Source of the DNA: Candidatus Campbellbacteria bacterium
Lineage (GTDB): Bacteria; Patescibacteriota; Minisyncoccia; Phycocordibacterales; GCA-2747955
Length of the DNA stretch: 64,000 bases
Assembly (NCBI GenBank): GCA_002747955.1
Contig: PDQZ01000009.1
Location: 949 to 64,948 of the forward strand
Direction of reading: 5' to 3'
Shown here: positions 1 to 64,000 of the stretch, piece after piece
Layout of the letters: every line of letters begins with the position of its first letter
How positions within the stretch are numbered: the first letter of the stretch is position 1
The notes under the pieces: model-generated
The model's input: only the letters and a program-made list of their open reading frames with translations
Told to the model about the DNA's origin: nothing
Databases searched by the model: none
Position numbers and translations under genes: made by a program

Positions 1-311
1 AATTCAAAGAAGCAATTTTAAATCTTTTGAAAAAAGAAAATTATATTGCAGATTACAAAGTATTGAAAGGGGATGGGGTAAAGAAAAACATTAGAATTAC
101 TTTATCATACGATCAAAAAGGAAATTCAAAAATTACAGATGTAAAAAGAATTTCAAAACTTTCAAAAAGAGTTTATTACGGATACAAAGATATTTTACCT
201 GTAAAATATGGAAAAGGACTTTTAGTTCTTTCAACTCCAAAAGGTATTATTTCAGATAAACAAGCAAAAAAAGAAAAAATTGGTGGAGAAGCTTTGTTTA
301 AAGTTTGGTAG
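1..311 (+). CDS. rpsH: 30S ribosomal protein S8, 5'-truncated by window edge
   Basis: C-terminal S8-like sequence (..LSTPKGIISDKQAKKEKIGGEALFKVW); precedes L6/L18/S5 as in spc operon. Confidence 0.85.
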   Translation, partial: FKEAILNLLKKENYIADYKVLKGDGVKKNIRITLSYDQKGNSKITDVKRISKLSKRVYYGYKDILPVKYGKGLLVLSTPKGIISDKQAKKEKIGGEALFKVW

Positions 312-377
312 ATAAATATTATTAAAAACAAAAGTCATAACACTTTTTAAAAAGTGTGCAGACATAAAAAGAATAAA

Positions 378-914
378 ATGAGCAGATTAGGAAAAAAAGC
401 AATTGAAGTTCCAGAAAAAACAGAAGTAAACATTGAAGGAACAACAGTTACAGTTAAAGGACCTTTAGGAGAACTTACAAAAACTTTTAAAGACGTTGTA
501 ACTATTAAAAAAACAGATGAAGGAATTGATGTAAAACCAAAAGATGAAAAATCAATTTTTTCAAAAGCAATGTGGGGAACAGTTTCTTCACACATTAGAA
601 ACATGATTTCAGGTGTTAACCAGAAATTCAAAAAAGATTTAATCATCGAAGGTGTGGGATATAGAGCCGAAGTGAAAGGAAAAAATCTTGTTTTGAAAGT
701 TGGACTTTCACACGATGTTGAACTTGATATTCCAGAAGAACTTGATGTTGAGGTAAACAAAGACACAATCACAATACAAGGAATTGACAAAGAAAAAGTT
801 GGACTTTTTGCATCAAAAACAAGACTTGTTAAAAAACCTGAACCTTACAAAGGAAAAGGAATTAGATATTCTGATGAAGTTGTAAGAAGAAAGGAAGGAA
901 AGAAAACTGTATAA
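378..914 (+). CDS. rplF: 50S ribosomal protein L6
   Basis: MSRLGKKAIEVP..TVTVKGPLGEL.. typical L6 N-terminus; start chosen at ATG 378 inside the longer listed ORF. Confidence 0.9.
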   Translation: MSRLGKKAIEVPEKTEVNIEGTTVTVKGPLGELTKTFKDVVTIKKTDEGIDVKPKDEKSIFSKAMWGTVSSHIRNMISGVNQKFKKDLIIEGVGYRAEVKGKNLVLKVGLSHDVELDIPEELDVEVNKDTITIQGIDKEKVGLFASKTRLVKKPEPYKGKGIRYSDEVVRRKEGKKTV

Positions 915-926
915 TAAAAGAAAAAT

Positions 927-1271
927 ATGACTAATATAAAAGTAGAAAAAAAACAAAGAAGACACAAAAAAATTAGATCAAAAATTTCTGGAACAGAACA
1001 AAAACCAAGAGTTTCTGTTTGTAAATCAAATACAGGAATCTTTGTCCAATTTGTAGATGACAAATCTGCAAAAACTCTTCTTTCAGGATCAACAAAAAAA
1101 GTTGACGGAAAAACAAAAACAGAAAAATCAAAAAATCTAGGGCTTGCTTTAGGAAAAGAAGCAATGGATAAAAAAATCACAGAAGTAGTTTTTGACCGAG
1201 GTGGAAACCTTTACACAGGTAGAGTTCAAGCTATTGCAGATGGTTTAAGAGAAGCAGGACTTAAATTTTAA
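927..1271 (+). CDS. rplR: 50S ribosomal protein L18
   Basis: L18 signature ..FDRGGNLYTGRVQAIADGLREAGLKF; spc operon position. Confidence 0.9.
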   Translation: MTNIKVEKKQRRHKKIRSKISGTEQKPRVSVCKSNTGIFVQFVDDKSAKTLLSGSTKKVDGKTKTEKSKNLGLALGKEAMDKKITEVVFDRGGNLYTGRVQAIADGLREAGLKF

Positions 1272-1291
1272 TTACAAATATCATTTAAATT

Positions 1292-2212
1292 ATGACAGAA
1301 GATAAAAATAAAAATGAAAATCTAGAAAATCAAAATCTAGATCAAAAAACAGAACAGAACGATACTCCAAAAGAAAGCAAGGAGGAAAAAGTTGTTGAAA
1401 ACAAAGAAGAAGTAAAAACAACATCAGAAAACGAAAATAAAGAAGAAAAAACAAAAAGTTCTGATAAAAAAGATTTTAAAGGAAGAAAACCTTTTGATAA
1501 AAACAGAAGATTTAATAACAAAAGAGGTGGAAAATTCAGAAGACCATTTAGAAGAGAAAAACCAGAATTTGAACAAAAAATTCTTTCTCTAAGAAGAGTT
1601 ACTCGTGTTATGGCAGGAGGTAGAAGATTTTCTTTCTCAGTTGCAGTTGTTGTTGGAGATAAAAAAGGAAGAGTGGGAATTGGTTTAGGAAAATCAAACG
1701 ACACAACAATGGCTATTGATAAAGCTGTTAGAAATGCAAAGAAAAATATGGTTAGAATCAAACTTAACAAAGACGGTTCTATCCCATACGATGTTTCTGC
1801 AAAATACAAAGCCTCAGAAGTAAACATCAGACCTGTTAAAGGTAAAGGACTTGCTGCTGGTGGTGCTGTGCGTACTGTTTTGGAATACGCAGGTGTTAAA
1901 GAAGCAGGGGCAAAACTTTTGACAAGATCAAAAAATCATATTAACAACGCTTGGGCAACAATTATCGCTTTGGAACCATTTTCAGAAAAAGTTGAAGTAA
2001 GTTTGCAAAAAGAAGATAGAAGAAATCCAAGAGGAAGAAAAGGTGGAAGATTTAACAAAAAAGGAGGATTTAATAAAGGTGGTTTCAACAAAGGAAGAAA
2101 ACCTTTTGTTAAAAGAGAGGATAAACCTCAAGGTTCAGAAGCAAAACCTGAAACAACAGAAGTGAAAGAAAAAACTGAAGCTGAAACTGTTGAAAATAAT
2201 TCTAATAAATAA
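1292..2212 (+). CDS. rpsE: 30S ribosomal protein S5 with long low-complexity N- and C-terminal extensions
   Basis: Core RVTRVMAGGRRFSFSVAVVVGDKKGRVGIGLGKSND.. S5 domain; K/E-rich N-tail and RG/K-rich C-tail. Confidence 0.9.
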   Translation: MTEDKNKNENLENQNLDQKTEQNDTPKESKEEKVVENKEEVKTTSENENKEEKTKSSDKKDFKGRKPFDKNRRFNNKRGGKFRRPFRREKPEFEQKILSLRRVTRVMAGGRRFSFSVAVVVGDKKGRVGIGLGKSNDTTMAIDKAVRNAKKNMVRIKLNKDGSIPYDVSAKYKASEVNIRPVKGKGLAAGGAVRTVLEYAGVKEAGAKLLTRSKNHINNAWATIIALEPFSEKVEVSLQKEDRRNPRGRKGGRFNKKGGFNKGGFNKGRKPFVKREDKPQGSEAKPETTEVKEKTEAETVENNSNK

Positions 2213-2217
2213 GAACT

Positions 2218-2664
2218 ATGCAAATTAACGAATTGAAAAAAAATAGCCCAAACAAAAGCGCAAAAAGAGTTGGGCGAGGTGGTAAAAGAGGAAAAACTTC
2301 TGGAAAAGGTCACAAAGGACAAAAAGCAAGAACAGGAAACTCAACAAGACCACAAATGAGGGACATTATTAAAAAATTCCCTAAGTTAAGAGGGCAAGGA
2401 GTTCACGGAAATAAAAACCGAGAAATTCTTAACAAATATTTTGCAATCAACCTTTCTGAAATCGAAAAAGTTTTTGAAAATGGTGATGTTGTAAATCCAG
2501 AAACACTTAACCAAAAAGGACTTTTACCAAAACAAAAAGGAAAAATTGTAAGAGGGAAAATTTTAGGGAATGGAGAACTAACAAAGAAACTTACAATTGA
2601 AAATCTTTTAATATCTAAAACTGCACAAAAAAAAGTTGAAGATAATAAGGGAGAAGTAAAATAA
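2218..2664 (+). CDS. rplO: 50S ribosomal protein L15
   Basis: ..KRVGRGGKRGKTSGKGHKGQKAR.. L15 motif; follows S5 directly (no L30 gene between). Confidence 0.9.
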   Translation: MQINELKKNSPNKSAKRVGRGGKRGKTSGKGHKGQKARTGNSTRPQMRDIIKKFPKLRGQGVHGNKNREILNKYFAINLSEIEKVFENGDVVNPETLNQKGLLPKQKGKIVRGKILGNGELTKKLTIENLLISKTAQKKVEDNKGEVK

Positions 2665-2668
2665 AATT

Positions 2669-3952
2669 ATGAAAACACTTTTAAACAAAATAATATTTAT
2701 CTTTAAAGATCAAGTTTTGGCAAAAAGAGTTTTGTTCATATTCTTTATCTTTTTGATTTACAGAATGTTGGCAGCAATTCCAATTTCTGTTATCGACGGA
2801 AGTGCTTTAAAACAATTTTTTGAAACCAACCAATTTTTTGGTTTCGTAAACTTGTTTTCAGGAGGTGGACTGTCTTCACTTTCAATTGTGATGTTGGGTG
2901 TAATGCCTTATATTACAGCATCAATTATTATGCAAGTTATGACACTTGTTGTGCCAAAACTTAAAGAGATGCAACAAGAAGGGGGAGATGCAGGGCGAAA
3001 AAAGATCGCAAATATTTCAAGATATTTATCTTTACCAATTGCTGCTGTTCAATCTATTGGGTTTTTAGCACTTTTGCAACAAGGGGGAGCCTTGGGCCAT
3101 ATTACAACAGCTGACAAAGCATTTGCGCTTTTAATTGCAGTTGCAGGAACAGTTTTGTTAATGTGGCTTGGAGAACTTATCACAGAGTTTGGAATCGGAA
3201 ACGGACTTTCACTTATTATTTTTGCAGGTATTGTAGTTTCACTTCCTGGAACTGTAACACAGATTTATCAAACATTTGATATGTCAAACCTTGCAATGTA
3301 TATTGGAGTATTTGTGATTTTTGTTTTGATGGTTTATTCTATTGTTTATGTAACAGAAGCTGAACGACCAGTTGTGGTGCATCACGCAAAAGCATCAAGA
3401 GCAGGGCAAAAAGCACAAAAAATTGCATCAACAATTCCGATTAAACTTAATCAAGCAGGAGTTATTCCGATTATTTTTGCAGTTTCTCTGATTACTTTTC
3501 CATCAATGATCTTTTCATTTTTGCAAACAGTGTCAGGAGCAGCTGCGGGAGGTTGGCTTGAAAAAGCAGCTAACTTTTCACAAGATCCTTGGGCTTATGG
3601 AATAGTTTATTTCTTTTTAGTATTTTTCTTTACATACTTTTACACAGCTGTTACATTTGATCCTAAAAGAATGGCAGAAAACTTGGCAAAATCAGGAACT
3701 TACGTTCCAGGTGTAAGACCAGGAGAGGATACAGAAAAATACTTGGGGGATATTACAACCAGAGTTACATTTTTCGGAGGATTATTCTTAGCTGTGATTG
3801 CAATTTTGCCGATTGTAATTGCACAAATTACAGGAAATCAGTCACTTTCTGTTGGTGGAACATCAATTTTGATTGTTGTATCAGTAGCAATTGACTTGAT
3901 CAGAAAAATCAACGCTCAAATTTCTGTGAGAGAATATGTTCATTCTGTTTAA
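2669..3952 (+). CDS. secY: preprotein translocase SecY
   Basis: 10-TM protein, conserved SecY segments (..LGVMPYITASIIMQ.., ..GNGLSLIIFAGIV..); follows rplO. Confidence 0.9.
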   Translation: MKTLLNKIIFIFKDQVLAKRVLFIFFIFLIYRMLAAIPISVIDGSALKQFFETNQFFGFVNLFSGGGLSSLSIVMLGVMPYITASIIMQVMTLVVPKLKEMQQEGGDAGRKKIANISRYLSLPIAAVQSIGFLALLQQGGALGHITTADKAFALLIAVAGTVLLMWLGELITEFGIGNGLSLIIFAGIVVSLPGTVTQIYQTFDMSNLAMYIGVFVIFVLMVYSIVYVTEAERPVVVHHAKASRAGQKAQKIASTIPIKLNQAGVIPIIFAVSLITFPSMIFSFLQTVSGAAAGGWLEKAANFSQDPWAYGIVYFFLVFFFTYFYTAVTFDPKRMAENLAKSGTYVPGVRPGEDTEKYLGDITTRVTFFGGLFLAVIAILPIVIAQITGNQSLSVGGTSILIVVSVAIDLIRKINAQISVREYVHSV

Positions 3953-3998
3953 ACATAAAGAATGTAAAACAAAAATCAGAAAAAATAGAAGAAAAAAC

Positions 3999-4022
3999 AA
4001 AAAAGCCTTCGGCTTTTTTGTT
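3999..4022. terminator. rho-independent terminator hairpin after secY
   Basis: aaaaagccttcggcttttttg : GC stem, UUCG loop, T-run. Confidence 0.7.
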
Positions 4023-4450
4023 TTTTTTAAGTATTTAATGGTCCCCGAAAATTGCTTCGCAATTTTCGGGGAATTTTTAAAGAAAAGACCTGTTTAACCT
4101 TACTTTTTCCACATAGTTTTTTAAATTTTTTTGACAAAAAGAATAAAAACTGCTATTTTTAATATATGAGTAATTTAAAAACAAAACAAAATATTCTCTT
4201 TGTATTTGGGCACTGGTTTAAAAACTGGGGGAGTTTTGTTTTTAAAAAAAATCTATTTATGCAAAAAGTTTAAAGTCTAAAATAAAAAACTAAAAATAAA
4301 TAAATTTTGAAATTTAATAAAACAAAACTTCCCTGCGGGAAGTTTTGTTTTATTTAAATAGTATTTTGCTTTAAGATAAAATATATTTTTGTTTTAAAGG
4401 AAAATATTATTATTTTCCAAGTCGTTCTTTAAAAATTAAAAGGTGAAAAA

Positions 4451-4633
4451 ATGAAAGACCAAAAAGACCCAGAGATGGGAACAAAAGATGGGATTGTTCT
4501 TGAGGAAACACAAACTTTAAGAACAAGTGTTGAAACAGATACATCGGAAAATCAAAGTGAAGGAAATTTTGGGATAAGTTGTTCTGAACCCACCCCTTGT
4601 TTTGGAGCAGATGATTACGAAGGGCTTTTTTAA
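4451..4633 (+). CDS. small acidic hypothetical peptide (60 aa) with Cys-containing C-terminus
   Basis: RBS aaaggtgaaaaaATG; co-directional and 15 bp upstream of next gene; no recognisable domain. Confidence 0.4.
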   Translation: MKDQKDPEMGTKDGIVLEETQTLRTSVETDTSENQSEGNFGISCSEPTPCFGADDYEGLF

Positions 4634-4648
4634 GTCAAGGAGTTTAAA

Positions 4649-5401
4649 ATGGATATGAAAAAGTTTTACGTTAAGAAATCTTCCTGCCCACAAGAGCAAC
4701 TGTTTTGGAACAGAGAAAATGGACTTCATCTGGAAGTGGAAGAATATTTTCACAAAAAAGGGTACTTTATTCCAAGCTTTCTAAAAACAGAAAATCCAAA
4801 TGGAAGACTAAATGCTTTTTCTGTCAGGCATATTGCAACTTACAGAAACGAAGACAAAGCATTTTTAAATCTTGCAACTACAATGTTTGGTTTAAATCCA
4901 ATTTGGCTTGAGTATCAACAAGATAAATACACTCAGCATTCAAAGCCAAAAACTTCAAATTTGATTTTGAATACTGGCGGAGAAAGAAAGTTGAAAATTG
5001 CTTGCCCTGCAAAAAATGATGGAAAAAAGTTAAATCAAATCCAAACTAATTTTGGAAAAAGTTTAGTTGATTTCCATCACACTTTGTGGAGTTCTTTACC
5101 ACATTCTGGTATTCGCAAGAAATTTGATTTTTCAGATTTTTTAAAGCAGTTTGGAAGTGCTGAAGATTATTATTTTTATGATTTAGCGCTTTCTGTGGCT
5201 CATGGAGTTTTGTTCAAAGATTTTCACGGAGAGCACAAGCTTTCTTCAAAAGGTTCAAAAGAATTTACCAGAAAAATTGTTGAACCTGCTTTTGAAAAAG
5301 TTGTTAAAACTTTTGGAGTTTCTCCTGTTGTAGTACAGTTTTCATACCATCAAGGTTATGAAATTTATCCAAATTTGAAAATCCCAAAGTGTTTGCAATG
5401 A
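4649..5401 (+). CDS. hypothetical protein (250 aa)
   Basis: RBS aaggagtttaaaATG; long ORF with typical codon usage; no recognisable motif; terminator hairpin gtgcaaactcgtttgagtttgcac follows. Confidence 0.6.
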   Translation: MDMKKFYVKKSSCPQEQLFWNRENGLHLEVEEYFHKKGYFIPSFLKTENPNGRLNAFSVRHIATYRNEDKAFLNLATTMFGLNPIWLEYQQDKYTQHSKPKTSNLILNTGGERKLKIACPAKNDGKKLNQIQTNFGKSLVDFHHTLWSSLPHSGIRKKFDFSDFLKQFGSAEDYYFYDLALSVAHGVLFKDFHGEHKLSSKGSKEFTRKIVEPAFEKVVKTFGVSPVVVQFSYHQGYEIYPNLKIPKCLQ

Positions 5402-5512
5402 TTTTTTCACTTGTGCAAACTCGTTTGAGTTTGCACCTTTTTAAAGCAATAAAGTGTAAGTATTTTATTGTTTTTAGAGGTAAAATAAGTTACAATCAAT
5501 TAAATAAAAAAT

Positions 5513-6898
5513 ATGAAATTAAAATACAACAAAGAAAATCAAAAAGGTTTCAGAATGATAAATTTTTATCAAAAAGAAAATCAAAAAAAAGAAGATACGA
5601 AGAATGAGAAATTTTTAAACTTTAAAACAGAAAAGATTGAAAGCATAAGTGATCTAGTGCTTTCTGTAAGAGGCGCTGTTTTAAGAGCCAAAAGTCACAA
5701 ACAAGAAAAAATTTCTTTTAATTATTCACAAATTCAAAATTTTGAAATTAAAAATGTTTCAGAAAGTTTAAAGGCAAAACTTTTTGCTGAAAATATTTTA
5801 CTTTCTTGGTATAAATTTGATAAATACAAAACCAAAAAAGAAAATAGTTTAAAAGAAGTTTTAGTTTTTGGAGATTTTTTGAAAACAGAAAAAGAAGGTT
5901 TTAAAAAAGGACAGAAAACAGCCGAAGCTGTGAATTTTGCTCGAGATTTAGCAAATACTCCAGCAAATGATATGACGCCTGATGTTTTTGTTTCCGAAGT
6001 AAAAAAAGAATTTAAAGGAAACAAAAAAGTAAAAGTTAAAGTTTTAAACCAGTCAGATATTTTAAAAAAGAAAATGGGTCTTTTAGATGCAGTTTCAAAG
6101 GGAAGTCTAAACAAACCAAAACTTTTAGTTTTAGAATATTTTAATGCTAAAAATAAAAAAGAAAAACCAACAGTTTTAGTGGGAAAAGGAGTTTGTTATG
6201 ATACAGGCGGACTTTCTTTAAAACCCACAGACGGAATGGTTAATATGTCAAAAGATATGACAGGGGCAAGTGTTGTAGTTTCTGTTTTGAAAAATTTAAT
6301 TTCTTTAAATTTAAACAAAAATATTGTGGTTGTAACGCCACTTGTTGAAAATTCTGTTTCTGGAAATTCTTATAGACCAGGTGATATTTTAAAATCAATG
6401 TCTGGAATTACGGTTGAAGTTTTAAACACAGATGCTGAAGGTCGGTTGATTTTAGCTGACGCGATTACTTATGCTAAAAAGTATAAACCAAAAATGTTGC
6501 TTGATGTTGCCACTTTAACAGGAGCAGCCTTGATGGCAGTTGGGGAAAATGCAACAGTTTTTATTACTCAAAATGATGAACTTGAAAATACTTTAAGAGA
6601 GATTGGGCAGGAAACTTTCAACAGAGTTTGGAGACTTCCAAGTTGGGCAGTTTATGAAAAAAAGTTAAAAAGCAATTATGCAGATATTGTAAATACTGCT
6701 ACAACAAAATGGGGTGGAACAATTACAGCGGGAATGTTTTTGTATCAGTTTGTGAAAGATTATAAAAAAGATGAGCCAAAGTGGGTCCACTTTGACATGG
6801 CTCCAAGAATGGAAAGTGTTCCAGAAGATAGTTTAGAAAAAGGTTCAACTGGGGAGCCCGTGAGTTTGATTGTTGAATTTTTAAAGAAAAATGTTTAA
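5513..6898 (+). CDS. pepA: leucyl aminopeptidase, M17 family
   Basis: NTDAEGRLILADAITYA M17 active-site signature; ..VGKGVCYDTGG.. motif. Confidence 0.9.
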   Translation: MKLKYNKENQKGFRMINFYQKENQKKEDTKNEKFLNFKTEKIESISDLVLSVRGAVLRAKSHKQEKISFNYSQIQNFEIKNVSESLKAKLFAENILLSWYKFDKYKTKKENSLKEVLVFGDFLKTEKEGFKKGQKTAEAVNFARDLANTPANDMTPDVFVSEVKKEFKGNKKVKVKVLNQSDILKKKMGLLDAVSKGSLNKPKLLVLEYFNAKNKKEKPTVLVGKGVCYDTGGLSLKPTDGMVNMSKDMTGASVVVSVLKNLISLNLNKNIVVVTPLVENSVSGNSYRPGDILKSMSGITVEVLNTDAEGRLILADAITYAKKYKPKMLLDVATLTGAALMAVGENATVFITQNDELENTLREIGQETFNRVWRLPSWAVYEKKLKSNYADIVNTATTKWGGTITAGMFLYQFVKDYKKDEPKWVHFDMAPRMESVPEDSLEKGSTGEPVSLIVEFLKKNV

Positions 6899-6963
6899 GG
6901 GTTTTAAACTTTGAAAAACCTGAAAAAAGCTTCGCTTTTTTCAGGTTTTTGTTTTTTTTGGAA

Positions 6964-6992
6964 TTGACAAAATATGTAAAAAGATTTATAAT
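6964..6992 (+). promoter_or_regulatory. sigma70-like promoter (TTGACA-17bp-TATAAT) upstream of P-loop kinase gene
   Basis: ttgaca at 6964-6969, 17-bp spacer, tataat at 6987-6992; follows terminator 6905-6945. Confidence 0.5.
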
Positions 6993-7024
6993 AATGCAGG
7001 ATTATTTTATTAACTTAAATAAAA

Positions 7025-7450
7025 ATGGAGAAAAAAATGTATCCAAACAAAACGGTTTACATAATGCGTGGAGTGAGTGGGTCTGGAAAATCTCATGAAG
7101 CAAAAATGATGGCATTTACTTACAATGGTGTTGTTCATTCAACCGATGATTTTTTTGTTAAAAATGGAAAATATCAATTTGATAAAGAAAAATTAAAAGA
7201 AAATCATAAAAAGAACCAAAAGGCTTTTTTAAAAAGTCTTAAAATGGGTATCAGAGTGGTTATTTGCGATAACACAAACATTAAGCTTGACCATATGAAG
7301 CCATATGAAAAAATGGCTTTGACGCATGGTTATGACCTGGTGTATGTCACAATGCCACATCCAGACCCTGCTGTTGCTGCAAAAAATAACATACACAACG
7401 TTCCAGAATTTGTTATAAGAAAACAGATTGAGCAGTGGGAAAAAATGTAA
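7025..7450 (+). CDS. P-loop NTPase / putative polynucleotide-kinase-like kinase (AAA_33-like)
   Basis: Walker A GVSGSGKS near N-terminus, ..VVICDNTN.. Walker-B-like; alternative start ATG 7037 has GGAG 8 nt upstream. Confidence 0.6.
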   Translation: MEKKMYPNKTVYIMRGVSGSGKSHEAKMMAFTYNGVVHSTDDFFVKNGKYQFDKEKLKENHKKNQKAFLKSLKMGIRVVICDNTNIKLDHMKPYEKMALTHGYDLVYVTMPHPDPAVAAKNNIHNVPEFVIRKQIEQWEKM

Positions 7451-7630
7451 ATGAAAACAAAACGGGAACATGGAAGTTCTCGTTTTTTAAATTTTAAATT
7501 AAATTAAAATTGACATTATTTTTTAAAATGTTAAAATAATTTTAGGTTTTTATATATAAAAACAGCAGTTTTTTCCGAAAGGAAAAAACTGCTTATATAT
7601 AATTTTTCTTTAATCTAACAGGAGAAAGAG

Positions 7631-8224
7631 ATGGAAGGAATAGTTGATGTTATGAAAGTGATTGATCCAGTACAGAGATTGTACATCACAGGAACGGTAA
7701 CACAGGAGGTTACAGAAGCTTTTTTAGACACAATAAATAAAATGGAGGCAGATTATGGTAGCCCTGATTTAATTTTAGAGATTGATTCGATGGGTGGTAA
7801 TTGGGAAGATTGTAAGTCTATTTGTTGTACTATTGAAAAGTACAAGGGAAGAATTTTTGGTTTAGGAACTCTGAATTGCTCTTCTGCTGCTTTTTTTATT
7901 TTACAAAAATGTTTTTATAGGTCAGCTTATGAAAATTCAAAAATAGTTGTTCATGAAATTGCACTTTCAGGTATTCCAGAAAATAGGCTGACTGCAAGTG
8001 TTTTACAGAATCTTTCTTCTGGGAAAAGAAATGGATTGCATAAGAAGGTTGACGAAATTATTGCTTCACTTCAAAAAGATAATAAAAGAATTGCAAAATT
8101 TCTTTCTGAAAGAAGTGGGCTTTCAACCCAAGCAGTTCGGAATATGATGAGGTCCGAGCATTCTGTAGATCCGAAAAACCTTTTAGAAAAAGGGTTTTTG
8201 GATGAAATTGTTTATGCTTTTTAA
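7631..8224 (+). CDS. ClpP-family (S14) serine protease-like protein, divergent
   Basis: Collinear with ClpP: IDSMGG (cf INSPGG), NCSSAAFFIL (cf GQAASMGAFLL), VVHEIALSG (cf MIHQPLGG), C-terminal GFLDEIV. Confidence 0.5.
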   Translation: MEGIVDVMKVIDPVQRLYITGTVTQEVTEAFLDTINKMEADYGSPDLILEIDSMGGNWEDCKSICCTIEKYKGRIFGLGTLNCSSAAFFILQKCFYRSAYENSKIVVHEIALSGIPENRLTASVLQNLSSGKRNGLHKKVDEIIASLQKDNKRIAKFLSERSGLSTQAVRNMMRSEHSVDPKNLLEKGFLDEIVYAF

Positions 8225-8267
8225 AGCAGTGCCGCGCAAACGAAGTTTGCGCGGCTATATTTTAATC

Positions 8268-9023
8268 TTACTTTTTTATTTCTACAAATCTATATTTATC
8301 AAACTGGTCTTTTAAAAATTTAAATTCAGAATAATTTTTATTTTCCTGTAACATTTTTTGAATATCATCTTTTTGCTGTTGATCAAATTCAATATACATT
8401 TTTCCGTTTTCTTTTAAATATTTAAAACCTTGGTCAATTAGTTTTTCTATAAAATAGAGACCTTTATTTTTTGCAAAAAGAGCATTTGGATCTTCAAAAT
8501 TTAAAACCGATTTTTGAACTTTTTCTTTTTGATTTTGTGGAATATAAGGTGGGTTTGCAATAATTAAATTATATTTTTTATTTATATTTTCAAAAATATC
8601 AGAGCAAATGACTTCTGATTTGTTTTCAAAATCTTTGATATTTTCTTTTAAATTAATCTGAATTTGTTTTAAGTAGTTTTGATTGATTTCTGAAAAATGA
8701 ACTTTTGTTTTTGGACAATTTTTTAAAATAGAAACTCCAATACAACCAGAACCTGAAAAAATATCTAAAACATCAAGCTTTTCATTTTCTTTTTGATTTA
8801 TATTTTTAATAATTTCAGAAACTAGAAACTCAGTTTCGTCTCGGGGAATTAAAGGTTTGTAAGACAAATCAATTTTGCAGTTTAAAAATGGACGGTTTCC
8901 GATTAAAAAATCAAGAGGATAACCTTTTTTGAGTTTTTCTAAATCGGCCGAAAATGCTTCGCATTTTCGGCTTTTGTATTTCTCATCCAAAAGCCATTTT
9001 TCTTGTCTTTTTTCTAAATTCAT
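8268..9023 (-). CDS. prmC: release-factor glutamine N5-methyltransferase PrmC/HemK family
   Basis: SAM motif ..DIFSGSGCIGVSI.. and NPPY motif (IIANPPYI). Confidence 0.75.
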   Translation of the reverse strand: MNLEKRQEKWLLDEKYKSRKCEAFSADLEKLKKGYPLDFLIGNRPFLNCKIDLSYKPLIPRDETEFLVSEIIKNINQKENEKLDVLDIFSGSGCIGVSILKNCPKTKVHFSEINQNYLKQIQINLKENIKDFENKSEVICSDIFENINKKYNLIIANPPYIPQNQKEKVQKSVLNFEDPNALFAKNKGLYFIEKLIDQGFKYLKENGKMYIEFDQQQKDDIQKMLQENKNYSEFKFLKDQFDKYRFVEIKK

Positions 9024-9081
9024 TTTTATATTATATCAGAAAAAAAACTCCTTGCATTTTATATTATGCAAGGAAATTTAG

Positions 9082-9405
9082 TTAAACTTTTTCAGGAATC
9101 TCTTTTAATGTCTTGGACATTAACCAAGACATAACGGCCATCTTCTCTTCAGAGCTTAAGGTGCGAGTTTCATGCACCTTTTTAATAAAGCGAATTTGCC
9201 TTTTTTTTCTGAAAAAGTTTTTTTCTATAAAAAGGTCTCCCTTTATAACATTTTTGTTTTTTATAAGTTTTTTTACAAAAACAACCCAGGGGTTATTTAT
9301 GTAAAAAAACTCCTTAGGTACTTTATTTTTTAAACTGTGGATTGGAACAAAACCAAAGTTTATTTCAGTGCCCTCAAATAAAGGTTTGTTTTTTCTTTTC
9401 AACAT
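9082..9405 (-). CDS. hypothetical protein (108 aa)
   Basis: ORF with GGAGG RBS 5 nt upstream of ATG at 9405 (minus strand); basic protein, no known motif. Confidence 0.5.
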   Translation of the reverse strand: MLKRKNKPLFEGTEINFGFVPIHSLKNKVPKEFFYINNPWVVFVKKLIKNKNVIKGDLFIEKNFFRKKRQIRFIKKVHETRTLSSEEKMAVMSWLMSKTLKEIPEKV

Positions 9406-9542
9406 TTTTGCCTCCAATATCAAGATAAGTTCTTATTTCATTATATAATTTTTAAAATATAAGTCAATAATTTTCTTTACTTTTTGTTAAAAAAGGGTAT
9501 AATACTGCATAGTTTTTTAATTCACTAACATAGGAGAAAAAA

Positions 9543-10064
9543 ATGTTATTAACAAATTTTGAGATGGTAGATGGAGGGCTTTTAGACGAAAACATTCGTG
9601 AGAATGTTTTTGTTGATAAAAGTTACTCTATTTTTAGAGTAAACCTAAGCTCATCTTTTTTCTCAAACAGAAAATATGAAGCTTATGGTGACTGGAATTT
9701 TTGGTTGCAAAAAGACAGACTTGCACCAAATGGGGTTATGTGTAAACTTGGCTCTGGAGAAATTGAATTTTTTCAAGATGTTAACACCTACCATAATAAT
9801 TTGATTTACAGAGTCAAAGCAAAAAGATTTGGAAAAATAACGCAAAACAATAAATTTTCTCAAGTTAAATATCAAATGCAACTTGGAGAATATATTTATT
9901 TTTTCATTGTCTTTTCTCTGCCCGAATACATAAATTTTGATATTTATGATAAAAAGGGTAAAGTAATTGATTTTGTATGTCAAAAATACCAAAAACCACT
10001 AAGGCGTAAAACAAGTCTTGTGACTGAAAAAATATTTAGACACAGAACAAAACCTGCTTTTTAA
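9543..10064 (+). CDS. hypothetical protein, paralog A of a tandem pair
   Basis: Shares MLLTNF.., YGDW(N/D)FW, GSGEIEFF, VKYQ.QLGEY.YFFIVFSL with the ORF at 10267; RBS aggagaaaaaaATG. Confidence 0.7.
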   Translation: MLLTNFEMVDGGLLDENIRENVFVDKSYSIFRVNLSSSFFSNRKYEAYGDWNFWLQKDRLAPNGVMCKLGSGEIEFFQDVNTYHNNLIYRVKAKRFGKITQNNKFSQVKYQMQLGEYIYFFIVFSLPEYINFDIYDKKGKVIDFVCQKYQKPLRRKTSLVTEKIFRHRTKPAF

Positions 10065-10174
10065 AAGCAGGTTTTTTTAAAAGTATAAACACACACTAGT
10101 TCTTGGTTGGTTGTCTTTACTTCAAGTTTTTCTTTTGAAGCCTCGGGGCTATAAAAAAAATTTCTAAAATTCAT
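10061..10174 (-). pseudogene. duplicated promoter + 5' fragment of rsmE (first ~18 codons conserved), remnant 37-codon ORF
   Basis: About 76 bp at 10121-10196 nearly identical (few mismatches) to 50353-50428, which is the rsmE 5'UTR plus N-terminus; encodes MNFRNFFYSPEASKEKLE then diverges. Confidence 0.6.
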
Positions 10175-10266
10175 AAATACATTTTAGCATAAAACAAACA
10201 AATTTTCTTTACTTTTTTTCTAAAAACTATTAAATTTATGTTAAATTATTTCCAGGGGAGGAAAAA

Positions 10267-10740
10267 ATGTTATTAACAAATTTCAAAATTAAAAACGGTG
10301 GGTACTTACAAGGTAAATCAAGAGAGTATGTATATGTTGATGAAAAATACGCTCTTTTTAAGGTGGATCCACACGACCCTTCTCTTCACAAAGAAAAATA
10401 TGCTGCTTACGGAGATTGGGATTTCTGGGAGCATAGTGGCGGTATAATCACAAATGGGGTTATGCACAAAATTGGCTCTGGAGAAATTGAATTTTTTCCA
10501 GATACTAATTGTTATCATAATATTTTGATTTATAGAATCAAGGAAGAGGATTTCGGAAAAATAGTGGAAAATAATAAATATTCTCGAGTTAAATATCAAG
10601 TTCAACTTGGGGAGTATGTTTATTTTTTCATTGTCTTTTCTTTGTCTGACCATATAGATTTCTGTATTTATGATGAAAAGGGTAAGTTGGTTGATGCATT
10701 ATCTAAGAGATATAAAAAGCCACAAAAACGTAAAATTTAA
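10267..10740 (+). CDS. hypothetical protein, paralog B of a tandem pair
   Basis: Roughly half of residues identical to 9543..10064 with the same N-terminus and motifs; RBS gggaggaaaaaATG. Confidence 0.7.
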   Translation: MLLTNFKIKNGGYLQGKSREYVYVDEKYALFKVDPHDPSLHKEKYAAYGDWDFWEHSGGIITNGVMHKIGSGEIEFFPDTNCYHNILIYRIKEEDFGKIVENNKYSRVKYQVQLGEYVYFFIVFSLSDHIDFCIYDEKGKLVDALSKRYKKPQKRKI

Positions 10741-10812
10741 AAACAAACCAAAACCTGCTTGCAAGCAGGTTTTCTTTATTGGACCTTTAAAATATGGTAT
10801 AATACTTACATT

Positions 10813-13323
10813 ATGTTAAATTATATTAGAAATTTATTTGATGAAAATAAATCAATTTTGAAAAAAACTTATCCTATTGTAAAAAAGATAAATTCTTATG
10901 CAGATGAAATGAAAAATTTGTCTGATCAAGAACTTGAACAAAAAACTCAAGAATTCAAAAAAGCTTTAAAAGATGGTAAAACTTTGGACGACATTTTACC
11001 TGAAGCTTTTGCTGTGGTAAAAGAAGTTTCAACAAGAGCAACTGGACTTACTCCATACGACGTGCAGTTGATTGGTGGTATTTTGTTACATCAAGGAAGA
11101 ATTGCTGAGATGAAAACAGGTGAAGGTAAAACTTTGGTTGCTACACTTCCTACTTATTTAAACGCTTTGGAGGAAAAAGGAGCTCACATTGTAACTGTAA
11201 ACGACTATCTTTCAAGAAGAGATGCGGTTTGGGTAGGACAAATTTTTGCAAAACTTGGGCTTTCTGTCGGGGTGATAAACTCAGACAACCAATCTTATTT
11301 ATACGACCCAACTTACAGGGAACAGTTTGACGAAGCTCGTGATGAACTTGGATCTTTCAAAGTGGTTTATGAATTTCTAAAACCTTGTGATAGGAAAGAG
11401 GCTTACAAAGCAGACATTACTTACGGAACAAACTCAGAGTTTGGTTTTGACTATTTGAGAGACAACATCACAGCAGACAAAGAAGATTTAAGGCAAAGAG
11501 ATTTAAACTTTGCAATTGTCGATGAGATTGACTCAATTTTAATCGATGAAGCTCGTGTGCCGTTGATTATTTCAGCCGGAGCAAGTGAAAACCGACAAAT
11601 TTATATTACTTTTGCTGAAATTGCAAAACAGTTAAATGAAGGGGAAGATTTTGAAAAAGACGAAAAAACAAAATCAATTATTATTAAAGACAGCGGAATT
11701 GATAAAGCTGAAAAAGCACTTGGAATTGACAACTTGTATTCTGAAAAAGCAATGGTTTTGGTTGATCACTTAGAAACTGCTTTGAAAGCTAAAGCTTTGT
11801 ATAAAAAAGAAAAAGAATATGTTATCAAAAACGGTGAAGCGGTTATCGTTGATGAATTTACAGGAAGAATGCAAGACGGAAGACGATGGTCAGATGGTTT
11901 GCATCAAGCTATTGAAGCTAAAGAAGGGCTTGAGATTAAAGAAGAATCAAGAACTTTTGCATCTGTAACATACCAGAACTTCTTTAAGATGTATAAAAAA
12001 CTTTCAGGAATGACCGGAACTGCTGAAACATCAAAAGAAGAGTTTTTCAAAGTGTATCATTTAGATGTTGTGGTTGTGCCAACAAACAAACCTGTAACCC
12101 GAGTTGATAAAAAAGATTTGATTTTTGCAACCGAAAATGGAAAGTTTGAAGCTATTGCAAACAAAATTCAAGAGCTTTATGAAAAAGGGCAACCTGTTTT
12201 GGTCGGAACGGCTTCTGTTGAAAAATCAGAACTTCTTTCAGAATTTTTGGTTAAAAAAGGAATCAAACACACTATTTTGAATGCTAAAAACCACGAAAGT
12301 GAAGGAGAAATTATTGCAAACGCAGGTAAAAAATCAGCCGTAACGATTGCTACAAATATGGCAGGGCGTGGGGTTGATATTAAGCTTGGTGGAGCTCTTG
12401 CGTCTGAAGAGGAAAAGCAAGAAGTTCTGAAAAATGGAGGACTTTATATTTTAGGTACAGAAAGACACGAATCAAGAAGAATTGACAACCAGCTTCGAGG
12501 ACGTTCTGGACGTCAAGGGGATGTGGGAGAAACTCAATTTTATATTTCACTTGATGACCACTTAATGCGAGTTTTTGGAAATCAAGAATTTATGAAAAAA
12601 ATTCTTCTGAAAAAAGTTGAACTTGAAGGTGGGGAAGACAAACCGATTGAGTCAAAAATCATGTCTTCAAATGTTGAAAAAGCTCAGGAGAAAATTGAAG
12701 GATTTCATTTTGACGCCCGAAAACATGTTTTGGAATACGACGATGTTTTGGATGTTCAAAGAAAAGCTATTTACAAAAAAAGACGAGATATTTTACTTGC
12801 TGAAAACGAAGATATTTTTGAATTTTTTAAAAGTGAATTTAAAGATAACCAAGAATTTTTGGATCAAACAAATCAGAAAATTGAAAAATTGAATCGAGAT
12901 GACTTTTTGAACTTTATTAAAAAAGTTTATTTAACTTCAATTGATACAATTTGGGTGGAGCACTTAAACGTGATGGAACATTTAAAGTCAGCTGTTTCTT
13001 TGCAATCTTACGGGCAAAAAGATCCGGTAGTGGAATATAAAAAAGAAGCTAAAAAATATTTTGAAAATATTTTTGAAGATATTAAAGGAAATGTTTTGAA
13101 AAATATAAACGCTGTAGACCCAGATCAGATTTTGGCAAATTTGGAAAGACAAACAGAGATTGAAAGAAAAGCCAAAGAAGCAGTTAAAAATTCAGAAAGG
13201 GCAGAAGAAGGAAATAAAAAGAAAAAACCAATTGTAAAAAAGAATGAGGAGAAAATTGGGAGAAATGATAAGTGTCCATGCGGAAGTGGAAAGAAGTATA
13301 AGAACTGCTGTATGAAACACTAA
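10813..13323 (+). CDS. secA: preprotein translocase ATPase SecA
   Basis: DEAD-like motor motifs (..MKTGEGKTLVATLP.., ..DEIDSILIDEARVPLIIS..), C-terminal zinc finger CPCGSGKKYKNCC; start at ATG 10813 just after a tataat (tatggtataat). Confidence 0.9.
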   Translation: MLNYIRNLFDENKSILKKTYPIVKKINSYADEMKNLSDQELEQKTQEFKKALKDGKTLDDILPEAFAVVKEVSTRATGLTPYDVQLIGGILLHQGRIAEMKTGEGKTLVATLPTYLNALEEKGAHIVTVNDYLSRRDAVWVGQIFAKLGLSVGVINSDNQSYLYDPTYREQFDEARDELGSFKVVYEFLKPCDRKEAYKADITYGTNSEFGFDYLRDNITADKEDLRQRDLNFAIVDEIDSILIDEARVPLIISAGASENRQIYITFAEIAKQLNEGEDFEKDEKTKSIIIKDSGIDKAEKALGIDNLYSEKAMVLVDHLETALKAKALYKKEKEYVIKNGEAVIVDEFTGRMQDGRRWSDGLHQAIEAKEGLEIKEESRTFASVTYQNFFKMYKKLSGMTGTAETSKEEFFKVYHLDVVVVPTNKPVTRVDKKDLIFATENGKFEAIANKIQELYEKGQPVLVGTASVEKSELLSEFLVKKGIKHTILNAKNHESEGEIIANAGKKSAVTIATNMAGRGVDIKLGGALASEEEKQEVLKNGGLYILGTERHESRRIDNQLRGRSGRQGDVGETQFYISLDDHLMRVFGNQEFMKKILLKKVELEGGEDKPIESKIMSSNVEKAQEKIEGFHFDARKHVLEYDDVLDVQRKAIYKKRRDILLAENEDIFEFFKSEFKDNQEFLDQTNQKIEKLNRDDFLNFIKKVYLTSIDTIWVEHLNVMEHLKSAVSLQSYGQKDPVVEYKKEAKKYFENIFEDIKGNVLKNINAVDPDQILANLERQTEIERKAKEAVKNSERAEEGNKKKKPIVKKNEEKIGRNDKCPCGSGKKYKNCCMKH

Positions 13324-13760
13324 AAAACTTTAAAAACCAGCGGCTAACTTTGTCAGCTTCGCAAAAAAAATCCCTCACCGTACTGTTCGTACGGCTCGGG
13401 TTTTTTTTGTTCGCTTCCGCGTTATCCATCTGGTTTTTAAAGTTTTTACAAAATTTTAAAAATGAGCGACTAACTTCGTTGGCTTCATAAAATTATTTCT
13501 CAACGTACTTCAAGTACGTCTCAATAATTTTATTCGTCGCCTCGTTATTCATCTGGTTTTTAAAGTTTTTACAAAACTTGAAAAATTGGCAGATTGCTTT
13601 GTTGTCTTCATAAAAAAATTTCTCAACGTAATAACACATACGTATCCAAATTTTTTTACTCGACGCCTCGCACTCTACTCAATTTTTAAAGTTTTTACAA
13701 AACTTGAGAAATTGGTGAACCTCATCTAATTTTTAGCGCTTCATTGTGAAAGTAGAAAAT
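13324..13760. repeat. tandem array of a modular ~115-125 bp intergenic repeat (3 full units + partial 4th); each unit has a cgta..tacg hairpin followed by a T-run
   Basis: Units share the aaagtttttacaaaacttgaaaaat(t)g junction, agc..ctaactttgttggcttc, (c/t)tca(a/c)cgta-N5-9-tacg hairpin, tttttt, cg.cgcctcg; homologous arrays at 54738 and 58366. Confidence 0.8.
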
Positions 13761-13860
13761 AAAAAATTTTAAAAACAAAAAGCCAAATAACACTGCGCTT
13801 TATTTGGCTTTTTTTTGTATAATTTTCACTTGCTTTTTTATTTAAAAGTGTTATAATTAA

Positions 13861-13985
13861 AAAAGCTTGGGGGTGCACCTCTCTAAAACATCTATGTTTT
13901 CAGACAACACGACCCTTACTTGCACCTCCAAGCTTTTTGTCCACCACTTCTGTGAGTGGTTTTTTATTTTGAATTTTTTTAAAAA
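13861..13985 (+). ncRNA. candidate structured RNA / 5' leader upstream of ppa (long-loop hairpin plus terminator-like hairpin)
   Basis: aagcttgggggtgcac..45 nt with nested hairpin..gtgcacctccaagctt, then ccact-tctgtg-agtgg + T-run immediately before the ppa promoter/start. Confidence 0.25.
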
Positions 13986-14005
13986 TTTTGTATAATAATT
14001 GTGTT

Positions 14006-14530
14006 ATGAATTTATTACACGACATACCTGCAGGAAGTGCAGATGAAATGAATGTTATTATTGAAATTCCTAAATTTTCAAAAAACAAATACGAGATTGA
14101 TAAAGAAACTGGGCTTATTGCTTTGGACAGGGTAATGCACACAGCTCAAGATTATCCATTTGACTATGGTTTTGTACCACAAACACTTTACGATGATGGA
14201 GATGCTCTTGATGTTGTGGTTTTAACAACACACGCACTTGCACCTGGGATTTTGGTAAGATGTCGTCCAGTGGCTGTAATGGAAATGGTTGACGATGGAG
14301 AAGCTGACGATAAAGTTATTGCAGTTCCAGTTGATGACCCTCGTTTTGACGAAGTTCAAGATTTAGGAGATTTAAATACACACTTTTTAAAAGAAATGAA
14401 ACACTTTTTTGGAACTTACAAGAAAATCCAAAACAAAGAAGTTTCAGTGGGAGATTTCAAGAATGCACAAGAGGCAAAAGATGCATTTGAGAAGTCAGTT
14501 GCTATGTACAAAGAAGACAAAGAAAAATAA
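14006..14530 (+). CDS. ppa: inorganic pyrophosphatase
   Basis: ..DYPFDYGFVPQTLYDDGDALDVVVL.. family I PPase signature; ATG 14006 lies 9 bp after a tataat (possibly leaderless); the listed ORF used an upstream TTG. Confidence 0.9.
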   Translation: MNLLHDIPAGSADEMNVIIEIPKFSKNKYEIDKETGLIALDRVMHTAQDYPFDYGFVPQTLYDDGDALDVVVLTTHALAPGILVRCRPVAVMEMVDDGEADDKVIAVPVDDPRFDEVQDLGDLNTHFLKEMKHFFGTYKKIQNKEVSVGDFKNAQEAKDAFEKSVAMYKEDKEK

Positions 14531-14560
14531 AAAACTTGAAAAATTGGTGACTTGATTTGT
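14531..14560. repeat. partial copy of the modular repeat junction motif (aaaacttgaaaaattggtga)
   Basis: Matches unit-start motif of the 13324 array (acaaaacttgagaaattggtgaacc). Confidence 0.5.
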
Positions 14561-14662
14561 TAGTTTAATTTAGAAATGTTTTGTTTGTAAAAAAGATGCA
14601 AATTTGACTTCGTCAAATTTGCATCTTTTTGTTTTTTGTTTTCAAAATGTTAAAATGTCTTT

Positions 14663-16639
14663 ATGAAAAATATTAAAATAGAAAAATTATCAAAAAAAGA
14701 TTTAGAATTTTTAAAATGGAAGAAAAAAGATATTTTAGAAATTCCACAGCTCTATAAACAAAGTTTAGAAGAAGAACTTAAAAAAATCAAAAGTATTAAA
14801 AAAGAAGATAGAACTTTTCAAAATACAGTTCTAGCTTTAGATTATGCAGGGCAGAATTTTTCAGAAAAAATTTATCAAGTAAATTTACTTTTTAACTTAA
14901 GTGGCAATGCTGAAATTAGAAATGCAGCTTTTGAAGCTGAAATGAAAATTTCTGATATTTCAACTGCTTTGTTTTTAGATAAAAAACTTTATGAAGCACT
15001 TTTAGAATATAAATCTAAAAAAGAAAAATTAAACAAAATTGATCAAAAACTTTTAAATGAATCTATTAAAACTTTTAAAGATGCAGGTTTTGATTTGGAT
15101 CCCCAAAAGCAAAAAGAAGTAAAAAAACTTACTCAAAAAATCACAAAACTTTCTTCAAAGTTTATGAAAAATGTAAACGATTATCAAGATTATGTTATTT
15201 TGCCAAAAGACCAAACAGCTGGTCTTTCTGAAAACTATTTAAATACTCTGAAAAAAGATAAAAAAGGAAATTATATTGTAACACTTTCGTATGCTGATTT
15301 TGGAACTTTTGTTTTTAAATCTGAAAATGAAGAATTGAGAAAAAAACTTTTGGAAAAAAATGCTAAAAAAGGTGGAAGGCAAAATCTAAAAATTTTAAAT
15401 CAAATTTTAGATTTGAAAAAACAAAAAGCTAAAATTTTAGGTCATAAAAATCACGCTGAACATGCATTGGCAAATAAAATGGCAAAAAAACCTGAAATTG
15501 TAAATAAATTTTTGGATGATATTTACAAAAAAGTTAAAAAAGGTGCTTTAAAAGATGAAAAAGAACTTTTGGATTATAAAATTTCAAAAACAGGAAATAA
15601 AAAAGACAAACTTTACTTTTATGATGCTTCATTTTATGCAGATCAATTACAAAAAGAAAAATACAACATTGACGCAGAAGAAATAAGACAGTATTTTGTC
15701 TTAGATGATGTTTTGAAAAATATGTTTGATCTTTTTGGAAAGCTTTTTGATTTTAAAGTTGTAGAGAAAAAAACAAAACTTTGGCATAAAGATGCAAAAA
15801 TGTTTGCTCTACAAAGAAATAAAAAAGATATTGCTTATTTAGTTTTAGACTTATTTCCACGAGAAGGGAAATATGGACACGCTTGTATGACAAACTGGAA
15901 AGACGCTGGGTTAAGTTATGATGCTAAAACTTTTAAACTACCAATTACAGTTTTGATTTGTAATTTTAGAAAACCAACTAAAAAACTTCCGTCTTTATTA
16001 TCGCTTGGAGAAGTTGAAACTATTTTTCACGAGTTTGGACACGCACTTCATAATTCTTTAACAAAAGCTAAATATCCATCTTTTGTTGGAACAAATGTAA
16101 AATGGGATTTTGTCGAAACTCCATCACAGCTTTTGGAAAACTGGTTAAAAGAAGAAAAAGTTTTAAGAAAAATCACAAAGCATTACCAAACTGGAAAAAG
16201 AATGCCACAAAAAATGATTCAAAATATTTTAAATGCAGACAAATTTCAAAAAGCATCTTTTTATGCAAATCAATTATGTTACGGAATTATAGATATGATT
16301 TTACATACAAAAGGACATAAAAATCCAGAAAAACTTTTTTTAAAATTGAAAAAAGAAATTTCTTCTGTGAAGCCAACCAAAGAATCACTTTTTCCAGCAT
16401 CATTTGGGCATATTGTTGGTGGATATGATGCGGGGTACTATTCTTATTTATGGGCTGAAGTTTTTTCAGATGACATTTATTCTGAATTTAAAAAAGAAGG
16501 TATTTTTTCAAAAAAAGTTGGAAAAAGATATTTAAAAGAAATTTTAGAACAAGGTTCAGAGAGGGAAGAGACAGAAAGCATAAAAGAGTTTCTAAAAAGA
16601 AAGCCAAACAACAAAGCTTTTTTGAAAAAGTTAAAATAA
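14663..16639 (+). CDS. M3-family zinc oligopeptidase (oligopeptidase A/F-like)
   Basis: HEFGHALH zinc-binding HEXXH in M3 context (..TIFHEFGHALHNSL..); length 658 aa. Confidence 0.8.
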   Translation: MKNIKIEKLSKKDLEFLKWKKKDILEIPQLYKQSLEEELKKIKSIKKEDRTFQNTVLALDYAGQNFSEKIYQVNLLFNLSGNAEIRNAAFEAEMKISDISTALFLDKKLYEALLEYKSKKEKLNKIDQKLLNESIKTFKDAGFDLDPQKQKEVKKLTQKITKLSSKFMKNVNDYQDYVILPKDQTAGLSENYLNTLKKDKKGNYIVTLSYADFGTFVFKSENEELRKKLLEKNAKKGGRQNLKILNQILDLKKQKAKILGHKNHAEHALANKMAKKPEIVNKFLDDIYKKVKKGALKDEKELLDYKISKTGNKKDKLYFYDASFYADQLQKEKYNIDAEEIRQYFVLDDVLKNMFDLFGKLFDFKVVEKKTKLWHKDAKMFALQRNKKDIAYLVLDLFPREGKYGHACMTNWKDAGLSYDAKTFKLPITVLICNFRKPTKKLPSLLSLGEVETIFHEFGHALHNSLTKAKYPSFVGTNVKWDFVETPSQLLENWLKEEKVLRKITKHYQTGKRMPQKMIQNILNADKFQKASFYANQLCYGIIDMILHTKGHKNPEKLFLKLKKEISSVKPTKESLFPASFGHIVGGYDAGYYSYLWAEVFSDDIYSEFKKEGIFSKKVGKRYLKEILEQGSEREETESIKEFLKRKPNNKAFLKKLK

Positions 16640-16651
16640 TTATATAAAACA

Positions 16652-16708
16652 AAAAAGCCCATTTTCGCTCAATGTTTAATTTAAAAAAGGGCGAAAATGG
16701 GCTTTTTT
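16652..16708. repeat. 55-bp hairpin element (arms aaagcccattttcgc / gcgaaaatgggcttt), copy 1; bidirectional terminator-like
   Basis: Near-identical copies at 50454-50512 (opposite orientation) and 55047-55103. Confidence 0.75.
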
Positions 16709-16736
16709 GTTCTTAAATTTTTGTTATAATTTAAAT

Positions 16737-17807
16737 ATGATGGAAAAATTTATAAAACCAAGATCTGTTGAACAAAAAGAGGGAAAAACAGAAGAGGAAA
16801 TTTTAAATACAGTTTATGAGCTTCAGGAAAATGATGAAAAAAAATTTAGTGATTTTGCCTCTAAAACTGAGGTTTTGTATGGTAAAAAACCAGAAGATAT
16901 TTTTGCTTTAAATAAATTTTTTAAACAAAAAGAAATTCAAAAAGTAAAAAATGAAATAAATCCTTTAGAGTTTTCTTCTCAAAATGGAGGATTGTATGAT
17001 CCAAAATTAGTTAATGACCATTTAGAAATAGCAAGAAAAAGGAGAAAAAAATTTGACCAAATAGATAGGGCGAAAATAGAAAGTTTTATAGAACATAACC
17101 AAGTTAATTTAGCAAAAGAATTTTTTAAAAAACAACTTTTAGCCCAGTCCTTTGAAGACGTATTGCCTTGTTTGGTTAACAAGTATGCTTTGTTTGGTGA
17201 ACACACAAATGCTTACAAAACTTGTGATTATGATGATATGGAAAATGGAATTGATATGATTTTGGAGTATTCAGATGATAATAAAGATAAAAATGGAGTA
17301 ATAGCTAATTCTTATGCGGGTGTGGGGATTGATTTGTGTATTGGAAATACAGAAACAGTTGAATCAAAAGTAAATAATATCAGAAATAAACTTTGGAGAG
17401 ATGAAAGTTATAAAGTTGACTATTTTAAAAGCAAAAGTGGGTATATGGGAGGCTTAAATAATTTAGCTAGAGTTGTAGTTTCTGGAAGTACAAATACAGC
17501 CTTAATGCTTTCAGAAGCATATATGCACAATGAAAAAAATGGTACAAAAAGGGATATTCAAAACTATAGATTCATGACCCAGTCTCTTGAGGAAATTTTA
17601 CTTCAAATAAAATATTATAAGAAAGAGACAGATGATCAAAATATTTTAAACCAATATAACTTGATTCAACACAACACAGAGAAAGTTTTGGCACAAAGAA
17701 TTAAAAAAATGGGAGAAGAAAAATATTTACAATTAAGGCAAAGCTATGATAGAGGCTATTACGCTTTAAAAGATGCTTTAGAAGAATCTTACAATTCAGA
17801 AAATTAA
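16737..17807 (+). CDS. hypothetical protein (~356 aa)
   Basis: Long ORF; start at MMEKF (16737) preferred over the upstream in-frame start; no recognisable motif. Confidence 0.55.
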   Translation: MMEKFIKPRSVEQKEGKTEEEILNTVYELQENDEKKFSDFASKTEVLYGKKPEDIFALNKFFKQKEIQKVKNEINPLEFSSQNGGLYDPKLVNDHLEIARKRRKKFDQIDRAKIESFIEHNQVNLAKEFFKKQLLAQSFEDVLPCLVNKYALFGEHTNAYKTCDYDDMENGIDMILEYSDDNKDKNGVIANSYAGVGIDLCIGNTETVESKVNNIRNKLWRDESYKVDYFKSKSGYMGGLNNLARVVVSGSTNTALMLSEAYMHNEKNGTKRDIQNYRFMTQSLEEILLQIKYYKKETDDQNILNQYNLIQHNTEKVLAQRIKKMGEEKYLQLRQSYDRGYYALKDALEESYNSEN

Positions 17808-17891
17808 CTTTAAAAAGTTAGTTTTTTATAACTTGAAATTTATTTTTTATATATTACAATTAAAAAGGTTTCATTCATCTGGAGTAATAAA

Positions 17892-18257
17892 ATGAATTTA
17901 GGGCAGAGGGTTTTGGTTGTTGATTTACCTCCAAAAAAATCAACAAAAGGGTATTATGACTTTTCGCACGAAGTTTGTGTGTATACACTTTCTTGTGATA
18001 AAAAAAGTTATCAATTTTTGTTATGTTTTGAATTGTCAGATTTAAGACACGATGAATCTTTGGAGTATGTCAAAAACATTTTTGCTGAAGGAGATATGTT
18101 TGTCCCAAAGACTTGTGGAAAAGTTAGGTTTGACTTAAGAATCGAAGATAAACAAAAATTTATCTCCGTTCTTAAGAATTATTTTTCTGATATTATAAAT
18201 TCTGAAGAAAATTGTGAATTGCAAAAATTTTTTCAGAATCAAAAAGTTGCAGTTTAA
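17892..18257 (+). CDS. hypothetical protein (121 aa)
   Basis: ORF with RBS ggagtaataaaATG; no known motif. Confidence 0.5.
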   Translation: MNLGQRVLVVDLPPKKSTKGYYDFSHEVCVYTLSCDKKSYQFLLCFELSDLRHDESLEYVKNIFAEGDMFVPKTCGKVRFDLRIEDKQKFISVLKNYFSDIINSEENCELQKFFQNQKVAV

Positions 18258-18302
18258 AAAACAAAAAAGCAAAGCCTTGTGGTTTTGCTTTTTAATTTTA
18301 TT

Positions 18303-18791
18303 TTAAAATCTTTTGTTTTTTATTTCTCTTTGGGCATTTCTTAGGTCGTCTCGTTTTTTTAGACTTTCTCTTTTATCATGTTTCTTTTTCCCTTTGGCTA
18401 GAGCAAAGGAAAGTTTAATATTGTGGTTTAAAACAAAAAAGTTTAAAGGAATTAAAGTTAGTCTGTCTGCTTTTACTTTTTTTTGAAGTTTTTCAATTTC
18501 GTTTCGGTTTAGCAAAAGTTTTCTTTCTCGATAGGGGTCGTAGGAGTCGGGAGTGTTTTTTTCTTGATAGGGTGGAATAAAAAAGTTTTTTAAAAAAACT
18601 TCAGTTGTGCCTTTTTTGTTTAACTTTTTTCCTTTGTTGTCAGATTCTCTTAAAGTTACAAAAGAACCTCCAAAAGAACCTCCTTTGGTTTTAAGAGATT
18701 TTACTTCAAAGCCGTATAAAACAATTCCGGCTTCAAATTTATCCAAAATTTCGTAGTTAAATGTTGCTTTTTTGTTTTTAATAATAATCAT
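18303..18791 (-). CDS. smpB: SsrA-binding protein SmpB
   Basis: ..ATFNYEILDKFEAGIVLYGFEVKSLK.. SmpB N-terminal signature; start at MIIIKNKK (18791) downstream of a tataat. Confidence 0.85.
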   Translation of the reverse strand: MIIIKNKKATFNYEILDKFEAGIVLYGFEVKSLKTKGGSFGGSFVTLRESDNKGKKLNKKGTTEVFLKNFFIPPYQEKNTPDSYDPYRERKLLLNRNEIEKLQKKVKADRLTLIPLNFFVLNHNIKLSFALAKGKKKHDKRESLKKRDDLRNAQREIKNKRF

Positions 18792-18888
18792 GAAAATATT
18801 ATAACATTTTAAATATTTTAAAAAACTTGACATATATTTTTAGATTGGTAGAATATAGGAAGTTTAATAACCAAAATAGGAGAAAAAA

Positions 18889-19389
18889 ATGAACGTTTTT
18901 AAAACTGAAATTGTCGTTTATGACCACGATTTGGTGGTGGAAGTTACAAGCTTAAGACCCATGGGTGATGGGTTAAACCTTTTACAACCAAAGTCTTCAA
19001 ATTTTATTTTTAATTTGAAAATTCACATTAAAAGCAACAATGAAACTTTTTTAGCAAGGGTTTGGGCAAAGACACTTTTATCTGAAAGTTATTTGGATAA
19101 GTGGAGTAGTGAGATTTTAAAGGAAATTAATCCAATGTTGACTTCAATCATGATCCCAATGTTAAAAAACTATTTCCAATATCAGCTATTTGATCGGGTT
19201 TGTGAAAAAAATAAGGGGGGTGAAAAATTGACCGTAAAGGCTATTAAAAATATTGCCGATAGAATTGTTGATGAGATAATTCAAGAATTTGGTTTGGATG
19301 AAAATGTCTTCAAAAAAGTTTATAAACCTTTTTCAGTTGTGGCAATTCGGCCGCTTTTAAAAAGTTACGCGATTGATTATGAATATTAA
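18889..19389 (+). CDS. hypothetical protein (166 aa)
   Basis: RBS aggagaaaaaaATG; no known motif. Confidence 0.5.
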   Translation: MNVFKTEIVVYDHDLVVEVTSLRPMGDGLNLLQPKSSNFIFNLKIHIKSNNETFLARVWAKTLLSESYLDKWSSEILKEINPMLTSIMIPMLKNYFQYQLFDRVCEKNKGGEKLTVKAIKNIADRIVDEIIQEFGLDENVFKKVYKPFSVVAIRPLLKSYAIDYEY

Positions 19390-19446
19390 AAAATTAAAAA
19401 TAAAAACAGCCTCAAGCTTTTGCTTGAGGCTGTCTTTTTTTTTCTG

Positions 19447-19518
19447 CTCCACAGGTAGGGTTCGAACCTACGGCCAATCGATTAACAGTCGATTGCTCTA
19501 CCACTGAGCTACTGTGGA
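19447..19518 (-). tRNA. tRNA-Asn (anticodon GUU), CCA not encoded
   Basis: Minus-strand cloverleaf: acceptor TCCACAG/CTGTGGA, D arm GCTC-AGTGGTA-GAGC, anticodon stem ATCGA/TCGAT with loop CTGTTAA, T arm GTAGG-TTCGAAC-CCTAC, discriminator G. Confidence 0.85.
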
Positions 19519-19564
19519 ATATGACAAAAATTTTAACAAATTTTTTTTAAAAAAGCAAGTGTTT

Positions 19565-19873
19565 TTATTTAAAGAATTTATACAATTTCCATAAAAATTT
19601 AAAAATGAAAAACAACAAAAGAAAACTAAAAATATAGTTAAAAGGTGGTTTAAATAAAATAAAAATTACCAAGAAAATCAAACCAAAAAATATAAAAAAT
19701 GATGCTATGTAAGGCAGTAAGTATACAAAACCTTTTAAGAAAGCTTCTTTTTTTAATTCAGAAAATTTTTCTTCAGCATAATTTTTTGCATATTCTGTTT
19801 TTTTGTTTCGAGATTGCTTGTTGCTGCCTAAGTTTTCGGCTTTGATATATTCTTCGTTATTATTTTTATTCAT
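19565..19873 (-). CDS. small hypothetical membrane protein
   Basis: Charged N-terminus then two hydrophobic helices; start at MNKNNNEEY. Confidence 0.45.
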   Translation of the reverse strand: MNKNNNEEYIKAENLGSNKQSRNKKTEYAKNYAEEKFSELKKEAFLKGFVYLLPYIASFFIFFGLIFLVIFILFKPPFNYIFSFLLLFFIFKFLWKLYKFFK

Positions 19874-19964
19874 AAAAAAATTATAACATATTAAAAATAA
19901 AAAACCCATTTTATTTTTTGGAATGTGCTTTATTTTTTTATAAAAAAATATATAATATACTATT

Positions 19965-20531
19965 ATGTTAAATTACAATGAAATTAAAAGGGGGAAAGTG
20001 ATTGTTTTAAACGATGAACCATATAGAGTTTTAACATCAAATATTTCTAAAAAAAATAGAAACAAACCTCATAATCAAACAAAAATCAAATCAATTGCTT
20101 CTGGAAAAACACTTGAAAAAACTTTTCATGCTTCAGATAAGGTAAATGAAGCGGTTTTGGAAAGACAAGATATTAAGTATTTGTATATTAAGAAAAATGA
20201 AGTTTGGTTTTGTGTTGCTGATAACCCTAAAGATAGATTTTTTTTGGAACTTGAAGATGTCCAAGATCAAATTCAGTTTTTAAAACAAAATGATATTGTA
20301 ACAGGGCTTTATTTTAATGAAAAATTAATTGATTTGTCAATTCCGCCAAAAGTTGCTTTGAAAGTTAAAGAAGCTCCAGGAGCTGTAAAAGGAAATACTG
20401 CAACAGGTGCAACTAAAAAAATTGTTTTGGAAAATGGATTAGAAATACAAGCTCCACTTTTTGTGGAAGAAGGGGATACAGTTTTTGTAAATACAGAAAC
20501 AGCAACATATTCTGAAAGAAAAAAGGAGTAA
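19965..20531 (+). CDS. efp: translation elongation factor P
   Basis: EF-P-length protein with KOW-like N-terminus (..EIKRGKVIVLNDEPYRV..) and OB domains. Confidence 0.8.
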   Translation: MLNYNEIKRGKVIVLNDEPYRVLTSNISKKNRNKPHNQTKIKSIASGKTLEKTFHASDKVNEAVLERQDIKYLYIKKNEVWFCVADNPKDRFFLELEDVQDQIQFLKQNDIVTGLYFNEKLIDLSIPPKVALKVKEAPGAVKGNTATGATKKIVLENGLEIQAPLFVEEGDTVFVNTETATYSERKKE

Positions 20532-20537
20532 GTTTGG

Positions 20538-20629
20538 AAAAGCCCGAAATTTTTTGCCCTTGTTTTGCTTGTGACTTGTGACAGGCAAGGCCTGTCACAA
20601 GCAAAACAGGGGCAAAAAATTTCGGGCTT
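20538..20629. terminator. ~90-bp perfect-palindrome terminator after efp with gcccgaaatttttt arms and GGCAAGGCC core
   Basis: aagcccgaaattttttgccc..gtgacaggcaaggcctgtcac..gggcaaaaaatttcgggctt. Confidence 0.7.
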
Positions 20630-20656
20630 TTATTATCACTGTGCTATAATATAAAA

Positions 20657-21475
20657 ATGAATAATAAATTTCATCTTAAAGCCAAAAAGTCTTTGGGACA
20701 AAACTTTTTAAAAGACAAAAAAATAATTGATAAAATTATAAAGGCTGGAGAGTTGAAAAAAGGAGATATTGTTTTGGAAGTTGGTCCTGGAAAAGGACAT
20801 CTAACACAAAGACTTTTAGAAAATGATATTGTTCTTTTTGCTGTTGAAAAAGACAAAAGGCTTTATGATTTTTTAGAAGAAAAGTTTCAAAAGGAAATCA
20901 AAGAAAAAAAGTTTTTTTTAATCAAAGATGATGTTTTGAATTTGGATTTTGGAAATTTGGGTCTTAAAAATCAAAAATTTAAAATTATTGCAAATTTGCC
21001 ATATTATATAACAGGACTTTTTATTTCAAAAACTTTGGAAAATAAAATTGTTCCGTCTTTGATGGTTTTGCTTTTGCAGAAAGAAGTTGTAGAGCGGGTA
21101 ACAGACAGTGAGAAAAATAAAAAAGAAAATATTTTTTCTTTGTCTATAAAAGTTTTTGGAAAAGCAAAATATATTATAACTGTTTCAAAAAAACTTTTTA
21201 AACCTGTTCCTAAAATTGATTCGGCTGTTTTGCAAATCTCAGACATTTCAAAAGAAAATTTTAAAAAGAACAACATTACAGAGCAAGAGTTTTTCGAATT
21301 TATCAAAAGTGCTTTTTCAAACAAAAGAAAACAAATGTTGAAAAATTTATCTTTGAAATATAACAAAGAAAAACTTGTAAAAATTTTTGATCAGATGAAA
21401 ATTGATCAAAAAACCCGAGCCGAAGACTTGAATTTGGAAATTTTTTTGGAGATTTTAAAAAGATATTATGACTAA
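20657..21475 (+). CDS. rsmA: 16S rRNA (adenine1518/1519-N6)-dimethyltransferase RsmA/KsgA
   Basis: ..SLGQNFLKDKKIIDKI.. KsgA N-terminal signature, ..VLEVGPGKGHLT.. SAM motif. Confidence 0.85.
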   Translation: MNNKFHLKAKKSLGQNFLKDKKIIDKIIKAGELKKGDIVLEVGPGKGHLTQRLLENDIVLFAVEKDKRLYDFLEEKFQKEIKEKKFFLIKDDVLNLDFGNLGLKNQKFKIIANLPYYITGLFISKTLENKIVPSLMVLLLQKEVVERVTDSEKNKKENIFSLSIKVFGKAKYIITVSKKLFKPVPKIDSAVLQISDISKENFKKNNITEQEFFEFIKSAFSNKRKQMLKNLSLKYNKEKLVKIFDQMKIDQKTRAEDLNLEIFLEILKRYYD

Positions 21476-21526
21476 AAAGTGAATTTAAAAAGCAAAATCA
21501 GGCGAAGCCTGATTTTGCTTTTTAAA

Positions 21527-21913
21527 TTACGGTGATGTACCTTGTAAAATAGGAACATACCCATAACCAATAATACAAATATATGGACCGCAGGTTATCA
21601 TGCAGGGAACAAGTGCTGGTGCCAAAGTTCCTTTTCCCCATTGACCTGGGTGTGAAAAACCACCAAAGTTAGCAAAAGCACGACCTCTTGATTCAGGTGT
21701 TTGCATAATAGGCATTGGAATAGGGGGTGATAAAAAATAATTTACAGATCCGTAAGTGACAGGACAATACTGAAAACTTGTCACTGAACCACCGAAAAGC
21801 AAAAGAGATGCTGAAGTTTTAGTTTCTTTTAAATTTAAAGTAAAAAAGAAGATCAAAAGTAAAATAAAAACGATTGATTTTAAGAAAATATTATTTTTTA
21901 GGTTTAATATCAT
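21527..21913 (-). CDS. small secreted Cys/Gly/Pro-rich hypothetical protein
   Basis: N-terminal signal/TM; divergent to the surface-protein locus; visibly higher GC than its surroundings. Confidence 0.5.
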   Translation of the reverse strand: MILNLKNNIFLKSIVFILLLIFFFTLNLKETKTSASLLLFGGSVTSFQYCPVTYGSVNYFLSPPIPMPIMQTPESRGRAFANFGGFSHPGQWGKGTLAPALVPCMITCGPYICIIGYGYVPILQGTSP

Positions 21914-21952
21914 AAAAATATTGTAACATATTTTTTAATTATGTGATAGAAT

Positions 21953-23005
21953 ATGAATATGAAAAAAATTTTTAACTTTTTTAAAAAAAATTTTACAACG
22001 ATACTTTATATTTTAATTTTTTTAACTTTAATTTTTTTAATTTATAAAAACTTTACGAAAGTCAAGCAGTATCAAAAACTTGAAAAAATAAAAACAGATT
22101 ATCGGAATACTAAAAAACTTGAAAAAAAAGAAAGTGATGATACAGACAATGACGGGCTTTTGGATTGGCAAGAAATTATATATAAAACAGATATTGACAA
22201 CCCAGATTCTGATGGTGACGGTATAAATGATGGAGATGAAGTTAGGGATGGAACTAATCCCCTTTCTTTTAAAAATATAAAAAATGAAGAGATTGTGGTT
22301 GTTAAAGAAAGTGTTGAAAATATAGAAAAACAAATTGCAAAAAGAAGAAAAACTCAAAAGGAACAAGAAAATCAACAGTTTAAAATTAAAAAAATTAAAT
22401 TTAAATCAAATTTAACCCAAGAAGAAAAAGATCTTTTAGCAGGCTACGATCAAGAAAATATTTTAATTAAAAAAGACATGAATATTTTGGGAAAAGTTTT
22501 TTTAGAAAATACACATTCTGTAAATGCCACTGAAGAAAGTGAAAACATGTTTTTGTTGTTTAATAATTTACTTCCTTATTCTTATGAAAAATCACAAGAA
22601 ATTTTAAAAGAAAATAATAATTTAAAGTTCGCAGAACAATTACCGGCTTATAGGGAAGTTACCGAAAGTGAAATATCAAAAATGAAAGCAAAAGCTATGT
22701 ATTATAAAAAAATTTCTGAACTTTTAAAAGAAAAAGAAAGTCAGTTGGAGTCAAAATTTTTTAATCAATATTATTTAAGTTTTTACAATACTTATAAAAA
22801 TGTTTATGTTTATCAAAGCGAACTTTTGGATTTTTATAAAAATGGAGAGGGTGATTATGAAAAAATAATAGAAAAAATTAAAAAGTATACTCAAGCAGGG
22901 CTTGAAATGGCAGACACTTATGCTTCTGTTGATAGAATGATTGATACAAGAGAACTAAAAATCAGCCCAAATGAGCCAGCTTCTTATTTTGATTTGAAAG
23001 TGTAA
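21953..23005 (+). CDS. membrane-anchored protein with thrombospondin-type-3-like Ca-binding DxDxDG repeats (paralog 1)
   Basis: N-terminal TM; DTDNDGLLDWQEIIYKTDIDNPDSDGDGINDGDEVRDGTNP; paralogous to 23103..24056. Confidence 0.65.
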   Translation: MNMKKIFNFFKKNFTTILYILIFLTLIFLIYKNFTKVKQYQKLEKIKTDYRNTKKLEKKESDDTDNDGLLDWQEIIYKTDIDNPDSDGDGINDGDEVRDGTNPLSFKNIKNEEIVVVKESVENIEKQIAKRRKTQKEQENQQFKIKKIKFKSNLTQEEKDLLAGYDQENILIKKDMNILGKVFLENTHSVNATEESENMFLLFNNLLPYSYEKSQEILKENNNLKFAEQLPAYREVTESEISKMKAKAMYYKKISELLKEKESQLESKFFNQYYLSFYNTYKNVYVYQSELLDFYKNGEGDYEKIIEKIKKYTQAGLEMADTYASVDRMIDTRELKISPNEPASYFDLKV

Positions 23006-23102
23006 GATTAAGTTTGGCCCGAAAATAGCGAAGCTATTTTCGGGTTTGTTTTTTTAAAAAAACTTTGTGAAGAGACAAAAAAAGTGTTACAATGTCTAAT
23101 AT

Positions 23103-24056
23103 ATGAATAATAATTTTAAAAAATTTTTGCCTTCAAGAAAAGTGGTAGCTTTTGTGATAGTGCCATTGTTTTTTGTTGTTTTATTTATTTTGATAGAATC
23201 TTATTTTAAAAAAGGTGAAATAGAAAAAAAAGTTGCTAAAGAAAAACTTGAAAAATCAATTAAATATAATGTTTCAGAAAAAGATACAGATGACGATGGG
23301 CTTTTAGACTGGCAAGAAAGACTTTATAAAACAGATGTAAATAATCCTGATACGGATAATGACGGAGTTTTAGATGGAAAAGAAGTTAAAAAAGGAACAG
23401 ATCCGACAGACACATTTAATAGTAAAAAATCACAAAATGATGTTAAAAAAATTAATGAGGATACTGAAAAGCAAATTTTAAACAAAGAATTAAATGTGAC
23501 AGAAAAAGTTGCAAGAGAGCTGTTTATGAAAACAGTTGATATTAAGAAGGAAGGACTGAATAAAAATATAGGGGCTTTGAATTTTGCAGCTGAAGAGCTT
23601 TATGAAGAAAGTGATATTTTTAAAATAAGCAAAATTTTAACAGAAAAAGATTTAAAAATTTCAGAGTCTGAAAATTTATATGATTTTAAGCAAAAATTCA
23701 ATAAAGTTTTACTTAAAAGAAGTAAGGTGAGTAATTTAGAAGCAGAATGGGTTGCTGCTTACAAGTTTATAGTGGAAAAAAAGGATGAAGGTAAAGAAAG
23801 TTTAGAGAAAAATTTACACTTTTATATTGTAACCCAAAAAGAGTTGTTGAAGTTGGAAGTTCCTAACGATAAAATTTTTATTAAAGTTTATCTAGATTAT
23901 TTAAATTCTTATTTTTTCATTATTGAATACATAGAACAGGTTTTAAATTATAAAGAAGATCCACTTAAAGCACTAGCATTTTTTGAATCTTTTGATAAAA
24001 TAAATGATATAATTATTAAAAGAGGTAAAGAAGTATATAAATACTTAAATGATTAA
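23103..24056 (+). CDS. membrane-anchored protein with thrombospondin-type-3-like Ca-binding DxDxDG repeats (paralog 2)
   Basis: N-terminal TM; DTDDDGLLDWQERLYKTDVNNPDTDNDGVLDGKEVKKGTDP. Confidence 0.65.
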   Translation: MNNNFKKFLPSRKVVAFVIVPLFFVVLFILIESYFKKGEIEKKVAKEKLEKSIKYNVSEKDTDDDGLLDWQERLYKTDVNNPDTDNDGVLDGKEVKKGTDPTDTFNSKKSQNDVKKINEDTEKQILNKELNVTEKVARELFMKTVDIKKEGLNKNIGALNFAAEELYEESDIFKISKILTEKDLKISESENLYDFKQKFNKVLLKRSKVSNLEAEWVAAYKFIVEKKDEGKESLEKNLHFYIVTQKELLKLEVPNDKIFIKVYLDYLNSYFFIIEYIEQVLNYKEDPLKALAFFESFDKINDIIIKRGKEVYKYLND

Positions 24057-24064
24057 ATAAAATA

Positions 24065-26410
24065 ATGCAAAATAATATGAAACTTAGCTTCTCAAAAAAA
24101 ATATTTAAACTATTTATTTTTACAGTAACATTTATATTTCTAATGTTTCCTGTTTTTTTGGTAGATCAACAAGTAAGTATGTTAAGTGCGCAAACAAATA
24201 CTCAAACACAAAAACCAGAAACTTATAGAAACGATGGTTCAAGAGTTGATGGTAGGGGAAATGCAGGCTCTGATGTTTTAGGGGCTGCGGCTAGCTGTTT
24301 AGGTTCTGCTTTTGGAATGATTGCAAGTAGTATGGCAGCTAATACCATTTCTGTTCCATCATCAGACAAGCCAACAGAATCTTCTACAGGAATGAATGCA
24401 ATTAAAGACTGTATTTTAGATGGTGTAGCTAATGCTTTAAAAAGAACAGTTATCAGATCTTTGGTTTCAACGACTGTAAACTGGATCAATGGTGGTTTTG
24501 ATGGGAACCCCTACTATGGTAGAAACTTAGAAAAAGCTTTTAGAAGAACAGTTGATGATATTTTAGGGGAAGTTATTTATCAAAATGAAAATTTGAAATT
24601 TTTATGTTCAGAATTTGAATTTCCTATTAAAGTTGCTTTGCATTTACAATTTTCACAAGCTCAATTTCAAGAATTTGATTATACTCCAAAATGTAAAATA
24701 TCAGATGTGGCAGACAATATTGAAGGAGCTATTCAAGATGGAATAGATTATTATTCAAATATAGATAATTTTTTCAGTATTACAACAAATGGTTCTGATA
24801 ATGTGTACGAAGTGTACTTTAAAACCTCAGCAAGTATTCAAAAAGCAATTGAAAAAAGAAATGAAGACAAAGAAAGGGAGCAGAGTGTAAACAATGGATT
24901 TTTTGGAGAGAGAAGATGTTATGACGGAGGTGAGTATGATGGATCTTTGGAAAGAAGGGATATTTGTCCAATTACAACTCCCGGAAGAATTATGGCTGAA
25001 AGGCTTGCTTCTGCTACAAACACAGAAACAAATGAGCTTATTACAGCCGATGAATTTGATGAAATTATTGGAGCCATTTTAAATCAACTTTTCCAAAAAC
25101 TTCTTCAAAAAGATGGAATTCGAGGTATGTCACAAACAAGTTCAGAAACAGGCCGAACTGGTCTTGAGGATTATCAACAAACGGGTGATGAGATTGATAA
25201 TGAAGAGTATGGTGGACTGGTGGATGACTATGCCGATATGTCATTTAACCCAAGAGCACCAGAAATTATGATAAAAACGCTTGAGAGCATGATACAAACG
25301 CTTGATGATGCAATTGGAGTATTTAGGGATGCAAAAGCACAATGTTCATCAATTCCCCTGGGTAATTTGCGTAGTATGGGCAGTAGGCGATATCAAGAAT
25401 TTAGGCAAAGAACAATAGATAGTGGTTCGGTTGTTCAAAGCTGGTTAAATGAAGCTGAAGTTAAAAAAGGAAAATATGAAGAAAAATTAAGATTGGTTGG
25501 TGAATACAAGACACAATTTATAGAAATTTCTCAAAGAGTTAAAGATGCGAACATTGCAGAAAGAAATCAAATAATGGAAGAAGCCTCAAAAGATCCTATC
25601 GTTGCCTTCATTAATAGTGTTGGTAAAGTTGCAAGGGACAAAATTAATCTAGAAAGAGATCTTGATGAAAAAGTAAATGGTAAATATTCATATACAGGTT
25701 CTTCAACTCCTGTTAAAAAAGGTGGTGCTAATGGATACCGCCAATATTGTGTAAAGTTTGGACATACTTCAAGTTCTAGAAGTTGTAGCGACAGAGAAAC
25801 AATATGTTCTCCTAGTTTGTTGTTTAGCGAAATTACAAGTGACGGAGACCATTCTTTGAGAATTAGTTACGATCCTATTCCTGATATTGAAAATATAAAT
25901 AGTTCTGAATACGACTTAACATCAAGTACTGTTGGTAAATGTGTTTCAGCTGATAATCAACAGCGTGACTTTGGACAAGAAGAAGAACTATTTTTGACAA
26001 AAAAAGGGAATACTGTTTATGTTCACAAAAATGGTAAATGTGTTATCGGATCAATGTTTGTAGACCAAACATGTAATTTATCTTATGCAGACAGTGAAGT
26101 GTATTTGAATGCAAGTTCATTGGTTGATGATGAAAATACAAGACGAATTGTTATTAGTACAGAAGATGATTGTGATGGTGTTGAAGAAGAATTTTCTTGT
26201 ACCACAAAAGATGGAAAAGGGTATGAAGATGGACAAAGAATTGACACTTTATATACCTGCGATGATGAAGAGCAAAAGTGTTATTCATACAGAAGTGTAA
26301 GGTGTAGAGAAAAATCATTTGTTGCGTGTTCAGGAGATAGGAGTCTTTTTGGTGTTTATGCTGAGAAAAAGTATCAAAATGAAGAAAGGGGAAGTTGTGA
26401 AGGATTTTAA
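24065..26410 (+). CDS. large (781 aa) secreted/anchored protein with Cys-rich C-terminal region; compositionally atypical
   Basis: N-terminal hydrophobic segment; about 18 Cys concentrated in the last ~250 aa; GC-richer codons than neighbouring genes; no recognisable catalytic motif. Confidence 0.65.
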   Translation: MQNNMKLSFSKKIFKLFIFTVTFIFLMFPVFLVDQQVSMLSAQTNTQTQKPETYRNDGSRVDGRGNAGSDVLGAAASCLGSAFGMIASSMAANTISVPSSDKPTESSTGMNAIKDCILDGVANALKRTVIRSLVSTTVNWINGGFDGNPYYGRNLEKAFRRTVDDILGEVIYQNENLKFLCSEFEFPIKVALHLQFSQAQFQEFDYTPKCKISDVADNIEGAIQDGIDYYSNIDNFFSITTNGSDNVYEVYFKTSASIQKAIEKRNEDKEREQSVNNGFFGERRCYDGGEYDGSLERRDICPITTPGRIMAERLASATNTETNELITADEFDEIIGAILNQLFQKLLQKDGIRGMSQTSSETGRTGLEDYQQTGDEIDNEEYGGLVDDYADMSFNPRAPEIMIKTLESMIQTLDDAIGVFRDAKAQCSSIPLGNLRSMGSRRYQEFRQRTIDSGSVVQSWLNEAEVKKGKYEEKLRLVGEYKTQFIEISQRVKDANIAERNQIMEEASKDPIVAFINSVGKVARDKINLERDLDEKVNGKYSYTGSSTPVKKGGANGYRQYCVKFGHTSSSRSCSDRETICSPSLLFSEITSDGDHSLRISYDPIPDIENINSSEYDLTSSTVGKCVSADNQQRDFGQEEELFLTKKGNTVYVHKNGKCVIGSMFVDQTCNLSYADSEVYLNASSLVDDENTRRIVISTEDDCDGVEEEFSCTTKDGKGYEDGQRIDTLYTCDDEEQKCYSYRSVRCREKSFVACSGDRSLFGVYAEKKYQNEERGSCEGF

Positions 26411-26425
26411 TTAAAAATAAACAAT

Positions 26426-26932
26426 ATGTTAATATTTACAGAAGAACAAGTTAAAAATGCTTATGATAATTCAAGTGAAGTGATGAAATCTTTGTTACTT
26501 GAAAAGTGGGTTATTGAGGATGCAACTTTTTTGGGGAGAAAATACAAGTTAAGAATGGATAAGGTTGGAAACATGAATAAGTTGATTTCTTATGTTATGT
26601 TGAATTTGTTGCCAATGTCTCGTTTTGCAGAGTACTTGAAAAAAGAACTTTTACTTGATGATCAAACAACTCTTGCGTTGACAAAAGATTTGGATAAAAA
26701 TATTTTCCAAAAAATCAAACAAGAAGTGTTGTATTATAATAGTGAAAAAAAGAAAAAGACAGATGTTAAGTCTATTTTTGAAGAAAAACAAGAAATAAAA
26801 GAAGAAAAAGATCTAAAAGGGGAAGTTAGAGATTATGGTGATATTCTAGATTCAAAAAAACAAAAAGAGGGGGCTGGTAAAAAAGAAGATGAAGACACAC
26901 TTGATCCTTATAGAACTTTTATTGATGATTAA
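26426..26932 (+). CDS. hypothetical protein (168 aa), charged C-terminus
   Basis: ORF tightly following the 781-aa gene; no motif. Confidence 0.5.
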   Translation: MLIFTEEQVKNAYDNSSEVMKSLLLEKWVIEDATFLGRKYKLRMDKVGNMNKLISYVMLNLLPMSRFAEYLKKELLLDDQTTLALTKDLDKNIFQKIKQEVLYYNSEKKKKTDVKSIFEEKQEIKEEKDLKGEVRDYGDILDSKKQKEGAGKKEDEDTLDPYRTFIDD

Positions 26933-27045
26933 AAATGTAGAAAAAATGTTTAAAAAAGCAAGTTAAAAAACTTGCTTTTTTATTGTTTTTGTTTTAAAAT
27001 ATAGGGCACTGTATTAAGAATTAAATATAGTAAATAAAATATTTT

Positions 27046-27456
27046 ATGGCAACTATAAATCAATTAGTAAGAAAAAAAAGAAAGAAACAAGTAAAAAAAC
27101 CAAAATCTGTGGTTTTATCAAAAGGTTTTGATACTCTAAAAAACAAACCTACTGAATACTTTTCTCCTTTCAAAAGAGGTGTTTGTACAAAAGTTACAAC
27201 AAAAAACCCTAAAAAACCTAACTCAGCGGTTAGAAAAATCGCCAGAGTTAAATTAACAAATGGAATTGAAGTTACAGCTTATATTCCAGGTGAAAAACAT
27301 CAACTACAAGAGCACTCAGTTGTACTTGTACGTGGAGGAAGGGTAAAGGATATTGGTGTTAGATACACTGTTGTTAGAGGTAAACTTGATGCAACAGCTG
27401 TTGAAGGAAGAAAACAAGCAAGATCAAGATACGGAGCTAAAAAACCAAAAGAATAA
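27046..27456 (+). CDS. rpsL: 30S ribosomal protein S12
   Basis: [13 protein letters not shown].. and ..[10 protein letters not shown].. S12 signatures. Confidence 0.9.
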
Positions 27457-27467
27457 TAATTATAAAT

Positions 27468-27935
27468 ATGAGAAGACCTCACAAAAAAGTAGACAGAATT
27501 GTAGAAGACTTAAGGTACAATTCTAAGAAATTATCAAAGTTTATAAATTATGTAATGCTTGATGGTAAAAAATCAACAGCAACAAAAATAGTTTATGATG
27601 CTTTAGATATCATTAAAGAAAAAGAAAAAAGAGATCCAATTGAAGTTTTTGAAGAAGCATTGCAAAATGTTGGTCCAGAAATGGAAGTTAAATCAAGAAG
27701 AGTGGGAGGGGCAAACTACCAAGTTCCAATTCCAGTTTCTCAAGAAAGACAAACAGCACTTGCATTCAGATGGTTAATTAACTTTACAAGAGCTTCAAAA
27801 GGTAAAACTTTTGCAGAATTATTGGCAAATTTACTTATTGAATCATCAAAAGGTGAAGGACCAGCTGTGAAGAAAAAAGAAGATACACACAAAATGGCAG
27901 AAGCAAACAAGGCCTTTGCACACTTTGCATGGTAA
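27468..27935 (+). CDS. rpsG: 30S ribosomal protein S7
   Basis: S7 signature (..GGANYQVPIPVSQERQ..); follows rpsL; no fusA follows. Confidence 0.9.
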   Translation: MRRPHKKVDRIVEDLRYNSKKLSKFINYVMLDGKKSTATKIVYDALDIIKEKEKRDPIEVFEEALQNVGPEMEVKSRRVGGANYQVPIPVSQERQTALAFRWLINFTRASKGKTFAELLANLLIESSKGEGPAVKKKEDTHKMAEANKAFAHFAW

Positions 27936-27997
27936 ACTTATCTTTATAGAAAATAAAAACACCCAAAAAATAAGCGGTGTTTTTTTGTTTTACCAAG

Positions 27998-28024
27998 TAT
28001 TAACAGGCAAGGCTTATTAACGCT
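27998..28024. repeat. GGCAAGGC-core palindromic element (degenerate copy)
   Basis: tattaacaggcaaggcttattaacgct, cf 59168-59196 agcgttaacaggcaaggcctgttaacgct. Confidence 0.55.
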
Positions 28025-28257
28025 TGATTTTTGTATGAAAATGGTATATAATTATGTGTGAAGTTTTTAACTTCATATTTTTTTCATGGGAGTCCTTGAC
28101 CCGAGCATGCGCTCGGGTCTTTTTTGTGTTTGCACTATTTTTTAAAAAAGTTATAATATTGTGGAGGTTCACGTAATCTCCTTTTAGTGGTTGATTCTTT
28201 GCCCGAGTATACGCTCGGGCTTTTTTTATTTTTAAAATTTTTGTTATAATATGTTAA

Positions 28258-29583
28258 ATGAAAAAAATAATAAATATATCAAAAAACTTTTTTAAAAATC
28301 TAGGGCCTGCTTTTTTGGTTATTGCTTTGGGAATTGGATCAGGAGAGTTTATTTTGTGGCCTTTTTTGTCTGCAAACTATGGTTTTGGAATTTTATATGG
28401 TGCTTTGTTTGGAATTTTTTTGCAATTAGTTTTGTTAAATATTATTACTAAAAATACGATTTTTCTAAAAGATGATATTGTTTCTATTTTTAAAAAAGTT
28501 TTTAAATATTCGGGAGTTTTAATTATTTTTACAACTTTAATTGGTTTTGGCTGGCCTGCTTTTGCTGCTTTGTCGTCTGAACTTTTAACAAAAAGTTTGA
28601 ATTTATCTAAAAGCCTTACTTTTATTTTACCATTGTTTTTTGTCACTCTTGCAGGACTGATGTTGATTATTTCAAAAAACGCATATAAAAAACTTTTGTT
28701 TTTACAAAAAATCAATATTTCAATTTTATTTTTAATTTCAATTTTTCTTTTTATTTTTTATTTTGACTTTCAAGAATTTCTAAATTTATTTAAAGGATTT
28801 TTGGGTCTTGGAAATGATTATTATTTTTTACCTTTGGGAATTTCTTTAACTGTCTTTTTGTCAGCTATTGTGTATGCTGGAAGTGGAGGAAACTTGATTT
28901 TAGCAAATTCTTTTTATTTAAATCAAGAACTAAAAAATCAGGAAAATAAAAATATTGAAGAGAAAAATCTTTATCAAAAATATTTAAAACATAATTTTTA
29001 TTTTTTCTTTTTAGGTGGACTTTTGATTATTTCAATTTTGTCTTACATTTCTTATGTTTCTTTAAAAAGTGTGGATGTGGTTTTAAATAAAGATTTTTCA
29101 TTTTTAATTTTTGAATCACAAAAATTTACCCAAGACATTTCTGTTTGGGTTGGATTGGTGTTTTTGTTTTCAGGAGCTTTTGCTATTTTTGGTGTTCAAA
29201 TTGGAATTTATGATTTTTTAGGTAGATTGGTTAAAAATATTTATAAAAAAGAAAAAGAAAAACAAAATATAAATTTAAGTGACAAAAAACTAAAAAAAGT
29301 TTACAATATTTCAGTTTTTGCAATTGCTTTTTTTGGATTTCTGGTTTTGCTTTCAGGCTTTGACCAGCCAAAGTCGCTTATTACAACAGGAGCTATCATC
29401 AATGCACTTTCAATGGCCGTTTTGTCTTTACTTTTGTTTTTTGTAGAAATAAAACTTTTCCAAAAAATTTATAAAAAAGGTGATTTTTCAAAAACAAAGA
29501 TTTTGTTTTATAAATTTATAACTTTATTTATGTTTCTATTCTATTTTTCTTTTTTTGTTTATGTTGCAAGAGATTTGTTTTAG
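28258..29583 (+). CDS. polytopic membrane protein, NRAMP-like divalent-metal transporter (tentative)
   Basis: GPAFLVIALGIGSGEFILWPFLSANYGFGILYGALFGIFLQ resembles the NRAMP N-terminal motif (GPGFL..DPGN..Q.GA.FGY.LL); about 11 TM segments. Confidence 0.4.
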   Translation: MKKIINISKNFFKNLGPAFLVIALGIGSGEFILWPFLSANYGFGILYGALFGIFLQLVLLNIITKNTIFLKDDIVSIFKKVFKYSGVLIIFTTLIGFGWPAFAALSSELLTKSLNLSKSLTFILPLFFVTLAGLMLIISKNAYKKLLFLQKINISILFLISIFLFIFYFDFQEFLNLFKGFLGLGNDYYFLPLGISLTVFLSAIVYAGSGGNLILANSFYLNQELKNQENKNIEEKNLYQKYLKHNFYFFFLGGLLIISILSYISYVSLKSVDVVLNKDFSFLIFESQKFTQDISVWVGLVFLFSGAFAIFGVQIGIYDFLGRLVKNIYKKEKEKQNINLSDKKLKKVYNISVFAIAFFGFLVLLSGFDQPKSLITTGAIINALSMAVLSLLLFFVEIKLFQKIYKKGDFSKTKILFYKFITLFMFLFYFSFFVYVARDLF

Positions 29584-29698
29584 ATTTTAAAAGAATAGAA
29601 GGAACTAAAAAACAAATTTCATTCTCAATTTAACTAAAATGTGCACTTTGTGTGAATTTTTCTTGATTTTATTTTTAAAAGGTATACAATAAAAGTAT

Positions 29699-30106
29699 AT
29701 GAAACACGAAACAATAGAAAAAATCAAATCATTAATCAATGTTTTTGCAACAACAATTGGAATAATTATTATTGCAATTGGATCTGTGATGGTTTTAAAC
29801 TCAGTTCTAAAACTTTATGTTTTTGGGATAGAAACAGATTCTTATTTTGATGCTGAACAAGAATGTATAAATGATATTAAATTAGAAGATAAGCTGGGCC
29901 CATCAGGTGAAATATTAGAGATAAAATATGGTGAGATTAGAAAAACACAAGAGTACAAAGATTGTATTATAGCAAAAACAGAACAAGAAAAAAGAAGTTA
30001 CAAAAAAGAAAAAACAGATAATATGGCAGATGGAATTCCATTTATCATTGTTGGGCTTGCTATTTTGGTTATTTACAGAACAAGAAAAGAAAAAAAGAAA
30101 AATTAG
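29699..30106 (+). CDS. small hypothetical membrane protein (135 aa)
   Basis: Two hydrophobic segments (N- and C-terminal); no motif. Confidence 0.45.
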   Translation: MKHETIEKIKSLINVFATTIGIIIIAIGSVMVLNSVLKLYVFGIETDSYFDAEQECINDIKLEDKLGPSGEILEIKYGEIRKTQEYKDCIIAKTEQEKRSYKKEKTDNMADGIPFIIVGLAILVIYRTRKEKKKN

Positions 30107-30167
30107 TTTAGTTTAAAACACCATTTAACAAAGTTAAATGGTTTTTTTTTTAAATTCAAAAAATTTA

Positions 30168-30214
30168 AGGCAAGGCCTTGTTAAGGCAAGGTCTTAACAA
30201 GGCCTTGCCTTGAA
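30168..30214. repeat. nested palindrome built from caagg/ccttg units (GGCAAGGCC family)
   Basis: aaggcaaggccttgttaag-gcaaggt-cttaacaaggccttgcctt (19-bp arms). Confidence 0.7.
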
Positions 30215-30275
30215 TTTGGGAGATAAGGTATTTCAACTTTATGGAGTTTTTAAAGTTTTGTGATAAAATGTAAAT

Positions 30276-31406
30276 ATGAAAATAGTAATAACAGGAGGTG
30301 GAAGTGGGGGACATTTTTACCCTTTAATTTCAGTGGTTGATAAAGTTCGAGAAATTGCTGATGAAAAAAATATTTTGCAACCCAAAATTATCTACATGGC
30401 CACAGAGCCTTATGATGAAGATATTTTGTTTAAAAATGAAATTGATTTTGTAAAAATCTCAGCTGGAAAATTAAGAAGATCTGGTGGTTTTTTTGCAAAT
30501 ATTATTGATATGTTTAAAACTGGTTGGGGAGTTTTGGACACTTTGGTTCGAATGTTTCAAATTTATCCTGATGTTGTTTTTACAAACGGAGGATATGTTG
30601 CTTTTCCAGTTGTGGTTTCAGCAAGGATTTTAAGAATCCCAGTTGTTATTCACGTTTCAGACACAGTTCCTTCAAGAGTTTTACTTTACGCAGGAAAGTT
30701 TGCTGAAAAAATTTCAATTTGTTTTCAAGAAGCAGCATCTTACTTTCCAAAAGAAAAAACAGCTCAACTTGGAAACCCAATTCGTGATGAAATCAAGTTT
30801 AAACAAAAAGACGATGCACACTCTTTCTTTTCTTTGTCACCAGATTTAAAAACAATTTGGGTTTTGGGTGGATCACAAGGAAGTCAGATTATAAACGACA
30901 CAGTGGTTCAAGCTTTGCCTGACTTGTTAAGAAATTACCAGATCATTCATCAAACAGGAAAGAAAAATTATGATGAAGTTTATGGTTCATCAGGAGTTGT
31001 TTTGCTTGATAATCCACACAAAGACAGATACAAAATCTATCCATATATGGACGACTTGATGATGAAAAAAGCAGCAGGTTGTGCTGACTTGGTTTTGATG
31101 CGTTCAGGGGCAGGAAGTATTAACGAAATTGCAAACTGGGGACTTGCTTCTGTTTTAATTCCAATTTCAAAACAAGTTTCAAGAGACCAAGAATCAAACG
31201 CTTTTGCTTATGCGCGTTCGGGAGCGGGGATTGTGATTCGTCAGAAAAACTTAACTCCGAATATTTTAAAATTTGAAATTAACAGAATTTTCGAAGACAA
31301 GCTAATAGAAGACATGCAGAAAAACGCTAAAGAGTTTTTTATTCCAGATGCTGAAACAAAAATTGCAAATGCTTTGATTGATGTTTTGGTTTCTCATCAA
31401 AAATAG
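30276..31406 (+). CDS. murG: MurG-family glycosyltransferase (UDP-GlcNAc:lipid I GlcNAc transferase-like)
   Basis: MKIVITGGGSGGHFYPLISV.. (GT28 G-loop), overall MurG architecture. Confidence 0.75.
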   Translation: MKIVITGGGSGGHFYPLISVVDKVREIADEKNILQPKIIYMATEPYDEDILFKNEIDFVKISAGKLRRSGGFFANIIDMFKTGWGVLDTLVRMFQIYPDVVFTNGGYVAFPVVVSARILRIPVVIHVSDTVPSRVLLYAGKFAEKISICFQEAASYFPKEKTAQLGNPIRDEIKFKQKDDAHSFFSLSPDLKTIWVLGGSQGSQIINDTVVQALPDLLRNYQIIHQTGKKNYDEVYGSSGVVLLDNPHKDRYKIYPYMDDLMMKKAAGCADLVLMRSGAGSINEIANWGLASVLIPISKQVSRDQESNAFAYARSGAGIVIRQKNLTPNILKFEINRIFEDKLIEDMQKNAKEFFIPDAETKIANALIDVLVSHQK

Positions 31407-31423
31407 TTTTAAAATTTTATTTT

Positions 31424-31744
31424 ATGTCAAAAAAATTTCAGAAAAAGAAAGAGGATTTTATTTGTCAAAACTGCGGGGCCGAAAATTTTGGAAATGGATA
31501 TACAAATCATTGTTCAGAATGTTTTTTTTCAAAACATGTTGATTTGAATGTCGGAGACAGGTTAAACGAATGCGGTGGTTTGATGGAAGTTTCAGATTAC
31601 AAAGTTGTAAAAGGGAAATATATTTTGACACATAAGTGTTTGAAGTGTGGTCAAAAAGTAAATGACAAATTCAGAGAGGGAGTAGATAATTTTGATAATT
31701 TTTTAGAAATTGTTCAAAAAATAAATAGTAAAAAAGAAATTTAA
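31424..31744 (+). CDS. zinc-ribbon hypothetical protein
   Basis: Two CxxC pairs (CQNCG..CSEC and CLKCG). Confidence 0.5.
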   Translation: MSKKFQKKKEDFICQNCGAENFGNGYTNHCSECFFSKHVDLNVGDRLNECGGLMEVSDYKVVKGKYILTHKCLKCGQKVNDKFREGVDNFDNFLEIVQKINSKKEI

Positions 31745-31753
31745 TTTATAAAA

Positions 31754-32302
31754 ATGTATCAAGTTTACCAAACAAAAGCTTTTATTTTAAAATCAGAAAC
31801 ACAAAAAGAACAAGATCAGAAAGTTCTTGTCTTTTCTTTTGAATTTGGTTTGGTTTGGGTCAATGTAAGTTCATCTAAAAAAGACGGTTCGAAAATGAGA
31901 AATTTTTTGCAGAATTTTACTTTTGCTGATTTGTATTTAGTGGTTGGAAAAGGTGGTTTTCGTTTAACAGGCGGACAGTTTCTGGAGAATTTTTATTACG
32001 CTTTTAAATACAACAAAGAAGAAAAAATTAGAATTGTTCAAAATATTTTTAACTTAATTTCTAAAAATTTGATTTCACAGCATCCTGAAAAAGAAATTTT
32101 CAGTTTATTTGAAAAGTTTGTTTTTGAAATTAAAGATTTGAAAGATTTAAAAAGTGTAAAAGAAAAAGAGCTTATTTTTTTGGCAAACTTTTTGTTTCAA
32201 CTTGGGTATTTTGAAGAAAAGTATATTTTAAAAGATAATTTTTCAAAACAAGATTTTGAACTTTTGCAAAAAAAGGTAAATGAAGTTTTTAGGAATATGT
32301 AG
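31754..32302 (+). CDS. hypothetical protein; weak RecO-like N-terminal pattern
   Basis: OB-like N-terminus (..KAFILKSETQKEQDQKVLVFSFEFGLVWV..); assignment tentative. Confidence 0.3.
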   Translation: MYQVYQTKAFILKSETQKEQDQKVLVFSFEFGLVWVNVSSSKKDGSKMRNFLQNFTFADLYLVVGKGGFRLTGGQFLENFYYAFKYNKEEKIRIVQNIFNLISKNLISQHPEKEIFSLFEKFVFEIKDLKDLKSVKEKELIFLANFLFQLGYFEEKYILKDNFSKQDFELLQKKVNEVFRNM

Positions 32303-32326
32303 GAAAACGAAAACCAAGCCCGAAAT

Positions 32327-32404
32327 TTTGAAAAAGTTTTTGGAAAAAGTTGAAAGGCTTGTGCCTTTCAACTTTTTCCAAAAACTTTTTCAAAATTTCG
32401 GGTT
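32327..32404. terminator. long nested-palindrome terminator (gcccgaaattttg..tttttggaaaaa.. family)
   Basis: agcccgaaattttgaaaaagtttttggaaaaagttgaaaggcttgtgcctttcaactttttccaaaaactttttcaaaatttcgggt; related element at 40264-40350. Confidence 0.7.
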
Positions 32405-32498
32405 TGTTTTCAAAACCAAAAACTTGCTAAATTGTCAAGTATATTGTAAAATATACTAGGAAATCATTTAAAATTTTTTTAACAAAAGGGAGAAAAAA

Positions 32499-32912
32499 AT
32501 GAGTAGGTTAGGTGGAAAAAAACCAGTAAGAAAAGATTTTTCTGAGTGTAGAACCCTGGAGGAGTTAATTTCTTTCATTAGTGAAAGAGGGTACAGAATT
32601 TTATCAGCTCAAAATGTATCTGACAAAAAAAGAAAGGTTGTATTTATAATAGATTCCGAAGTCTTTTATACTATTATAAACATCGAAGACAATAAAGAAA
32701 AGGAGGTTAAAACAGGTGAAAAGAAAAGCATAATAGGTCAAATTCTTGAAATAGGCAGACCTATTTCTGAAAAAACTAAAAAAGACAACGAAGGTGGATA
32801 TAAAAAGACAATCACTTTTCGGAAAAAAGACGGAGGTGGATTGTTCAAGTTGAGTTTTGTTGCAAAGCCGGAGGTGGAGAATGAAGGAACTTTTGCAAAA
32901 AATTATTTTTGA
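32499..32912 (+). CDS. hypothetical protein (137 aa)
   Basis: RBS gggagaaaaaaATG; no motif. Confidence 0.5.
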   Translation: MSRLGGKKPVRKDFSECRTLEELISFISERGYRILSAQNVSDKKRKVVFIIDSEVFYTIINIEDNKEKEVKTGEKKSIIGQILEIGRPISEKTKKDNEGGYKKTITFRKKDGGGLFKLSFVAKPEVENEGTFAKNYF

Positions 32913-33280
32913 ATTTAAAAAATTTTTTTTGATAATGAAAGGGTATCAGTACACCTTTTCATTTAAGACAGAAAAAAATGGAAGAAGGATGGTGGTATTT
33001 TGCTTTGAAAAAGAAAGGTACCTTTATCCAAAAAATTTCTCTTATAATAGAACATCGTTACTTTCCGTTAGAAGAAAAACAAAAAAATTATACTTATTTG
33101 TATAATCTTTTAGGGACAGAAGCAACTTGTTTGCTTCTGTTTTATTTTTTGTGATTGGTCCCCAGAAATTTGGCTGTGTGGTTTTGTGTGCTAAATTTCT
33201 GGGGAAATTAAGTATTGTAAAAAAAATAAAATATTTTATAATATCAAAGCTTTTTTAACCAAACAAAATGGAGAATATAA

Positions 33281-33454
33281 ATGAGCAAAAAAATTGTTGT
33301 TGATGGCGTTGCAACTAAAACCGATTTTGACAATTGGTTCGAATATGATAGAAGCCAAAGAGATGGTTTTTATCAGCTGGGAAATGGTAAGGTGAGAGTA
33401 TACTACTCTTGTTTTAGAACAGGCAATCGTTTTCATCAAGATTTAAAACAATAA
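33281..33454 (+). CDS. small ORF (57 aa) not in the provided ORF track
   Basis: GGAG 8 nt upstream of ATG 33281; MSKKIVVDGVATKTDFDNWFEYDRSQRDGFYQLGNGKVRVYYSCFRTGNRFHQDLKQ; followed by hairpin cggcggaaaa..ttttccgcc + T-run. Confidence 0.45.
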   Translation: MSKKIVVDGVATKTDFDNWFEYDRSQRDGFYQLGNGKVRVYYSCFRTGNRFHQDLKQ

Positions 33455-33785
33455 CTTTTTGGTTATTGTTCGGCGGAAAATTTTAAAATTTTAATTTTCA
33501 AATTTTTCCGCCTTTTTTATTATTCCTTATATTAAAACTGGTGTTTAAAAACTGTTTAGAAATAAGAGCTTCAAATTGACTTGAAGTTTAAAATTTGTTA
33601 AAATATCAGTTACAATTTTACTTATTAATAATTTTATTTCGAATAAAATTTTTTAATTTTCAGTAATTTATTATATAAAGTAAAACTGTATTTAGTCATT
33701 GACTAAATTAGTTAAAATAGGAAAAAACCTATTTTTAATTTGCAAATTATTATTAAAAATAAATTAAATTTAAAAGAAAAATAAA

Positions 33786-34976
33786 ATGTCAGAATTTGAT
33801 AGAAATAAACCACATATGAATGTGGGAACACTGGGTCACGTTGACCACGGTAAAACTACACTTACAGCTGCTATCTTGAACTCACTTCACTTAGCAGGTG
33901 AAAATGTAACATTAAAAAACATCGATGATATCGATAATGCTCCAGAAGAAAAGGAAAGAGGAATTACAATTGCTCTTTCTCACAACGAGTATGAAACTGC
34001 AAACAGACACTATGCACACATTGATGCTCCAGGTCACGCAGACTACATTAAAAACATGATTACTGGTGCTGCACAAATGGATGGATCAATCTTGGTTGTT
34101 GCTGCAACAGACGGTCTTATGCCACAAACAAGAGAACACATTCTTTTGGCAAAACAAGTTGGTGTGCCAAAAATGATTGTATTTCTAAACAAAATGGATA
34201 TGGTAGATGATCCAGATATGGTTGAATTAGTTGAAGAAGAAATTAAAGAAACTCTAGACCAATACGGATTTGATGCAGAAGGAACACCATTTATCAAAGG
34301 TTCAGCTCTAAAAGCAGCAGAAGCAACAGATGTGAATGACGAATGGGTACAAAAAGTTCTAGAACTTACAAATGCAATGGACACATGGTTTGATATTCCA
34401 GAAAGAGATCTTGATGGAGACTTCCTAATGCCTATTGAAGACATCTTCTCAATCGAAGGTAGAGGAACAGTAGCAACAGGAAAAATCGAAAGAGGTAAAG
34501 TTGTTGTTGGAGAAGAAATCGAAATTGTTGGTATTAAAGACACAACAAAAACAACAGTTACAGGAGTTGAAATGTTTAACAAACAACTTCAAGAAGGACA
34601 TGCGGGAGACAACGCTGGTATTTTGTTAAGAGGAACTAAAAAAGAAGACATCACAAGAGGTCAAGTTCTTGCAAAACCAGGATCAATTACTCCACACACA
34701 GAATTCGAAGCTGAAGTTTATGTTTTGAAAAAAGAAGAAGGTGGAAGACATACTCCATTCTTTACAGGTTACAAACCACAGTTTTACGTTAGAACAACAG
34801 ACGTAACAGGAGAAGTTACTCTAAACGAAGGTGTTGAAATGGTTATGCCAGGAGATACAGCAACATTTAAAGTAAAACTACACACTCCAATTGCTATTGA
34901 AGATAAAATGAAATTTACTTTGAGAGAAGGAGGTAGAACTGTTGGTGCTGGAGTTGTAACAAAAATTATTGGATAA
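33786..34976 (+). CDS. tuf: translation elongation factor Tu
   Basis: [39 protein letters not shown] motifs. Confidence 0.95.
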
Positions 34977-34987
34977 TAAAACTTACA

Positions 34988-35323
34988 ATGACAGAAGCAA
35001 AAACAAAAAAGAAAGATTCATCAATTTTAAGAATTATTGTTTCTGCTTTCGAGGCAAAAATGCTTGATAAATCTATCAAAGAGATTTTAGCTCAAACAGA
35101 TAGATTAGAAGCTGAAGTAAAAGGTCCTGTACCACTTCCAACAAAACAAAAAAAATGGACAGTGAACAGATCATCTTTTATTTATGAAGCTTCAAAGGAA
35201 CAATACGAAATGAAAGTTCACAGAAGATTGATAGATATAGTGAATCCATCAGATAAAGTTATTCAAGCTTTATCATCACTTGCACTTCCAACAGGAGTGA
35301 ACGTTGATGTAAAAATGGTATAA
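34988..35323 (+). CDS. rpsJ: 30S ribosomal protein S10
   Basis: ..RIIVSAFEAKMLDKSIKEI.. S10 signature; directly after tuf. Confidence 0.9.
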   Translation: MTEAKTKKKDSSILRIIVSAFEAKMLDKSIKEILAQTDRLEAEVKGPVPLPTKQKKWTVNRSSFIYEASKEQYEMKVHRRLIDIVNPSDKVIQALSSLALPTGVNVDVKMV

Positions 35324-35489
35324 ACATATCAATATTCATAGAGTTTACAAGTTAGCTTGTAGACTCTATTGAGTATTTATATACTCGAATTTAAAATTTT
35401 GAATTTAAAATCTAACTTTGCCAAAGACAAAGCAATAGTGCAGACCAATATTTTTAATTTAAAAACAAGTCTGTTAATTTAAGAAAAAT

Positions 35490-36101
35490 ATGAACAAATT
35501 TATTTTAGGTCAAAAAGACAGAATGACACAAATTTTCGATGAAGAAGGAAAAGTTGTGCCAACAACAGTTATAAACATTGCTGAAAATGTTGTAACACAA
35601 ACAAAAACAGAACAAAATGACGGTTACAATTCTGTTCAATTAGCAACAGGAGAAAAGAAAGAAAAAAACTTAACAAAAGCTCAAAAAGGACATTTAGGAA
35701 AAGCTTTCAGATTCGTAAAAGAATTTAGATTAAAAGAAGAACCTGAATTGAAAAAAGGAGATGTTGTTACTTTGGAAGGTTTTGAAGTAGGAGATAAAAT
35801 TACAATTTCTTCTGTTTCAAAAGGAAAAGGTTTCCAAGGTGGTGTTAAAAGATACAATTTCTCAGGAGGTAGAAGATCACATGGTAACAAGCATGCTGAA
35901 AGAGAAGTAGGATCAATTGGTGCTGGAACAACTCCCGGAAGAGTTTGGAAAGGTAAAAAAATGCCCGGAAGAATGGGATCAGACAGAATTACTGTTAAAA
36001 ACTTGAAAATTGTTAAAATTGACAATGAAAATAACAGAATTTTTGTGAAAGGAGCAGTGGCTGGTAAAGCTGGTGACCTTGTAGAAATCGTAAAAAACTA
36101 A
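35490..36101 (+). CDS. rplC: 50S ribosomal protein L3
   Basis: ..KGKGFQGGVKRYNFSGG.. L3 signature. Confidence 0.9.
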   Translation: MNKFILGQKDRMTQIFDEEGKVVPTTVINIAENVVTQTKTEQNDGYNSVQLATGEKKEKNLTKAQKGHLGKAFRFVKEFRLKEEPELKKGDVVTLEGFEVGDKITISSVSKGKGFQGGVKRYNFSGGRRSHGNKHAEREVGSIGAGTTPGRVWKGKKMPGRMGSDRITVKNLKIVKIDNENNRIFVKGAVAGKAGDLVEIVKN

Positions 36102-36102
36102 A

Positions 36103-36158
36103 AAACAAAAACCGCAAAATTTGACAAACACAAAAACGCAGTCAAATTTTGCGGTTTT
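36103..36158. terminator. long hairpin terminator after rplC
   Basis: aaaaaccgcaaaatttgac..gtcaaattttgcggttttt. Confidence 0.7.
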
Positions 36159-36294
36159 TAACTTAAAAAACTCCAACACCAAGCTTTTAAAAACTTTTCC
36201 ACATCTATATTTTTAAAGCATTTATATAAAAACTTAATTTTGATATAATATTTGTATAAATATAGCAATATATTTTAATTAAATAAAAACAAAT

Positions 36295-36693
36295 ATGAAA
36301 AAAACATTTTTAGCAACAGCTATTTTAGCTATTGCACCAGCAATAACATTTGCTGCACAACAAAATAATGATACTCTTTTTACAAAAGCAACAGGTTGGA
36401 TAAGTACTTTAAACGTGATTTTGTTCTCAGTGGTGGTCCTTGCGTTTACAACTGGAGTTGCTCTTTACGTTTTTGATAAAGAAAAAAATCCAGAAAAACT
36501 AAAATCAAGAATTTTGTGGCCTTTAGTTGCTGTTATTGTTTTGGCTTCTTTGTGGGGGATAGTAAAGTTGGTTCAAACTACTATATTTGGTTCAGGAAAT
36601 CAAAACAATGCTGGTGATATTACAGCTCCAGCATTGCCAGGAGCGGGGACATCAACATCAACACAAACACAAAACATAGGTCCACAAATATAG
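36295..36693 (+). CDS. small secreted membrane protein; signal peptide + two TM helices (VirB2/TrbC-pilin-like topology, tentative)
   Basis: MKKTFLATAILAIAPAITFA|AQQ signal peptide, two hydrophobic helices, Gly/Thr/Ser-rich tail; inserted between rplC and rplD. Confidence 0.5.
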   Translation: MKKTFLATAILAIAPAITFAAQQNNDTLFTKATGWISTLNVILFSVVVLAFTTGVALYVFDKEKNPEKLKSRILWPLVAVIVLASLWGIVKLVQTTIFGSGNQNNAGDITAPALPGAGTSTSTQTQNIGPQI

Positions 36694-36750
36694 AATATAT
36701 TTACAAAAAACCGCCAAGCAAAAGGTGGTTTTTTAAATCATAAGAAAAAA

Positions 36751-36798
36751 CAAGGCCTTGCCTTAACAAGGCCTTGCCTTGTTAAGGCAAGGCCTTAA
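36751..36798. repeat. nested palindrome of the GGCAAGGCC family
   Basis: caaggccttgccttaacaaggccttgccttgttaaggcaaggcctta (18-bp arms, loop ccttg). Confidence 0.7.
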
Positions 36799-37031
36799 AT
36801 AATTTCTTATAAAATGTGTTTTTATTTTATTATTAGAGGAAGGGTTTATAAAAAATATTAAAAAACCAAAAGTAGAAAAAACTGGGTGGTTGTGTTTGTT
36901 TTTTCTGCTTTTTTGTTGAAGCTGTTTATTTGATGCAATGGTACATTTCTTGACTTTATTTAATATATATTGTATTATGTATATGGTTTTCTATAAACCA
37001 TTTTTTTAGTTAAACTCGATAGGAGAAAAAA

Positions 37032-37397
37032 ATGAAAAAATTTTTATTTTTGCAATTAGTTTTTTTGGCAAGCATCGTTAAAGCAGGGCTTGCCCCCATG
37101 CCAGAATTTAAGCTGGGTCAAGAAAACATGAGCTTCGTTAAAGTTTGGCTTAAACGAAACTTAAATTGTAAAAAAGAAATGCTTGATGATTTTGGATATA
37201 AGTATATGGGGCAAGCTTATATCAAACAAGATGGTGAGTGGAGGCACTCATTTTTAATATATGTCCCTGATTGCATAAAGTTAACACCGTTTTTTATTGG
37301 AGAAAAAAACTTGGTGTTAATTAAAAACGGAGATTCGCCCGAAAATTTTCAAGACGAAAATTTTCGGAAAATATATAATCAAAAAATGAAAAAATAA
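37032..37397 (+). CDS. secreted hypothetical protein (121 aa)
   Basis: RBS aggagaaaaaaATG; signal peptide MKKFLFLQLVFLASIVKA. Confidence 0.5.
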   Translation: MKKFLFLQLVFLASIVKAGLAPMPEFKLGQENMSFVKVWLKRNLNCKKEMLDDFGYKYMGQAYIKQDGEWRHSFLIYVPDCIKLTPFFIGEKNLVLIKNGDSPENFQDENFRKIYNQKMKK

Positions 37398-37676
37398 AGT
37401 TCATATATTAGCTTTGTGACAGGCTTTGTCTGTCACTTTTTTTATTAAAAAATTTTTGGCATTTTGAGTTTTTTATGTTATAATACAAGGAAATTTTGAG
37501 AGAATTTTTAAAAGTTTTTAGATAGTTTGCCCGAAAAAAAGCGAAGCTTTTTTTCGGGGGAACAATTTTGAAAGTTTTTAATTTTCAAAAAAAGTTTGGC
37601 ATCTTTTTAAAAAAATGTCTCGGAGAAATCCCATTATCAATGACCGAAATTAAGTAAGTCAATAATAAAATTTATT

Positions 37677-38342
37677 ATGAAAATAAAAGTTTACGATATT
37701 AAAGGTAAAGAAAAAGAAGAAATTTCATTACCAAAAGAAATATTTGGTTTGGAACTGAACAACGATTTAGTTCACCAAACAGCAGTGTCAATGATGTCAA
37801 ATCAAAGACAAGTCATCGCTTCTACAAAAGGAAGAGGGGAAGTTTCAGGAGGTGGAAAAAAACCTTGGAAACAAAAAGGAACAGGTAGAGCAAGACACGG
37901 ATCTTCAAGATCACCAATTTGGAGAGGCGGAGGAATCACATTTGGTCCTACAAATCAAAGAAATTTTGACAAAAAAATTAACAAAAAAGCAAAAACAAAA
38001 GCATTGTTCCAAGTTTTGTCACAAAAACTAAAAAACAATCAAATTATTTTTGTTGATCAAATTTCTTTTGATGCTCCAAAAACAAAACAAGCAGTTGAAA
38101 TGTTAAAAGATTTATCAAAAATCAAAGGTTTTGAAGACATTTTAACTAAAAGCAAAAATTCTGCATTGATTACAAACACAGAATTAAACCCAAACAATCT
38201 AAAATCTTTTGCAAACTTGAAAAATGTAGCAACAGATGAGTTAAGAAAATTAAATATTTTGGATTTATTAAAATATAAATATTTAATCATCTCAAACCCA
38301 AAAGAAACTTTGGAAATATTAGAAAGTAAATTAAACAAATAA
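37677..38342 (+). CDS. rplD: 50S ribosomal protein L4
   Basis: ..KPWKQKGTGRARHGSSRSPIWRGGGITFGP.. L4 signature. Confidence 0.9.
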   Translation: MKIKVYDIKGKEKEEISLPKEIFGLELNNDLVHQTAVSMMSNQRQVIASTKGRGEVSGGGKKPWKQKGTGRARHGSSRSPIWRGGGITFGPTNQRNFDKKINKKAKTKALFQVLSQKLKNNQIIFVDQISFDAPKTKQAVEMLKDLSKIKGFEDILTKSKNSALITNTELNPNNLKSFANLKNVATDELRKLNILDLLKYKYLIISNPKETLEILESKLNK

Positions 38343-38344
38343 TT

Positions 38345-38647
38345 ATGACAGAAGAAAAAAAAGTAAATATCCCTGTTTTAAAAAATGTGATTAAAAAACC
38401 ACATTTAACAGAAAAAGCAACTTTATTGTCAGAAAAAAATGTTTATGTTTTCGAAGTTGAAAAAAGTGCTAACAAAACAGAAGTTAAAAAAGAAATCGAA
38501 AGAATTTACAAAGTAAAACCTGTTAAAGTAAATATTGCTGTTACAGGAGACGAAAAAGTATTTGTAAGAGGAAAATGGGGGGTTAAAAGAGGAATTAAAA
38601 AAGCTTATGTTTACCTCAAAAAAGGAGACAAAATAAGCGTTATCTAA
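38345..38647 (+). CDS. rplW: 50S ribosomal protein L23
   Basis: Size, basic composition and position between rplD and rplB; ..KPHLTEKATLLSEKNVYVFEV.. Confidence 0.85.
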   Translation: MTEEKKVNIPVLKNVIKKPHLTEKATLLSEKNVYVFEVEKSANKTEVKKEIERIYKVKPVKVNIAVTGDEKVFVRGKWGVKRGIKKAYVYLKKGDKISVI

Positions 38648-38699
38648 AATTATAAATTAAATTATAGGTGATAAAACACCTGATAAGTAAAATAAAATT

Positions 38700-39548
38700 A
38701 TGGCAATTAGAAAATTAAAACCAACAAGTAACGGTGTAAGAAATATGTCAGTTGTTAAATACAAGGAATTTTTGACAACAAACAAACCTTACAAACCGTT
38801 AATGAAAGGTACAAAAAACACAGGTGCAAGAAACGCACACGGAAGAATCACAACTCGTTTCAGAGGTGGAGGAAACAAAAGACTTTTTAGAACTATTGAC
38901 TTTAAGTTTGACAAAAGAGATATTCCTGCAAAAATCGAAACTGTAGAATATGATCCATTCAGATCAGCATTTATTTCTCTTGTTTTATACAAAGATGGAG
39001 AAAGAAGATATATTTTGTCACCAAAAGGTGCAAAGGTAGGAGACGAATTTGTTGTATCAGAAAATGCAGACATTAAAAGAGGAAACAGAGTAAAGCTTGA
39101 AAACATTCCAGTTGGTACATTTGTATTTAATGTTGAAATCAAAGAAAACGGTGGAGCAAAACTTGCTCGTTCAGCAGGTTCTGCTGTTGAAGTTTCAGCT
39201 TTAGATGGAGAATATGTAAACTTGAAAATGCCTTCAGGAGAAGTTAGAAAAGTTTCAAAAAATGCATATGCAACAATTGGTGAAGCTTCAAACTCTGATC
39301 ATAAACTTGTAAATATCGGTAAAGCAGGTAGAGCAAGAAAAATGAGAAGAAGACCAAAAGTTAGAGGTTCTGCTATGAACCCAGTTGATCACCCATATGG
39401 TGGTGGTGAAGGAAAAGCTGGTGTTGGTAGAAGAAGACTTGTTACAAAGTGGGGAAAGCCTGCTGGAAAAGGTCAAAAAACAAGAACACCAAAGAAATAC
39501 TCAAATTCACTTATTGTTAGAAAAAGAAATTTTAAAAAAAGAAAATAA
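38700..39548 (+). CDS. rplB: 50S ribosomal protein L2
   Basis: ..NPVDHPYGGGEGK.. L2 signature. Confidence 0.9.
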   Translation: MAIRKLKPTSNGVRNMSVVKYKEFLTTNKPYKPLMKGTKNTGARNAHGRITTRFRGGGNKRLFRTIDFKFDKRDIPAKIETVEYDPFRSAFISLVLYKDGERRYILSPKGAKVGDEFVVSENADIKRGNRVKLENIPVGTFVFNVEIKENGGAKLARSAGSAVEVSALDGEYVNLKMPSGEVRKVSKNAYATIGEASNSDHKLVNIGKAGRARKMRRRPKVRGSAMNPVDHPYGGGEGKAGVGRRRLVTKWGKPAGKGQKTRTPKKYSNSLIVRKRNFKKRK

Positions 39549-39665
39549 AAAAATAAAACAAAAACTGCCGAAAGCAGTTTTTGTTTTATTTTTGTGTTAA
39601 GCAAATTTGTTTTTTTAAAAAAAATAATTTCTTTTTTCTTTTTTTATTTTTGTTATAATACTACT

Positions 39666-40253
39666 ATGGAAACAAAAAAAACAATAATTTTTATAGGAAA
39701 TTCAGGTTGTGGTAAGGGAACCCAGGCTGAAATTTTAGAAAAAAGAATTAAAGAAAAAGGGGAAAAAGTTTTGCATATAGAGCTTGGTGATGAGTTTAGA
39801 AATTTTTTATCAATGACCACAGACACTTCAAGAAAAGCTCTTGAAATTTCTCAAACAGGACAGTTGCAACCAGAGTTTTTAGCCATTCACTTATGGTCAA
39901 AAATTTTAAATCTGTATTATGGAAAAGATAAGTTTTTGATTTTAGACGGAACTCCCAGAACTTTAAGAGAGGCATATATTTTAGACGGAGCTCTAAAATT
40001 TTATGGAGTAGAAAACCCAATTGTTTTGTATATTGAAACAAAAAGAGAAACAGCAAAAGAAAGGATGCTTTCGAGAAAAAGAAAAGATGACACAGAAGAA
40101 AAAATCGAAAACAGACTAAACTGGTTCGGAAGGGATACTGAAAAAGCAATTGACTTTTTTATCAATGATTCATATTACGATTTTTTCAAAATCAACGGAG
40201 AGGGAAGTATTGAAGAAATAGAAAAAGAAATTGAAGAGAAAATTAAATTTTAA
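39666..40253 (+). CDS. adk: adenylate kinase
   Basis: P-loop GNSGCGKGTQAE (cf GPPGAGKGTQA), NMP-binding and LID-like segments; start at METKK (39666). Confidence 0.8.
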   Translation: METKKTIIFIGNSGCGKGTQAEILEKRIKEKGEKVLHIELGDEFRNFLSMTTDTSRKALEISQTGQLQPEFLAIHLWSKILNLYYGKDKFLILDGTPRTLREAYILDGALKFYGVENPIVLYIETKRETAKERMLSRKRKDDTEEKIENRLNWFGRDTEKAIDFFINDSYYDFFKINGEGSIEEIEKEIEEKIKF

Positions 40254-40263
40254 AAAAAAAAAT

Positions 40264-40350
40264 CTGCCCGAAATTTTGAATAGAATTTTTGGAAAAAAAG
40301 AAGTCTTCGACTTCCTTTTTTCCAAAAATTCTATTCAAAATTTCGGGCAG
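40264..40350. terminator. long nested-palindrome terminator (gcccgaaattttgaa..tttttggaaaaa.. family)
   Basis: tgcccgaaattttgaatagaatttttggaaaaaaagaagtcttcgacttccttttttccaaaaattctattcaaaatttcgggcag. Confidence 0.7.
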
Positions 40351-40428
40351 TTTTTTCTTTTTCTATTTTCTGATTTTGCCAGCACCAAACATTGAATTTA
40401 ATATTTATTTTGTTATTATTATGTTAAT

Positions 40429-40956
40429 ATGAAATTTTTAAACCCAAAAGAAGTTGTTTCACAAATTCATTTATCAGTAGGTTCTGATGTGATTGATTTT
40501 GGTTTTGGTTCTGGGGCTTTTTTAGAGCTTATCTTAAATCAAATTGGTCTGGAAGGAAACTTATATGCTTATGAACTTGACGAAAACTTTATTCAAAAGT
40601 TAGAAAGTGATTTTAAACAAAAAGGAACAAAAAATATTTTCTTTTCTAAAATTAATTTAGAAAATGAACAAACAGAACTGAAAGATGAATCTGTTGATTT
40701 TGTTTTAATTTCTTCTGTTTTGTTTATGTTAGAAAACAAAAAAAATATTATTAATGAAACTTATAGAATTTTAAAGAAAAATGGTCGAGTTTTAATCATT
40801 GACTGGAAAGAATCTTTTAAAAATATTGGTCCTTTTGAAAAAAATGTTTTCTCAGAGGAAAAAACAAAAATGCTTTTAAAAGAATCTCCTTTTGAATTTG
40901 AAAGAAACATTGATGTGGGGGATTATCATTATGGGTTAATTTATAGAAAAAAATAA
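40429..40956 (+). CDS. class I SAM-dependent methyltransferase
   Basis: Motif I VIDFGFGSGAFL; 175 aa Rossmann-fold size. Confidence 0.6.
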   Translation: MKFLNPKEVVSQIHLSVGSDVIDFGFGSGAFLELILNQIGLEGNLYAYELDENFIQKLESDFKQKGTKNIFFSKINLENEQTELKDESVDFVLISSVLFMLENKKNIINETYRILKKNGRVLIIDWKESFKNIGPFEKNVFSEEKTKMLLKESPFEFERNIDVGDYHYGLIYRKK

Positions 40957-40957
40957 T

Positions 40958-42259
40958 ATGAAAAATTTAAGTGTATTTCAAATGGTTGTAATGGGTATTT
41001 TCAGCGCTTCGGCTGTTATTGGTTTTATCTTTTTTACAATCTACGAACCAACAAACAGAGGGCAAGAAAAAGTTAAAATTGGAGAAATTCAAATTTGGGG
41101 AACGGTAGATTCTTCTATAATGGAAAATATGTTAAATAAATTAAAAAATCTAAATTCTGATTACAAAGGCGTGTACTATGTTCAAAAAGATAAAGATAAT
41201 TTCAAAATAGATTTATTAGAAGCAATCGCCTCTGGCAATTCTCCAGATTTATTTTTAATTTCTCAAAGCACTTTATTTGAGAATCAAAACAAAATATCTA
41301 AAATCCCTTACTCATATATGTCAGCTAGATATTTCAAAGATACCTATTTAGATGTTTTTTCAATTTTTGATTCTAAAGACGGTTTTTACGCAATGCCTTT
41401 TATGGTTGATCCTATGGTGATGTATTATAACAAAACCATGTTTAACTCAGCTGGAATTGCTTTGCCACCAAAAGAGTGGAAAGATTTTGTAAAAATGGCT
41501 CCAAGCTTAACAAAAAAAGAAAGTGATGGAACAATTTTAAAGTCAGCAACAGCTTTTGGGGAAACAATCAACGTTGCAAACTTAAAACAAATAATTTCAA
41601 CTTTCCTTTTGCAAACTGGTAATCAAATAGTTACTTACGATAAAGACGGAAAACTAGTTTCTGATAAAAGTTTTTCTGGTAAAGGCAAATCAGTTGCTGG
41701 GTTGATTTTTTTCAACGAGTTTTCAAATCAGTTAAGTAAAATTTACTCTTGGAACAGGACTCTGCCTAATTCAAAAGATTATTTTATTGCAGGAAATTTA
41801 GCAACCTACTTTGGTTTTGTTTCTGAAATTGCTAATCTACAAAAGAAAAATCCAAACTTAAACTTTGATGTGGCAGAAATTCCTTCAACTTCAGAAACCT
41901 TTGACAAAACTGTTTTTGCAAATGTTTGGGGATTTGCGATTTTAAAAAACAGTCAAAATAAAATGGGTGCATACAAAACAGCACAACACTTGTCTGGACC
42001 AGAAATCCAAAAAAGTTTATCAAAACTTACATATTTACCATCAGTTAGAAAAGACCTGTCAGCAGAAACAGCAGATGATCCTTATATGGATATATTTAAA
42101 AAAGAGGCAATATATGCAAAAACTTGGGTAGATCCTTCAGAAGAACAAACAAATCAGATTTTTAAATATATGGTAAATTCCATAAAATCAGGTAATCAAA
42201 GCCCGTCAGGTGCTTTAAGCGAGGCTTATCAAGAAATCGAATATTTATTAAATAATTAG
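40958..42259 (+). CDS. extracellular solute-binding protein (ABC-transporter SBP family 1-like), membrane-anchored
   Basis: N-terminal TM anchor, ~430 aa with SBP-like composition; assignment by overall pattern only. Confidence 0.4.
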   Translation: MKNLSVFQMVVMGIFSASAVIGFIFFTIYEPTNRGQEKVKIGEIQIWGTVDSSIMENMLNKLKNLNSDYKGVYYVQKDKDNFKIDLLEAIASGNSPDLFLISQSTLFENQNKISKIPYSYMSARYFKDTYLDVFSIFDSKDGFYAMPFMVDPMVMYYNKTMFNSAGIALPPKEWKDFVKMAPSLTKKESDGTILKSATAFGETINVANLKQIISTFLLQTGNQIVTYDKDGKLVSDKSFSGKGKSVAGLIFFNEFSNQLSKIYSWNRTLPNSKDYFIAGNLATYFGFVSEIANLQKKNPNLNFDVAEIPSTSETFDKTVFANVWGFAILKNSQNKMGAYKTAQHLSGPEIQKSLSKLTYLPSVRKDLSAETADDPYMDIFKKEAIYAKTWVDPSEEQTNQIFKYMVNSIKSGNQSPSGALSEAYQEIEYLLNN

Positions 42260-42261
42260 TT

Positions 42262-44244
42262 ATGTTAAAAGACAAAAAAGAAAAAGAAAATAAAATTATT
42301 ATTAAAAGAGAAGAAAAAAGAGGAAATAAAAAAAACAATAAAAAAAATAAAAAACCAACAGATAAATTATTTGGACAAATTTTAAATATTGTTTTAATAA
42401 TTTTACTTGTAATTTTTGTAACATCTTTTTTAAATAAAGAAGATAAAGAACAGAAAATTTCCATTTCTGAAATTTCAACAAAAGTTAAAAGTGGGGAAGT
42501 GAAAGAAATTTTAGTTGAGCTTAACGATTTGAAAGTTAAAACTGAAGATGATAAAGTTTTAAAAGGAAAAAAAGAAACTGAAAGTTCGTTGTCTGAAACT
42601 TTAAAAAACTTTGGAGTAACAGACGAACAAATTGTAAAAGCAAATATTAAAGTTCAAAATCCAACAAGTTTTGGATACTATTTAGTAAAATTTTCTCCAT
42701 TTTTATTTCCATTTTTGTTAATCGGACTTTTGATTTACTTTATGACAAGGGGAGCTAAGGCCGGAGCAATGCAAGCTTTTTCTTTTGGAGATTCTCGGGC
42801 AAAGTTTATTGATCCTGATGATAAAAAAAACAGAACCACATTTAAAGATATTGCAGGTGCCAAAGAAGCTAAAGCTGAGCTTATGGAAGTTGTTGACTTT
42901 TTAAAATTTCCTAAAAAATATTTAGATATTGGAGCTGAAATTCCAAAAGGTGTTTTGATGATGGGAGCACCTGGAACAGGAAAAACCTTACTTGCCAAAG
43001 CTGTGGCTGGGGAAGCTAAAGTTCCATTTTATTCAGTTTCAGGTTCTGAATTTGTTGAAATGTTTGTGGGAGTGGGAGCATCAAGAGTAAGAGACTTGTT
43101 TAAAATGGCTAAAAAATCTGCACCATCGATAATTTTTATTGACGAAATTGACGCTATTGGTCGCGTGCGTGGTGGTGGAACAGGTGGAGGAAATGATGAA
43201 AGAGAACAAACTTTAAACCAAATTTTGGTTGAAATGGACGGATTTGATAACGATCAAAAAGTAATTGTAATGGGGGCAACAAACAGACCAGAAGTTTTAG
43301 ATCCAGCACTTTTGCGTCCAGGACGTTTTGACAGAAGAGTAACAATTGACCTTCCTGATAAAGAAGATAGGGAAAAGATTTTGGAAATTCATGGAAGAAA
43401 AAAACCGTATGCCGAAGATGTGAACCTAAAAGTGATTGCTGAAAGAACACCAGGATTTTCAGGAGCGGATTTGTACTCTTTGATGAACGAAGGGGCAATT
43501 TTAGCTGCATCAGAAAATAGAAAAAAAGTTTCTCAATACGACTTGATAAGATCAATTGAAAAAGTTTTGTTGGGGCCAGAAAGAAAATCTCACATTTTAT
43601 CTGAAAATGAAAAAATCAGAACAGCCTATCATGAAGTAGGGCATGCACTTGTTTCATCACTTCTTGATTATGCAAATCCTGTTCATAAAGTTTCAATTAT
43701 TTCTCGTGGACGAGCAGCGGGTTATACACTTCACTTGCCGTTTGATGATAAAAAGATGAATACTAAAAATGATTTTCTAGCAGACATTGCCACAACACTT
43801 GGGGGTTATGCTGCTGAGAAAATGATTTTTGGAGATGTAACAACAGGCCCGTCAAATGACTTGCAAGTAGCCACAAAAACAGCGCGAGACATGGTAACAA
43901 AATACGGAATGTCAGATGCAGTTGGAGTTTTGGCTCTTGAAGATCAATATGGTGGAACTTTGAGAGGTTCAGGAGATGGAGTGAAAGGTTCAAACTATTC
44001 AGGAGAAACAGCTCAGTTGATCGATAAAGAAGTTAAAAGAATAATGAAAGAGCAAATGGATGTGGCTGAAAAAGTTTTGAAAGAAAATATGGAGGCTTTT
44101 GAAAATATTTCTCAAGAACTTATTGAAAGAGAGACTTTAGAAAGACCGGATTATGAAGCGCTTTTGAAGAAAAATGGAATTAGAGTGCAGACCAAAGAAG
44201 ATGCAGAAAATCTTTTTTTAAAGAATTTTAAAAAGAAAAAATAA
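42262..44244 (+). CDS. ftsH: ATP-dependent zinc metalloprotease FtsH
   Basis: AAA Walker [19 protein letters not shown], Walker [10 protein letters not shown], zinc site HEVGHAL. Confidence 0.95.
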
Positions 44245-44559
44245 AATTATTTTTTCTTTTTTTCTTGATAAAAAAAGAAACAAACCAGAGCACGCTTTCA
44301 AATAAAAACCAAAATCAGCGTGCTCGGAACTGCTTTAAATCAAGACCTTGAAATTTTTTACCTAAAATTTAAAGTAAAAATCTAAAATTTTGCAACTCGC
44401 TTCGCTCAAACAGACAAAATTTCTTAACGATTTTTACTTTAAATTTCTTTACGGTAAAAAATTAACGGTCGTTTCCACACAAAACATAATTTTGCGTAAG
44501 CAAAATTATGTTTTTTTGTGGTTTTTGGTTATCCACATTTGGTTTAAAAATATCTTGTA

Positions 44560-44707
44560 TTTTAGAATAGAAAAGATATAATAAGTATACTAACTCGATG
44601 AAGTGCTTGCACTGATTTGAGTTAGTAATGGAAAAACCAAGCTTTGCTTGGTTTTTCCATTTTAAATTTAAAAATATAATCCCCCGCCGACGAAGTCGGC
44701 GGGGGAA
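44560..44707 (+). ncRNA. candidate small structured RNA in the ftsH-GH20 intergenic region (tataat followed by three consecutive hairpins)
   Basis: gatataat; tactaactc..gagttagta; atggaaaaaccaagc-ttt-gcttggtttttccat; cccccgccgacgaagtcggcggggg. Confidence 0.25.
44681..44705. repeat. GC-rich hairpin CGCCGACGAAGTCGGCG family, copy 1
   Basis: cccccgccgacgaagtcggcggggg; related copies at 61296 and 62064. Confidence 0.75.
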
Positions 44708-44757
44708 TTTAAATATTTTATTAATCATTTTAAAACATTAAAATTTATGTTATATTT

Positions 44758-46089
44758 ATGCATATGAAAAAAATAATTTTAACATTAGTAATATTGTCAA
44801 CTTTTTTTGGAGCTAGTGGAATTTCTGCTCAAAATTTAAAAATTCAACAATCAAATTTTTTATTATTAAATAATTTACAAAATTTAAAAGTTCAAAATTT
44901 AAACCAAGCACAATTGGACAGATTAAAAATAATTCTTGAAAACTTTTTAAATATTTTATTAAAACAAAAAGTCGAAATTAAAAATACAAATAAAGATAGA
45001 TTTAAAATTAGATGTTGCCAGACTAAAAAAAATAAAAGTAAAAAAGACATAAAAGAAAATAGGCAAAAAGTTTATCAATTTGGAATCAATCTTGATGTTG
45101 CTCGCAGATTTTACACTCCAGATGAGATTAAAAAATACATAGATTTAGTTTCAACTTATGATAAATCTTTCTTGCAGCTCCATTTGTCAGACGATCAAAA
45201 TGCAGCTTTAGAATCAGAATTTTTAAACCAAACTGTGGCAAATGCAACTGTTGATCAAAACGGAATTTACACAAACCCAAATACCCAAAAACAATTTTTA
45301 AGTAAAGACCAAATCAGAGAACTGATAAATTACGCCAAAACAAAAAATATAGAGCTTATTCCAGAAATCGACATGCCGGCACATGCAAAAGGATTTTTAG
45401 ATTTAGCAAAAATCAAGTTTGGGCAAGCATTTGTTGACAATATTTCAGACGGATATTTTCAAGGTGAACTTAATATTTCAAAACAAGAAGCTTTAGACTT
45501 TTCAAAAAGCATTTACACAGAATACGCAGAACTTTTTAAAGATTTGAAATACTTCCATATGGGGGCAGACGAAGTCTTTTCAGCAAATAAAGCTGACAAG
45601 TTAAGTTATATTCAAAACACTTCAAACTTTTTAAAATCAAAAGGTTTTAAAGTCAGAATGTGGAATGATTTGATTTTAAAAGAAAACCTTTCTGAAATTT
45701 CAAAAGATATTCAAGTTACTTATTGGAGTTTTGATGGAGATGCTCAAGATCCAAACGATATTGAAGAAAGGAGAAAAAACAGAGCATCAGTTCCTGATTT
45801 ACAAAAGAATGGTTTTGAAGTTCTAATTTACAATTCATACTATTTGTTCTTTGTTCCTTCAAGTTCAAATTTCAATCAGCACGATATAGAATATATGCAA
45901 AATGATTTAAAAGACAATTGGAGTTTGAAAAAGTGGGACAGTAACAATGATGTTGAATTAGAAAATTTAAAAGGGATAATCGGAGCTGCTCATTCAATTT
46001 GGAATGAAAACTCAGATTCAATTTTAAAAAACGATATTTACGAAGTTTCTGAAGGTGTATTTGGAATTCTAAAAAATAAAGGGGAGTAG
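44758..46089 (+). CDS. secreted GH20-family beta-N-acetylhexosaminidase-like protein
   Basis: Signal peptide; ..INLDVARRFYTPDEIKKYIDLVSTYDKSFLQLHLSDDQ.. and FHMGADEV (cf GH20 H-x-G-G-D-E). Confidence 0.7.
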   Translation: MHMKKIILTLVILSTFFGASGISAQNLKIQQSNFLLLNNLQNLKVQNLNQAQLDRLKIILENFLNILLKQKVEIKNTNKDRFKIRCCQTKKNKSKKDIKENRQKVYQFGINLDVARRFYTPDEIKKYIDLVSTYDKSFLQLHLSDDQNAALESEFLNQTVANATVDQNGIYTNPNTQKQFLSKDQIRELINYAKTKNIELIPEIDMPAHAKGFLDLAKIKFGQAFVDNISDGYFQGELNISKQEALDFSKSIYTEYAELFKDLKYFHMGADEVFSANKADKLSYIQNTSNFLKSKGFKVRMWNDLILKENLSEISKDIQVTYWSFDGDAQDPNDIEERRKNRASVPDLQKNGFEVLIYNSYYLFFVPSSSNFNQHDIEYMQNDLKDNWSLKKWDSNNDVELENLKGIIGAAHSIWNENSDSILKNDIYEVSEGVFGILKNKGE

Positions 46090-46223
46090 AAAATAAAGCA
46101 CGAAATTTTAAAAAAGAAAAAAACAAGCGAAGCTTGTTTTTTCTTTTTTAAAATTTCGTGCTTTATTTCCATACTCCATTTTTTCATTGACTTTTTTCGT
46201 TTTTAAATGTATGATTAGTTTAT

Positions 46224-46532
46224 ATGGGAATTTTCGAAAAATTAACAGGTAAAAAATCTAATACCTGTGAAATACCAAAAGGTGGAAAAGAAAACCAAAG
46301 TCAGAAATTAGAAGAAAAATTGGTTGACACAAGTTATGGTCCAGTTGTGGAACAAGTTGAAGATCCAGTCTTAAACCAACAAGAATCAGACTGGTTTGCT
46401 TCATTGTCAGCTGAACAGTTAGAAGACTTTGGTTTTAACTCAAACGGTGTTGAGCTTGACCATGGTTCAATGGTTGGGCAAATCAAAGAAGCTTATAAAT
46501 CAGTTAACAATACAGAAGGCAGCCTAGAATAA
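46224..46532 (+). CDS. acidic hypothetical protein (102 aa)
   Basis: ORF only; no motif. Confidence 0.4.
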   Translation: MGIFEKLTGKKSNTCEIPKGGKENQSQKLEEKLVDTSYGPVVEQVEDPVLNQQESDWFASLSAEQLEDFGFNSNGVELDHGSMVGQIKEAYKSVNNTEGSLE

Positions 46533-46592
46533 ACACCAGTTTCAAAAACGGTGTTTTTTTGTTTTTTAGCTTTTAAATGTTAAAATGTTTTT

Positions 46593-47336
46593 ATGACAAA
46601 AAAAGATAATATTTTTAAGAATTTAATTTTTCTTGATACTGAAACAACAGGGGTTGAAAAAGACGATCGGCTTTTTCAACTTGCTTATGTTTTTGAAGAT
46701 AAGAAAGTCGACGAACTTTTTAATCCTCAAAAAGATATTTGCATTGAAGCATCAGAAACAACAGGTTATGTAACCAAAGATGTAAAAGGCAAAGAAGTTT
46801 TTGAAAATTCAAAAGCATATCAAGAACTTCAAAAACTTTTGGAAAATAGAGAAAATATTTTAGTGGCTCACAATGCAAAATTTGATATTAGGATGCTTGA
46901 GAATGAAAATCTAAAAGTGCCAAGATTTATTGATACTTTAAAAGTGGCTCAAAAGCTTGATACAGCTTGTTTTTTTGGGGCATATCGATTGCAGTATTTA
47001 CGATACGCAATGGAGCTTGAGGTTGAAAATGCACAAGCCCATGATGCTTTGGGTGACGTTTTGGTTTTACAAGAGCTTTTTCAAAGGCTTTATTTGAAAA
47101 TGGAAAAACAGTTTCAAAACAGAGAAGCAATTTTAGAAGAAATGATCAAAATTTCTTCTGAACCAGTTTTAATTAAAAAATTTGTTTTTGGGAAATACAA
47201 AGGTTTAACAGTCGAAGACGTGGCAAAACAGGACCAAGGATATTTAGAATGGCTTTTAAATGAAAAAGAAAAACAAAAAGCCGAAGGGGATGTTGATGAA
47301 GACTGGATTTATACTTTAAATTATTATTTAAAATAA
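46593..47336 (+). CDS. DnaQ-like 3'-5' exonuclease (DEDDh)
   Basis: Exo I IFLDTETTG, Exo II VAHNAKFDIRML, Exo III HDALGDV. Confidence 0.8.
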   Translation: MTKKDNIFKNLIFLDTETTGVEKDDRLFQLAYVFEDKKVDELFNPQKDICIEASETTGYVTKDVKGKEVFENSKAYQELQKLLENRENILVAHNAKFDIRMLENENLKVPRFIDTLKVAQKLDTACFFGAYRLQYLRYAMELEVENAQAHDALGDVLVLQELFQRLYLKMEKQFQNREAILEEMIKISSEPVLIKKFVFGKYKGLTVEDVAKQDQGYLEWLLNEKEKQKAEGDVDEDWIYTLNYYLK

Positions 47337-47394
47337 GTACTTAAAAAACAAATTTACATTTGTTTTTTTGCTTTTTTTTTGATAAAATGATTTT

Positions 47395-49665
47395 ATGAAA
47401 AAAATAATATATTCAATAATAGCTATAACAGGATTGGTTTTCCCAAGCTTGACTTTTGCTGATGTAGACTTTACCTTAAATCAATCAGATGTCTTTTCAG
47501 GTTCAGCTATAAATACACTTGTGGGAACTTTTTCAGACTCTAGTTTATTTTACTCTCTTGAGGGTGAATCAGGTGGAGAAGATAATTCAAAGTTTACAAT
47601 AGTTAATGATGAATTAAGATTAAATTTTATCCCAGATTTTGATAATCCAACAGATGCGGGCGACACAGCGGGGGATAATACTTATGCAATAAGTGTAAAA
47701 GGGAGAGTGGGGACTTCAACAGGGGATAAAAAAATAAAAAATTTTATTGTTACTGTTGTTCAATCTCCAGACACAACACCGCCTGTAATTAATACTATTC
47801 TTGATTCATCTTACGACATAACAATTAACCCACCATACTTTTCTATACCAACTGTAACCTGTACTGATGACGTTGATGGAGCTGTAACTCCAACAGTAAC
47901 TGAAAATGTAAACACAGCGGTATTGGGAAGTTATACAGTAACTTATAACTGTACAGACGCAGCGGGTAATTCAGCTGTTCCAAGAACAATCATTATAAAC
48001 ATTGTTCCTGAAAACAGTTTAAGTCTAGAAATAGATGTTCCTTTGCAAGTTCTAAAATCAGGCATGCCGACAGGGTATGCAGTTTCAAGCATCACCACTT
48101 TAAATGTTCCATCAGGAGAAACTCCAATATATTCTTTAGTCTCAGGAGTAGGAGACGAAGATAATTCATTTTTCACAATAGATCAAAATTTGTTGAAAAT
48201 TAACTTTAACCCAGATTATGATTCACCTGGAGATGATAATTCAGACAATGCATATCAAATTAGAATCCAATCACAAGTTGGAACTTCAACTGTTCAAAAA
48301 AGTTTTGCGATTCAAGTTGTGCCTGAGAATATTATTTTAGATGATAAATATAAATGTAAAGGATATGGTTGGTCAGAAGGGGCAGGTTGGGTTAGTTTGA
48401 ACTGTAACAACACAGCTTCTTGTTCTATTTCTGATTATGGCGTAAATGTTGAAACGGGAGGGGCTTTATCAGGATACGCTTGGTCACCAAATGTTTCTTG
48501 GTTAGATATTGCTCCAGGTGCACCATACAGTACAGCTAGATTTGTTTCAAACAATCTTGAAGGAGAATCTGTTTTCACAACAGGGCTAAGAAGAGATGAT
48601 GATGGTTGGAATGGACTTTTAAAATACAGAGGAAGCAATGGGGGAGCAACATCAAATAGAGCTTATGGTGTTTCAAGAACACCAGGTGGAAATTTACACG
48701 GATTTGCTTGGTCTGATAATGTTATTGGGTGGCTTGGATTTCCAAGTGCAGGAAAAGCTTATTGTTCAAATATGTTAATTTCATTCACAACTGAAAGTGA
48801 AAATGGTTTAACACCGCAAACAAAAGTTGGGCTTGGAGAAAACTTAGTTTTAAAGTGGAAAACAGAAGGGGCTACATCATGTAAAGCTTTAAATGGTGGT
48901 GCTACAAACTGGACAGATGACCCAGTTAAATCAGTTTCAGTTTCAGGAGAATGGCAAACACACACAGTTTCAGGACTTGTTGAAAATACAAACTTTACTT
49001 TAGAATGTGATGACGGAACAGGTAATAAAGAATTAAGAAATCTATACGTATTTGTAAGACCTCCTGAACCAGAAATTAATTTCTGGGCAACAGATACAAA
49101 TATTCCCTACAATACAAAGGCTGAGTTAAATTGGAATGTAAAATATGCAGCAGACTGTAAAGCTTATGGTTCTTGGGCTGGAAACAAAGATTCAACAGCC
49201 GGTGACCATCAAGAACAAGTTGGCCCTTTAAAAGATTTTCCAAATTATACTTTCATTCTAACTTGTAGATCAAACAATCAAGCAGAGTACGGAACCCAAA
49301 CCTGGTCAGAAGAAGTTACTGTTGACGTTGCTAAACTTGAAGTATCAATTACACCAACAAGAAATCCGATTCCATTTAATTACCCAATAGAATTAAAATT
49401 AGAATCTGAATTTTCTACACAATGTCAAAGTCAGTTTGACTATATTTCTGGACAAAACCCTTTAAATCCAGTTCCAGCATCAGATGCATTTACAAAAACT
49501 TGGTATAATACAAACAATGATTATCTAAGAGTTTGGAGGTCAGAAGATGTTAAAGAGTCTTCAAAATATAAGTTTACTTTTGAATGTAATGGAGAATTTG
49601 GTCAATACATAAAAAGAGAGTTGAACTTAAAGGTTGGAAATGTTCCTATTTACATTGAAGATTAG
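47395..49665 (+). CDS. large secreted surface protein with cadherin-like repeats and an Ig-like (DUF5011/HYR-like) domain
   Basis: Signal peptide; two repeated modules (..FTIVNDELRLNFIPDFDNPTDAGD..NTYAISVKGRVGTST / ..FTIDQNLLKINFNPDYDSPGDDNSDNAYQIRIQSQVGTST); TCTDDVDGAVTPTVTENVNTAVLGSYTVTYNCTDAAGNS. Confidence 0.65.
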   Translation: MKKIIYSIIAITGLVFPSLTFADVDFTLNQSDVFSGSAINTLVGTFSDSSLFYSLEGESGGEDNSKFTIVNDELRLNFIPDFDNPTDAGDTAGDNTYAISVKGRVGTSTGDKKIKNFIVTVVQSPDTTPPVINTILDSSYDITINPPYFSIPTVTCTDDVDGAVTPTVTENVNTAVLGSYTVTYNCTDAAGNSAVPRTIIINIVPENSLSLEIDVPLQVLKSGMPTGYAVSSITTLNVPSGETPIYSLVSGVGDEDNSFFTIDQNLLKINFNPDYDSPGDDNSDNAYQIRIQSQVGTSTVQKSFAIQVVPENIILDDKYKCKGYGWSEGAGWVSLNCNNTASCSISDYGVNVETGGALSGYAWSPNVSWLDIAPGAPYSTARFVSNNLEGESVFTTGLRRDDDGWNGLLKYRGSNGGATSNRAYGVSRTPGGNLHGFAWSDNVIGWLGFPSAGKAYCSNMLISFTTESENGLTPQTKVGLGENLVLKWKTEGATSCKALNGGATNWTDDPVKSVSVSGEWQTHTVSGLVENTNFTLECDDGTGNKELRNLYVFVRPPEPEINFWATDTNIPYNTKAELNWNVKYAADCKAYGSWAGNKDSTAGDHQEQVGPLKDFPNYTFILTCRSNNQAEYGTQTWSEEVTVDVAKLEVSITPTRNPIPFNYPIELKLESEFSTQCQSQFDYISGQNPLNPVPASDAFTKTWYNTNNDYLRVWRSEDVKESSKYKFTFECNGEFGQYIKRELNLKVGNVPIYIED

Positions 49666-49722
49666 AAAATAAAAACGCACTAAATTTTAGTGTGTTTTTT
49701 GTTAAAACCAAATTTAAAATAT

Positions 49723-50406
49723 TTACAATAAAATTTTTGAACATAAGCACAAAGCTGCATTTTCAGCTTTTAAAACATTGGATGTTTTAAAAGATAAAAT
49801 CTTTTCTTTTTCAAAAAGTTTCATTTCTCTTTCAGACAAACCACCTTCAGGCCCTATAACACAAGCTTTGATATTCTTTATATCAATTTCATTTATATTT
49901 TGACCACCAAAATTTAAAACAAAAGAGTTTGGATTTTCTTTTAAAAAATCATCTAAACTGTTTTTAAAATCAAGTTTCATTAAACTTCCTCTGCCACATT
50001 GCTCACAAGAGTTGATTAAAATTTTTTGAAGTTTTTCTTTTTTTAGCTTAAAACTTTTTTGACTCAAATCAGAATATATAAAGGTGATTTTTTCAACTCC
50101 TGTTTGGTTTAAGTATGGCAAAACTTCTTTGATGCTTTTCGGATCAATGATACAAAAACCTAAATGAAAATTATTTTGATTTTCATTTTTAACTTCTTCT
50201 CTGCTTTCCAAAACTAAAAAAGCTTTTTTGTTTTGAACACTTTGGATTTTGTAAGAATAATCAAAGTCATCTTTCAGATTTTTTAAAATCACAATATCAT
50301 TCTCTTTTTGCCTTCTTGATTTTACTAAGTGATTAAAAAGGTCATTTTTAATTTCAAGTTTTTCTTTTGAAGCGTCGGGACTGTAAAAAAAATTTCTAAA
50401 ATTCAT
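49723..50406 (-). CDS. rsmE: 16S rRNA (uracil1498-N3)-methyltransferase RsmE
   Basis: C-terminal SPOUT motif VIGPEGGLSEREM (cf IGPEGGF.E.E). Confidence 0.7.
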   Translation of the reverse strand: MNFRNFFYSPDASKEKLEIKNDLFNHLVKSRRQKENDIVILKNLKDDFDYSYKIQSVQNKKAFLVLESREEVKNENQNNFHLGFCIIDPKSIKEVLPYLNQTGVEKITFIYSDLSQKSFKLKKEKLQKILINSCEQCGRGSLMKLDFKNSLDDFLKENPNSFVLNFGGQNINEIDIKNIKACVIGPEGGLSEREMKLFEKEKILSFKTSNVLKAENAALCLCSKILL

Positions 50407-50453
50407 AAATATATTTTAACATAAAATCATTAAAATTTTAGCATATGAAAAAT

Positions 50454-50512
50454 AAAAGCCCATTTTCGCCCTTTTTAAATTAAATATTGAACGAAAATGG
50501 GCTTTTATTTTT
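50454..50512. repeat. 55-bp gcccattttcgc hairpin element, copy 2 (reverse orientation)
   Basis: aaaagcccattttcgccctttttaaattaaatattgaacgaaaatgggctttt is near-identical to the reverse complement of 16652-16708. Confidence 0.75.
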
Positions 50513-50538
50513 TCTTTAAATTTTGGTATAATGAAATC

Positions 50539-51063
50539 ATGAAAATAACAATTTCAGGACTTGGTGGAGTAGGCAAGGGAACAACATCAAAAATTTTAAA
50601 AGATCAAATAAATTATCAGTTTTTATCATCAGGAGATTTTTTCAGGCAAATGGCAAAAGAAAAAAATATGACAGCTTACGAATTTGAAAAAGTTGTTGAG
50701 AAAAATCCTGAAATAGATTTGCAAATTGATCAAAGGCAAAAAAAATTTGGAAAAGAAAACGACAACTTTATTTTTGATTCAAGGCTTGGGTATTTTTTTA
50801 TTCCAGACTCATTTAAAATCAAACTTATTTGTAATGAAGACACTAGACTTAAAAGGCTTCAAAAAAGAGATGGGGGAACAATAAAAGATATTCAAAAAAA
50901 AGAAGAAGAGAGATTAAAAAATGTTAAACAAAGGTATTTAAAACTTTATGGAATAGAAGATTTTTTAAATGATAAAAACTTTGATTTGATTGTGGATACT
51001 GAGAATAAAACTCCAAAAGAAGTTTCAGATGAGATTTTAGAAAATATTAAAAATTTGGTATAA
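50539..51063 (+). CDS. cmk: cytidylate kinase-like P-loop kinase
   Basis: MKITISGLGGVGKGT P-loop; ~175 aa NMP-kinase size. Confidence 0.55.
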   Translation: MKITISGLGGVGKGTTSKILKDQINYQFLSSGDFFRQMAKEKNMTAYEFEKVVEKNPEIDLQIDQRQKKFGKENDNFIFDSRLGYFFIPDSFKIKLICNEDTRLKRLQKRDGGTIKDIQKKEEERLKNVKQRYLKLYGIEDFLNDKNFDLIVDTENKTPKEVSDEILENIKNLV

Positions 51064-51088
51064 TTATAAAACATTAATTTAAATAAAT

Positions 51089-51628
51089 ATGGCAGGACAT
51101 AATAAATGGTCAAAGATTAAACACAAAAAAGCAGTAACAGATTCTGCAAAATCAAAAGTATATTCAAGGTACAATAAAATGATTCAAATTGCAATTAAAA
51201 ATGCAAACGGTGATCCAAATGCAACATCTGTTTTAAATGTTATAAATGCTGCGAAAGCTGAAAATGTTCCAAAAGACAATATTGAAAGAGCGATTAAAAA
51301 AGCAACAAGTTCAGATGCGCAAGCTTTAACTGAAGTTTTATATGAAGGGTATGGTCCAGCAGGAGTTGGGATGCTTATAAAAGCAGTAACAGACAATACC
51401 AATAGAACCGTAACTGAAGTTAAAACAATTTTTACGAAAAATGGAGGCTCTTTTGCATCAACAGGTGCAGTTTCTTGGGCTTTTTCTAAAAATCAAGAAG
51501 GTGACTGGGTTCCAAATGAAGGAACAGAAATAAAACTTTCAGAAGAAGACGAAGAAAAACTTGAAAATTTGATTGAACTTTTTCAAGATAACGATGATAT
51601 TGTGGGTGTTTACGTAAATGCAGCTTAA
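51089..51628 (+). CDS. yebC: YebC/PmpR-family probable transcriptional regulator (short form)
   Basis: MAGHNKWSKIKHKKAVTD.. matches the MAGHSKWANIKHRK signature. Confidence 0.75.
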   Translation: MAGHNKWSKIKHKKAVTDSAKSKVYSRYNKMIQIAIKNANGDPNATSVLNVINAAKAENVPKDNIERAIKKATSSDAQALTEVLYEGYGPAGVGMLIKAVTDNTNRTVTEVKTIFTKNGGSFASTGAVSWAFSKNQEGDWVPNEGTEIKLSEEDEEKLENLIELFQDNDDIVGVYVNAA

Positions 51629-51671
51629 AAAAGATTGATTTTATAATAAAATAAGGTATAATATAAAAATT

Positions 51672-52319
51672 ATGATGAAATTAGAAGCAAAAACAAGAAA
51701 TTCAGGGCAAAAATTTGATAAAATGAAAGATATTTTAGCAGTTGTTTATGGACCTGAAATTAAAGAAAACTTAAATCTAGTTCTAAATTATAATGATTTT
51801 GTAAAAGTATTTGAAGAAAGCGGATACTCAACAATTATAAATTTAGTTGTAGACGGTGAAGAACACGATGTTTTGGTAAAAGAAGTTCAAATTGATCCAA
51901 AAGAAGATGTATACAGTCATGTTGACTTTTATGCAATTGTTAGAGGACAAGAGCTTGAAGTTATGGTCTCTTTGGAATTTACAGGAGAGTCAGAAGCTGT
52001 AAAACAAGGGGCTGTTATGAATACTGCTTTAACAGAAGTTGAAATAAAAGCAATGCCAAGAGATTTGCCATCAGAACTTATTGTTGACTTATCAAAGCTT
52101 AAAAATGTTGGAGATACAATTAGACTCGAAGATATTGAACTTCCAGAAGGAGTTTCATTTGTAAGTGAGGATCTTGAAATGACAATCGCATCTGTTTCTG
52201 AAGCCGTTACAGCAGAACAAGAAGAAGAAGCACAAGCAGAAGGGCCTGAATTTGAAACAGAACAAGAAGAAGAAGCACAAGAAGGTGAAGAAAAAACAGA
52301 AGAAAAAACAGAAGAATAA
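51672..52319 (+). CDS. rplY: 50S ribosomal protein L25/Ctc with acidic C-terminal tail
   Basis: L25 N-domain (..LEAKTRNSGQKF..LAVVYGPE..) plus Ctc-like extension and E/Q-rich tail. Confidence 0.75.
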   Translation: MMKLEAKTRNSGQKFDKMKDILAVVYGPEIKENLNLVLNYNDFVKVFEESGYSTIINLVVDGEEHDVLVKEVQIDPKEDVYSHVDFYAIVRGQELEVMVSLEFTGESEAVKQGAVMNTALTEVEIKAMPRDLPSELIVDLSKLKNVGDTIRLEDIELPEGVSFVSEDLEMTIASVSEAVTAEQEEEAQAEGPEFETEQEEEAQEGEEKTEEKTEE

Positions 52320-52406
52320 TTTTGAAAAAACAATCAATTTTAAAATTGATGTTTTTTTATAAAAAATATATTTTGTAAAGTTTTTTTAAAATGTTAAAAT
52401 TAAAAA

Positions 52407-53108
52407 GTGAAAAGAAAAAAAACAAATGATGTTGTACCTGCAATTTTAGAAAAAAATTTTTCTAAAATTGAAGAAAAAATTAAAAAAGTAAACAATTTAA
52501 CAAAAAATGTTCAGGTTGATATCTGTGATGGAAAATTCGTAAAATCAAAAACTTTTGCTTCTGCTGGATGTGAAGAATCTTTTTTAAGATTAAGAAAAAT
52601 TTCTAAAAATACAAATTTAGAACTTGATGTGATGGTAAACTTGGATATGAAAATTAAAGGTCGATTTGAAAAATGGTTAAACTCAATTTCAAAAGCAAAA
52701 CCCGCAAGAGTTATTTTCCATCTTGACTCTACAAAAAGATGGGATGAGGTTTTTGACTTTTTCAAAAAGAAAGAAAATAAGAATATAAAAATTGGTTTAG
52801 GAATTAAAATTCAAAACAAGCAAAAAGAAATTAATAAGTTGTTGCAAAAATATAAATTTGATTATGTTCAATTTATGGGAATTGAAAAAATTGGTTTTGG
52901 TGGACAAAAAATTTCACCAAAAGTTTACACTAAAATTAAAAATTTTGTAAAAAAATATCCGCAAATGTATATTCAAGTTGACGGGGGAGTGAAAATAGAA
53001 AACGCTTCAAAACTTAAAAAAGCAGGAGTTTGCTCTTTTGCCGCAGGTTCTGGAATTTATAAATCTGAAAATATTAAAAAAAGAATTTCCGAGTTTAAAA
53101 AAGTTTAA
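52407..53108 (+). CDS. rpe: ribulose-phosphate 3-epimerase-like protein (GTG start)
   Basis: ..VVPAILEKNFSKIEE..VQVDICDGKFV..QVDGGV.. TIM-barrel RPE-like pattern. Confidence 0.5.
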   Translation: MKRKKTNDVVPAILEKNFSKIEEKIKKVNNLTKNVQVDICDGKFVKSKTFASAGCEESFLRLRKISKNTNLELDVMVNLDMKIKGRFEKWLNSISKAKPARVIFHLDSTKRWDEVFDFFKKKENKNIKIGLGIKIQNKQKEINKLLQKYKFDYVQFMGIEKIGFGGQKISPKVYTKIKNFVKKYPQMYIQVDGGVKIENASKLKKAGVCSFAAGSGIYKSENIKKRISEFKKV

Positions 53109-53665
53109 TGAAAAAATCAGTTATTTTAGACAATCAAGAAGTTTTTTATACAGAAGAAAAGTCAAGCAGACTTAAAAATATAAAAATTGTTTTTAAATCT
53201 CAAAACGAACTTCAAATCAAAAGACCTAAAAAACTTTTATTTTTTAATGCTCAAAAATTTATTTTAAAAAATAAAACTTTGATTTTAAAAAAATTACAAA
53301 AGTTAAAACAGCAAAATTTACAGAAAGTTTCTTTAAGTCAAAAAGAATTTCAAAAAAGAAAAGATGATTTTTTAAAGAAAGCCGAAGAAAAGGTGGAATA
53401 CTTCAACTCTTTTTACAATTTTAAATACAACAAAATCACAATTAAAAACCAAAAAACAAAATGGGGTTCTTGTTCATCAAAAGGAAATTTAAATTTTAAT
53501 TACAGAATTTTTCTGCTTGATCAAAAAATTTTAAATTACGTTATCGTTCACGAGCTTTGTCATTTAGATCAAATGAATCACTCAAAAAAATTTTGGAATC
53601 TGGTTGAGCAAACAATCCCTGATTATAAAGAAACTAAAAAGTTAATGCAAAAATATATTTTTTAG
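53108..53665 (+). CDS. YgjP/DUF45-family metal-dependent hydrolase
   Basis: C-terminal HEXXH (VIVHELCHLDQMNHSKKFW). Confidence 0.6.
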   Translation: MKKSVILDNQEVFYTEEKSSRLKNIKIVFKSQNELQIKRPKKLLFFNAQKFILKNKTLILKKLQKLKQQNLQKVSLSQKEFQKRKDDFLKKAEEKVEYFNSFYNFKYNKITIKNQKTKWGSCSSKGNLNFNYRIFLLDQKILNYVIVHELCHLDQMNHSKKFWNLVEQTIPDYKETKKLMQKYIF

Positions 53666-53690
53666 TTTAAAAAATAAATATGATATAATT

Positions 53691-54737
53691 TTGTTTATGT
53701 TTAAGAAAAAAAAGAAAAATATTTGGCAAAAGTTGAAGTACAAAAAACCCGAAGGGTTTTTTGTGCTAGCTCCCATGGCCGACGTAACCGACAATCCTTT
53801 TCGAAAAATTATAAATCAAATCGGAAAACCTGATTTGTTTTACACAGAATTTGGGGCAACAGACGGGCTTGCTTCTGAAAAAGGGTATAAAAGAATTAAA
53901 ACTCAAATTTTTAATTTTGAAAAGAATCAAAAACCAATCATCGCTCAGATTTTTGGTGGAAAACCCGAAAATTACAAAGAAGTTGCAAAAAAAGTTGCAA
54001 ATATGGGTTTTGATGGAATTGATTTAAATACAGGTTGCCCTCAAAAAAACATTTTAAAACAAAAATCAGGTTCTGAACTGATCAAAGAAGAAAACTGGGA
54101 CCTGGTGCGACAAATTATTCAAAACATTAAAAAAGGAATAAAAGAAAGCAAAAACCAAATTCCATTTTCCTTAAAAACAAGAATTGGTTTTAATCAATAC
54201 AACAAAGAATGGATAAAATTTTTGTTAGAACAAAAACTTGATGCTTTGATTATTCACTTGCGAACTAAAAAAGAAATGTCAAAAGTTCAGGCTCACTGGG
54301 AGCTTGCTAAAGAACTTACAGAGCTTAAAAACAAAATTTCTCCCAACACAGTTTTGATTTTCAATGGAGATATAAAATCTAAAAAAGAAGGTTTTCAGAA
54401 ACTTAAAGAAAATGGTGCAGACGGAATTATGATTGGTCGAGGAATTTTTGAAAATCCAACTTTATTTAGAGACCAAGATTTTTCGAAAAAAAGTGTTCAA
54501 GAAAAAACAAAAATAATGTTAAAACACGCAAAATATTTTGAAAAAGAGTTTGGAAAAACTTTTAAAAACAAAATTTTGTTTGGTGGACGAATAAAACCAT
54601 TTGCTTTGATGAAAAAGTTTTTCAAAATTTACATAAACGGTTTTGATGGAGCAAAAGAATTTAGAGAACATTTAATGAAAGCAAATAGTTTAAAAGAAGT
54701 TGAACAAGTAGTTAAAAACCATCTGAAAAAACTTTAA
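53691..54737 (+). CDS. tRNA-dihydrouridine synthase
   Basis: ..FVLAPMADVTDNPFRKI.. Dus N-terminal signature, TIM-barrel length. Confidence 0.85.
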   Translation: MFMFKKKKKNIWQKLKYKKPEGFFVLAPMADVTDNPFRKIINQIGKPDLFYTEFGATDGLASEKGYKRIKTQIFNFEKNQKPIIAQIFGGKPENYKEVAKKVANMGFDGIDLNTGCPQKNILKQKSGSELIKEENWDLVRQIIQNIKKGIKESKNQIPFSLKTRIGFNQYNKEWIKFLLEQKLDALIIHLRTKKEMSKVQAHWELAKELTELKNKISPNTVLIFNGDIKSKKEGFQKLKENGADGIMIGRGIFENPTLFRDQDFSKKSVQEKTKIMLKHAKYFEKEFGKTFKNKILFGGRIKPFALMKKFFKIYINGFDGAKEFREHLMKANSLKEVEQVVKNHLKKL

Positions 54738-54975
54738 AAATGAGCACATAACTTTGTTGGCTTCGTGTAAAAATATTTTCAACGTACTTCAAGTACGTCT
54801 CAAATATTTTTCACTCGCCGCCTCGTTATGTATCTCATTTTTAAATTTTTTAAAAAAACTTGAAAAATAAGTTTCTAACTTTGTCAATCGCACACAAAAA
54901 ACCTCTCACCGTAATGCCCATACGACTCGAGGATTTTTTGTTTGTTTCCGCGTTATATATCTTATTTTTTAAGTT
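54738..54975. repeat. modular ~115-125 bp intergenic repeat, 2 tandem units (same family as the 13324 and 58366 arrays)
   Basis: Unit 1 carries tcaacgtacttcaagtacgtctcaa, identical to the 13324 array unit 2 and the 58366 array unit 1; unit 2 carries cctctcaccgtaatgcccatacgactcgagg + T-run. Confidence 0.8.
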
Positions 54976-54992
54976 TTTAAATAAGAAACATT

Positions 54993-55030
54993 GAGATAGG
55001 CCTTGCCTTGAGATAGGCAAGGCCTATCTC
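54993..55030. repeat. GGCAAGGCC-family palindrome
   Basis: gagataggccttgcc-ttgagata-ggcaaggcctatctc. Confidence 0.7.
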
Positions 55031-55046
55031 AGATCTGTCTCAAATG

Positions 55047-55103
55047 AAAAAGCCCATTTTCGCTCAACTTTAATTTTAAGAAGTGCGAAAATGGGCTTTT
55101 TTA
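55047..55103. repeat. 55-bp gcccattttcgc hairpin element, copy 3
   Basis: aaaaagcccattttcgctcaactttaattttaagaagtgcgaaaatgggctttttt; near-identical to 16652-16708. Confidence 0.75.
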
Positions 55104-55133
55104 TTTCAGCACAAAAATGTTATAATAATTTTA

Positions 55134-56021
55134 ATGGTTTATATTTCAAAAAAAAGAAGAAAATATTTAATTGAAAAAAAAATTAAAAAGTTTTTTTTCA
55201 AATTTCTTGTACCCATAATTTCACTTTTTATTTTAACTATTTTCTTACACAATGCACAGTTTATGAAAATTAAAAATTTCAACATTGTAGGAAATAAATA
55301 TGTTTCAAAAGAAGATATTCAAAATCAATTCGACACAATTTTACAAGAAAAATATTTTGGAATTTACAACAAGAACAATTTTATCTTTTATCCTGAAAGT
55401 CAAATGGAAAAAGTGCTTTTGGAAAATCAAAAAAGAATTAAAAACATCGATATTTCTTATCAAAATTTAAGAAAAATAAAAATCGAAATTGAAGAAAAAG
55501 ATCCAAAATATTTATTTTGCTTTGAAAAAGAAAAGTGCAATTTCACAGAATACAACGGTAAAATTTTCACCCCCTTCAATCAAGAAAAAACCGAAATCAA
55601 AAGAGGTGATTTTGTTGTTTTCCAAGATTTATTTTTAGGATATGTTAACCAAGATGAAACAGAGGTTTTACGAGACTTTCAAAATTATAACCAAGTTTAC
55701 ACACCTTCTTTATTTGAAAAAGTAACCACACTTTTAAAAGCTTTTGAAAACTACAACTTAAGCATTAAAAAAGTCATCAGGAACAAAGACGGAAATTTTG
55801 TTTTGTACACAAAAAGCAACAAAAAAATTTTAATTAAATACAACCAAGATTTTGAAAAAATTATCCCAACTTTAAAAACATTATCTCAAAAGAAAATATT
55901 CAGAGTAGACAAATTCGAAAAAGATTTTAACTCAGATTTGATTTATGTTGATTTAACATATCAAGATTACATTTTTTATTGTCAAAAAGGAGAGGTTTGT
56001 CAGAACAATTATGTTTATTAA
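55134..56021 (+). CDS. FtsQ/DivIB-like cell-division protein (POTRA-like), tentative
   Basis: N-terminal TM then ..FMKIKNFNIVGNKYVSKEDI.. POTRA-like pattern; start moved to ATG 55134 (after tgttataat) because the listed start lies inside a terminator hairpin. Confidence 0.4.
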   Translation: MVYISKKRRKYLIEKKIKKFFFKFLVPIISLFILTIFLHNAQFMKIKNFNIVGNKYVSKEDIQNQFDTILQEKYFGIYNKNNFIFYPESQMEKVLLENQKRIKNIDISYQNLRKIKIEIEEKDPKYLFCFEKEKCNFTEYNGKIFTPFNQEKTEIKRGDFVVFQDLFLGYVNQDETEVLRDFQNYNQVYTPSLFEKVTTLLKAFENYNLSIKKVIRNKDGNFVLYTKSNKKILIKYNQDFEKIIPTLKTLSQKKIFRVDKFEKDFNSDLIYVDLTYQDYIFYCQKGEVCQNNYVY

Positions 56022-56076
56022 AATATTTTAAAAAGTGAAAATATATGTTAAAATATGGAAGTATTTAACTAAATAA

Positions 56077-56346
<270 letters not shown>

Positions 56347-56364
56347 TAACAAAAAACAATAATC

Positions 56365-56808
56365 ATGCAAGAAATAATAAATTCATTCGGACTTGATTGG
56401 AAAATTTTTACAGCAGAAATTGTAAACTTTATTATTATTTTGTTTATACTTTACTATTTTTTATTTAGAAAAGTTTTTGCAAATTTAGAAAAAAGGCAAG
56501 AAATAATAAAAAAAGGAGTTGAAAAAGGAGAGGAAGCAGAAAAGATTGTAAACGATGCTGAAAAGAAAGCAGATGATATTTTGGCAGATTCAAGGCTTGA
56601 TGCAAACGACAGAGTAAAAGAAAGTATGCAAAAAGCAAAAGATAAAGAAGCTGAAATTTTAAAAGAAGCTGAAACTTTAAAATCACAGATTTTAGAAAGA
56701 GCAGAAAAAGCAGGGGAAAAAAGAAAAGAAGATATTCTGAAAAATATAGACAAAGATATTGCAAAGTTAGCGGTTTTAGGAGCTGAAAAAGTTTTATCTG
56801 AGAAATAA
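56365..56808 (+). CDS. atpF: F0F1 ATP synthase subunit b
   Basis: N-terminal TM plus long charged coiled coil; directly after atpE. Confidence 0.75.
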   Translation: MQEIINSFGLDWKIFTAEIVNFIIILFILYYFLFRKVFANLEKRQEIIKKGVEKGEEAEKIVNDAEKKADDILADSRLDANDRVKESMQKAKDKEAEILKEAETLKSQILERAEKAGEKRKEDILKNIDKDIAKLAVLGAEKVLSEK

Positions 56809-56866
56809 AAACACAAAAGTTTGAGCACTTTGGTGTTTTTTATTTGTTTGTGTTTTTTCAAAAAAT

Positions 56867-57055
56867 ATGTTATTTTATACAAAATATACAAATATGTTAA
56901 AAAAAAGAGATAAAAAGAAATTCTATATAATGGTTGGAGTTTTTATCATTATAATTGTTTCAACAATCACTTTTAGATCTTTTATCAAAGATGCCTTTGT
57001 ACACGACCCTAGTTTAAAAAAAGATTTAAAAAATAAAGCCCAAATATCAGAATAA
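56867..57055 (+). CDS. small hypothetical TM peptide (62 aa)
   Basis: ORF with a single TM; weak support. Confidence 0.3.
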   Translation: MLFYTKYTNMLKKRDKKKFYIMVGVFIIIIVSTITFRSFIKDAFVHDPSLKKDLKNKAQISE

Positions 57056-57140
57056 TTTTAAAATAAGTTGTCAACGGCTTTTTCACAGTCGTTTTTTATT
57101 TTGCTTTACAAAATTTATTTTAGTGATATAATAAGTTATT

Positions 57141-57650
57141 ATGAGTAAAAAAAATACAATATTGTTAATAATCATTTTGATTATAGTAGTTTGGTTTATC
57201 GGAGCGATTTACTATTTCACATGTAATGTGCAAGGGTACTGTGGTTCAAAACCAGTTTCTAAATACCAAAAAAGCAACAGATATTACGAATACGACAACA
57301 GAGATGATGAATATCAAGAAAGAAGTGTAAGGAACGTAAGAAGAGTTGAAACAAGAAAAAAAGTAACTAAAAAATATACTTGTTCAGCATACTTAAAAGG
57401 ATTTATCAAATATGGTTCTAGAAATTCTGTATCAGAAACAGCAAAACTTGAAAAGTTTTTACAAGATCATCTAGGGGCTGATGTGGAGCTTGATGGATAT
57501 TATTCTAAAACAGACAGAGATTATGTAAAACAAATTCAAGAAGAAAACGGACAAGAACCAGACGGGGTTGTAGGAAAAGATACAAGAGAAGTGATAAATA
57601 AAATTTATTGTAAAGCAAAAGTCAAGGAGTATAAAGAAAAAAATAATTAA
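57141..57650 (+). CDS. membrane-anchored protein with peptidoglycan-binding (PG_binding_1-like) domain
   Basis: N-terminal TM; ..LEKFLQDHLGADVELDGYYSKTDRDYVKQIQEENGQEPDGVVGKDTREVI.. Confidence 0.5.
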   Translation: MSKKNTILLIIILIIVVWFIGAIYYFTCNVQGYCGSKPVSKYQKSNRYYEYDNRDDEYQERSVRNVRRVETRKKVTKKYTCSAYLKGFIKYGSRNSVSETAKLEKFLQDHLGADVELDGYYSKTDRDYVKQIQEENGQEPDGVVGKDTREVINKIYCKAKVKEYKEKNN

Positions 57651-57660
57651 AATATAAAAT

Positions 57661-58365
57661 ATGAGAGAAATTCTAGTAAATAAAAGTGGAGAAAGTGTAG
57701 TTTTTGAAATCTTTGTTTTGATGTTCGTGTCGTTTATTTTAGGTTATGTTGTCAGATTGGTATATGAAAAATTCTTTTTATATGAACAAGTAAATGATGA
57801 CTTTTACGACGATATAGAAGACAAATACATTAAAGATGATTTGACAAATTCATATAACCAACAAGGACTTGATAATTTTGACCAAAACATTGAAAATGTT
57901 GATTTTTCAGATTCAAAAAAAAATCATTTTGAAACAAAATCAAACAAAGAAAACATAAATCAACAAGAAAATAATCAAGAAAAAGAAAAAACAGATTATC
58001 AAAGCTATATTTCTCTTGATAAATCACAAAATCAAGAAATTATAAACAGTAACAATATTGAAGAAATTAAACAAAGTGTGGTAAAAAGCACATTGTCTCC
58101 TTATTCTGAAATAGAAATGCAGGACTTAAAAATCGTAGACGGAGTTGGTCCTAAAATTGAACTTTTGTTAAAAAGAAATGGAATTGAAAACTTAAAAGTT
58201 CTTTCTGAAACTTCTCTTGAAAGATTAAATCAAATTCTAGATACAGCAGGTGATAAATACGCTTTTCATAACCCAGCTTCATGGGCAGAACAAGCAGAAC
58301 TTGCTTTAAAGGGGAATTTGAATGAGTTAAGCGAATTTCAAGACTATATATCAGCAAAAAAATAA
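57661..58365 (+). CDS. membrane-anchored protein with C-terminal helix-hairpin-helix motif
   Basis: N-terminal TM, acidic/Q-N-rich linker, ..DLKIVDGVGPKIELLLKRNGIENLKVLSETSLERL.. HhH-like. Confidence 0.5.
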   Translation: MREILVNKSGESVVFEIFVLMFVSFILGYVVRLVYEKFFLYEQVNDDFYDDIEDKYIKDDLTNSYNQQGLDNFDQNIENVDFSDSKKNHFETKSNKENINQQENNQEKEKTDYQSYISLDKSQNQEIINSNNIEEIKQSVVKSTLSPYSEIEMQDLKIVDGVGPKIELLLKRNGIENLKVLSETSLERLNQILDTAGDKYAFHNPASWAEQAELALKGNLNELSEFQDYISAKK

Positions 58366-58615
58366 AGAAAAAAACGTTAAAAATTAGTTCATAATTTTGT
58401 TGACTTCGTAAAAAATATTTTCAACGTACTTCAAGTACGTCTCAAATATTTTTCACTCGTCGCCTCATTATGAATCTAATTTTTAACGTTTTTTAGGTTG
58501 CAAAAATCTTTGTTGACTGCACAAAAATACCCTCACCGTAATAACGCATACGACTCGGGTATTTTTTATTTGTCGCCTCGATTTTTATCTAATTTCTGCT
58601 ATTTTTTAAATTGTA
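58366..58615. repeat. modular ~115-125 bp intergenic repeat, 2 tandem units (same family)
   Basis: Unit 1 ..ttttcaacgtacttcaagtacgtctcaaatatttttcactcgtcgcctc..; unit 2 ..ccctcaccgtaataacgcatacgactcgggtatttttt.. Confidence 0.8.
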
Positions 58616-58813
58616 TTTTTTTTTAATAAACGCAATTTTGACGAAGCCAAAATTGCGTTTATTTTTGTGTTAAAACAAAAAAGCACCATTATACTTATAC
58701 ACTTTTTGCTTTTCTAACCTATTGATAGTTTTTATTTTTTTGATATTATATTTTTAAGGAGCTTTTGTTCCAAAAAAGGCTCCGGTTATTATTAAATTTA
58801 AAATATTCAAAAA

Positions 58814-59080
58814 ATGGAAAGTAAGACAGATGTGGAATTTCTGGAAATGATTGTAAAACAAATCGTTCAAAATCCTGATGATGTAAAAGTCGAAAGGGTA
58901 GTGGATGAAATGGGAGTACTTCTAACACTTAAGGTTCACAAAGACGATATGTCACAAGTGATCGGAAAAAGCGGTAGAACTGCTTCTGCAATCAGAACTC
59001 TATTGAGAGTTGTTGGAATGAAAAACAATTCAAGAGTAAATTTAAAAATAGACGAGCCGGAAGGTGGAATGAGAGAATAA
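58814..59080 (+). CDS. KH-domain RNA-binding protein (KhpA/UPF0109-like)
   Basis: ..VIGKSGRTASAIRTLL.. KH GXXG motif; 88 aa. Confidence 0.7.
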   Translation: MESKTDVEFLEMIVKQIVQNPDDVKVERVVDEMGVLLTLKVHKDDMSQVIGKSGRTASAIRTLLRVVGMKNNSRVNLKIDEPEGGMRE

Positions 59081-59167
59081 AAATTTTAAATTATAATATA
59101 CAAAAAACTTTGATAAAAACAAAAACCGCTTCGCGGTTTTTGTTTTTTTATTTTTTATTCTTAACCA

Positions 59168-59196
59168 GCGTTAACAGGCAAGGCCTGTTAACGCTT
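59168..59196. repeat. GGCAAGGCC-family palindrome
   Basis: agcgttaacaggc-aa-ggcctgttaacgct just after terminator aaaaaccgcttcgcggttttt. Confidence 0.7.
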
Positions 59197-59308
59197 ATTT
59201 TTGTTTGTGAATAAATGCGTGTAAATAATTTGTATTATTATTATTATATAATTTATAAAGCTTTCTTATAGTAAGAAAGTTTTTGTAAACCTAACATAGG
59301 AGCATAAA

Positions 59309-59482
59309 ATGTGTAAAATAAGACCGCCGTCTGGGGGCCCAGACATAAGGGAGCAAAACGAAATAAGATCAATCTGGGGTGGAAACCCTCCAACCGTGAT
59401 CTGGCATCCTGGGTTTCGAGATTAATAATCTCGTTAATTTTTTACAACTTTCACAGCACCAGAGCAATCTGGTGCCTTTTTT
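59309..59482 (+). ncRNA. candidate structured RNA / regulatory leader upstream of gatCA, ending in an intrinsic terminator
   Basis: Locally GC-rich (gtctgggggcccagac, gggtggaaaccc GNRA hairpin, cgagattaataatctcg), then gcaccagagcaatctggtgc + T6; the embedded 38-codon ORF uses GC-rich codons atypical for this genome. Confidence 0.35.
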
Positions 59483-59520
59483 AATATAAAATAAATTTAA
59501 ATTATGATATAATACAAAAT

Positions 59521-59811
59521 ATGACACAAGAAATTACAAAAGAAATTGTTCAAAAAACAGCTGATTTGTCAAAAATTCATTTAACTCAAGATGAAATTGT
59601 AAAAATTACAGATTCATTCGGTCCCATTTTTGAAATGATCGACACAATCAATGAAGTTGATATTACAGACGATATTCAAAGAAACTTTACAAACACAAAC
59701 ACTTTCAGGAACGATGTAGAAGACCAAAAAACAAACTTTAACAACAAAGAGGTAATTGCAGAATTTCCAGACTCACAAGATGATTATTTAAAAACTAAAA
59801 AAATTTTATAA
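59521..59811 (+). CDS. gatC: Glu/Asp-tRNA(Gln/Asn) amidotransferase subunit C
   Basis: 96 aa; ..LSKIHLTQDEIVKITDSFGPIFEMIDTINEVD.. GatC pattern; directly upstream of gatA. Confidence 0.75.
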   Translation: MTQEITKEIVQKTADLSKIHLTQDEIVKITDSFGPIFEMIDTINEVDITDDIQRNFTNTNTFRNDVEDQKTNFNNKEVIAEFPDSQDDYLKTKKIL

Positions 59812-59815
59812 GCTT

Positions 59816-61240
59816 ATGAATATAGATTTAAAAAACTTAGATATTCCAAAAATATCTCAAATGCTTCAAAGCAAAGAACTCACAGTTAAAGAACTTACAG
59901 ATTTTTGCTTGGAAAATATCAAAGCAAAAAACGAAGAGCTAAATGTTTTTCTTTTTGTTTTTGAAAACATAGATGAGCAAGTAGAAAATGCAGAAAAAAT
60001 GTTCGCTGAAGGAAAACAAACTGTTTTAACAGGTATTCCCGTTGCAGTAAAAGCAAATATTTTAATTCAAGGGCAAAATGCAAACGCTGGGTCAAAAATT
60101 TTAGAAAAATACAAAGCAACATACGATGCAACAGTAATTGAAAAACTTAAAGAACAAGGGGCAATTTTTCTGGGTTATTTAAACCAAGACGAATTTGCTT
60201 GCGGGGGATCAACTGAAAACTCAGCTTTTGGAGTTACAAAAAATCCACTTGATACAACAAGGGTTCCAGGAGGATCTTCTGGAGGAACAGCAGCAGCTGT
60301 GGCGGCCGATATGTGTGTTTACGCACTTGGAACAGACACAGGAGGGTCTGTTAGACAGCCAGCAGCCTTTTGTGGGCTTGTGGGAGTTAAACCAACTTAC
60401 GGACGAGTTTCAAGACACGGAGCCGTAGCAATGGGTTCTTCACTTGACCAGATTTGTCCTATCACAAGAAATATCAAAGACTCTGAAATTGTTTTAGATG
60501 CTATTTCTGGAAAAGACAGTTTTGATATGACAACAATTTCTAAAGACAACTTTTTAGAAAAAGAAGTAAAACTTAGCAAGAAAATTGCTGTTCCGTTTTC
60601 ATTTATCAACCAAATCAAAGATCAAAAAGTTTTAGATAACTTTAACCAATCTTTAGAAATTTTAAAACAAAAAGGTTATGAAGTTGAAGATATAAATTTA
60701 GATATCTTTAAATATGCTTTGCCGATTTACTATGTTTTGATGCCGGCTGAACTTTCTTCAAACTTGGCTCGATATGACGGGATCAGGTACGGAAACAAAA
60801 AAGAAGGACAAAATTTGCAAGAAGAATATGTAAATACAAAATCAAGCGGTTTTGGAGAAGAAATTAAAAGAAGAATTATTTTAGGAACTTATGTTTTGTC
60901 TGCTGGATATGAAAACCAGTATTACAACAAAGCAAACGCGTTAAGGGAACAGATTAAAGCTGAATTTAAAAAAGTAATTGATAAATACGATGCAGTTTTA
61001 ATGCCAACAACACCGTCTTATGCTTTTAAACTTGGACAAAATAAAAACGATCCGATTGAAATGTACTTATCAGATATTTTTACAGTAACAGCAAATATTA
61101 TCGGAAATCCTGCTTTGTCTGTTCCGTCAGGAATGGTCCAAACAGAAGAGGGAAATAAAATGCCACTTTCTTTGCAGATTTTAACTGATTTTGGTGAAGA
61201 AAAAAAAGCTTATAAAATTGCAGAAGATTTTTTGAGTTAA
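59816..61240 (+). CDS. gatA: Glu/Asp-tRNA amidotransferase subunit A (amidase signature family)
   Basis: Amidase signature ..GGSSGGTAAAVAADMCVYALGTDTGGSVRQPAAFCGLVGVKPTYGRVSR.. Confidence 0.9.
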   Translation: MNIDLKNLDIPKISQMLQSKELTVKELTDFCLENIKAKNEELNVFLFVFENIDEQVENAEKMFAEGKQTVLTGIPVAVKANILIQGQNANAGSKILEKYKATYDATVIEKLKEQGAIFLGYLNQDEFACGGSTENSAFGVTKNPLDTTRVPGGSSGGTAAAVAADMCVYALGTDTGGSVRQPAAFCGLVGVKPTYGRVSRHGAVAMGSSLDQICPITRNIKDSEIVLDAISGKDSFDMTTISKDNFLEKEVKLSKKIAVPFSFINQIKDQKVLDNFNQSLEILKQKGYEVEDINLDIFKYALPIYYVLMPAELSSNLARYDGIRYGNKKEGQNLQEEYVNTKSSGFGEEIKRRIILGTYVLSAGYENQYYNKANALREQIKAEFKKVIDKYDAVLMPTTPSYAFKLGQNKNDPIEMYLSDIFTVTANIIGNPALSVPSGMVQTEEGNKMPLSLQILTDFGEEKKAYKIAEDFLS

Positions 61241-61295
61241 AAAAGTTGAGGAGAAAATACAAAGTGTAATTTTAAGATAATTAAAGATGTAAAAG

Positions 61296-61321
61296 CCCCT
61301 CGCCGACTTCGTCGGCGAGGG
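61296..61321. repeat. GC-rich hairpin CGCCGACTTCGTCGGCG (copy 2, loop in inverted orientation); terminator-like
   Basis: aaaagcccctcgccgacttcgtcggcgagggtttttc. Confidence 0.75.
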
Positions 61322-61369
61322 TTTTTCTATGTTGCAGTATTATGCAATATATGATAAAATTAAAAAAAC

Positions 61370-61705
61370 ATGGAAAGGCAAATAATAAAATACAAAAAAT
61401 ACTTTGATAAGTTTTATGAAAAGTTGGAACACGATGAGAAAATTGAAATCAGGGAAGGTTTATATCTTTTAGCTTACGGAAAAGAACTTGAAAAGAAAAA
61501 TCTTATCAAAAGAATGAAAAACGGAGATGGGATTTATGAATTAAGGTTAAAAACAGAAAAAAGTATTTTTAGAGTTTTTTATTTCTATGACGGCCAAAAA
61601 ATTGTTGTTTTATTTCAAGGAATGAAAAAGAAAGATAAAAAAAGACAACAAAAAGAATTACAAAAAGCAATTAAGTTAAAAAAAGAATATTTAAGTGATA
61701 AATAA
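61370..61705 (+). CDS. RelE/ParE-superfamily toxin of the HigB / phage Gp49-like type
   Basis: ..DGIYELRLKTEKSIFRVFYFYDGQKIVVLFQGMKKKDKKRQQKELQKAIKLKKEY matches the Gp49-like addiction-module killer pattern. Confidence 0.65.
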   Translation: MERQIIKYKKYFDKFYEKLEHDEKIEIREGLYLLAYGKELEKKNLIKRMKNGDGIYELRLKTEKSIFRVFYFYDGQKIVVLFQGMKKKDKKRQQKELQKAIKLKKEYLSDK

Positions 61706-61709
61706 AATT

Positions 61710-62033
61710 ATGAATAAAAAAAAAGAAAAAGATTTAAACCAATATCCAGTTGGGAAAAATTGTTACGATTTAACACCAATTTTAGATAAAGAGTTTGGTA
61801 AACCTGGGACAAAAAGAGCAGAAAAGAGTTTGGAGAGAATTTTTAAAGAATACAGAGCAAGAGATTTGAAAGAAAAAAGACAAGAAGCTAAAAAAACTCA
61901 ACAAGAAGTTGCAGATATTTTAGGAAAAGATGTAACATATATCTCAAAAATTGAAAGCGGAAAAATGTCACCTTCAGTTGATGTATTTTATAAATATGTT
62001 CAGGCAATTGGAAAAAGAGTAGAAATAGTTTAG
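61710..62033 (+). CDS. XRE-family HTH antitoxin (HigA-like)
   Basis: ..LKEKRQEAKKTQQEVADILGKDVTYISKIESGKMSPSVDVFYKYVQAIG.. canonical XRE HTH; overlaps or abuts the toxin gene (alternative GTG start 61695). Confidence 0.65.
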   Translation: MNKKKEKDLNQYPVGKNCYDLTPILDKEFGKPGTKRAEKSLERIFKEYRARDLKEKRQEAKKTQQEVADILGKDVTYISKIESGKMSPSVDVFYKYVQAIGKRVEIV

Positions 62034-62063
62034 AGTTTTGCTTTTTTGAAACAAAACAAAAAA

Positions 62064-62089
62064 CCCTCGCCGACGAAGTCGGCGAGGGG
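62064..62089. repeat. GC-rich hairpin CGCCGACGAAGTCGGCG (copy 3); bidirectional terminator-like
   Basis: aaaaaaccctcgccgacgaagtcggcgaggggtttttc. Confidence 0.75.
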
Positions 62090-62296
62090 TTTTTCTAAAA
62101 TAACGAGCATAAAAAAGGATAAAACCTTGCTTAACGGTCCAGATTTTTACTTTTTTTTAATTTTTACTTTTTTTGTATTTTTTATACACAGCCAGAAAAA
62201 AAGCCTTATTTTTAAAGGCTTTTTTTACCTGTGTTTTACTTGTGTATATTTAAAAAATGTGTTATTATTATTTTATTACTTTTTAAAGAAAAAAAT

Positions 62297-63349
62297 ATGA
62301 AAATTGAAAATGTATCAAAGATAACTGAAAAAATTCTAGAAAATCTTCCAGAAAGATCAAAGGAGGTTTTGGAAAAAAGATTTGGACTTATCGAAGGTAA
62401 ACCAAGACAAACTCTTGACTCTATTGGTCAGAGTTATGGAATTACTAGAGAAAGAATCAGGCAAATTGAAAATTCAGCTAAAAAACTAATTTTAGAAACT
62501 GAAAAACTAACTTCTCATACTCAACAGGCGGTTGATGAATTGAAAAAAACTATTGACAGTTATGGTGGTATCATTGGAGAAAAAGAGCTTTTGGAAAAGT
62601 TTACAACAAATCAAGATGTTCAAGATCATATTCACTTTATTTTAAACTTATCAGAACCATTTTTTGAAGTTAAAAAACAAGAATATAAAGACAAAGTTTG
62701 GTATACACAAAAAGAGTCTTTTGAAGCTTTTGAAAAATCACTAAAAAAACTTTATCAAGATTTATCAACAGACGAAGTTTTGACTGAAAAAGAAATTTTA
62801 GATAGATTTTCTGAAAAACTAAGTCACTATACAGACAACAAAAAGATTTTGAAAATTGATACAGTTAAAAGACTTATTGGTTTGTCTAAAAAAATTGGTT
62901 CAAATGAACTTGGTCAATGGGGTGATACAAAATCAAGAAATATTTCAACAAAAGGTGTGAAAGACTGTGCTTATTTGATTCTAAATGAAGAAGGACACCC
63001 AATGCACTTTACAGAAATTACAAATGAAATTGCTGAAAGATTTCACAGAAATGTAAATACAGCTACAGTTCACAACGAACTTATCAAAGATAAAAGATTT
63101 ATTCTAATTGGGCGAGGAAAATACGGTCTAACAGAATGGAATAAATATAGTGGGGGAACAGTTGCTGAAGTTATTGCTGATATTTTGAAAAAATCTAAAA
63201 AAGCTTTGACAAAAGAAGAAATTGTTAAAAAAGTTTTAGAGAAAAAAGAAGTTAGAAAACAAACTATTCTAATCAATCTTTCAAACAAAAAATTCAAAAA
63301 AACAAAAGACGGAAGATACACTTTAAACAAAATCACAACAAAGAAATAA
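62297..63349 (+). CDS. protein with N-terminal sigma-70 region-4-like HTH, remainder unknown
   Basis: ..[49 protein letters not shown].. resembles sigma70 region 4; start at MKIENV (62297). Confidence 0.55.
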
Positions 63350-63464
63350 AAACAACAATCAAGCAAAAAGCTTTGTTGTTTTTTATTTATTGAAATAGTT
63401 TTGAAAAGTTGTATAATTAAGTAAAGTCTAAAAGACTTTATTATAAATAATTTTAATATTAAAT

Positions 63465-64000
63465 ATGGATTATATAAATCAAATTACAAACTCTTTAGTG
63501 GAAAACACAAATACTTTTGTTTCTGTTTTGGGTGAATACTTTTTTAAAGTATTGCTAGCAGTTATTGTTGTATTTGTAGGTTACATTATCGCAGGAGTTT
63601 TAAAAACAATTGTTAAAAAAGCTGTAAAAGCTGTAAAACTAGATAGCTTTTTAAGAGATTTAGATTTTGACAAATCTTTAGAAAAAGCAGGGATGAAATT
63701 AAACTCAGGAAAATTTTTAGGAGAACTTGTTAAATGGGTTGTATTTTTAATTTTCTTTGTTGTAGCTGTAAACATTTTAGAACTTACAGTTGTAACAGCA
63801 TTTCTTTACTCAGTTTTAGAAACAATTGGAAATATTGTTATTGCAATTATCATTTTTGTTGCAGCAGTTTATGCCGCAAGATTTGTAAAAACAATAGCAT
63901 CTTCAGTTGCAAAAGCAGTTAATGTAGAATCAGACAAGTTAGTTGGAAACATTGCAGCATTTGTAATTTACTTAATGGCTGGTATTACAATTTTAGGACT
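63465..64000 (+). CDS. polytopic membrane protein with conserved-TM-helix repeats (MscS-N-terminus-like), 3'-truncated by window edge
   Basis: Open frame from ATG 63465 to the window end with alternating hydrophobic helices; the two short listed ORFs here are out of frame or antisense. Confidence 0.5.
   Translation, partial: MDYINQITNSLVENTNTFVSVLGEYFFKVLLAVIVVFVGYIIAGVLKTIVKKAVKAVKLDSFLRDLDFDKSLEKAGMKLNSGKFLGELVKWVVFLIFFVVAVNILELTVVTAFLYSVLETIGNIVIAIIIFVAAVYAARFVKTIASSVAKAVNVESDKLVGNIAAFVIYLMAGITILG

Follow-up and report, generated by a model that had tools for sequence, protein, structure and literature searches.

A stray copy of the rsmE gene start between two tandem orphan paralogs in a small Patescibacteria genome, probably a relic of partial duplication

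Gene remnants—pseudogene fragments left by partial duplication—are the closest described counterpart of the element considered here, a stray copy of the start of rsmE in a 64,000-nucleotide stretch of a Candidatus Campbellbacteria genome (hereafter the window). As in such remnants, the piece is a short, truncated 5' copy of a functional gene of the same genome, is devoid of the catalytic domain, exists in two copies only, and shows no mobile-element features. It differs from them in keeping a promoter, a start codon, an open frame, and a terminator, which amount to a formally complete transcription unit, and in residing in a very small, streamlined genome of the Patescibacteria (CPR). Non-functional DNA is expected to be scarce in streamlined CPR genomes. 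We consider the piece best filed as a gene remnant of partial duplication, unusual in retaining a complete minimal expression unit.

Two further phenomena invite comparison. Putative mobile promoters, in the definition given by Matus-Garcia, Nijveen and van Passel (2012; PMC3575422), are stretches of at least 50 nt and at least 80% identity lying within -150 to -50 upstream of two non-homologous genes. Like the elements described there, the piece is a promoter-bearing stretch present at two unrelated places in one genome without a known mobile element, but it spans about -32 to +60, running into coding sequence, and drives only its own truncated frame. It was not classed as a putative mobile promoter under the definition in that source (PMC3575422), as identity is 30% above -32 and the second copy precedes nothing but its own frame. 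Short-patch double illegitimate recombination, known from experiments with Acinetobacter baylyi, inserts ectopic genomic DNA at microhomologies (bioRxiv 10.1101/2023.11.22.568220). The piece resembles the templated microindels of that account in having a donor elsewhere in the genome and short A/T-rich matches at both junctions, and differs in that the target 8-mer is duplicated rather than replaced, the left microhomology covers 5 of 8 bases, and the mechanism is read back from the junctions.

Compared with RsmE itself, the 16S rRNA (uracil1498-N3)-methyltransferase (PF04452, TIGR00046), the 20 residues encoded at the start of the piece have 90% identity to those of the RsmE of this genome, whereas the PUA-like (PF20260) and SPOUT methyltransferase (PF04452) domains are both missing from the piece, which therefore cannot be RsmE. 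A MITE, REP, or IS-derived element was also considered and rejected: the 64 kb contain just two copies, the public collections searched yielded none, TTTACTTCAAG and CAAACAAATTTT at the ends do not form inverted repeats, and, although an 8-bp flanking repeat is present, one copy is a true part of a gene, unlike in such elements.

The homology between the spacer piece and the rsmE start is real and sharply bounded (Table 1). The initial annotation had noted by eye a similarity with few mismatches between 10121-10196 and 50353-50428, placed in the spacer between the tandem paralogs, and pairwise alignment confirmed both the similarity and its location: 69 of 76 positions are identical in this core, the ungapped match extends to 79 of 91, and blastn of the spacer against the window returned it at E = 8.6e-26 (3.7e-25 at word size 11). 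Identity by segment places the core exactly there, with 51/54 in codons 1-18 (10121-10174) and 18/22 at positions -1 to -22 (10175-10196), falling to 3/6 in codons 19-20 and 20% deeper into the gene on one side, and to 7/10 at -23 to -32 and 30% farther upstream on the other. The match is neither much weaker than read by eye nor confined to A/T sequence, as it includes the G+C-containing part GAAGCCTCGGGGCTAT versus GAAGCGTCGGGACTGT and perfect runs of 28 and 21 nt, the former covering the start codon. Outside the paralog pair, the second-best match of the spacer in the window was plain A/T-rich (E ~2e-6); a match of 10153-10192 to 32930-32891 was set aside as low-complexity A/T. At the protein level, tblastn with RsmE recovered residues 1-20 at 10174-10115 (90% identity, E 1.6e-7) and nothing of the rest of the protein near 10.1 kb. 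What had been described as a truncated copy of the rsmE 5' end, with a promoter-like element and ATG, is thus borne out by the alignment and by the -10 module considered below.

Table 1. Coordinates of the rsmE-like piece, its source, and neighboring features in the window
Feature	Position	Strand	Basis or remark
Truncated copy of rsmE 5' end (~-32 to codon 20)	10116..10206	-	79/91 to 50348-50438; unambiguous core 10121-10196
Extended -10 TGCTAAAAT	10181..10189	-	Window pattern scan; 6 nt upstream of ATG at 10174-10172
Open frame, 37 codons, MNFRNFFYSPEASKEKLEVKTTNQELVCVYTFKKTCF	10061..10174	-	ORF listing, codon table, tblastn with RsmE residues 1-20
Hairpin AAAACCTGCTT..AAGCAGGTTTT, paralog A terminator	10049..10075	.	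Terminator scan and RNA fold of 10180-10030(-); terminator-like on - strand too
8-bp direct repeat CTTTACTT, left copy	10115..10122	+	Inner breakpoint of piece
8-bp direct repeat CTTTACTT, right copy	10207..10214	+	Inside paralog B upstream block 10201-10217
Full-length rsmE, 227 aa, source of copy	49723..50406	-	Pfam PF04452 and PF20260, NCBIfam NF008695, homologues
Source stretch, rsmE codons 1-20 and 32 nt upstream	50348..50438	-	Alignment; extended -10 TGTTAAAAT at 50421-50413
Paralog A, orphan, 173 aa	9543..10064	+	ORF listing, homology searches
Paralog B, orphan, 157 aa	10267..10740	+	Own extended -10 at 10239, Shine-Dalgarno GGAGG

Whole-window self-comparison showed the piece, with two copies 40 kb apart within 64 kb, to be the sole dispersed repeat that includes coding DNA, the remaining repeats being intergenic hairpins or one of two tandem paralog pairs. 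The second such pair is seen at 22139-22260 versus 23283-23404 (72% identity over 122 nt), with gene starts near 21959 and 23103. Among the intergenic repeats, units of ~125 nt, all on the + strand (13321-13699; 14528-14657, partial; 54725-54985; 58368-58497), start at or near gene stop codons, three of them in tandem right after secA. RNAalifold of six copies gave one long hairpin of 48 pairs, 21 of which have compensatory changes on both sides, and the units matched neither an Rfam family nor a tRNA. Near-perfect intergenic palindromes of 80-125 nt with 84-100% complementarity (20538-20631, 32311-32410, 37491-37597, 40245-40369, 46083-46177), several with a common GCCCGAAATTTT core, are unusually dense for 64 kb of a small genome. 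Further intergenic palindromic motifs are built on GGCAAGGCC / AAGGCCTTGCC (for example, TTAACAGGCAAGGCCTGTTAAC) at 27981-28037, 59151-59207, 30161-30217, 36749-36796, and 54991-55025, and a relatively G+C-rich non-coding stretch at ~59290-59460 had no Rfam match at E <= 0.1.

The gene at 50.4 kb encodes a complete RsmE. Its product scores 91.5 bits to PF04452 (Methyltrans_RNA) and 30.4 bits to PF20260 (PUA_4), with the N-terminal PUA-like domain and the methyltransferase domain beginning at residues 19 and 75, and over its full length it reaches the curated thresholds of the family; NF008695 is the only NCBIfam equivalog passed (255.8 bits against a cut-off of 246), and TIGR00046 scores 135 bits. 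The N-terminus, FFYSPDASKEKLEIKNDLFNHL, aligns with FIYHKDAKVQSLEISGELYNYL of Campylobacterota RsmE, crossing codon 20. Because this alignment with foreign RsmE runs straight across the breakpoint, the native gene start is that at 50.4 kb, from which the 10.1 kb copy derives, and the direction of copying is from rsmE into the spacer. The nearest homologues of the protein are those of Campylobacterota (Malaciobacter, Sulfurovum; 41%–48% identity, E down to 1e-55), compared with only 28% identity to the RsmE of Zambryskibacteria (Patescibacteria), and the search for relatives in GTDB genomes returned just two distant loci (28%–29% identity). Judging from these similarities, rsmE may have been acquired horizontally by the present Patescibacteria lineage.

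The region upstream of rsmE (50397-50445) contains a 22-nt tandem repeat that gives it two extended -10 elements at a distance of 22 nt, TGCTAAAAT at 50443 and TGTTAAAAT at 50421; the 10.1 kb copy has a single element, whose spelling is that of the distal one. A hairpin of ~66 nt (AAAAGCCCATTTTCGC, loop, GCGAAAATGGGCTTTT) occurs three times in the window (16647-16712, 50447-50512, 55042-55107), each time from a few to ~25 nt upstream of the extended -10 promoter of a + strand gene. The middle copy lies between the divergent starts of rsmE and cmk and, since no gene ends at that spot, is not simply a terminator there. From this hairpin setting, rsmE could itself have been inserted at 50.4 kb. 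An apparent resumption of the homology past the same hairpin amounted to a match of only ~6 nt and was dropped as over-fitting.

The copied start belongs to a promoter type that recurs across the window. A pattern scan of genes of at least 50 codons found an extended -10 element (TGnTAnAAT) followed by 6-7 nt and ATG at 19 genes, with a spacing of 6 nt in 14 and 7 nt in five (modules at, for example, 14648, 16722, 20642, 30261, 46578, 47380, and 50524). Given the usual distance from a -10 element to the transcription start, we infer that leaderless mRNAs are widespread. Other genes of the window, the two paralogs among them, have a classic GGAGG Shine-Dalgarno sequence instead. Native rsmE starts with TGTTAAAAT, 6 nt, and ATG, and the 10.1 kb copy has the same leaderless module (TGCTAAAAT, GTATTT, ATG), so its promoter looks intact by sequence. 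As the module is stereotyped, homology of the promoter part rests on its contiguity with the coding part, its own similarity being no better than the promoter consensus of the genome: the region upstream of the fragment agrees with that of rsmE at 18/22 and 25/32 positions, and the best values for unrelated leaderless promoters in the window are 17/22 and 22/32, whereas the coding part agrees with rsmE at 54/60 and with unrelated genes at 17-30/60. The initial annotation had taken the duplicated upstream part for a 5' UTR or promoter; a promoter-like element is indeed present, but an ATG 6 nt past the -10 implies a leaderless start and leaves no 5' UTR.

As had been described, the copy keeps its ATG and a frame open for 37 codons that ends in the terminator of paralog A, with the stop codon at 10063-10061 lying within the hairpin loop. 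Of these codons, 1-20 come from rsmE and 21-37 are read-on through unrelated sequence. Read on the minus strand, the hairpin has 12 pairs, four of them G-C, and a tail of just UUUUGUUCUGUG with the stem-closing U's counted; it lies ~100 nt downstream of the ATG of the copy and overlaps only the last codons of paralog A. The copy is probably transcribed on the minus strand, giving a short RNA of ~100-125 nt that would end at the putative bidirectional terminator of paralog A and from which a 37-residue peptide may be made. Of the suggestion that an active promoter fires antisense into paralog A, the apparently intact promoter stands, but its reach would be limited by this candidate terminator to the last codons of the gene.

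The two genes flanking the piece (locus tags CSB11_01810 and CSB11_01815 in the record of this Candidatus Campbellbacteria bacterium metagenome-assembled genome) share 56% amino-acid and ~71% nucleotide identity, with a dN of 0.27-0.32 and a dS of 0.43-0.78, and the dN/dS of ~0.4-0.6 suggests that they are real coding genes. Homologues were found neither among 5.8 billion clustered proteins in a word-indexed search nor among 1.84 billion representatives in a full HMMER scan; being true orphans, the paralogs offer no relative for dating. Searches of PHROGs, PADLOC, and NCBIfam gave nothing beyond a weak AbiEi match, seen for paralog A only (E 3.7e-4, 18 bits) and regarded as noise, and the AlphaFold2 model of paralog B was poor (mean pLDDT 46), with a beta-rich C-terminal half. 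The pair is part of a homologue-less cluster between prmC and secA (9082-10740) that also includes a 107-aa minus-strand ORF. The two units have in common an upstream block, AATTTTCTTTACTTTTT, at 9469-9485 (A) and 10201-10217 (B), and a related terminator stem at 10049 and 10750, with the rsmE-like piece occupying the space from terminator A to the upstream block of paralog B.

Searches of other genomes and metagenomes recovered neither the piece nor the paralogs. A degenerate pattern for MNFRNFFYSP[DE]A, the first 12 codons, matched nothing in the genome and metagenome contig collections, an outcome that also indicates that the source genome is absent from both. The closest SecA proteins (70%–74% identity) are those of Patescibacteria, and in three SecA neighborhoods (70%–73% identity) there was no synteny with this locus, the gene order being greA-secA twice and rhodanese-secA once. 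In the present DNA, S5 is followed directly by L15, without L30.

The borders of the piece bear on how it arrived. Besides the two copies of CTTTACTT that flank it, a third lies at 9475 in the corresponding block upstream of paralog A, and three of the six copies on the + strand of the window are at the paralog locus. An 8-mer repeated at such spacing near a given boundary occurs at 1.6%–3% of comparable places in the window; the flanking repeat is only modestly significant in a genome of 29% G+C. The right junction overlaps AAATTTT, present in both partner sequences, and the left junction is imperfect, with 5/8 bases shared between CTTTACTT and TTTAATTT and with CTTTACTT duplicated. Considered as a templated insertion, the donor is present at 50348-50438, and the junction matches have a P of about 0.02-0.03, weakly significant at this base composition. 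Taken together, the flanking repeat and junction matches look like the signature expected of insertion into an existing target at a microhomology.

The substitutions bear on its age. Over ~47 nonsynonymous sites, a neutral piece dating back to the paralog duplication would be expected to carry 9.5-17 differences, and at most two are seen (P <= 0.004). The piece is therefore either much younger than the pair, or constrained, or homogenised by gene conversion, and young age is the simpler reading. Five of the six differences in codons 1-20 fall at third positions (P ~0.06 by our estimate, if the fragment were neutral and only rsmE constrained), both amino-acid changes (D11E, I19V) are conservative, and the coding core differs at 3/54 positions compared with 7/32 upstream (Fisher P = 0.035). 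With three to six substitutions behind them, these patterns point weakly toward constraint on the copy.

On the homology, boundaries, direction of copying, intact signals, and flanking repeat observed here, we consider it probable that the piece is a relic of partial within-genome duplication, inserted later at a microhomology and requiring no function. Some 84-91 bp of the rsmE start (~32 nt of promoter and codons 1-18/20) would have been copied out of the rsmE locus and placed in the short spacer that separates the paralog A terminator from the paralog B promoter block, most likely by illegitimate recombination or template switching at short A/T-rich microhomologies, and the insertion would postdate the duplication of the paralogs. 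Since the spacer without the piece measures only ~30 nt, a tolerated insertion had to land within it. The copy would merely happen to carry everything needed for a leaderless start—an extended -10, 6 nt, and ATG—and any short RNA or peptide made from it would need no function. Against a young neutral relic, it can be said that the intact ATG, frame, -10, and spacing, together with the third-position bias, fit constraint or gene conversion equally well.

The initial annotation had proposed that the duplication event may have created the paralog pair, and an origin of the piece as a by-product of that tandem duplication is the next reading in order, though an unlikely one. In one version, the ancestral paralog had rsmE as a divergent neighbor, duplication took in a unit reaching from rsmE codon 20 to beyond the terminator, and rsmE was afterwards relocated to 50.4 kb; in another, the duplication junction picked up the piece as filler DNA. 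The piece does lie exactly between 10080, where unit A ends with its terminator, and 10201, the first base that unit B clearly has in common with unit A, and the dS of its 20 codons, 0.59 from ~5 changes, is nominally within the range of the paralogs, but the shortfall of nonsynonymous differences relative to those expected of a neutral fragment of that age speaks against it. Both blastn and MAFFT extend the A/B alignment back to 9418/10150, into the rsmE-like part. A test for a decayed second copy of the piece upstream of paralog A gave P values from 0.016 to 0.26 under different scorings and null models, so the similarity is not robust, and comparison of the tail after terminator A with the secA promoter region that follows terminator B showed no significant similarity. 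At 50.4 kb, rsmE is in reverse orientation, with a convergent terminator on one side and, on the other, a unit of hairpin plus promoter that is otherwise found after + strand genes, an arrangement compatible with insertion of rsmE at that place. However, the version with an ancestral neighbor needs at least two further rearrangements, and in none of the three closest SecA relatives examined does rsmE lie near secA. The few nonsynonymous differences, the flanking repeat, and the extra rearrangements needed disfavor the proposal that this event made the pair.

Less probable again is that the piece is a functional mini-gene or regulatory RNA, a leaderless unit of promoter, ATG, 37 codons, and terminator under selection, whose product would be a micro-protein with the N-terminal 20 residues of RsmE or a short sense RNA. 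Its expression signals are all intact and match the genome consensus, with a terminator next to them; still, by our estimate, 17 further open codons would arise by chance about one time in four at the present base composition. The bias to third positions, the conservative nature of the amino-acid changes, and the better conservation of the core than of the flank, as well as the 28-nt perfect block over the start codon, would fit selection, but these statistics derive from only three to six substitutions, and comparison with homologues as outgroup places D11E on the fragment lineage. A 151-nt minus-strand RNA folds better than shuffled sequences (z = -4.1), though mostly through the terminator hairpin, and a small hairpin in the copy, AGCC-UCGG-GGCU, is absent from rsmE. 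The 37-residue product had no family match in PHROGs, PADLOC, or NCBIfam, and neither peptide nor RNA had a homologue in the genome and metagenome contigs. In Rfam 15, nothing in the spacer reached a gathering score, and nothing appeared at E <= 1 save sub-threshold matches driven by the terminator, the best being a PyrR binding site at 34.3 bits against the 54 needed, with the hairpin driving the score. In a + strand variant, transcripts reading through from paralog A would contain a 91-nt complement of the 5' end of the leaderless rsmE mRNA, its AUG included; the spacer has no stable fold on that strand (z = +0.5), and pattern and terminator scans found no + strand promoter between the strong terminator A and the piece.

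We think it more doubtful still that the piece is a young functional unit born from the gene fragment, with a peptide or short RNA already kept by selection. The most interesting variant of that reading is that the + strand complement, carried on paralog A read-through, may pair with the AUG region at the 5' end of rsmE mRNA, which, if true, would tie rsmE translation to expression of an orphan gene.

An assembly or binning artefact, in which a chimeric join put rsmE-like reads into the spacer, might be suspected of a metagenome-assembled genome from a single sequencing run, but is extremely improbable: an independent Logan assembly of SRR6011893 reproduces window positions 838-11130 base for base, giving agreement over 10.3 kb across the spacer, and has the rsmE locus on a separate contig, the copies differ at 12/91 positions and so are no collapsed or misjoined single repeat, and both flanks are halves of one diverged tandem pair.

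The stray rsmE start therefore looks like a real but ordinary gene-fragment relic, a scar of illegitimate recombination rather than a new system, and its present importance is small. It shows, cleanly and with clear boundaries, how a short gene fragment with its promoter can be copied to a second site in a very small genome of the Patescibacteria, and its junctions hint at insertion mediated by microhomology. In a genome dependent on leaderless transcripts, ~25 nt (an extended -10, 6 nt, and ATG) would be enough to make downstream DNA expressible and, as so little is needed, stray copies of gene starts would be ready-made seeds for small genes. Were this piece shown to be expressed as well as conserved, it would document the birth of a gene from a fragment.

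Follow-up and report, generated by a model that had tools for sequence, protein, structure and literature searches.

The DNA stretch analysed here (64 kb, hereafter the window) carries three head-to-tail arrays of a palindromic repeat, with three units after secA (array 1), two after dus (array 2) and two after a gene without assigned identity (array 3). A regular expression for the conserved core and a covariance model (R1) agree on seven full units of 122–125 bp, all on the plus strand (Table 1), which confirms the three repeat loci of the original prediction, made from the sequence alone. That prediction had also envisaged two to four tandem copies per locus, arrays lying directly after stop codons, and a conserved junction between units. 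The tandem arrangement stood, while the counts had to be corrected to three (plus the truncated head of a fourth unit), two and two; the position directly after the stop holds at secA but not at dus, where the stop codon lies inside the 5′ arm of U4 and the element thus provides the last codons and the stop (K K L stop); and the 25-nt junction recurs in array 1 (three times, with ≤2 mismatches), the other arrays having variants only. The name “HhH protein” given to the gene upstream of array 3 is unconfirmed, as no Pfam match was found at E ≤ 1e-6.

Table 1. Repeat units and associated features of the window, with positions in window coordinates.
Feature	Positions	Strand	Remarks
secA stop codon TAA	13321-13323	+	abuts first base of U1; pairs with 3′ end of U1 (TAAAAACTTT / AAAGTTTTTA)
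U1	13322-13446	+	full rod hairpin; apical stem CCGTAC/GTACGG, loop ctgttcg, GC-containing middle stem
U2	13448-13569	+	chimera; bears 25-mer TCAACGTACTTCAAGTACGTCTCAA, common to three loci
U3	13571-13695	+	array 1
Truncated 5′ head of fourth unit, after U3	~13697-13729	+	TAC AAAACTTGAGAAATTGGTGAACC...
Terminator-like hairpin + T-run, canonical, separate	13777-13818	+	downstream of array 1; closes secA 3′ region
Relic (5′ arm + degenerate 5′ loop, AAAACTTGAAAAATTGGTGACTTGATTTGTTAG)	14531-14577	+	directly 3′ of TAA stop (14528-14530) of inorganic pyrophosphatase gene
U4	54726-54850	+	5′ arm contains dus stop codon (54735-54737)
U5	54853-54977	+	TAA between U4 and U5; TAA after U5
Terminator-like hairpin, separate	55042-55107	+	after array 2; itself a 3-copy repeat in the window
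U6	58369-58492	+	begins 3 nt past TAA stop (58363-58365) of 234-aa ORF
U7	~58489-58608	+	outer arms degenerate; covariance model match 58495-58594
Terminator, canonical, separate	58625-58672	+	after array 3; 16-bp stem + T-run

The copies have exchanged sequence. U2 is a mosaic of a U4-like 5′ arm and a 3′ arm identical to that of U1, and U4 and U6 share 93% identity over their central 83 nt with different arms. The 25-mer in U2 is present exactly once at each of the three loci (0 expected), and array 1 has a period of 123 (Tandem Repeats Finder). The sole ORF overlapping any unit is an 81-aa antisense ORF across the end of secA. A second, independent assembly of this organism is broken within U6. 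One further R1 match in the window (32313-32406; 46.8 bits) was rejected, being an unrelated palindrome that is near-perfect but lacks the loops.

Each unit folds over its whole length into a single long, rod-shaped hairpin whose unpaired loops are conserved, so the short conserved-stem hairpin described earlier exists but is merely its tip. From the base inward, a unit consists of inverted outer arms (AAAAACTTTAAAAA at one end of the window units is the inverted repeat of TTTTTAAAGTTTTT at the other), a helix that is semi-conserved and reads CTAAC/GTTAT in this genome, a pair of conserved, mismatched loops in which 5′ CTTTGTYGNCTTCG faces 3′ CYYGNCGCCTCG, a variable helix of 10–12 bp, a conserved TCA/CTC internal loop, and a tip formed by an invariant CGTA/TACG stem with a free loop of 7–8 nt, for which the five loop sequences listed previously proved correct. 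Folding energies range from -24 to -55 kcal/mol as RNA and from -20 to -34 kcal/mol as single-stranded DNA (z -4.9 to -9.1).

A dispersed family with covarying stems

Scanning with an IUPAC pattern returned at least 117 loci in Patescibacteria, in Smithella/Syntrophaceae/Syntrophorhabdales and in a few other taxa, against a chance expectation of ~0.7 loci (our own calculation, assuming equal base frequencies). The 3′ loop motif, which was absent from the search pattern, is present in 96 of the 117 matches listed and in 1 of 117 controls, and R1 retrieved 115 non-redundant full-length copies of constant length. Contigs related to the window hold three more arrays, with seven more units in 20 kb. 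Across phyla the loop motifs are kept and the stems vary, and Smithella members have a mostly unpaired interior and lack a T-tract. These data support the earlier view of the repeats as a family that is intergenic, dispersed and broadly of BOX/BIME/REP/MITE type. They also leave virtually no chance that the arrays are just a local product of segmental or tandem duplication without wider significance: the regular period of array 1 and a tandem duplication of element plus spacer at one locus elsewhere (L054) would fit such an origin, but it is already refuted by three loci and a relic within the window, by the three arrays in related contigs, and by the at least 117 loci in other genomes from two or more phyla.

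The ~124-bp palindromic family is previously uncatalogued, in keeping with the earlier failure to recognise its sequence. Rfam returned only one tRNA for the whole window at gathering thresholds, no match on the element at seven family-bearing loci at E ≤ 1, and only far-sub-threshold chance matches for array 1 at E ≤ 5. BLAST found no match to a window unit among phage records or to a Smithella unit among plasmid records, a scan of viral contigs gave 0 matches, and literature searches by topic and by motif strings yielded no description of the family. It is absent downstream of secA in genomes whose SecA homologues share 70–74% identity; one hairpin at that position (L003; ~100 nt, AT-rich, 23.5 bits) looks unrelated and was left out. 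Matches labelled as an archaeon, Pseudomonadota and Nitrospirae carry Smithella-type sequence and are probably binning errors, and a match inside an ORF (L055) looks like a chance one. Among structural variants, one copy has another repeat inserted in its tip (L060), one has the 5′ half at both ends (L097), and L054 is the tandem duplication mentioned above.

Stems covary strongly. In 39 copies from the candidate phyla radiation (CPR), 89.8% of cells in the alignment are paired, against 60.6% in shuffles (0/500) and 32–40% with slid partners, and both sides of a pair have changed in 304 cells where 92 are expected. Only ~14 of 1050 paired cells (~1.3%) are G-U, and G:T and A:C mismatches are about equally common (57 vs. 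76 in CPR; 152 vs. 173 in deltaproteobacteria). Strong covariation through Watson–Crick pairs alone, with no G-U excess, implies that the palindrome is maintained in the DNA, or on both strands, rather than as an RNA made from one strand. A one-strand RNA was considered and set aside: in four units the minus strand folds more stably as RNA, by up to ~10 kcal/mol, but the wobble counts have no strand preference. The G-U-tolerant covariation and strand asymmetry of a generic structured RNA are thus not seen, and the small-RNA role once suggested for the units gains no support from wobble pairs, which are enriched on neither strand; the companion suggestion, that the units are putative protein-binding modules, is plausible.

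Insertion signs and position at genes

Smithella genomes contain near-identical copies at many loci, with ends TACC...GGTA that belong to terminal inverted repeats (TACCAATTC.. / ..GAATTGGTA). For 15 of 44 of these copies the left and right 3-bp flanks (TAA, TTA, TGA or TCA) are identical, compared with 6.1 +/- 2.0 in shuffles (maximum 14 in 5000), i.e., a TNA target duplication. Units of the window’s own lineage are mostly bounded by TAA. The boundaries read TAA-U1, U4-TAA-U5-TAA and TAA-aga-U6 in the window, and TAA-U-TAA-U-TAA-U-TAA and TAA-U-TAA-U-TAA at two other loci (L122 and L091, respectively); the junctions of array 1 are TAC. Window boundaries lie in A/T runs, where a TAA (or TTAA) duplication looks no different from a longer inverted repeat. 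CPR lineages differ in their terminal nucleotides but share the internal loops. A site downstream of efp is filled at two loci (L028 and L034) and not at a third (L104), the flanks having diverged too far for a clean empty site.

By their small size (well below ~400 bp), lack of coding capacity and terminal inverted repeats, in the window as in Smithella, the units resemble miniature inverted-repeat elements. No transposase was found among the 70 window ORFs compared with Pfam, as had been stated earlier, and likewise no integrase or reverse transcriptase. No long, autonomous element with the same ends was found in the 8-kb loci around copies, where a search for solitary half-sites gave truncated copies and the L060 and L097 variants. 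Clustering of the 762 ORFs around copies, all against all, with cluster representatives searched against Pfam, returned only housekeeping families, with no mobilising gene enriched near copies; the flanking genes are unrelated to one another (SecA, Dus, PPase, GatA, EF-P, PilC).

For 25 of 42 CPR copies, an ORF on the same strand ends at -6 to +23 nt from the hairpin base (stop codon TAA in 18, TAG in 6, TGA in 1), and these 25 sense placements compare with 4 antisense ones; in Smithella the figures are 30 and 20, with no strong bias. In CPR, copies almost always lie in sense at a stop codon, which is a hint of selection or domestication. Similarly, an orthologous copy downstream of pilC is 97.5% identical between two species, against 84.9% for the adjacent coding sequence and 48.7% for the downstream spacer, and this sequence comparison suggests that the copy is under constraint in place.

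Possible mobile elements or gene-end signals

We favour, with a probability of roughly 0.5, a reading in which the units are non-coding palindromic elements that behave as non-autonomous, MITE- or REPIN-like mobile DNA. The element would integrate at T-N-A, mostly TAA, and duplicate its target. Insertion at a TAA stop would preserve the stop codon, and because TAA is the commonest stop of these AT-rich, tightly packed genomes, surviving copies would come to lie on stop codons. Every insertion would restore TAA on both sides, allowing further insertions and inter-copy recombination and hence head-to-tail arrays—so that TAA-bounded insertion would explain the stop-codon position and the tandem arrays alike, the arrays of the window having presumably grown by re-insertion. 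The conserved unpaired loops would be cis signals for a putative trans-acting enzyme, probably acting on folded single-stranded or cruciform DNA, and any effect on the host may be that of passive, long 3′-UTR hairpins. Several observations sit awkwardly with this account: no transposase or mobilising gene occurs in the window or beside copies elsewhere; variable ends combined with conserved internal loops, as in CPR, are unusual for DDE-type transposons; a simple selfish-DNA model does not predict the CPR sense bias; the pilC copy is conserved above its flanks; the window boundaries fall in A/T runs and array 1 has TAC junctions; and the loci compared include no clean pair of filled and empty sites.

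Some of these observations would instead be expected of a host-functional 3′-end module in CPR, possibly a domesticated element, that is transcribed with the upstream gene and whose loops are recognised by a putative host RNA-binding protein or RNase, with proposed roles at mRNA 3′ ends, in stability, or in coupling translation termination to transcription. To this explanation, which we hold possible but doubtful, the CPR sense bias with hairpin bases a few nucleotides from the stop, the sense orientation of the three window arrays, the relic and two L122 arrays, and the in-place conservation after pilC all lend weight, as do a copy at the same post-pilC position in a genome with a PilC of just 55% identity, loop motifs conserved across phyla, and an element that is the only hairpin between two genes (L046). 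One shared post-pilC position in ~35 loci is, however, within chance by our own estimate, and an RNA wobble signature is missing, G-U being no commoner than A-C. Smithella copies, moreover, occur in both orientations with target duplications and have non-helical interiors, selfish repeats typically show such tandem redundancy and truncated relics, and one array (L123) is antisense to its nearest gene. Termination itself, as stacked intrinsic terminators, had been proposed for the arrays and is very unlikely. In its favour, the hairpin of the units comes with an A-tract and a T-tract, T6–T8 follows the GC-containing stems of U1, U5 and U7, and the stretch from the L046 element to the next gene has no further terminator. 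Nevertheless, a consensus terminator scan, looking for a G+C-rich stem without interruptions, closed by a short loop and followed at once by a T-tract, calls none of the seven units and does call the separate hairpins 3′ of every array (Table 1). Conserved mismatched loops and an invariant CGTA/TACG tip are unneeded for termination and unexplained by it, and Smithella members have neither the stem nor the T-tract and lie in both orientations. The junction was also considered as a promoter and set aside, promoter-like matches being no commoner than in shuffles.

The Watson–Crick-only covariation over ~27–46 pairs, together with conserved unpaired bases, would also suit folded single-stranded DNA sites for recombination or transposition, like attC or REPIN/RAYT, served by a tyrosine or HUH enzyme encoded elsewhere that recognises structure and extrahelical bases rather than end sequence. 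A conserved C opposite an AT bulge on one arm (…CG… / …CAT…), variable ends around a conserved interior, units that directly follow ORFs and share their orientation, the R″/R′-like CTAAC...GTTAT pair of window units, and a length of 124 nt, which falls in the attC range, agree with such sites. The triplets AAC/GTT are, on the contrary, not family-wide: TAAC...GTTA is found in most window units and gives way elsewhere to other complementary pairs (CTATC/GATAT, CTACC/GGTAT, ATCTG/CAGAT). With no integrase or Y1/HUH gene in the window, no GTAG-type REP head, flanking genes that are core housekeeping genes rather than cassettes, and 3-bp direct duplications in Smithella that point to staggered cuts in double-stranded targets, we regard this explanation as quite unlikely. 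A broader proposal, somewhat improbable in our view, is that the CPR element is a structure-recognised gene 3′-end signal read via its unpaired bases by a putative conserved protein, and belongs to a new recombination, mobilisation or termination system, with a logic like that of attC/IntI or REPIN/RAYT, common to Patescibacteria and Syntrophales; a signal of this sort would jointly explain the Watson–Crick-only covariation, the conserved loops and free ends, the sense placement on stops and the in-place conservation.

CPR/Patescibacteria have tiny, streamlined genomes in which repeats and mobile DNA are usually said to be scarce. A single family nevertheless makes up ~1–4% of the analysed sequence (the window has 7 units in its 64 kb, related contigs another 7 in 20 kb) and occupies the ends of core genes (secA, dus, ppa, pilC). 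The same conserved core in Smithella/Syntrophales, which share anoxic habitats, would mean either cross-phylum mobile DNA or an unrecognised gene-end signal. In practice, short-read assemblies break at the element, spurious ORFs arise from it, a gene may owe its stop codon and C-terminal residues to it (dus does), and long double-stranded stems would stand in many 3′ UTRs. Covariance model R1/A5 provides a means to seek the partner enzyme by phylogenetic profiling.

Comparison with known systems

A REP sequence is a 20–40-nt imperfect palindrome with a GTAG-type head, arranged in inverted doublets in genomes that carry a RAYT gene. The family resembles REPINs in its long hairpin (~100 nt in REPINs) with conserved bubbles, intergenic position, high copy number and long persistence in lineages, and in mobilisation in trans by a single-copy enzyme encoded elsewhere, which for the present family is a proposal. 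It departs from REP/BIME and REPIN-RAYT systems in having no GTAG head, no inverted REP doublet (the two arms are not one REP and its inverted copy) and, in the window, no RAYT gene or Y1 transposase domain, and in its Smithella target duplications. With attC sites it shares conservation of structure over sequence, conserved unpaired bases, a place directly 3′ of a same-orientation ORF, a similar length and, in the window, the R″/R′-like pair, and from them it is set apart by its non-conserved AAC/GTT, its directly tandem units, its core flanking genes, and the lack of cassettes and of an integrase domain in window ORFs.

BOX and SPRITE are tandem, modular-looking or terminator-like gene-end repeats that may form hairpins in transcripts (PMC3184786). 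Pneumococcal BOX is built of module A, a variable number of B modules and module C, whereas here every repeat is a complete self-folding unit, and SPRITE mimics a terminator, which the window units were not called as. TIGR (Tas-associated) guide arrays (PMC12045711) have conserved stems with variable spacers in internal loops and lie beside a tas gene; the pattern is reversed in our family, with loops conserved and stems variable, and no Nop-domain gene is adjacent.

Bacterial MITEs, as defined by Delihas (2011; PMC3184786), include the Neisseria Correia element, pneumococcal RUP and enterobacterial ERIC/IRU (~127 bp). The family is like them in being ~120 bp long and non-coding, with terminal inverted repeats and a whole element that forms a stable hairpin, in its many dispersed intergenic copies near gene ends, in flanking direct repeats (Smithella subfamily), and in that an inserted copy may furnish the last part of an ORF (dus); the comparison with Correia, RUP and ERIC is by description, none of these being in Rfam. 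It is unlike them in its lineage-specific ends with internal mismatched loops conserved across phyla, its head-to-tail arrays, its strict sense placement at stops in CPR, and its lack of a known parent IS. The target duplication of Correia and RUP is TA, as opposed to the 3-bp TNA of the present family. A 3-bp TNA duplication with TAA/TTA preferred is typical of Tourist-type MITEs/PIF-Harbinger and of the IS5 family (IS1031-type). No IS5-like transposase was found, and the ends of the family (TACC...GGTA in Smithella; A/T-rich in the window) are unlike the ends known for Tourist/PIF-Harbinger and IS5 elements; the TNA duplication measured in the Smithella copies is a feature shared with these elements and provides a lead.

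Repeat units, arrays and neighboring features in the window

The original prediction of a repeat shared by three intergenic loci was confirmed and extended. A 25-mer common to all three is exact (0 expected by chance), a repeat finder ties the loci together, and the apical core TCAMCGTA-N7-8-TACGNMTC has seven matches in the whole 64 kb (G+C content, 29.5%), all of them on the forward strand. These seven full units (U1–U7; see table) do form tandem arrays, the first with a period of 123 bp (Tandem Repeats Finder), though the junction 25-mer quoted for them is restricted to that array. The window's SecA is 100% identical to an NCBI entry named Candidatus Campbellbacteria, which assigns the window to such a genome.

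Every unit folds as a single rod-like hairpin (RNA folding energy, -24 to -55 kcal/mol; single-stranded DNA, -20 to -34 kcal/mol, z -4.9 to -9.1 against shuffles), and the short tip hairpin described previously exists but is only the apex of this rod. The 14 nt at either end are inverted repeats of one another (AAAAACTTTAAAAA / TTTTTAAAGTTTTT). Inward from the outer stem lie a CTAAC/GTTAT helix, whose 3' arm bears a small conserved bulge, two conserved loop sequences that face each other as a mismatched pair (CTTTGTYGNCTTCG on the 5' side, ..CGCCTCG on the 3' side), a variable helix of 10–12 bp, a TCA/CTC internal loop, the invariant CGTA/TACG tip and a free loop of 7–8 nt. In the seven window units alone, 22 of 46 predicted pairs carry pair-keeping changes on both sides.

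The suggestion that units are intrinsic terminators is not supported, as a consensus scan calls none of them. Downstream of each array come a canonical terminator hairpin of its own and a promoter-like site of the next gene, which places the arrays between stop codon and terminator, i.e., within the 3' UTR. U1, U5, and U7 could nevertheless cause transcription to pause or end, but that is not what defines the family.

The window holds other features as well. The possible small RNA gene between the secA-array terminator and the pyrophosphatase gene (ppa) comprises a promoter-like TTGCTT...TATAAT, a ~100-nt segment closed by the long-range stem GCTTGGGGGTGCACC...GCACCTCCAAGC, and the terminator CCACCACTTCTGTGAGTGG plus T6; Rfam gives no match to it, even at E<=5. 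Another type of palindromic repeat is based on GGCAAGGCCTTGCC, and a 66-nt terminator-like hairpin (AAAAGCCCATTTTCGC...GCGAAAATGGGCTTTT) is a repeated terminator module. The 94-nt palindrome was rejected as a family member: its score of 46.8 bits with the covariance model built from the seven units (R1) reflects only a long hairpin with A/T flanks, and it is without the family loops.

Features in the window and at related loci (L-numbers, loci or contigs outside the window)
Feature	Position	Strand	Remarks
U1	13322-13446	+	secA array; secA TAA abuts unit
U2	13448-13569	+	secA array
U3	13571-13695	+	secA array
Truncated 5' head of unit			secA array; directly after U3
Second 5' head (relic)			directly after TAA of ORF 13988-14530 (inorganic pyrophosphatase, ppa)
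U4	54726-54850	+	dus array; dus TAA within arm
U5	54853-54977	+	dus array
U6	58369-58492	+	third array; starts 3 nt past its gene's TAA
U7	about 58489-58608	+	third array
Possible small RNA gene	13826-13966	+	
Near-perfect palindrome, 94 nt	32313-32406		about 45-bp stem; immediately 3' of ORF ending 32302
Second palindromic repeat	54990-55031		GAGATAGGCCTTGCC...GGCAAGGCCTATCTC, 17-bp stem; directly 3' of U5
Second palindromic repeat	30165-30195; 36749-36780		
66-nt hairpin (repeat-finder family D13)	16647-16712; 50447-50512 (inverted); 55042-55107		one copy closes array 2
91-nt intergenic repeat	10116-10206; 50348-50438		87% identical
Similar segments	9727-10011; 10451-10735		78% identical; in two adjoining ORFs without Pfam matches
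Gp49-like (DUF891) gene adjoining HTH_3 gene	61370-62033		arrangement typical of a HigB/HigA-type toxin–antitoxin pair
Paired segment downstream of secA	L002 12585-12720; L003 12680-12800		conserved; before next gene
AT-rich long hairpin, ~100 nt	L003 12522-12624		from secA stop codon
Variant with inverted 5' halves	L097 3320-3445		
Independent assembly (SRR6011893)	L121 1-400		same organism; identical to window 58430-58830

A cross-phylum family and its conserved pairing

The units have no Rfam match at gathering or permissive thresholds. A degenerate pattern made of the 5' loop and tip only was applied to 596 Gb of sequence, with each species represented by a single genome, and matched at least 117 loci, against about 0.7 chance matches calculated for equal base frequencies. 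Because the 3' loop motif, absent from the pattern, nevertheless occurs in 96 of the 117 matches listed (1/117 control segments), the matches are homologous and not pattern artefacts. Among those listed are several classes of Patescibacteria (CPR; Campbell-, Kaiser-, Pace-, Parcu-, Sacchari-, and Peribacteria labels), Smithella, Syntrophaceae and Syntrophorhabdales, as well as single MAGs labeled Bdellovibrionales, Nitrospirae, “archaeon” and “Pseudomonadota”; several of these oddly labeled MAGs carry Smithella-type sequence and are probably mis-binned. At these loci R1 delineates 115 non-redundant copies of about 124 nt each, including tandem pairs and some copies missed by the pattern. The family was not found in phage, plasmid and viral collections, nor was a description of it found in the literature by topic or motif string.

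Across 39 CPR copies (alignment A5), standard pairs fill 89.8% of cells vs. 60.6% in column shuffles (0/500 reach the observed value) and 32–40% in a slid-partner control, both-sided changes number 304 cells where 92 are expected, and the covariation score is 0.71 vs. 0.19. In a structured RNA made from one strand, G-U is normally in clear excess on that strand. Here G-U pairs are nearly missing (about 14/1050 cells), and no excess of G:T (plus-strand wobble) over A:C mismatches (minus-strand wobble) was seen across the whole family (57 vs. 76 in CPR, 152 vs. 173 in deltaproteobacteria). Complementarity is kept as Watson-Crick pairing, the pattern expected where the constraint on an inverted repeat or hairpin acts in DNA or on both strands. 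Smithella copies pair only in their outer arms and tip, with the conserved interior forming a bubble. Conservation between phyla therefore concerns the sequences of loops and tip and the total length rather than every helix.

Two relatives hold further structures downstream of secA. The strongly paired segment of L002 and L003 (CCCACCACAAGT...ACTTGTGGTGGG then GGTCATAAG...CTTATGGGTC) looks like an unannotated structured RNA, and the long hairpin of L003 (R1, 23.5 bits; SecA identity, 70%) is perhaps a family copy that has decayed, or else an independent hairpin.

Apparent mobility, stop codons and rival readings

Smithella genomes carry many near-identical copies at unrelated loci, with ends TACC...GGTA and with the three bases beyond each end overwhelmingly TAA, TTA, TGA or TCA. 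The two flanks of a copy agree in 15 of 44 cases (6.1 ± 2.0 when pairings are shuffled; maximum 14 in 5000 shuffles), while inverted matches stay at background (9 vs. 6.7). The matching flanks are a target-site duplication of 3 bp (TNA). Neither the surroundings of copies nor the 70 window ORFs contain a transposase, integrase or reverse transcriptase, and no long element sharing the ends was seen among family loci. In the one presence/absence case, an element follows the efp stop codon in L028 and L034 and is lacking from L104, where flanking divergence is too great for an empty site to be defined. The L097 variant, with the family 5' half (TACCAATTCTAAATCAAAGCGCTATCTTTGTTRGC) inverted at both ends of an unrelated interior, suggests that about 35 bp of the 5' end can act as a terminal repeat, and may mark the true one recognized in mobilization. 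Another Smithella repeat, TATTATGCGCTCCCCTGCGGGGTGCGCTTCCGGTC, sits beside the element at L018, L060, L071 and L106, and within its tip at L060.

In CPR, a same-strand ORF stop lies within -6 to +23 nt of the hairpin base in 25 of 42 copies, mostly at -4 to +1 (18 TAA, 6 TAG, 1 TGA); the remainder are mostly internal array units or at contig ends, and only four are antisense to a converging gene. Scanning metagenomes with the 25-mer common to the three loci recovered three further arrays, on two contigs from a related organism; the units (U) of these arrays are bounded by TAA, i.e., TAA-U-TAA-U-TAA-U-TAA in L122 and TAA-U-(T)TAA-U-(T)TAA in another; U4-TAA-U5-TAA in the window and TAA-U-TAA-U-TAA in L091 are arranged alike. 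The simplest reading is that integration at TAA would duplicate it. Insertion at a stop codon would keep the gene intact, making it one of few tolerated sites in packed genomes, and a TAA regenerated on either side would invite more insertions. Since boundaries in the window's lineage fall within A/T runs, and the junctions of array 1 read TAC, TAA duplication is not provable in the window itself. Arrays have also been shaped by recombination: U2 is a mosaic (5' arm U4-like, 3' arm that of U1), U4 and U6 share a 93% identical core with arms differing by three double-sided changes, and L054 carries a tandem duplication of element plus spacer. The contig of the independent assembly ends inside the U6 apical loop, so the repeat breaks short-read assemblies.

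Some observations fit a purely selfish element poorly and keep alive the reading that the element is domesticated or host-functional in CPR, which we nonetheless consider unlikely. Across CPR lineages terminal bases vary while internal loops are conserved, and copies are almost always sense, whereas in Smithella they are not (30 sense vs. 20 antisense); the L123 array is antisense to its nearest gene. An orthologous copy following pilC is 97.5% identical between two Patescibacteria species, with lower identity in its flanks (last 52 nt of pilC, 84.9%; downstream spacer, 48.7%), and in a third genome (PilC only 55% identical) a copy right after pilC has different stems and the same loops. By our own estimate, this single shared position is within chance. 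A model in which the units are folded single-stranded DNA sites is more improbable still.

The best-supported account is that of a new family, shared across phyla, of palindromic MITE/REPIN-like elements of ~124 bp, which would integrate at TAA/TNA and hence decorate stop codons, and whose arrays would be built through repeated insertion and recombination. TNA duplications are typical of IS5-family (IS1031-type) and PIF/Harbinger-Tourist elements. The Smithella elements fit the usual definition of MITEs (PMC3184786) in that they are small, non-coding and numerous, have inverted ends and show the TNA duplication.

What the first reader, a model, noticed from the sequence alone, without database searches (positions are those of the whole stretch)
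20538..59196. Family of GGCAAGGCC-core palindromic elements at six intergenic sites
Perfect or near-perfect palindromes built around ggcaaggcc / caaggccttg recur at 20579-20599, 27998-28024, 30168-30214, 36751-36798, 54993-55030 and 59168-59196. The arms vary (ttaacagg/cctgttaa, gagatagg/cctatctc, gtgacagg/cctgtcac) but the GC-rich core is constant. In this AT-rich genome that is conspicuous. Several sit directly 3' of an ordinary intrinsic terminator, so they are not needed for termination. Candidates are a REP-like element, a binding site for a dimeric regulator or nucleoid protein, or an RNA structural motif.
Basis: seen in the sequence. Interest (0 to 1): 0.55.

Follow-up and report, generated by a model that had tools for sequence, protein, structure and literature searches.

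The report
Dispersed hairpin repeat family, REP-like
A tiny uncultivated bacterium (Candidatus Campbellbacteria) carries a real, genome-specific family of small hairpin-forming DNA repeats between its genes; they behave like the selfish or structural "extragenic palindromes" known from other bacteria, so this is a modest new variant rather than a new kind of system.

Summary
GGCAAGGCC occurs 9 times in the window against 0.09 expected. All copies lie in the 13% of the window that is non-coding.

The motif is not itself a palindrome. It is the apex of a hairpin, AGGC-AAG-GCCT, with a 3-nt loop. The stem continues for 10-26 bp with arms that differ between loci but stay complementary: 9 of 13 stem pairs show changes on both sides.

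An eighth lies on another contig of the same genome bin. Sites 3, 4 and that eighth copy are three 16-nt units in tandem, and each folds into a 21-23 bp hairpin.

The copies sit between the upstream gene's terminator and the next promoter, beside unrelated housekeeping genes. One copy (site 2) has decayed. Two (site 1 and 37416) serve as the only terminator of their gene. About 130 kb from seven related genomes has none.

Best reading: a lineage-specific family of extragenic palindromes, REP/BIME-like in anatomy and placement, and terminator-shaped like SPRITE and TRIT. It is probably selfish or neutral DNA, occasionally co-opted as a terminator.

It is not a member of the REP/RAYT family as defined: no GTAG or CGTC tag, and no transposase seen. 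A dimeric-regulator operator is not supported. Interest is modest.

The parts
20538..20631 (.). Site 1. A 94-nt near-perfect palindrome that starts 6 nt after the efp stop codon. Its apex hairpin is 20575-20601 (CTTGTGACAGGC-AAG-GCCTGTCACAAG) and its core is 20583-20593. The left arm carries a 7-nt tandem duplication, TTGTGAC. A-run and T-run flanks make it the only terminator-like structure between efp and ksgA.
   Evidence: DNA fold -46.6 kcal/mol, z = -14. The same sequence appears in an independent Logan assembly (L001 is identical over 16658-23045).
27994..28026 (+). Site 2. A decayed copy of the TTAACA-core subfamily. The core is AGGCAAGGCTT at 28005-28015. Its 3' end abuts a TTGATT-17-TATAAT promoter-like site at 28024-28052.
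   Evidence: Fold -1.9 kcal/mol, z = 0. 25 of 27 positions identical to site 6 over the hairpin.
30161..30217 (.). Site 3. Three 13-nt units, AAGGCAAGGCCTT at 30167-30179, AAGGCAAGGTCTT at 30183-30195 and AAGGCCTTGCCTT at 30199-30211, spaced 16 nt apart with GTT and AAC linkers. The whole element folds as a 26-bp hairpin. It lies 8 nt after the T-run of the preceding terminator (30120-30152) and upstream of murG.
   Evidence: Fold -26.1 kcal/mol, z = -9.8.
36740..36810 (.). Site 4. Three units at 36752-36764, 36768-36780 and 36784-36796 form a perfect 21-bp hairpin with a CTT loop, plus outer arms ATAAGAAA/TTTCTTAT. It lies directly after the terminator of a T4SS-pilin-like ORF, inside a 1.6-kb insertion between rplC and rplD.
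   Evidence: Fold -28.5 kcal/mol, z = -9.2. 46 nt identical to the copy on L004.
37416..37436 (+). Seventh, degenerate copy: GTGACAGGCTTTGTCTGTCAC followed by TTTTTTT. It has the same arms as site 1, and its core is GGCCTTGCC with two C>T changes. It is the only terminator of ORF 37032-37397.
   Evidence: two mismatches; -6.6 kcal/mol, z = -4.8; flagged terminator-like on the + strand.
54992..55031 (.). Site 5. Two units, GGCCTTGCC at 54999-55007 and GGCAAGGCC at 55016-55024. They form either a 17-bp hairpin with a 6-nt loop or a 10-bp hairpin TGAGATAGGC-AAG-GCCTATCTCA. The two 17-mers TTGAGATAGGC[CTT/AAG]GCC are identical apart from the inverted loop. The element lies between a pair of unrelated ~125-nt repeats and a long terminator hairpin.
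   Evidence: Fold -19.7 kcal/mol, z = -7.2.
59167..59195 (+). Site 6. A perfect 13-bp hairpin, AGCGTTAACAGGC-AAG-GCCTGTTAACGCT, followed by TATTTTTGTTTG. It lies about 20 nt after the hairpin stem of khpA's own terminator (59115-59147) and about 10 nt after that terminator's T-rich tail.
   Evidence: flagged terminator-like on the + strand. Fold -14.8 kcal/mol, z = -6.3.

Best explanation
This is a lineage-specific family of dispersed extragenic palindromes in one Candidatus Campbellbacteria genome.

Anatomy (shown). Each copy is a hairpin whose apex is the invariant 11-mer AGGC-AAG-GCCT, a 4-bp GC clamp around a 3-nt loop. Its arms differ between subfamilies but stay complementary. There are four subfamilies: TTAACA arms (sites 2 and 6), GTGACA arms (site 1 and 37416), GAGATA arms (site 5), and tandem 16-nt multimers (sites 3, 4 and L004).

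Origin (shown in part). The copies arose by duplication; subfamilies with two or more near-identical copies show this. They accumulate in the one slot of this compact genome where extra DNA is harmless: the few dozen bases between a gene's terminator and the next promoter.

How it works (inferred). The element acts at the level of nucleic-acid structure, as a very stable stem-loop in single-stranded DNA or RNA. Most copies are probably neutral or selfish passengers. Where a T-tract follows on the sense strand, the hairpin has been co-opted as the gene's intrinsic terminator (site 1, 37416, perhaps site 6).

How it spreads and stays paired (inferred, not shown). The likeliest route is a trans-acting enzyme that recognises the folded apex in single-stranded DNA, as RAYT and IS200/IS605 transposases do for REPs. 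The other candidate is intrastrand template switching that copies one arm onto the other. Template switching would also explain the many long perfect palindromic terminators in this genome.
For: Enrichment and strictly non-coding placement.

Hairpin constraint: 89% of stem cells are paired. 9 of 13 pairs have changes on both sides. 0 of 500 shuffles reach the observed covariation score. Controls with the 3' partner slid by 1-3 columns pair only 19-41% of cells. Six of the eight folded copies fold with z between -6 and -14, 37416 folds more weakly (z = -4.8), and site 2 does not fold stably.

Duplicative origin: site 2 and site 6 are 25/27 identical over the hairpin. Site 4 and the L004 copy are identical over 46 nt and share outer arms. 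Site 1 and 37416 share the GTGACAGGC arms.

L004 belongs to the same MAG: NCBI accessions PID83085 versus PID83255 and PID83281 belong to one consecutive batch.

Neutral decay: site 2 has lost its fold and 37416 has two core mutations.

No shared function among flanking genes.

Placement after an ordinary terminator at sites 2, 3, 4, 6 and L004.

Lineage restriction: zero exact cores in L002, L006, L007, L008, L012, L014 and L015. These carry RplC, SecA or MurG at 66-74% identity and total about 130 kb. Nothing was found in the phage, plasmid or viral collections.

Distinct from ordinary terminators in the window: those have diverse stems, TTC or GAA loops and A/T-run flanks.

Known analogues with the same placement logic: REPs (PMC3733652), SPRITE (PMC3049150), TRIT (PMC3152330).
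Against: Only about 70 kb of one metagenome-assembled genome could be examined, so genome-wide copy number is an extrapolation.

No transposase or other partner was found. None of the window ORFs scanned against Pfam is an HUH/Y1 enzyme. The ORFs flanked by elements are membrane or secreted proteins.

No empty site or target-site duplication could be examined, so mobility is inferred, not shown.

Only 11 nt are shared across subfamilies. That is far less than in typical REP families, where the whole 20-40 nt is conserved.

Sites 3, 4 and 5 have a T-tract only on the antisense strand. That could mean a selected function rather than neutrality.

Covariation in palindromes can arise from the way they are generated, without selection.
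Confidence: 0.55

Rival explanations
1. A dedicated family of intrinsic terminators or insulators, in the way TRIT is proposed to be for mycobacteria. Under this reading the conserved apex gives a fast-folding, very stable RNA hairpin, and every copy is selected to stop transcription. That includes antisense or read-through transcription entering from either side of a gene boundary.
For: Site 1 and 37416 are the sole terminators of their genes. Site 6 is followed by TATTTTTG. Sites 3, 4 and 5 are flagged terminator-like on the minus strand, because an A-run precedes them on the plus strand. The L004 copy has T-rich tracts on both sides. TRIT and SPRITE are precedents for sequence-conserved, terminator-shaped repeats (PMC3152330, PMC3049150).
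Against: Sites 2, 3, 4, 6 and L004 follow an ordinary terminator that already ends the upstream gene. All neighbouring genes are on the plus strand, so nothing known needs minus-strand termination. Site 2 has decayed without replacement. Thermodynamics does not require an identical 11-mer apex, since the window's other terminators use many different stems. T- and A-runs are common in 25% GC intergenic DNA.
Confidence: 0.2
2. A true REP/RAYT system (a REPtron). Under this reading the hairpins are substrates of a single-copy HUH tyrosine transposase encoded elsewhere in the genome, which cleaves and re-joins the folded single strand at the replication fork.
For: The elements share several traits with REPs and BIMEs as described in PMC3733652 and PMC8266576. 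They are small extragenic palindromes and are clustered. Units occur in both loop orientations. They lie downstream of genes and are restricted to one lineage. A second REP group with perfect palindromes is known (PMC8266576).
Against: There is no unpaired GTAG or CGTC tag beside any copy (sequence, compared with PMC3733652). No Y1/HUH gene was found in the window. Conservation is limited to 11 nt. To my knowledge no RAYT has been described in Patescibacteria, and I did not check this.
Confidence: 0.12
3. An operator or nucleoid-protein site. Under this reading a dimeric DNA-binding protein recognises AGGC-N3-GCCT in duplex DNA, and the 16-bp-phased triple units are cooperative arrays.
For: The core has the form of a 4-3-4 inverted repeat. 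The spacing is exactly 16 bp in three compound loci. Site 2 touches a -35 box.
Against: The central AAG/CTT is invariant, which a spacer need not be. The arms outside the core are complementary at every locus but differ in sequence, which duplex recognition does not explain. The distance to the downstream promoter varies widely, and the distance to the downstream gene start runs from 25 to 325 nt. The flanking genes are functionally unrelated.
Confidence: 0.06
4. A DNA-uptake-signal-like tag. Patescibacteria depend on DNA import, and paired uptake sequences form terminator-like hairpins in Neisseria and Haemophilus (from my own knowledge, not checked here).
For: A GC-rich 9-mer is over-represented and often occurs in inverted pairs. 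One relative's locus encodes a ComEC-type competence protein.
Against: There are no copies in coding DNA, although coding DNA is 87% of the window. Single copies still carry complementary arms that an uptake tag does not need. Density is about 1 per 5 kb, far below that of known uptake sequences.
Confidence: 0.04

Closest known systems
REP / BIME (REPIN) elements of Proteobacteria and their RAYT (TnpA-REP) transposases
   Same: Both are small extragenic palindromes that fold as hairpins. Both lie downstream of genes between co-directional ORFs and occur singly or as clusters of units in both orientations. Both are species- or lineage-specific families with subfamilies and decayed copies (PMC3733652, PMC8266576).
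   Different: This family has no GTAG or CGTC tag and no RAYT has been seen. Only an 11-nt apex is shared across subfamilies, instead of the whole 20-40 nt. The units are 13 nt with 3-nt linkers and differ only in their loop. The host is a reduced Patescibacteria genome.
[quoted passage not shown]
   Same: Both are dispersed, terminator-shaped hairpin repeats with simple A-run/T-run ends. Both lie close to gene 3' ends, have no identified transposase, and are thought to be parasitic DNA that is sometimes co-opted as a terminator (PMC3049150).
   Different: SPRITE is an AT-rich 18-bp duplex plus a long U-rich tract, and the whole element is conserved. Here the conserved part is a GC-rich apex, and many copies lack a sense-strand T-tract.
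TRIT (Tuberculosis Rho-independent terminator motif)
   Same: Both are sequence-conserved palindromic hairpins at gene ends. Both are largely bidirectional because they are palindromic, and both are restricted to one lineage. TRIT has 147 copies per genome (PMC3152330).
   Different: TRITs overlap the stop codon, around position -8. These elements usually lie after a separate ordinary terminator. The sequences are not similar.
Ordinary intrinsic terminators of this same genome
   Same: Both are perfect palindromes with a GC-rich apex and a 3-nt loop. Site 1 and 37416 act in that position.
   Different: Ordinary terminators have diverse stems, TTC or GAA loops and A-run/T-run flanks. The family has one invariant apex, AAG or CTT loops, and mostly lacks flanking runs on the sense strand.

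Membership tests
REP/RAYT (REPtron) | Short (20-40 bp) palindromic repeat, extragenic, in multiple dispersed copies | tested here: met
   Seven loci in 64 kb plus one on another contig of the same MAG. All are non-coding.
REP/RAYT (REPtron) | Conserved unpaired GTAG or CGTC tag at one end of the hairpin (PMC3733652) | tested here: not met
   Neither tetranucleotide lies next to any of the hairpins read.
REP/RAYT (REPtron) | Cognate HUH/Y1 transposase gene (RAYT) in the genome, flanked by the repeats | tested here: inconclusive
   None was found among the window ORFs scanned. ORFs bracketed by elements are membrane or secreted proteins. The rest of the genome could not be retrieved.
REP/RAYT (REPtron) | Units clustered in opposite orientation (BIME/REPIN) | tested here: met
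   Sites 3, 4, 5 and L004 hold 2-3 units with both loop orientations at 16-17 nt spacing.
MITE | Terminal inverted repeats plus a target-site duplication | tested here: inconclusive
   The whole element is a palindrome. No direct repeats flank the copies. The only duplication seen, TTGTGAC in site 1, is internal. No empty site was available for comparison.
Intrinsic (Rho-independent) terminator | GC-containing hairpin followed at once by a T-tract on the sense strand of the upstream gene | tested here: inconclusive
   Met at site 1, site 6 and 37416. At sites 3, 4 and 5 the T-tract is on the antisense strand only.
TIGR array (TIGR-Tas) | Alternating 8-12 nt edge and loop repeats with ~9-nt variable spacers, 5-15 units, next to a Nop-domain Tas gene (PMC12045711) | tested here: not met
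   The units are identical with fixed 3-nt linkers and no variable spacers, and there are at most 3 per locus. No Nop-domain hit was found among the neighbouring ORFs scanned.
Operator of a dimeric transcription factor | Conserved half-site sequence at a fixed position relative to the promoters of a regulon | tested here: not met
   The arms covary instead of being conserved. The distance to the next gene varies from 25 to 325 nt. The neighbouring genes are unrelated.
DNA uptake sequence (DUS/USS) | Short motif over-represented throughout the genome, including coding DNA | tested here: not met
   There are 0 copies in the 55 kb of coding DNA.
Rfam RNA families | Match to a curated covariance model | tested here: not met
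   Only tRNA-Asn reaches the gathering score. At E <= 1 the elements hit only generic hairpin (miRNA-precursor) models far below threshold.

The most novel reading that the evidence does not exclude
The 11-13 nt apex hairpin is itself the mobile or seeding unit, which would make it the smallest such unit known. Under this reading an unidentified enzyme or replication-linked process in this Patescibacteria lineage recognises the folded AGGC-AAG-GCCT hairpin in single-stranded DNA. It then either inserts the hairpin into the loops of existing hairpins or uses it as a fold-back primer that copies the adjacent flank. That would create perfect palindromes, and so new terminators, from local sequence. 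It would explain the constant apex with locus-specific arms, the self-similar triple units, and the unusually high density of long perfect palindromes in this genome: 6.3 per 10 kb against 0.9-4.2 in relatives.
Probability: 0.1. Interest if true: 0.7.

Novelty: new variant of a known kind. Interest (0 to 1): 0.35.

Why it matters
Small dispersed palindromes are well studied in Proteobacteria, pneumococci and mycobacteria. I found no description of any in Candidate Phyla Radiation / Patescibacteria, whose genomes are tiny and thought to carry little repetitive DNA.

A family with a constant 11-nt apex and freely covarying arms is a clean natural experiment on what keeps a hairpin intact: selection, or template-switch correction. 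It could also point to an unknown hairpin-recognising enzyme.

Practically, these elements and the long perfect palindromes around them are likely break points in short-read assemblies of such genomes. They can also be mistaken for regulatory sites or small-RNA genes.

Tried and rejected
Whole-collection scans with the 19-mer AAGGCAAGGCCTTGTTAAG:
- Genome contigs gave 0 hits.
- Metagenome contigs gave 3 hits. Two (L003, L005) are chance matches inside GC-rich coding DNA. One (L004) is genuine but comes from the same MAG.
- Viral contigs, scanned with three patterns, gave only chance hits in GC-rich phages.
- blastn of site 4 against phages and plasmids found nothing.

Cross-organism conservation. 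I first read L004 as a second organism. The consecutive NCBI accessions showed it is the same bin, so that argument was withdrawn.

Restriction-modification idea. A relative encodes an NgoPII-type enzyme and a methylase; from my own knowledge NgoPII recognises GGCC. But GGCC is neither avoided nor enriched in the window: 35 observed against 36.7 expected.

Other hypotheses rejected. TIGR arrays were rejected on anatomy. An integron attC resemblance (GTTAA.../...TTAAC arms) was rejected: the core sites do not fit GTTRRRY, there is no integrase, and the neighbours are housekeeping genes with their own promoters. A link to the T4SS-pilin-like genes holds for only 2 of 8 loci, and those two proteins are only 23% identical, so I treat it as coincidence.

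Retrieving more of the genome. Look-ups failed for the NCBI MAG contigs. The Logan contigs lie inside the window.

Orthologous 'empty sites'. These were not obtainable. Relatives are not syntenic at the relevant junctions, or carry other inserts there.

Literature. A full-text search for the motif returned only primers and unrelated sequences.

Full report
**Source of the window.** The window is about 30% GC and nearly all its genes are on the + strand. Its SecA and RplC are 100% identical to NCBI proteins of a metagenome-assembled 'Candidatus Campbellbacteria bacterium' (Patescibacteria/CPR), on a contig of 101,496 bp. An independent Logan assembly of run SRR6011893 reproduces window 16658-23045 exactly, including site 1, so that element is not an assembly artefact.

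**Observation.**
- GGCAAGGCC occurs 9 times against 0.09 expected, and 12 times against 2.6 expected with one mismatch.
- All nine exact copies share the 11-mer AGGCAAGGCCT.
- All loci are non-coding. Non-coding DNA is 13.4% of the window and only 25% GC, so the expected count there is about 0.001. The chance that seven loci all fall there is about 8e-7.
- GGCC itself is at expectation, 35 against 36.7. The signal is therefore the specific motif, not tetranucleotide bias.

**Anatomy.**
- The 9-mer is not a palindrome. It is GGC, then a 3-nt loop AAG, then GCC. The reverse orientation differs only in the loop (CTT).
- Around this apex each locus is a perfect or near-perfect palindrome:
  - site 1: CTTGTGACAGGC-AAG-GCCTGTCACAAG, at the tip of a 94-nt palindrome;
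  - site 6: AGCGTTAACAGGC-AAG-GCCTGTTAACGCT;
  - site 5: TGAGATAGGC-AAG-GCCTATCTCA.
- Sites 3 and 4 are three 13-nt units (AAGGC-AAG/CTT-GCCTT) at exactly 16-nt spacing with GTT or AAC linkers. Each whole element is a 21-26 bp hairpin whose arms contain the same unit as its apex.
- As single-stranded DNA the elements fold at -15 to -47 kcal/mol with z-scores from -6 to -14. Site 2 is the exception (-1.9 kcal/mol, z = 0): it has mutated in core and arms.
- A seventh copy, GTGACAGGCTTTGTCTGTCAC at 37416-37436, has site 1's arms and a core with two C>T changes.
- An alignment of the eight apex hairpins gives 89% paired cells. 9 of 13 pairs have changes on both sides, and 0 of 500 shuffles reach the observed covariation score. 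Structures with the 3' partner slid by 1-3 columns pair only 19-41% of cells.

**Subfamilies and duplication.**
- Sites 2 and 6 are 25/27 identical across the hairpin.
- Site 4 and a copy found by a metagenome scan (L004, PDWI01007257.1) are identical over 46 nt and share outer arms AAGAAA/TTTCTT.
- L004 is not another organism. Its protein accession PID83085.1 (locus tag CSB11_03060) falls in the same consecutive NCBI batch as the window's PID83255.1 and PID83281.1. It is an eighth locus of the same genome.
- Whole hairpins have therefore been copied to new places. Between subfamilies the arms have changed while staying complementary.

**Context.**
- The flanking genes are efp|ksgA, rpsG|unknown membrane protein, unknown|murG, T4SS-pilin-like|unknown, dus|ftsQ-like and khpA|gatC. 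They show no regulon logic.
- At sites 2, 3, 4, 6 and L004 the element lies within about 20 nt after the T-run of an ordinary terminator and before the next promoter-like site.
- Site 1 and 37416 are themselves the only terminator-like structures after their genes.
- Sites 3, 4 and 5 have a T-tract only on the minus strand.
- The window's ordinary terminators form a separate class. They have diverse stems, TTC or GAA loops and A-run/T-run flanks. Only the family shares one apex.
- No Rfam family matches.
- None of the window ORFs scanned by Pfam is a transposase or HUH enzyme. The ORFs bracketed by elements are membrane or secreted proteins.

**Distribution.**
- Seven loci from relatives have no exact core: L002, L006, L007, L008, L012, L014 and L015. 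They carry MurG, SecA or RplC at 66-74% identity and total about 130 kb.
- The GTDB representative genomes have no match to the compound 19-mer. Viral, phage and plasmid collections have nothing relevant.
- As far as can be seen, the family is specific to this genome. Its genome-wide copy number could not be measured, because the rest of the MAG was not retrievable.

**Interpretation.**
- The family has the anatomy and habits of extragenic palindromic repeats. REP/BIME elements are 20-40 bp palindromes downstream of genes, often paired in opposite orientation, and lineage-specific (PMC3733652, PMC8266576). SPRITE and TRIT are sequence-conserved, terminator-shaped hairpin repeats near gene ends (PMC3049150, PMC3152330).
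- Four points favour mostly neutral or selfish DNA that is sometimes co-opted as a terminator: the decayed copies, the unrelated neighbours, the placement in the 'dead zone' between transcription units, and the absence from relatives.
- It is not a REP in the strict sense. There is no GTAG or CGTC tag, no RAYT has been seen, and only 11 nt are shared across subfamilies.
- The mechanism of spread is inferred, not shown. One candidate is a hairpin-recognising single-strand transposase acting in trans. The other is template switching or fold-back copying nucleated by the stable apex.
- Fold-back copying would also fit this genome's high density of long perfect palindromes: 6.3 per 10 kb with stems up to 40 bp, against 0.9-4.2 per 10 kb in relatives.
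- A duplex operator for a dimeric protein is disfavoured by the covarying arms and by the variable distance to promoters.
- A DNA-uptake tag is disfavoured by the complete absence of the motif from coding DNA.
- TIGR arrays and integron attC sites were rejected on anatomy.

**Verdict.** This is a real, non-random, well-defined family, and a new variant of a known kind of element in an unusual host. Interest is modest (0.35), because function and mobility remain inferred and only about 70 kb of one MAG could be examined.

Noticed in passing
window 13321-13695 (3 tandem copies), 14528-14577 (partial), 54725-54980 (2 copies), 58368-58615 (2 copies); L012 7262-7630 (3 copies); L014 10612-10722: A second, unrelated repeat of about 125 nt occurs in tandem arrays in intergenic DNA. 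It has conserved motifs (CTTTGT, CTCACCGTA...TACG, TCG) and folds as a long imperfect hairpin, with 26 of 33 predicted pairs showing compensatory changes. Unlike the GGCAAGGCC family it is shared with related genomes, where it lies directly after rplC. It may be a MITE-like element or a multi-copy structured RNA. No Rfam match.
   Followed up: partly
window, e.g. 40254-40365, 46090-46180, 32337-32384, 16645-16706, 55045-55100: Most terminators here are long perfect palindromes with stems up to 40 bp, TTC or GAA 3-nt loops (GCTTCGC / GCGAAGC apex) and symmetric A-run/T-run flanks. Density is 6.3 per 10 kb, against 0.9-4.2 per 10 kb in relatives. Several share base clamps (CCCGAAA...TTTCGGG, or AAAAGCCCATTTTCGC...GCGAAAATGGGCTTTT in three copies).
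   Followed up: partly
window 61297-61321 and 62064-62088, flanking 61370-62033: A toxin-antitoxin pair is bracketed by two copies of the same hairpin, CCCTCGCCGAC-TTC/GAA-GTCGGCGAGGG, which differ only by loop inversion. The toxin is Gp49/HigB-like by Pfam. The adjacent ORF looks like an XRE-type HTH antitoxin, judged from its sequence and not scanned. The pair is thus a cassette flanked by inverted repeats.
   Followed up: no
window 36102-37676; L012 7274-8898; L014 10619-13050: The rplC-rplD junction of the S10 operon is interrupted in this clade by 1.5-2.4 kb of variable content (small membrane or pilin-like ORFs and repeats) that differs between genomes. It appears to be a hot spot for insertions.
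   Followed up: partly
L014 10001-10618 (RplC), L014 10760-11155, L012 7701-7955; window genes: Relatives L014 and L012 have in-frame TGA codons in called genes. In L014 RplC the TGA aligns with a Trp (TGG) of the window's RplC, which suggests UGA = Trp there. In the window TGA is almost unused: stop codons are TAA 52, TAG 11 and TGA 1, and no convincing in-frame TGA was found.
   Followed up: partly
window 28045-28127 and 28150-28235: Two tandem mini-units lie right after site 2, each with a TATAAT-type promoter-like site and a GC-rich terminator (GACCCGAGC...GCTCGGGTC and GCCCGAG...CTCGGGC). They are candidates for small RNAs or leader transcripts upstream of the 441-aa membrane protein.
   Followed up: no
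window 59295-59475: A GC-rich, structured-looking stretch ending in a terminator lies between site 6 and gatC. No Rfam family matches it even at E <= 1. It may be an unclassified leader or small RNA.
   Followed up: no
window 10116-10206 and 50348-50438; 9727-10011 and 10451-10735: A 91-nt intergenic segment is repeated at 87% identity 40 kb apart. Two adjacent paralogous ORFs of unknown function (173 and 157 aa) are 78% identical at the DNA level.
   Followed up: no
L006 4927-6664: A relative with SecA at 71% identity carries an NgoPII-type restriction enzyme and a cytosine methylase next to SecA. From my own knowledge NgoPII recognises GGCC. GGCC is not depleted in the window, so this does not explain the motif.
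   Followed up: yes
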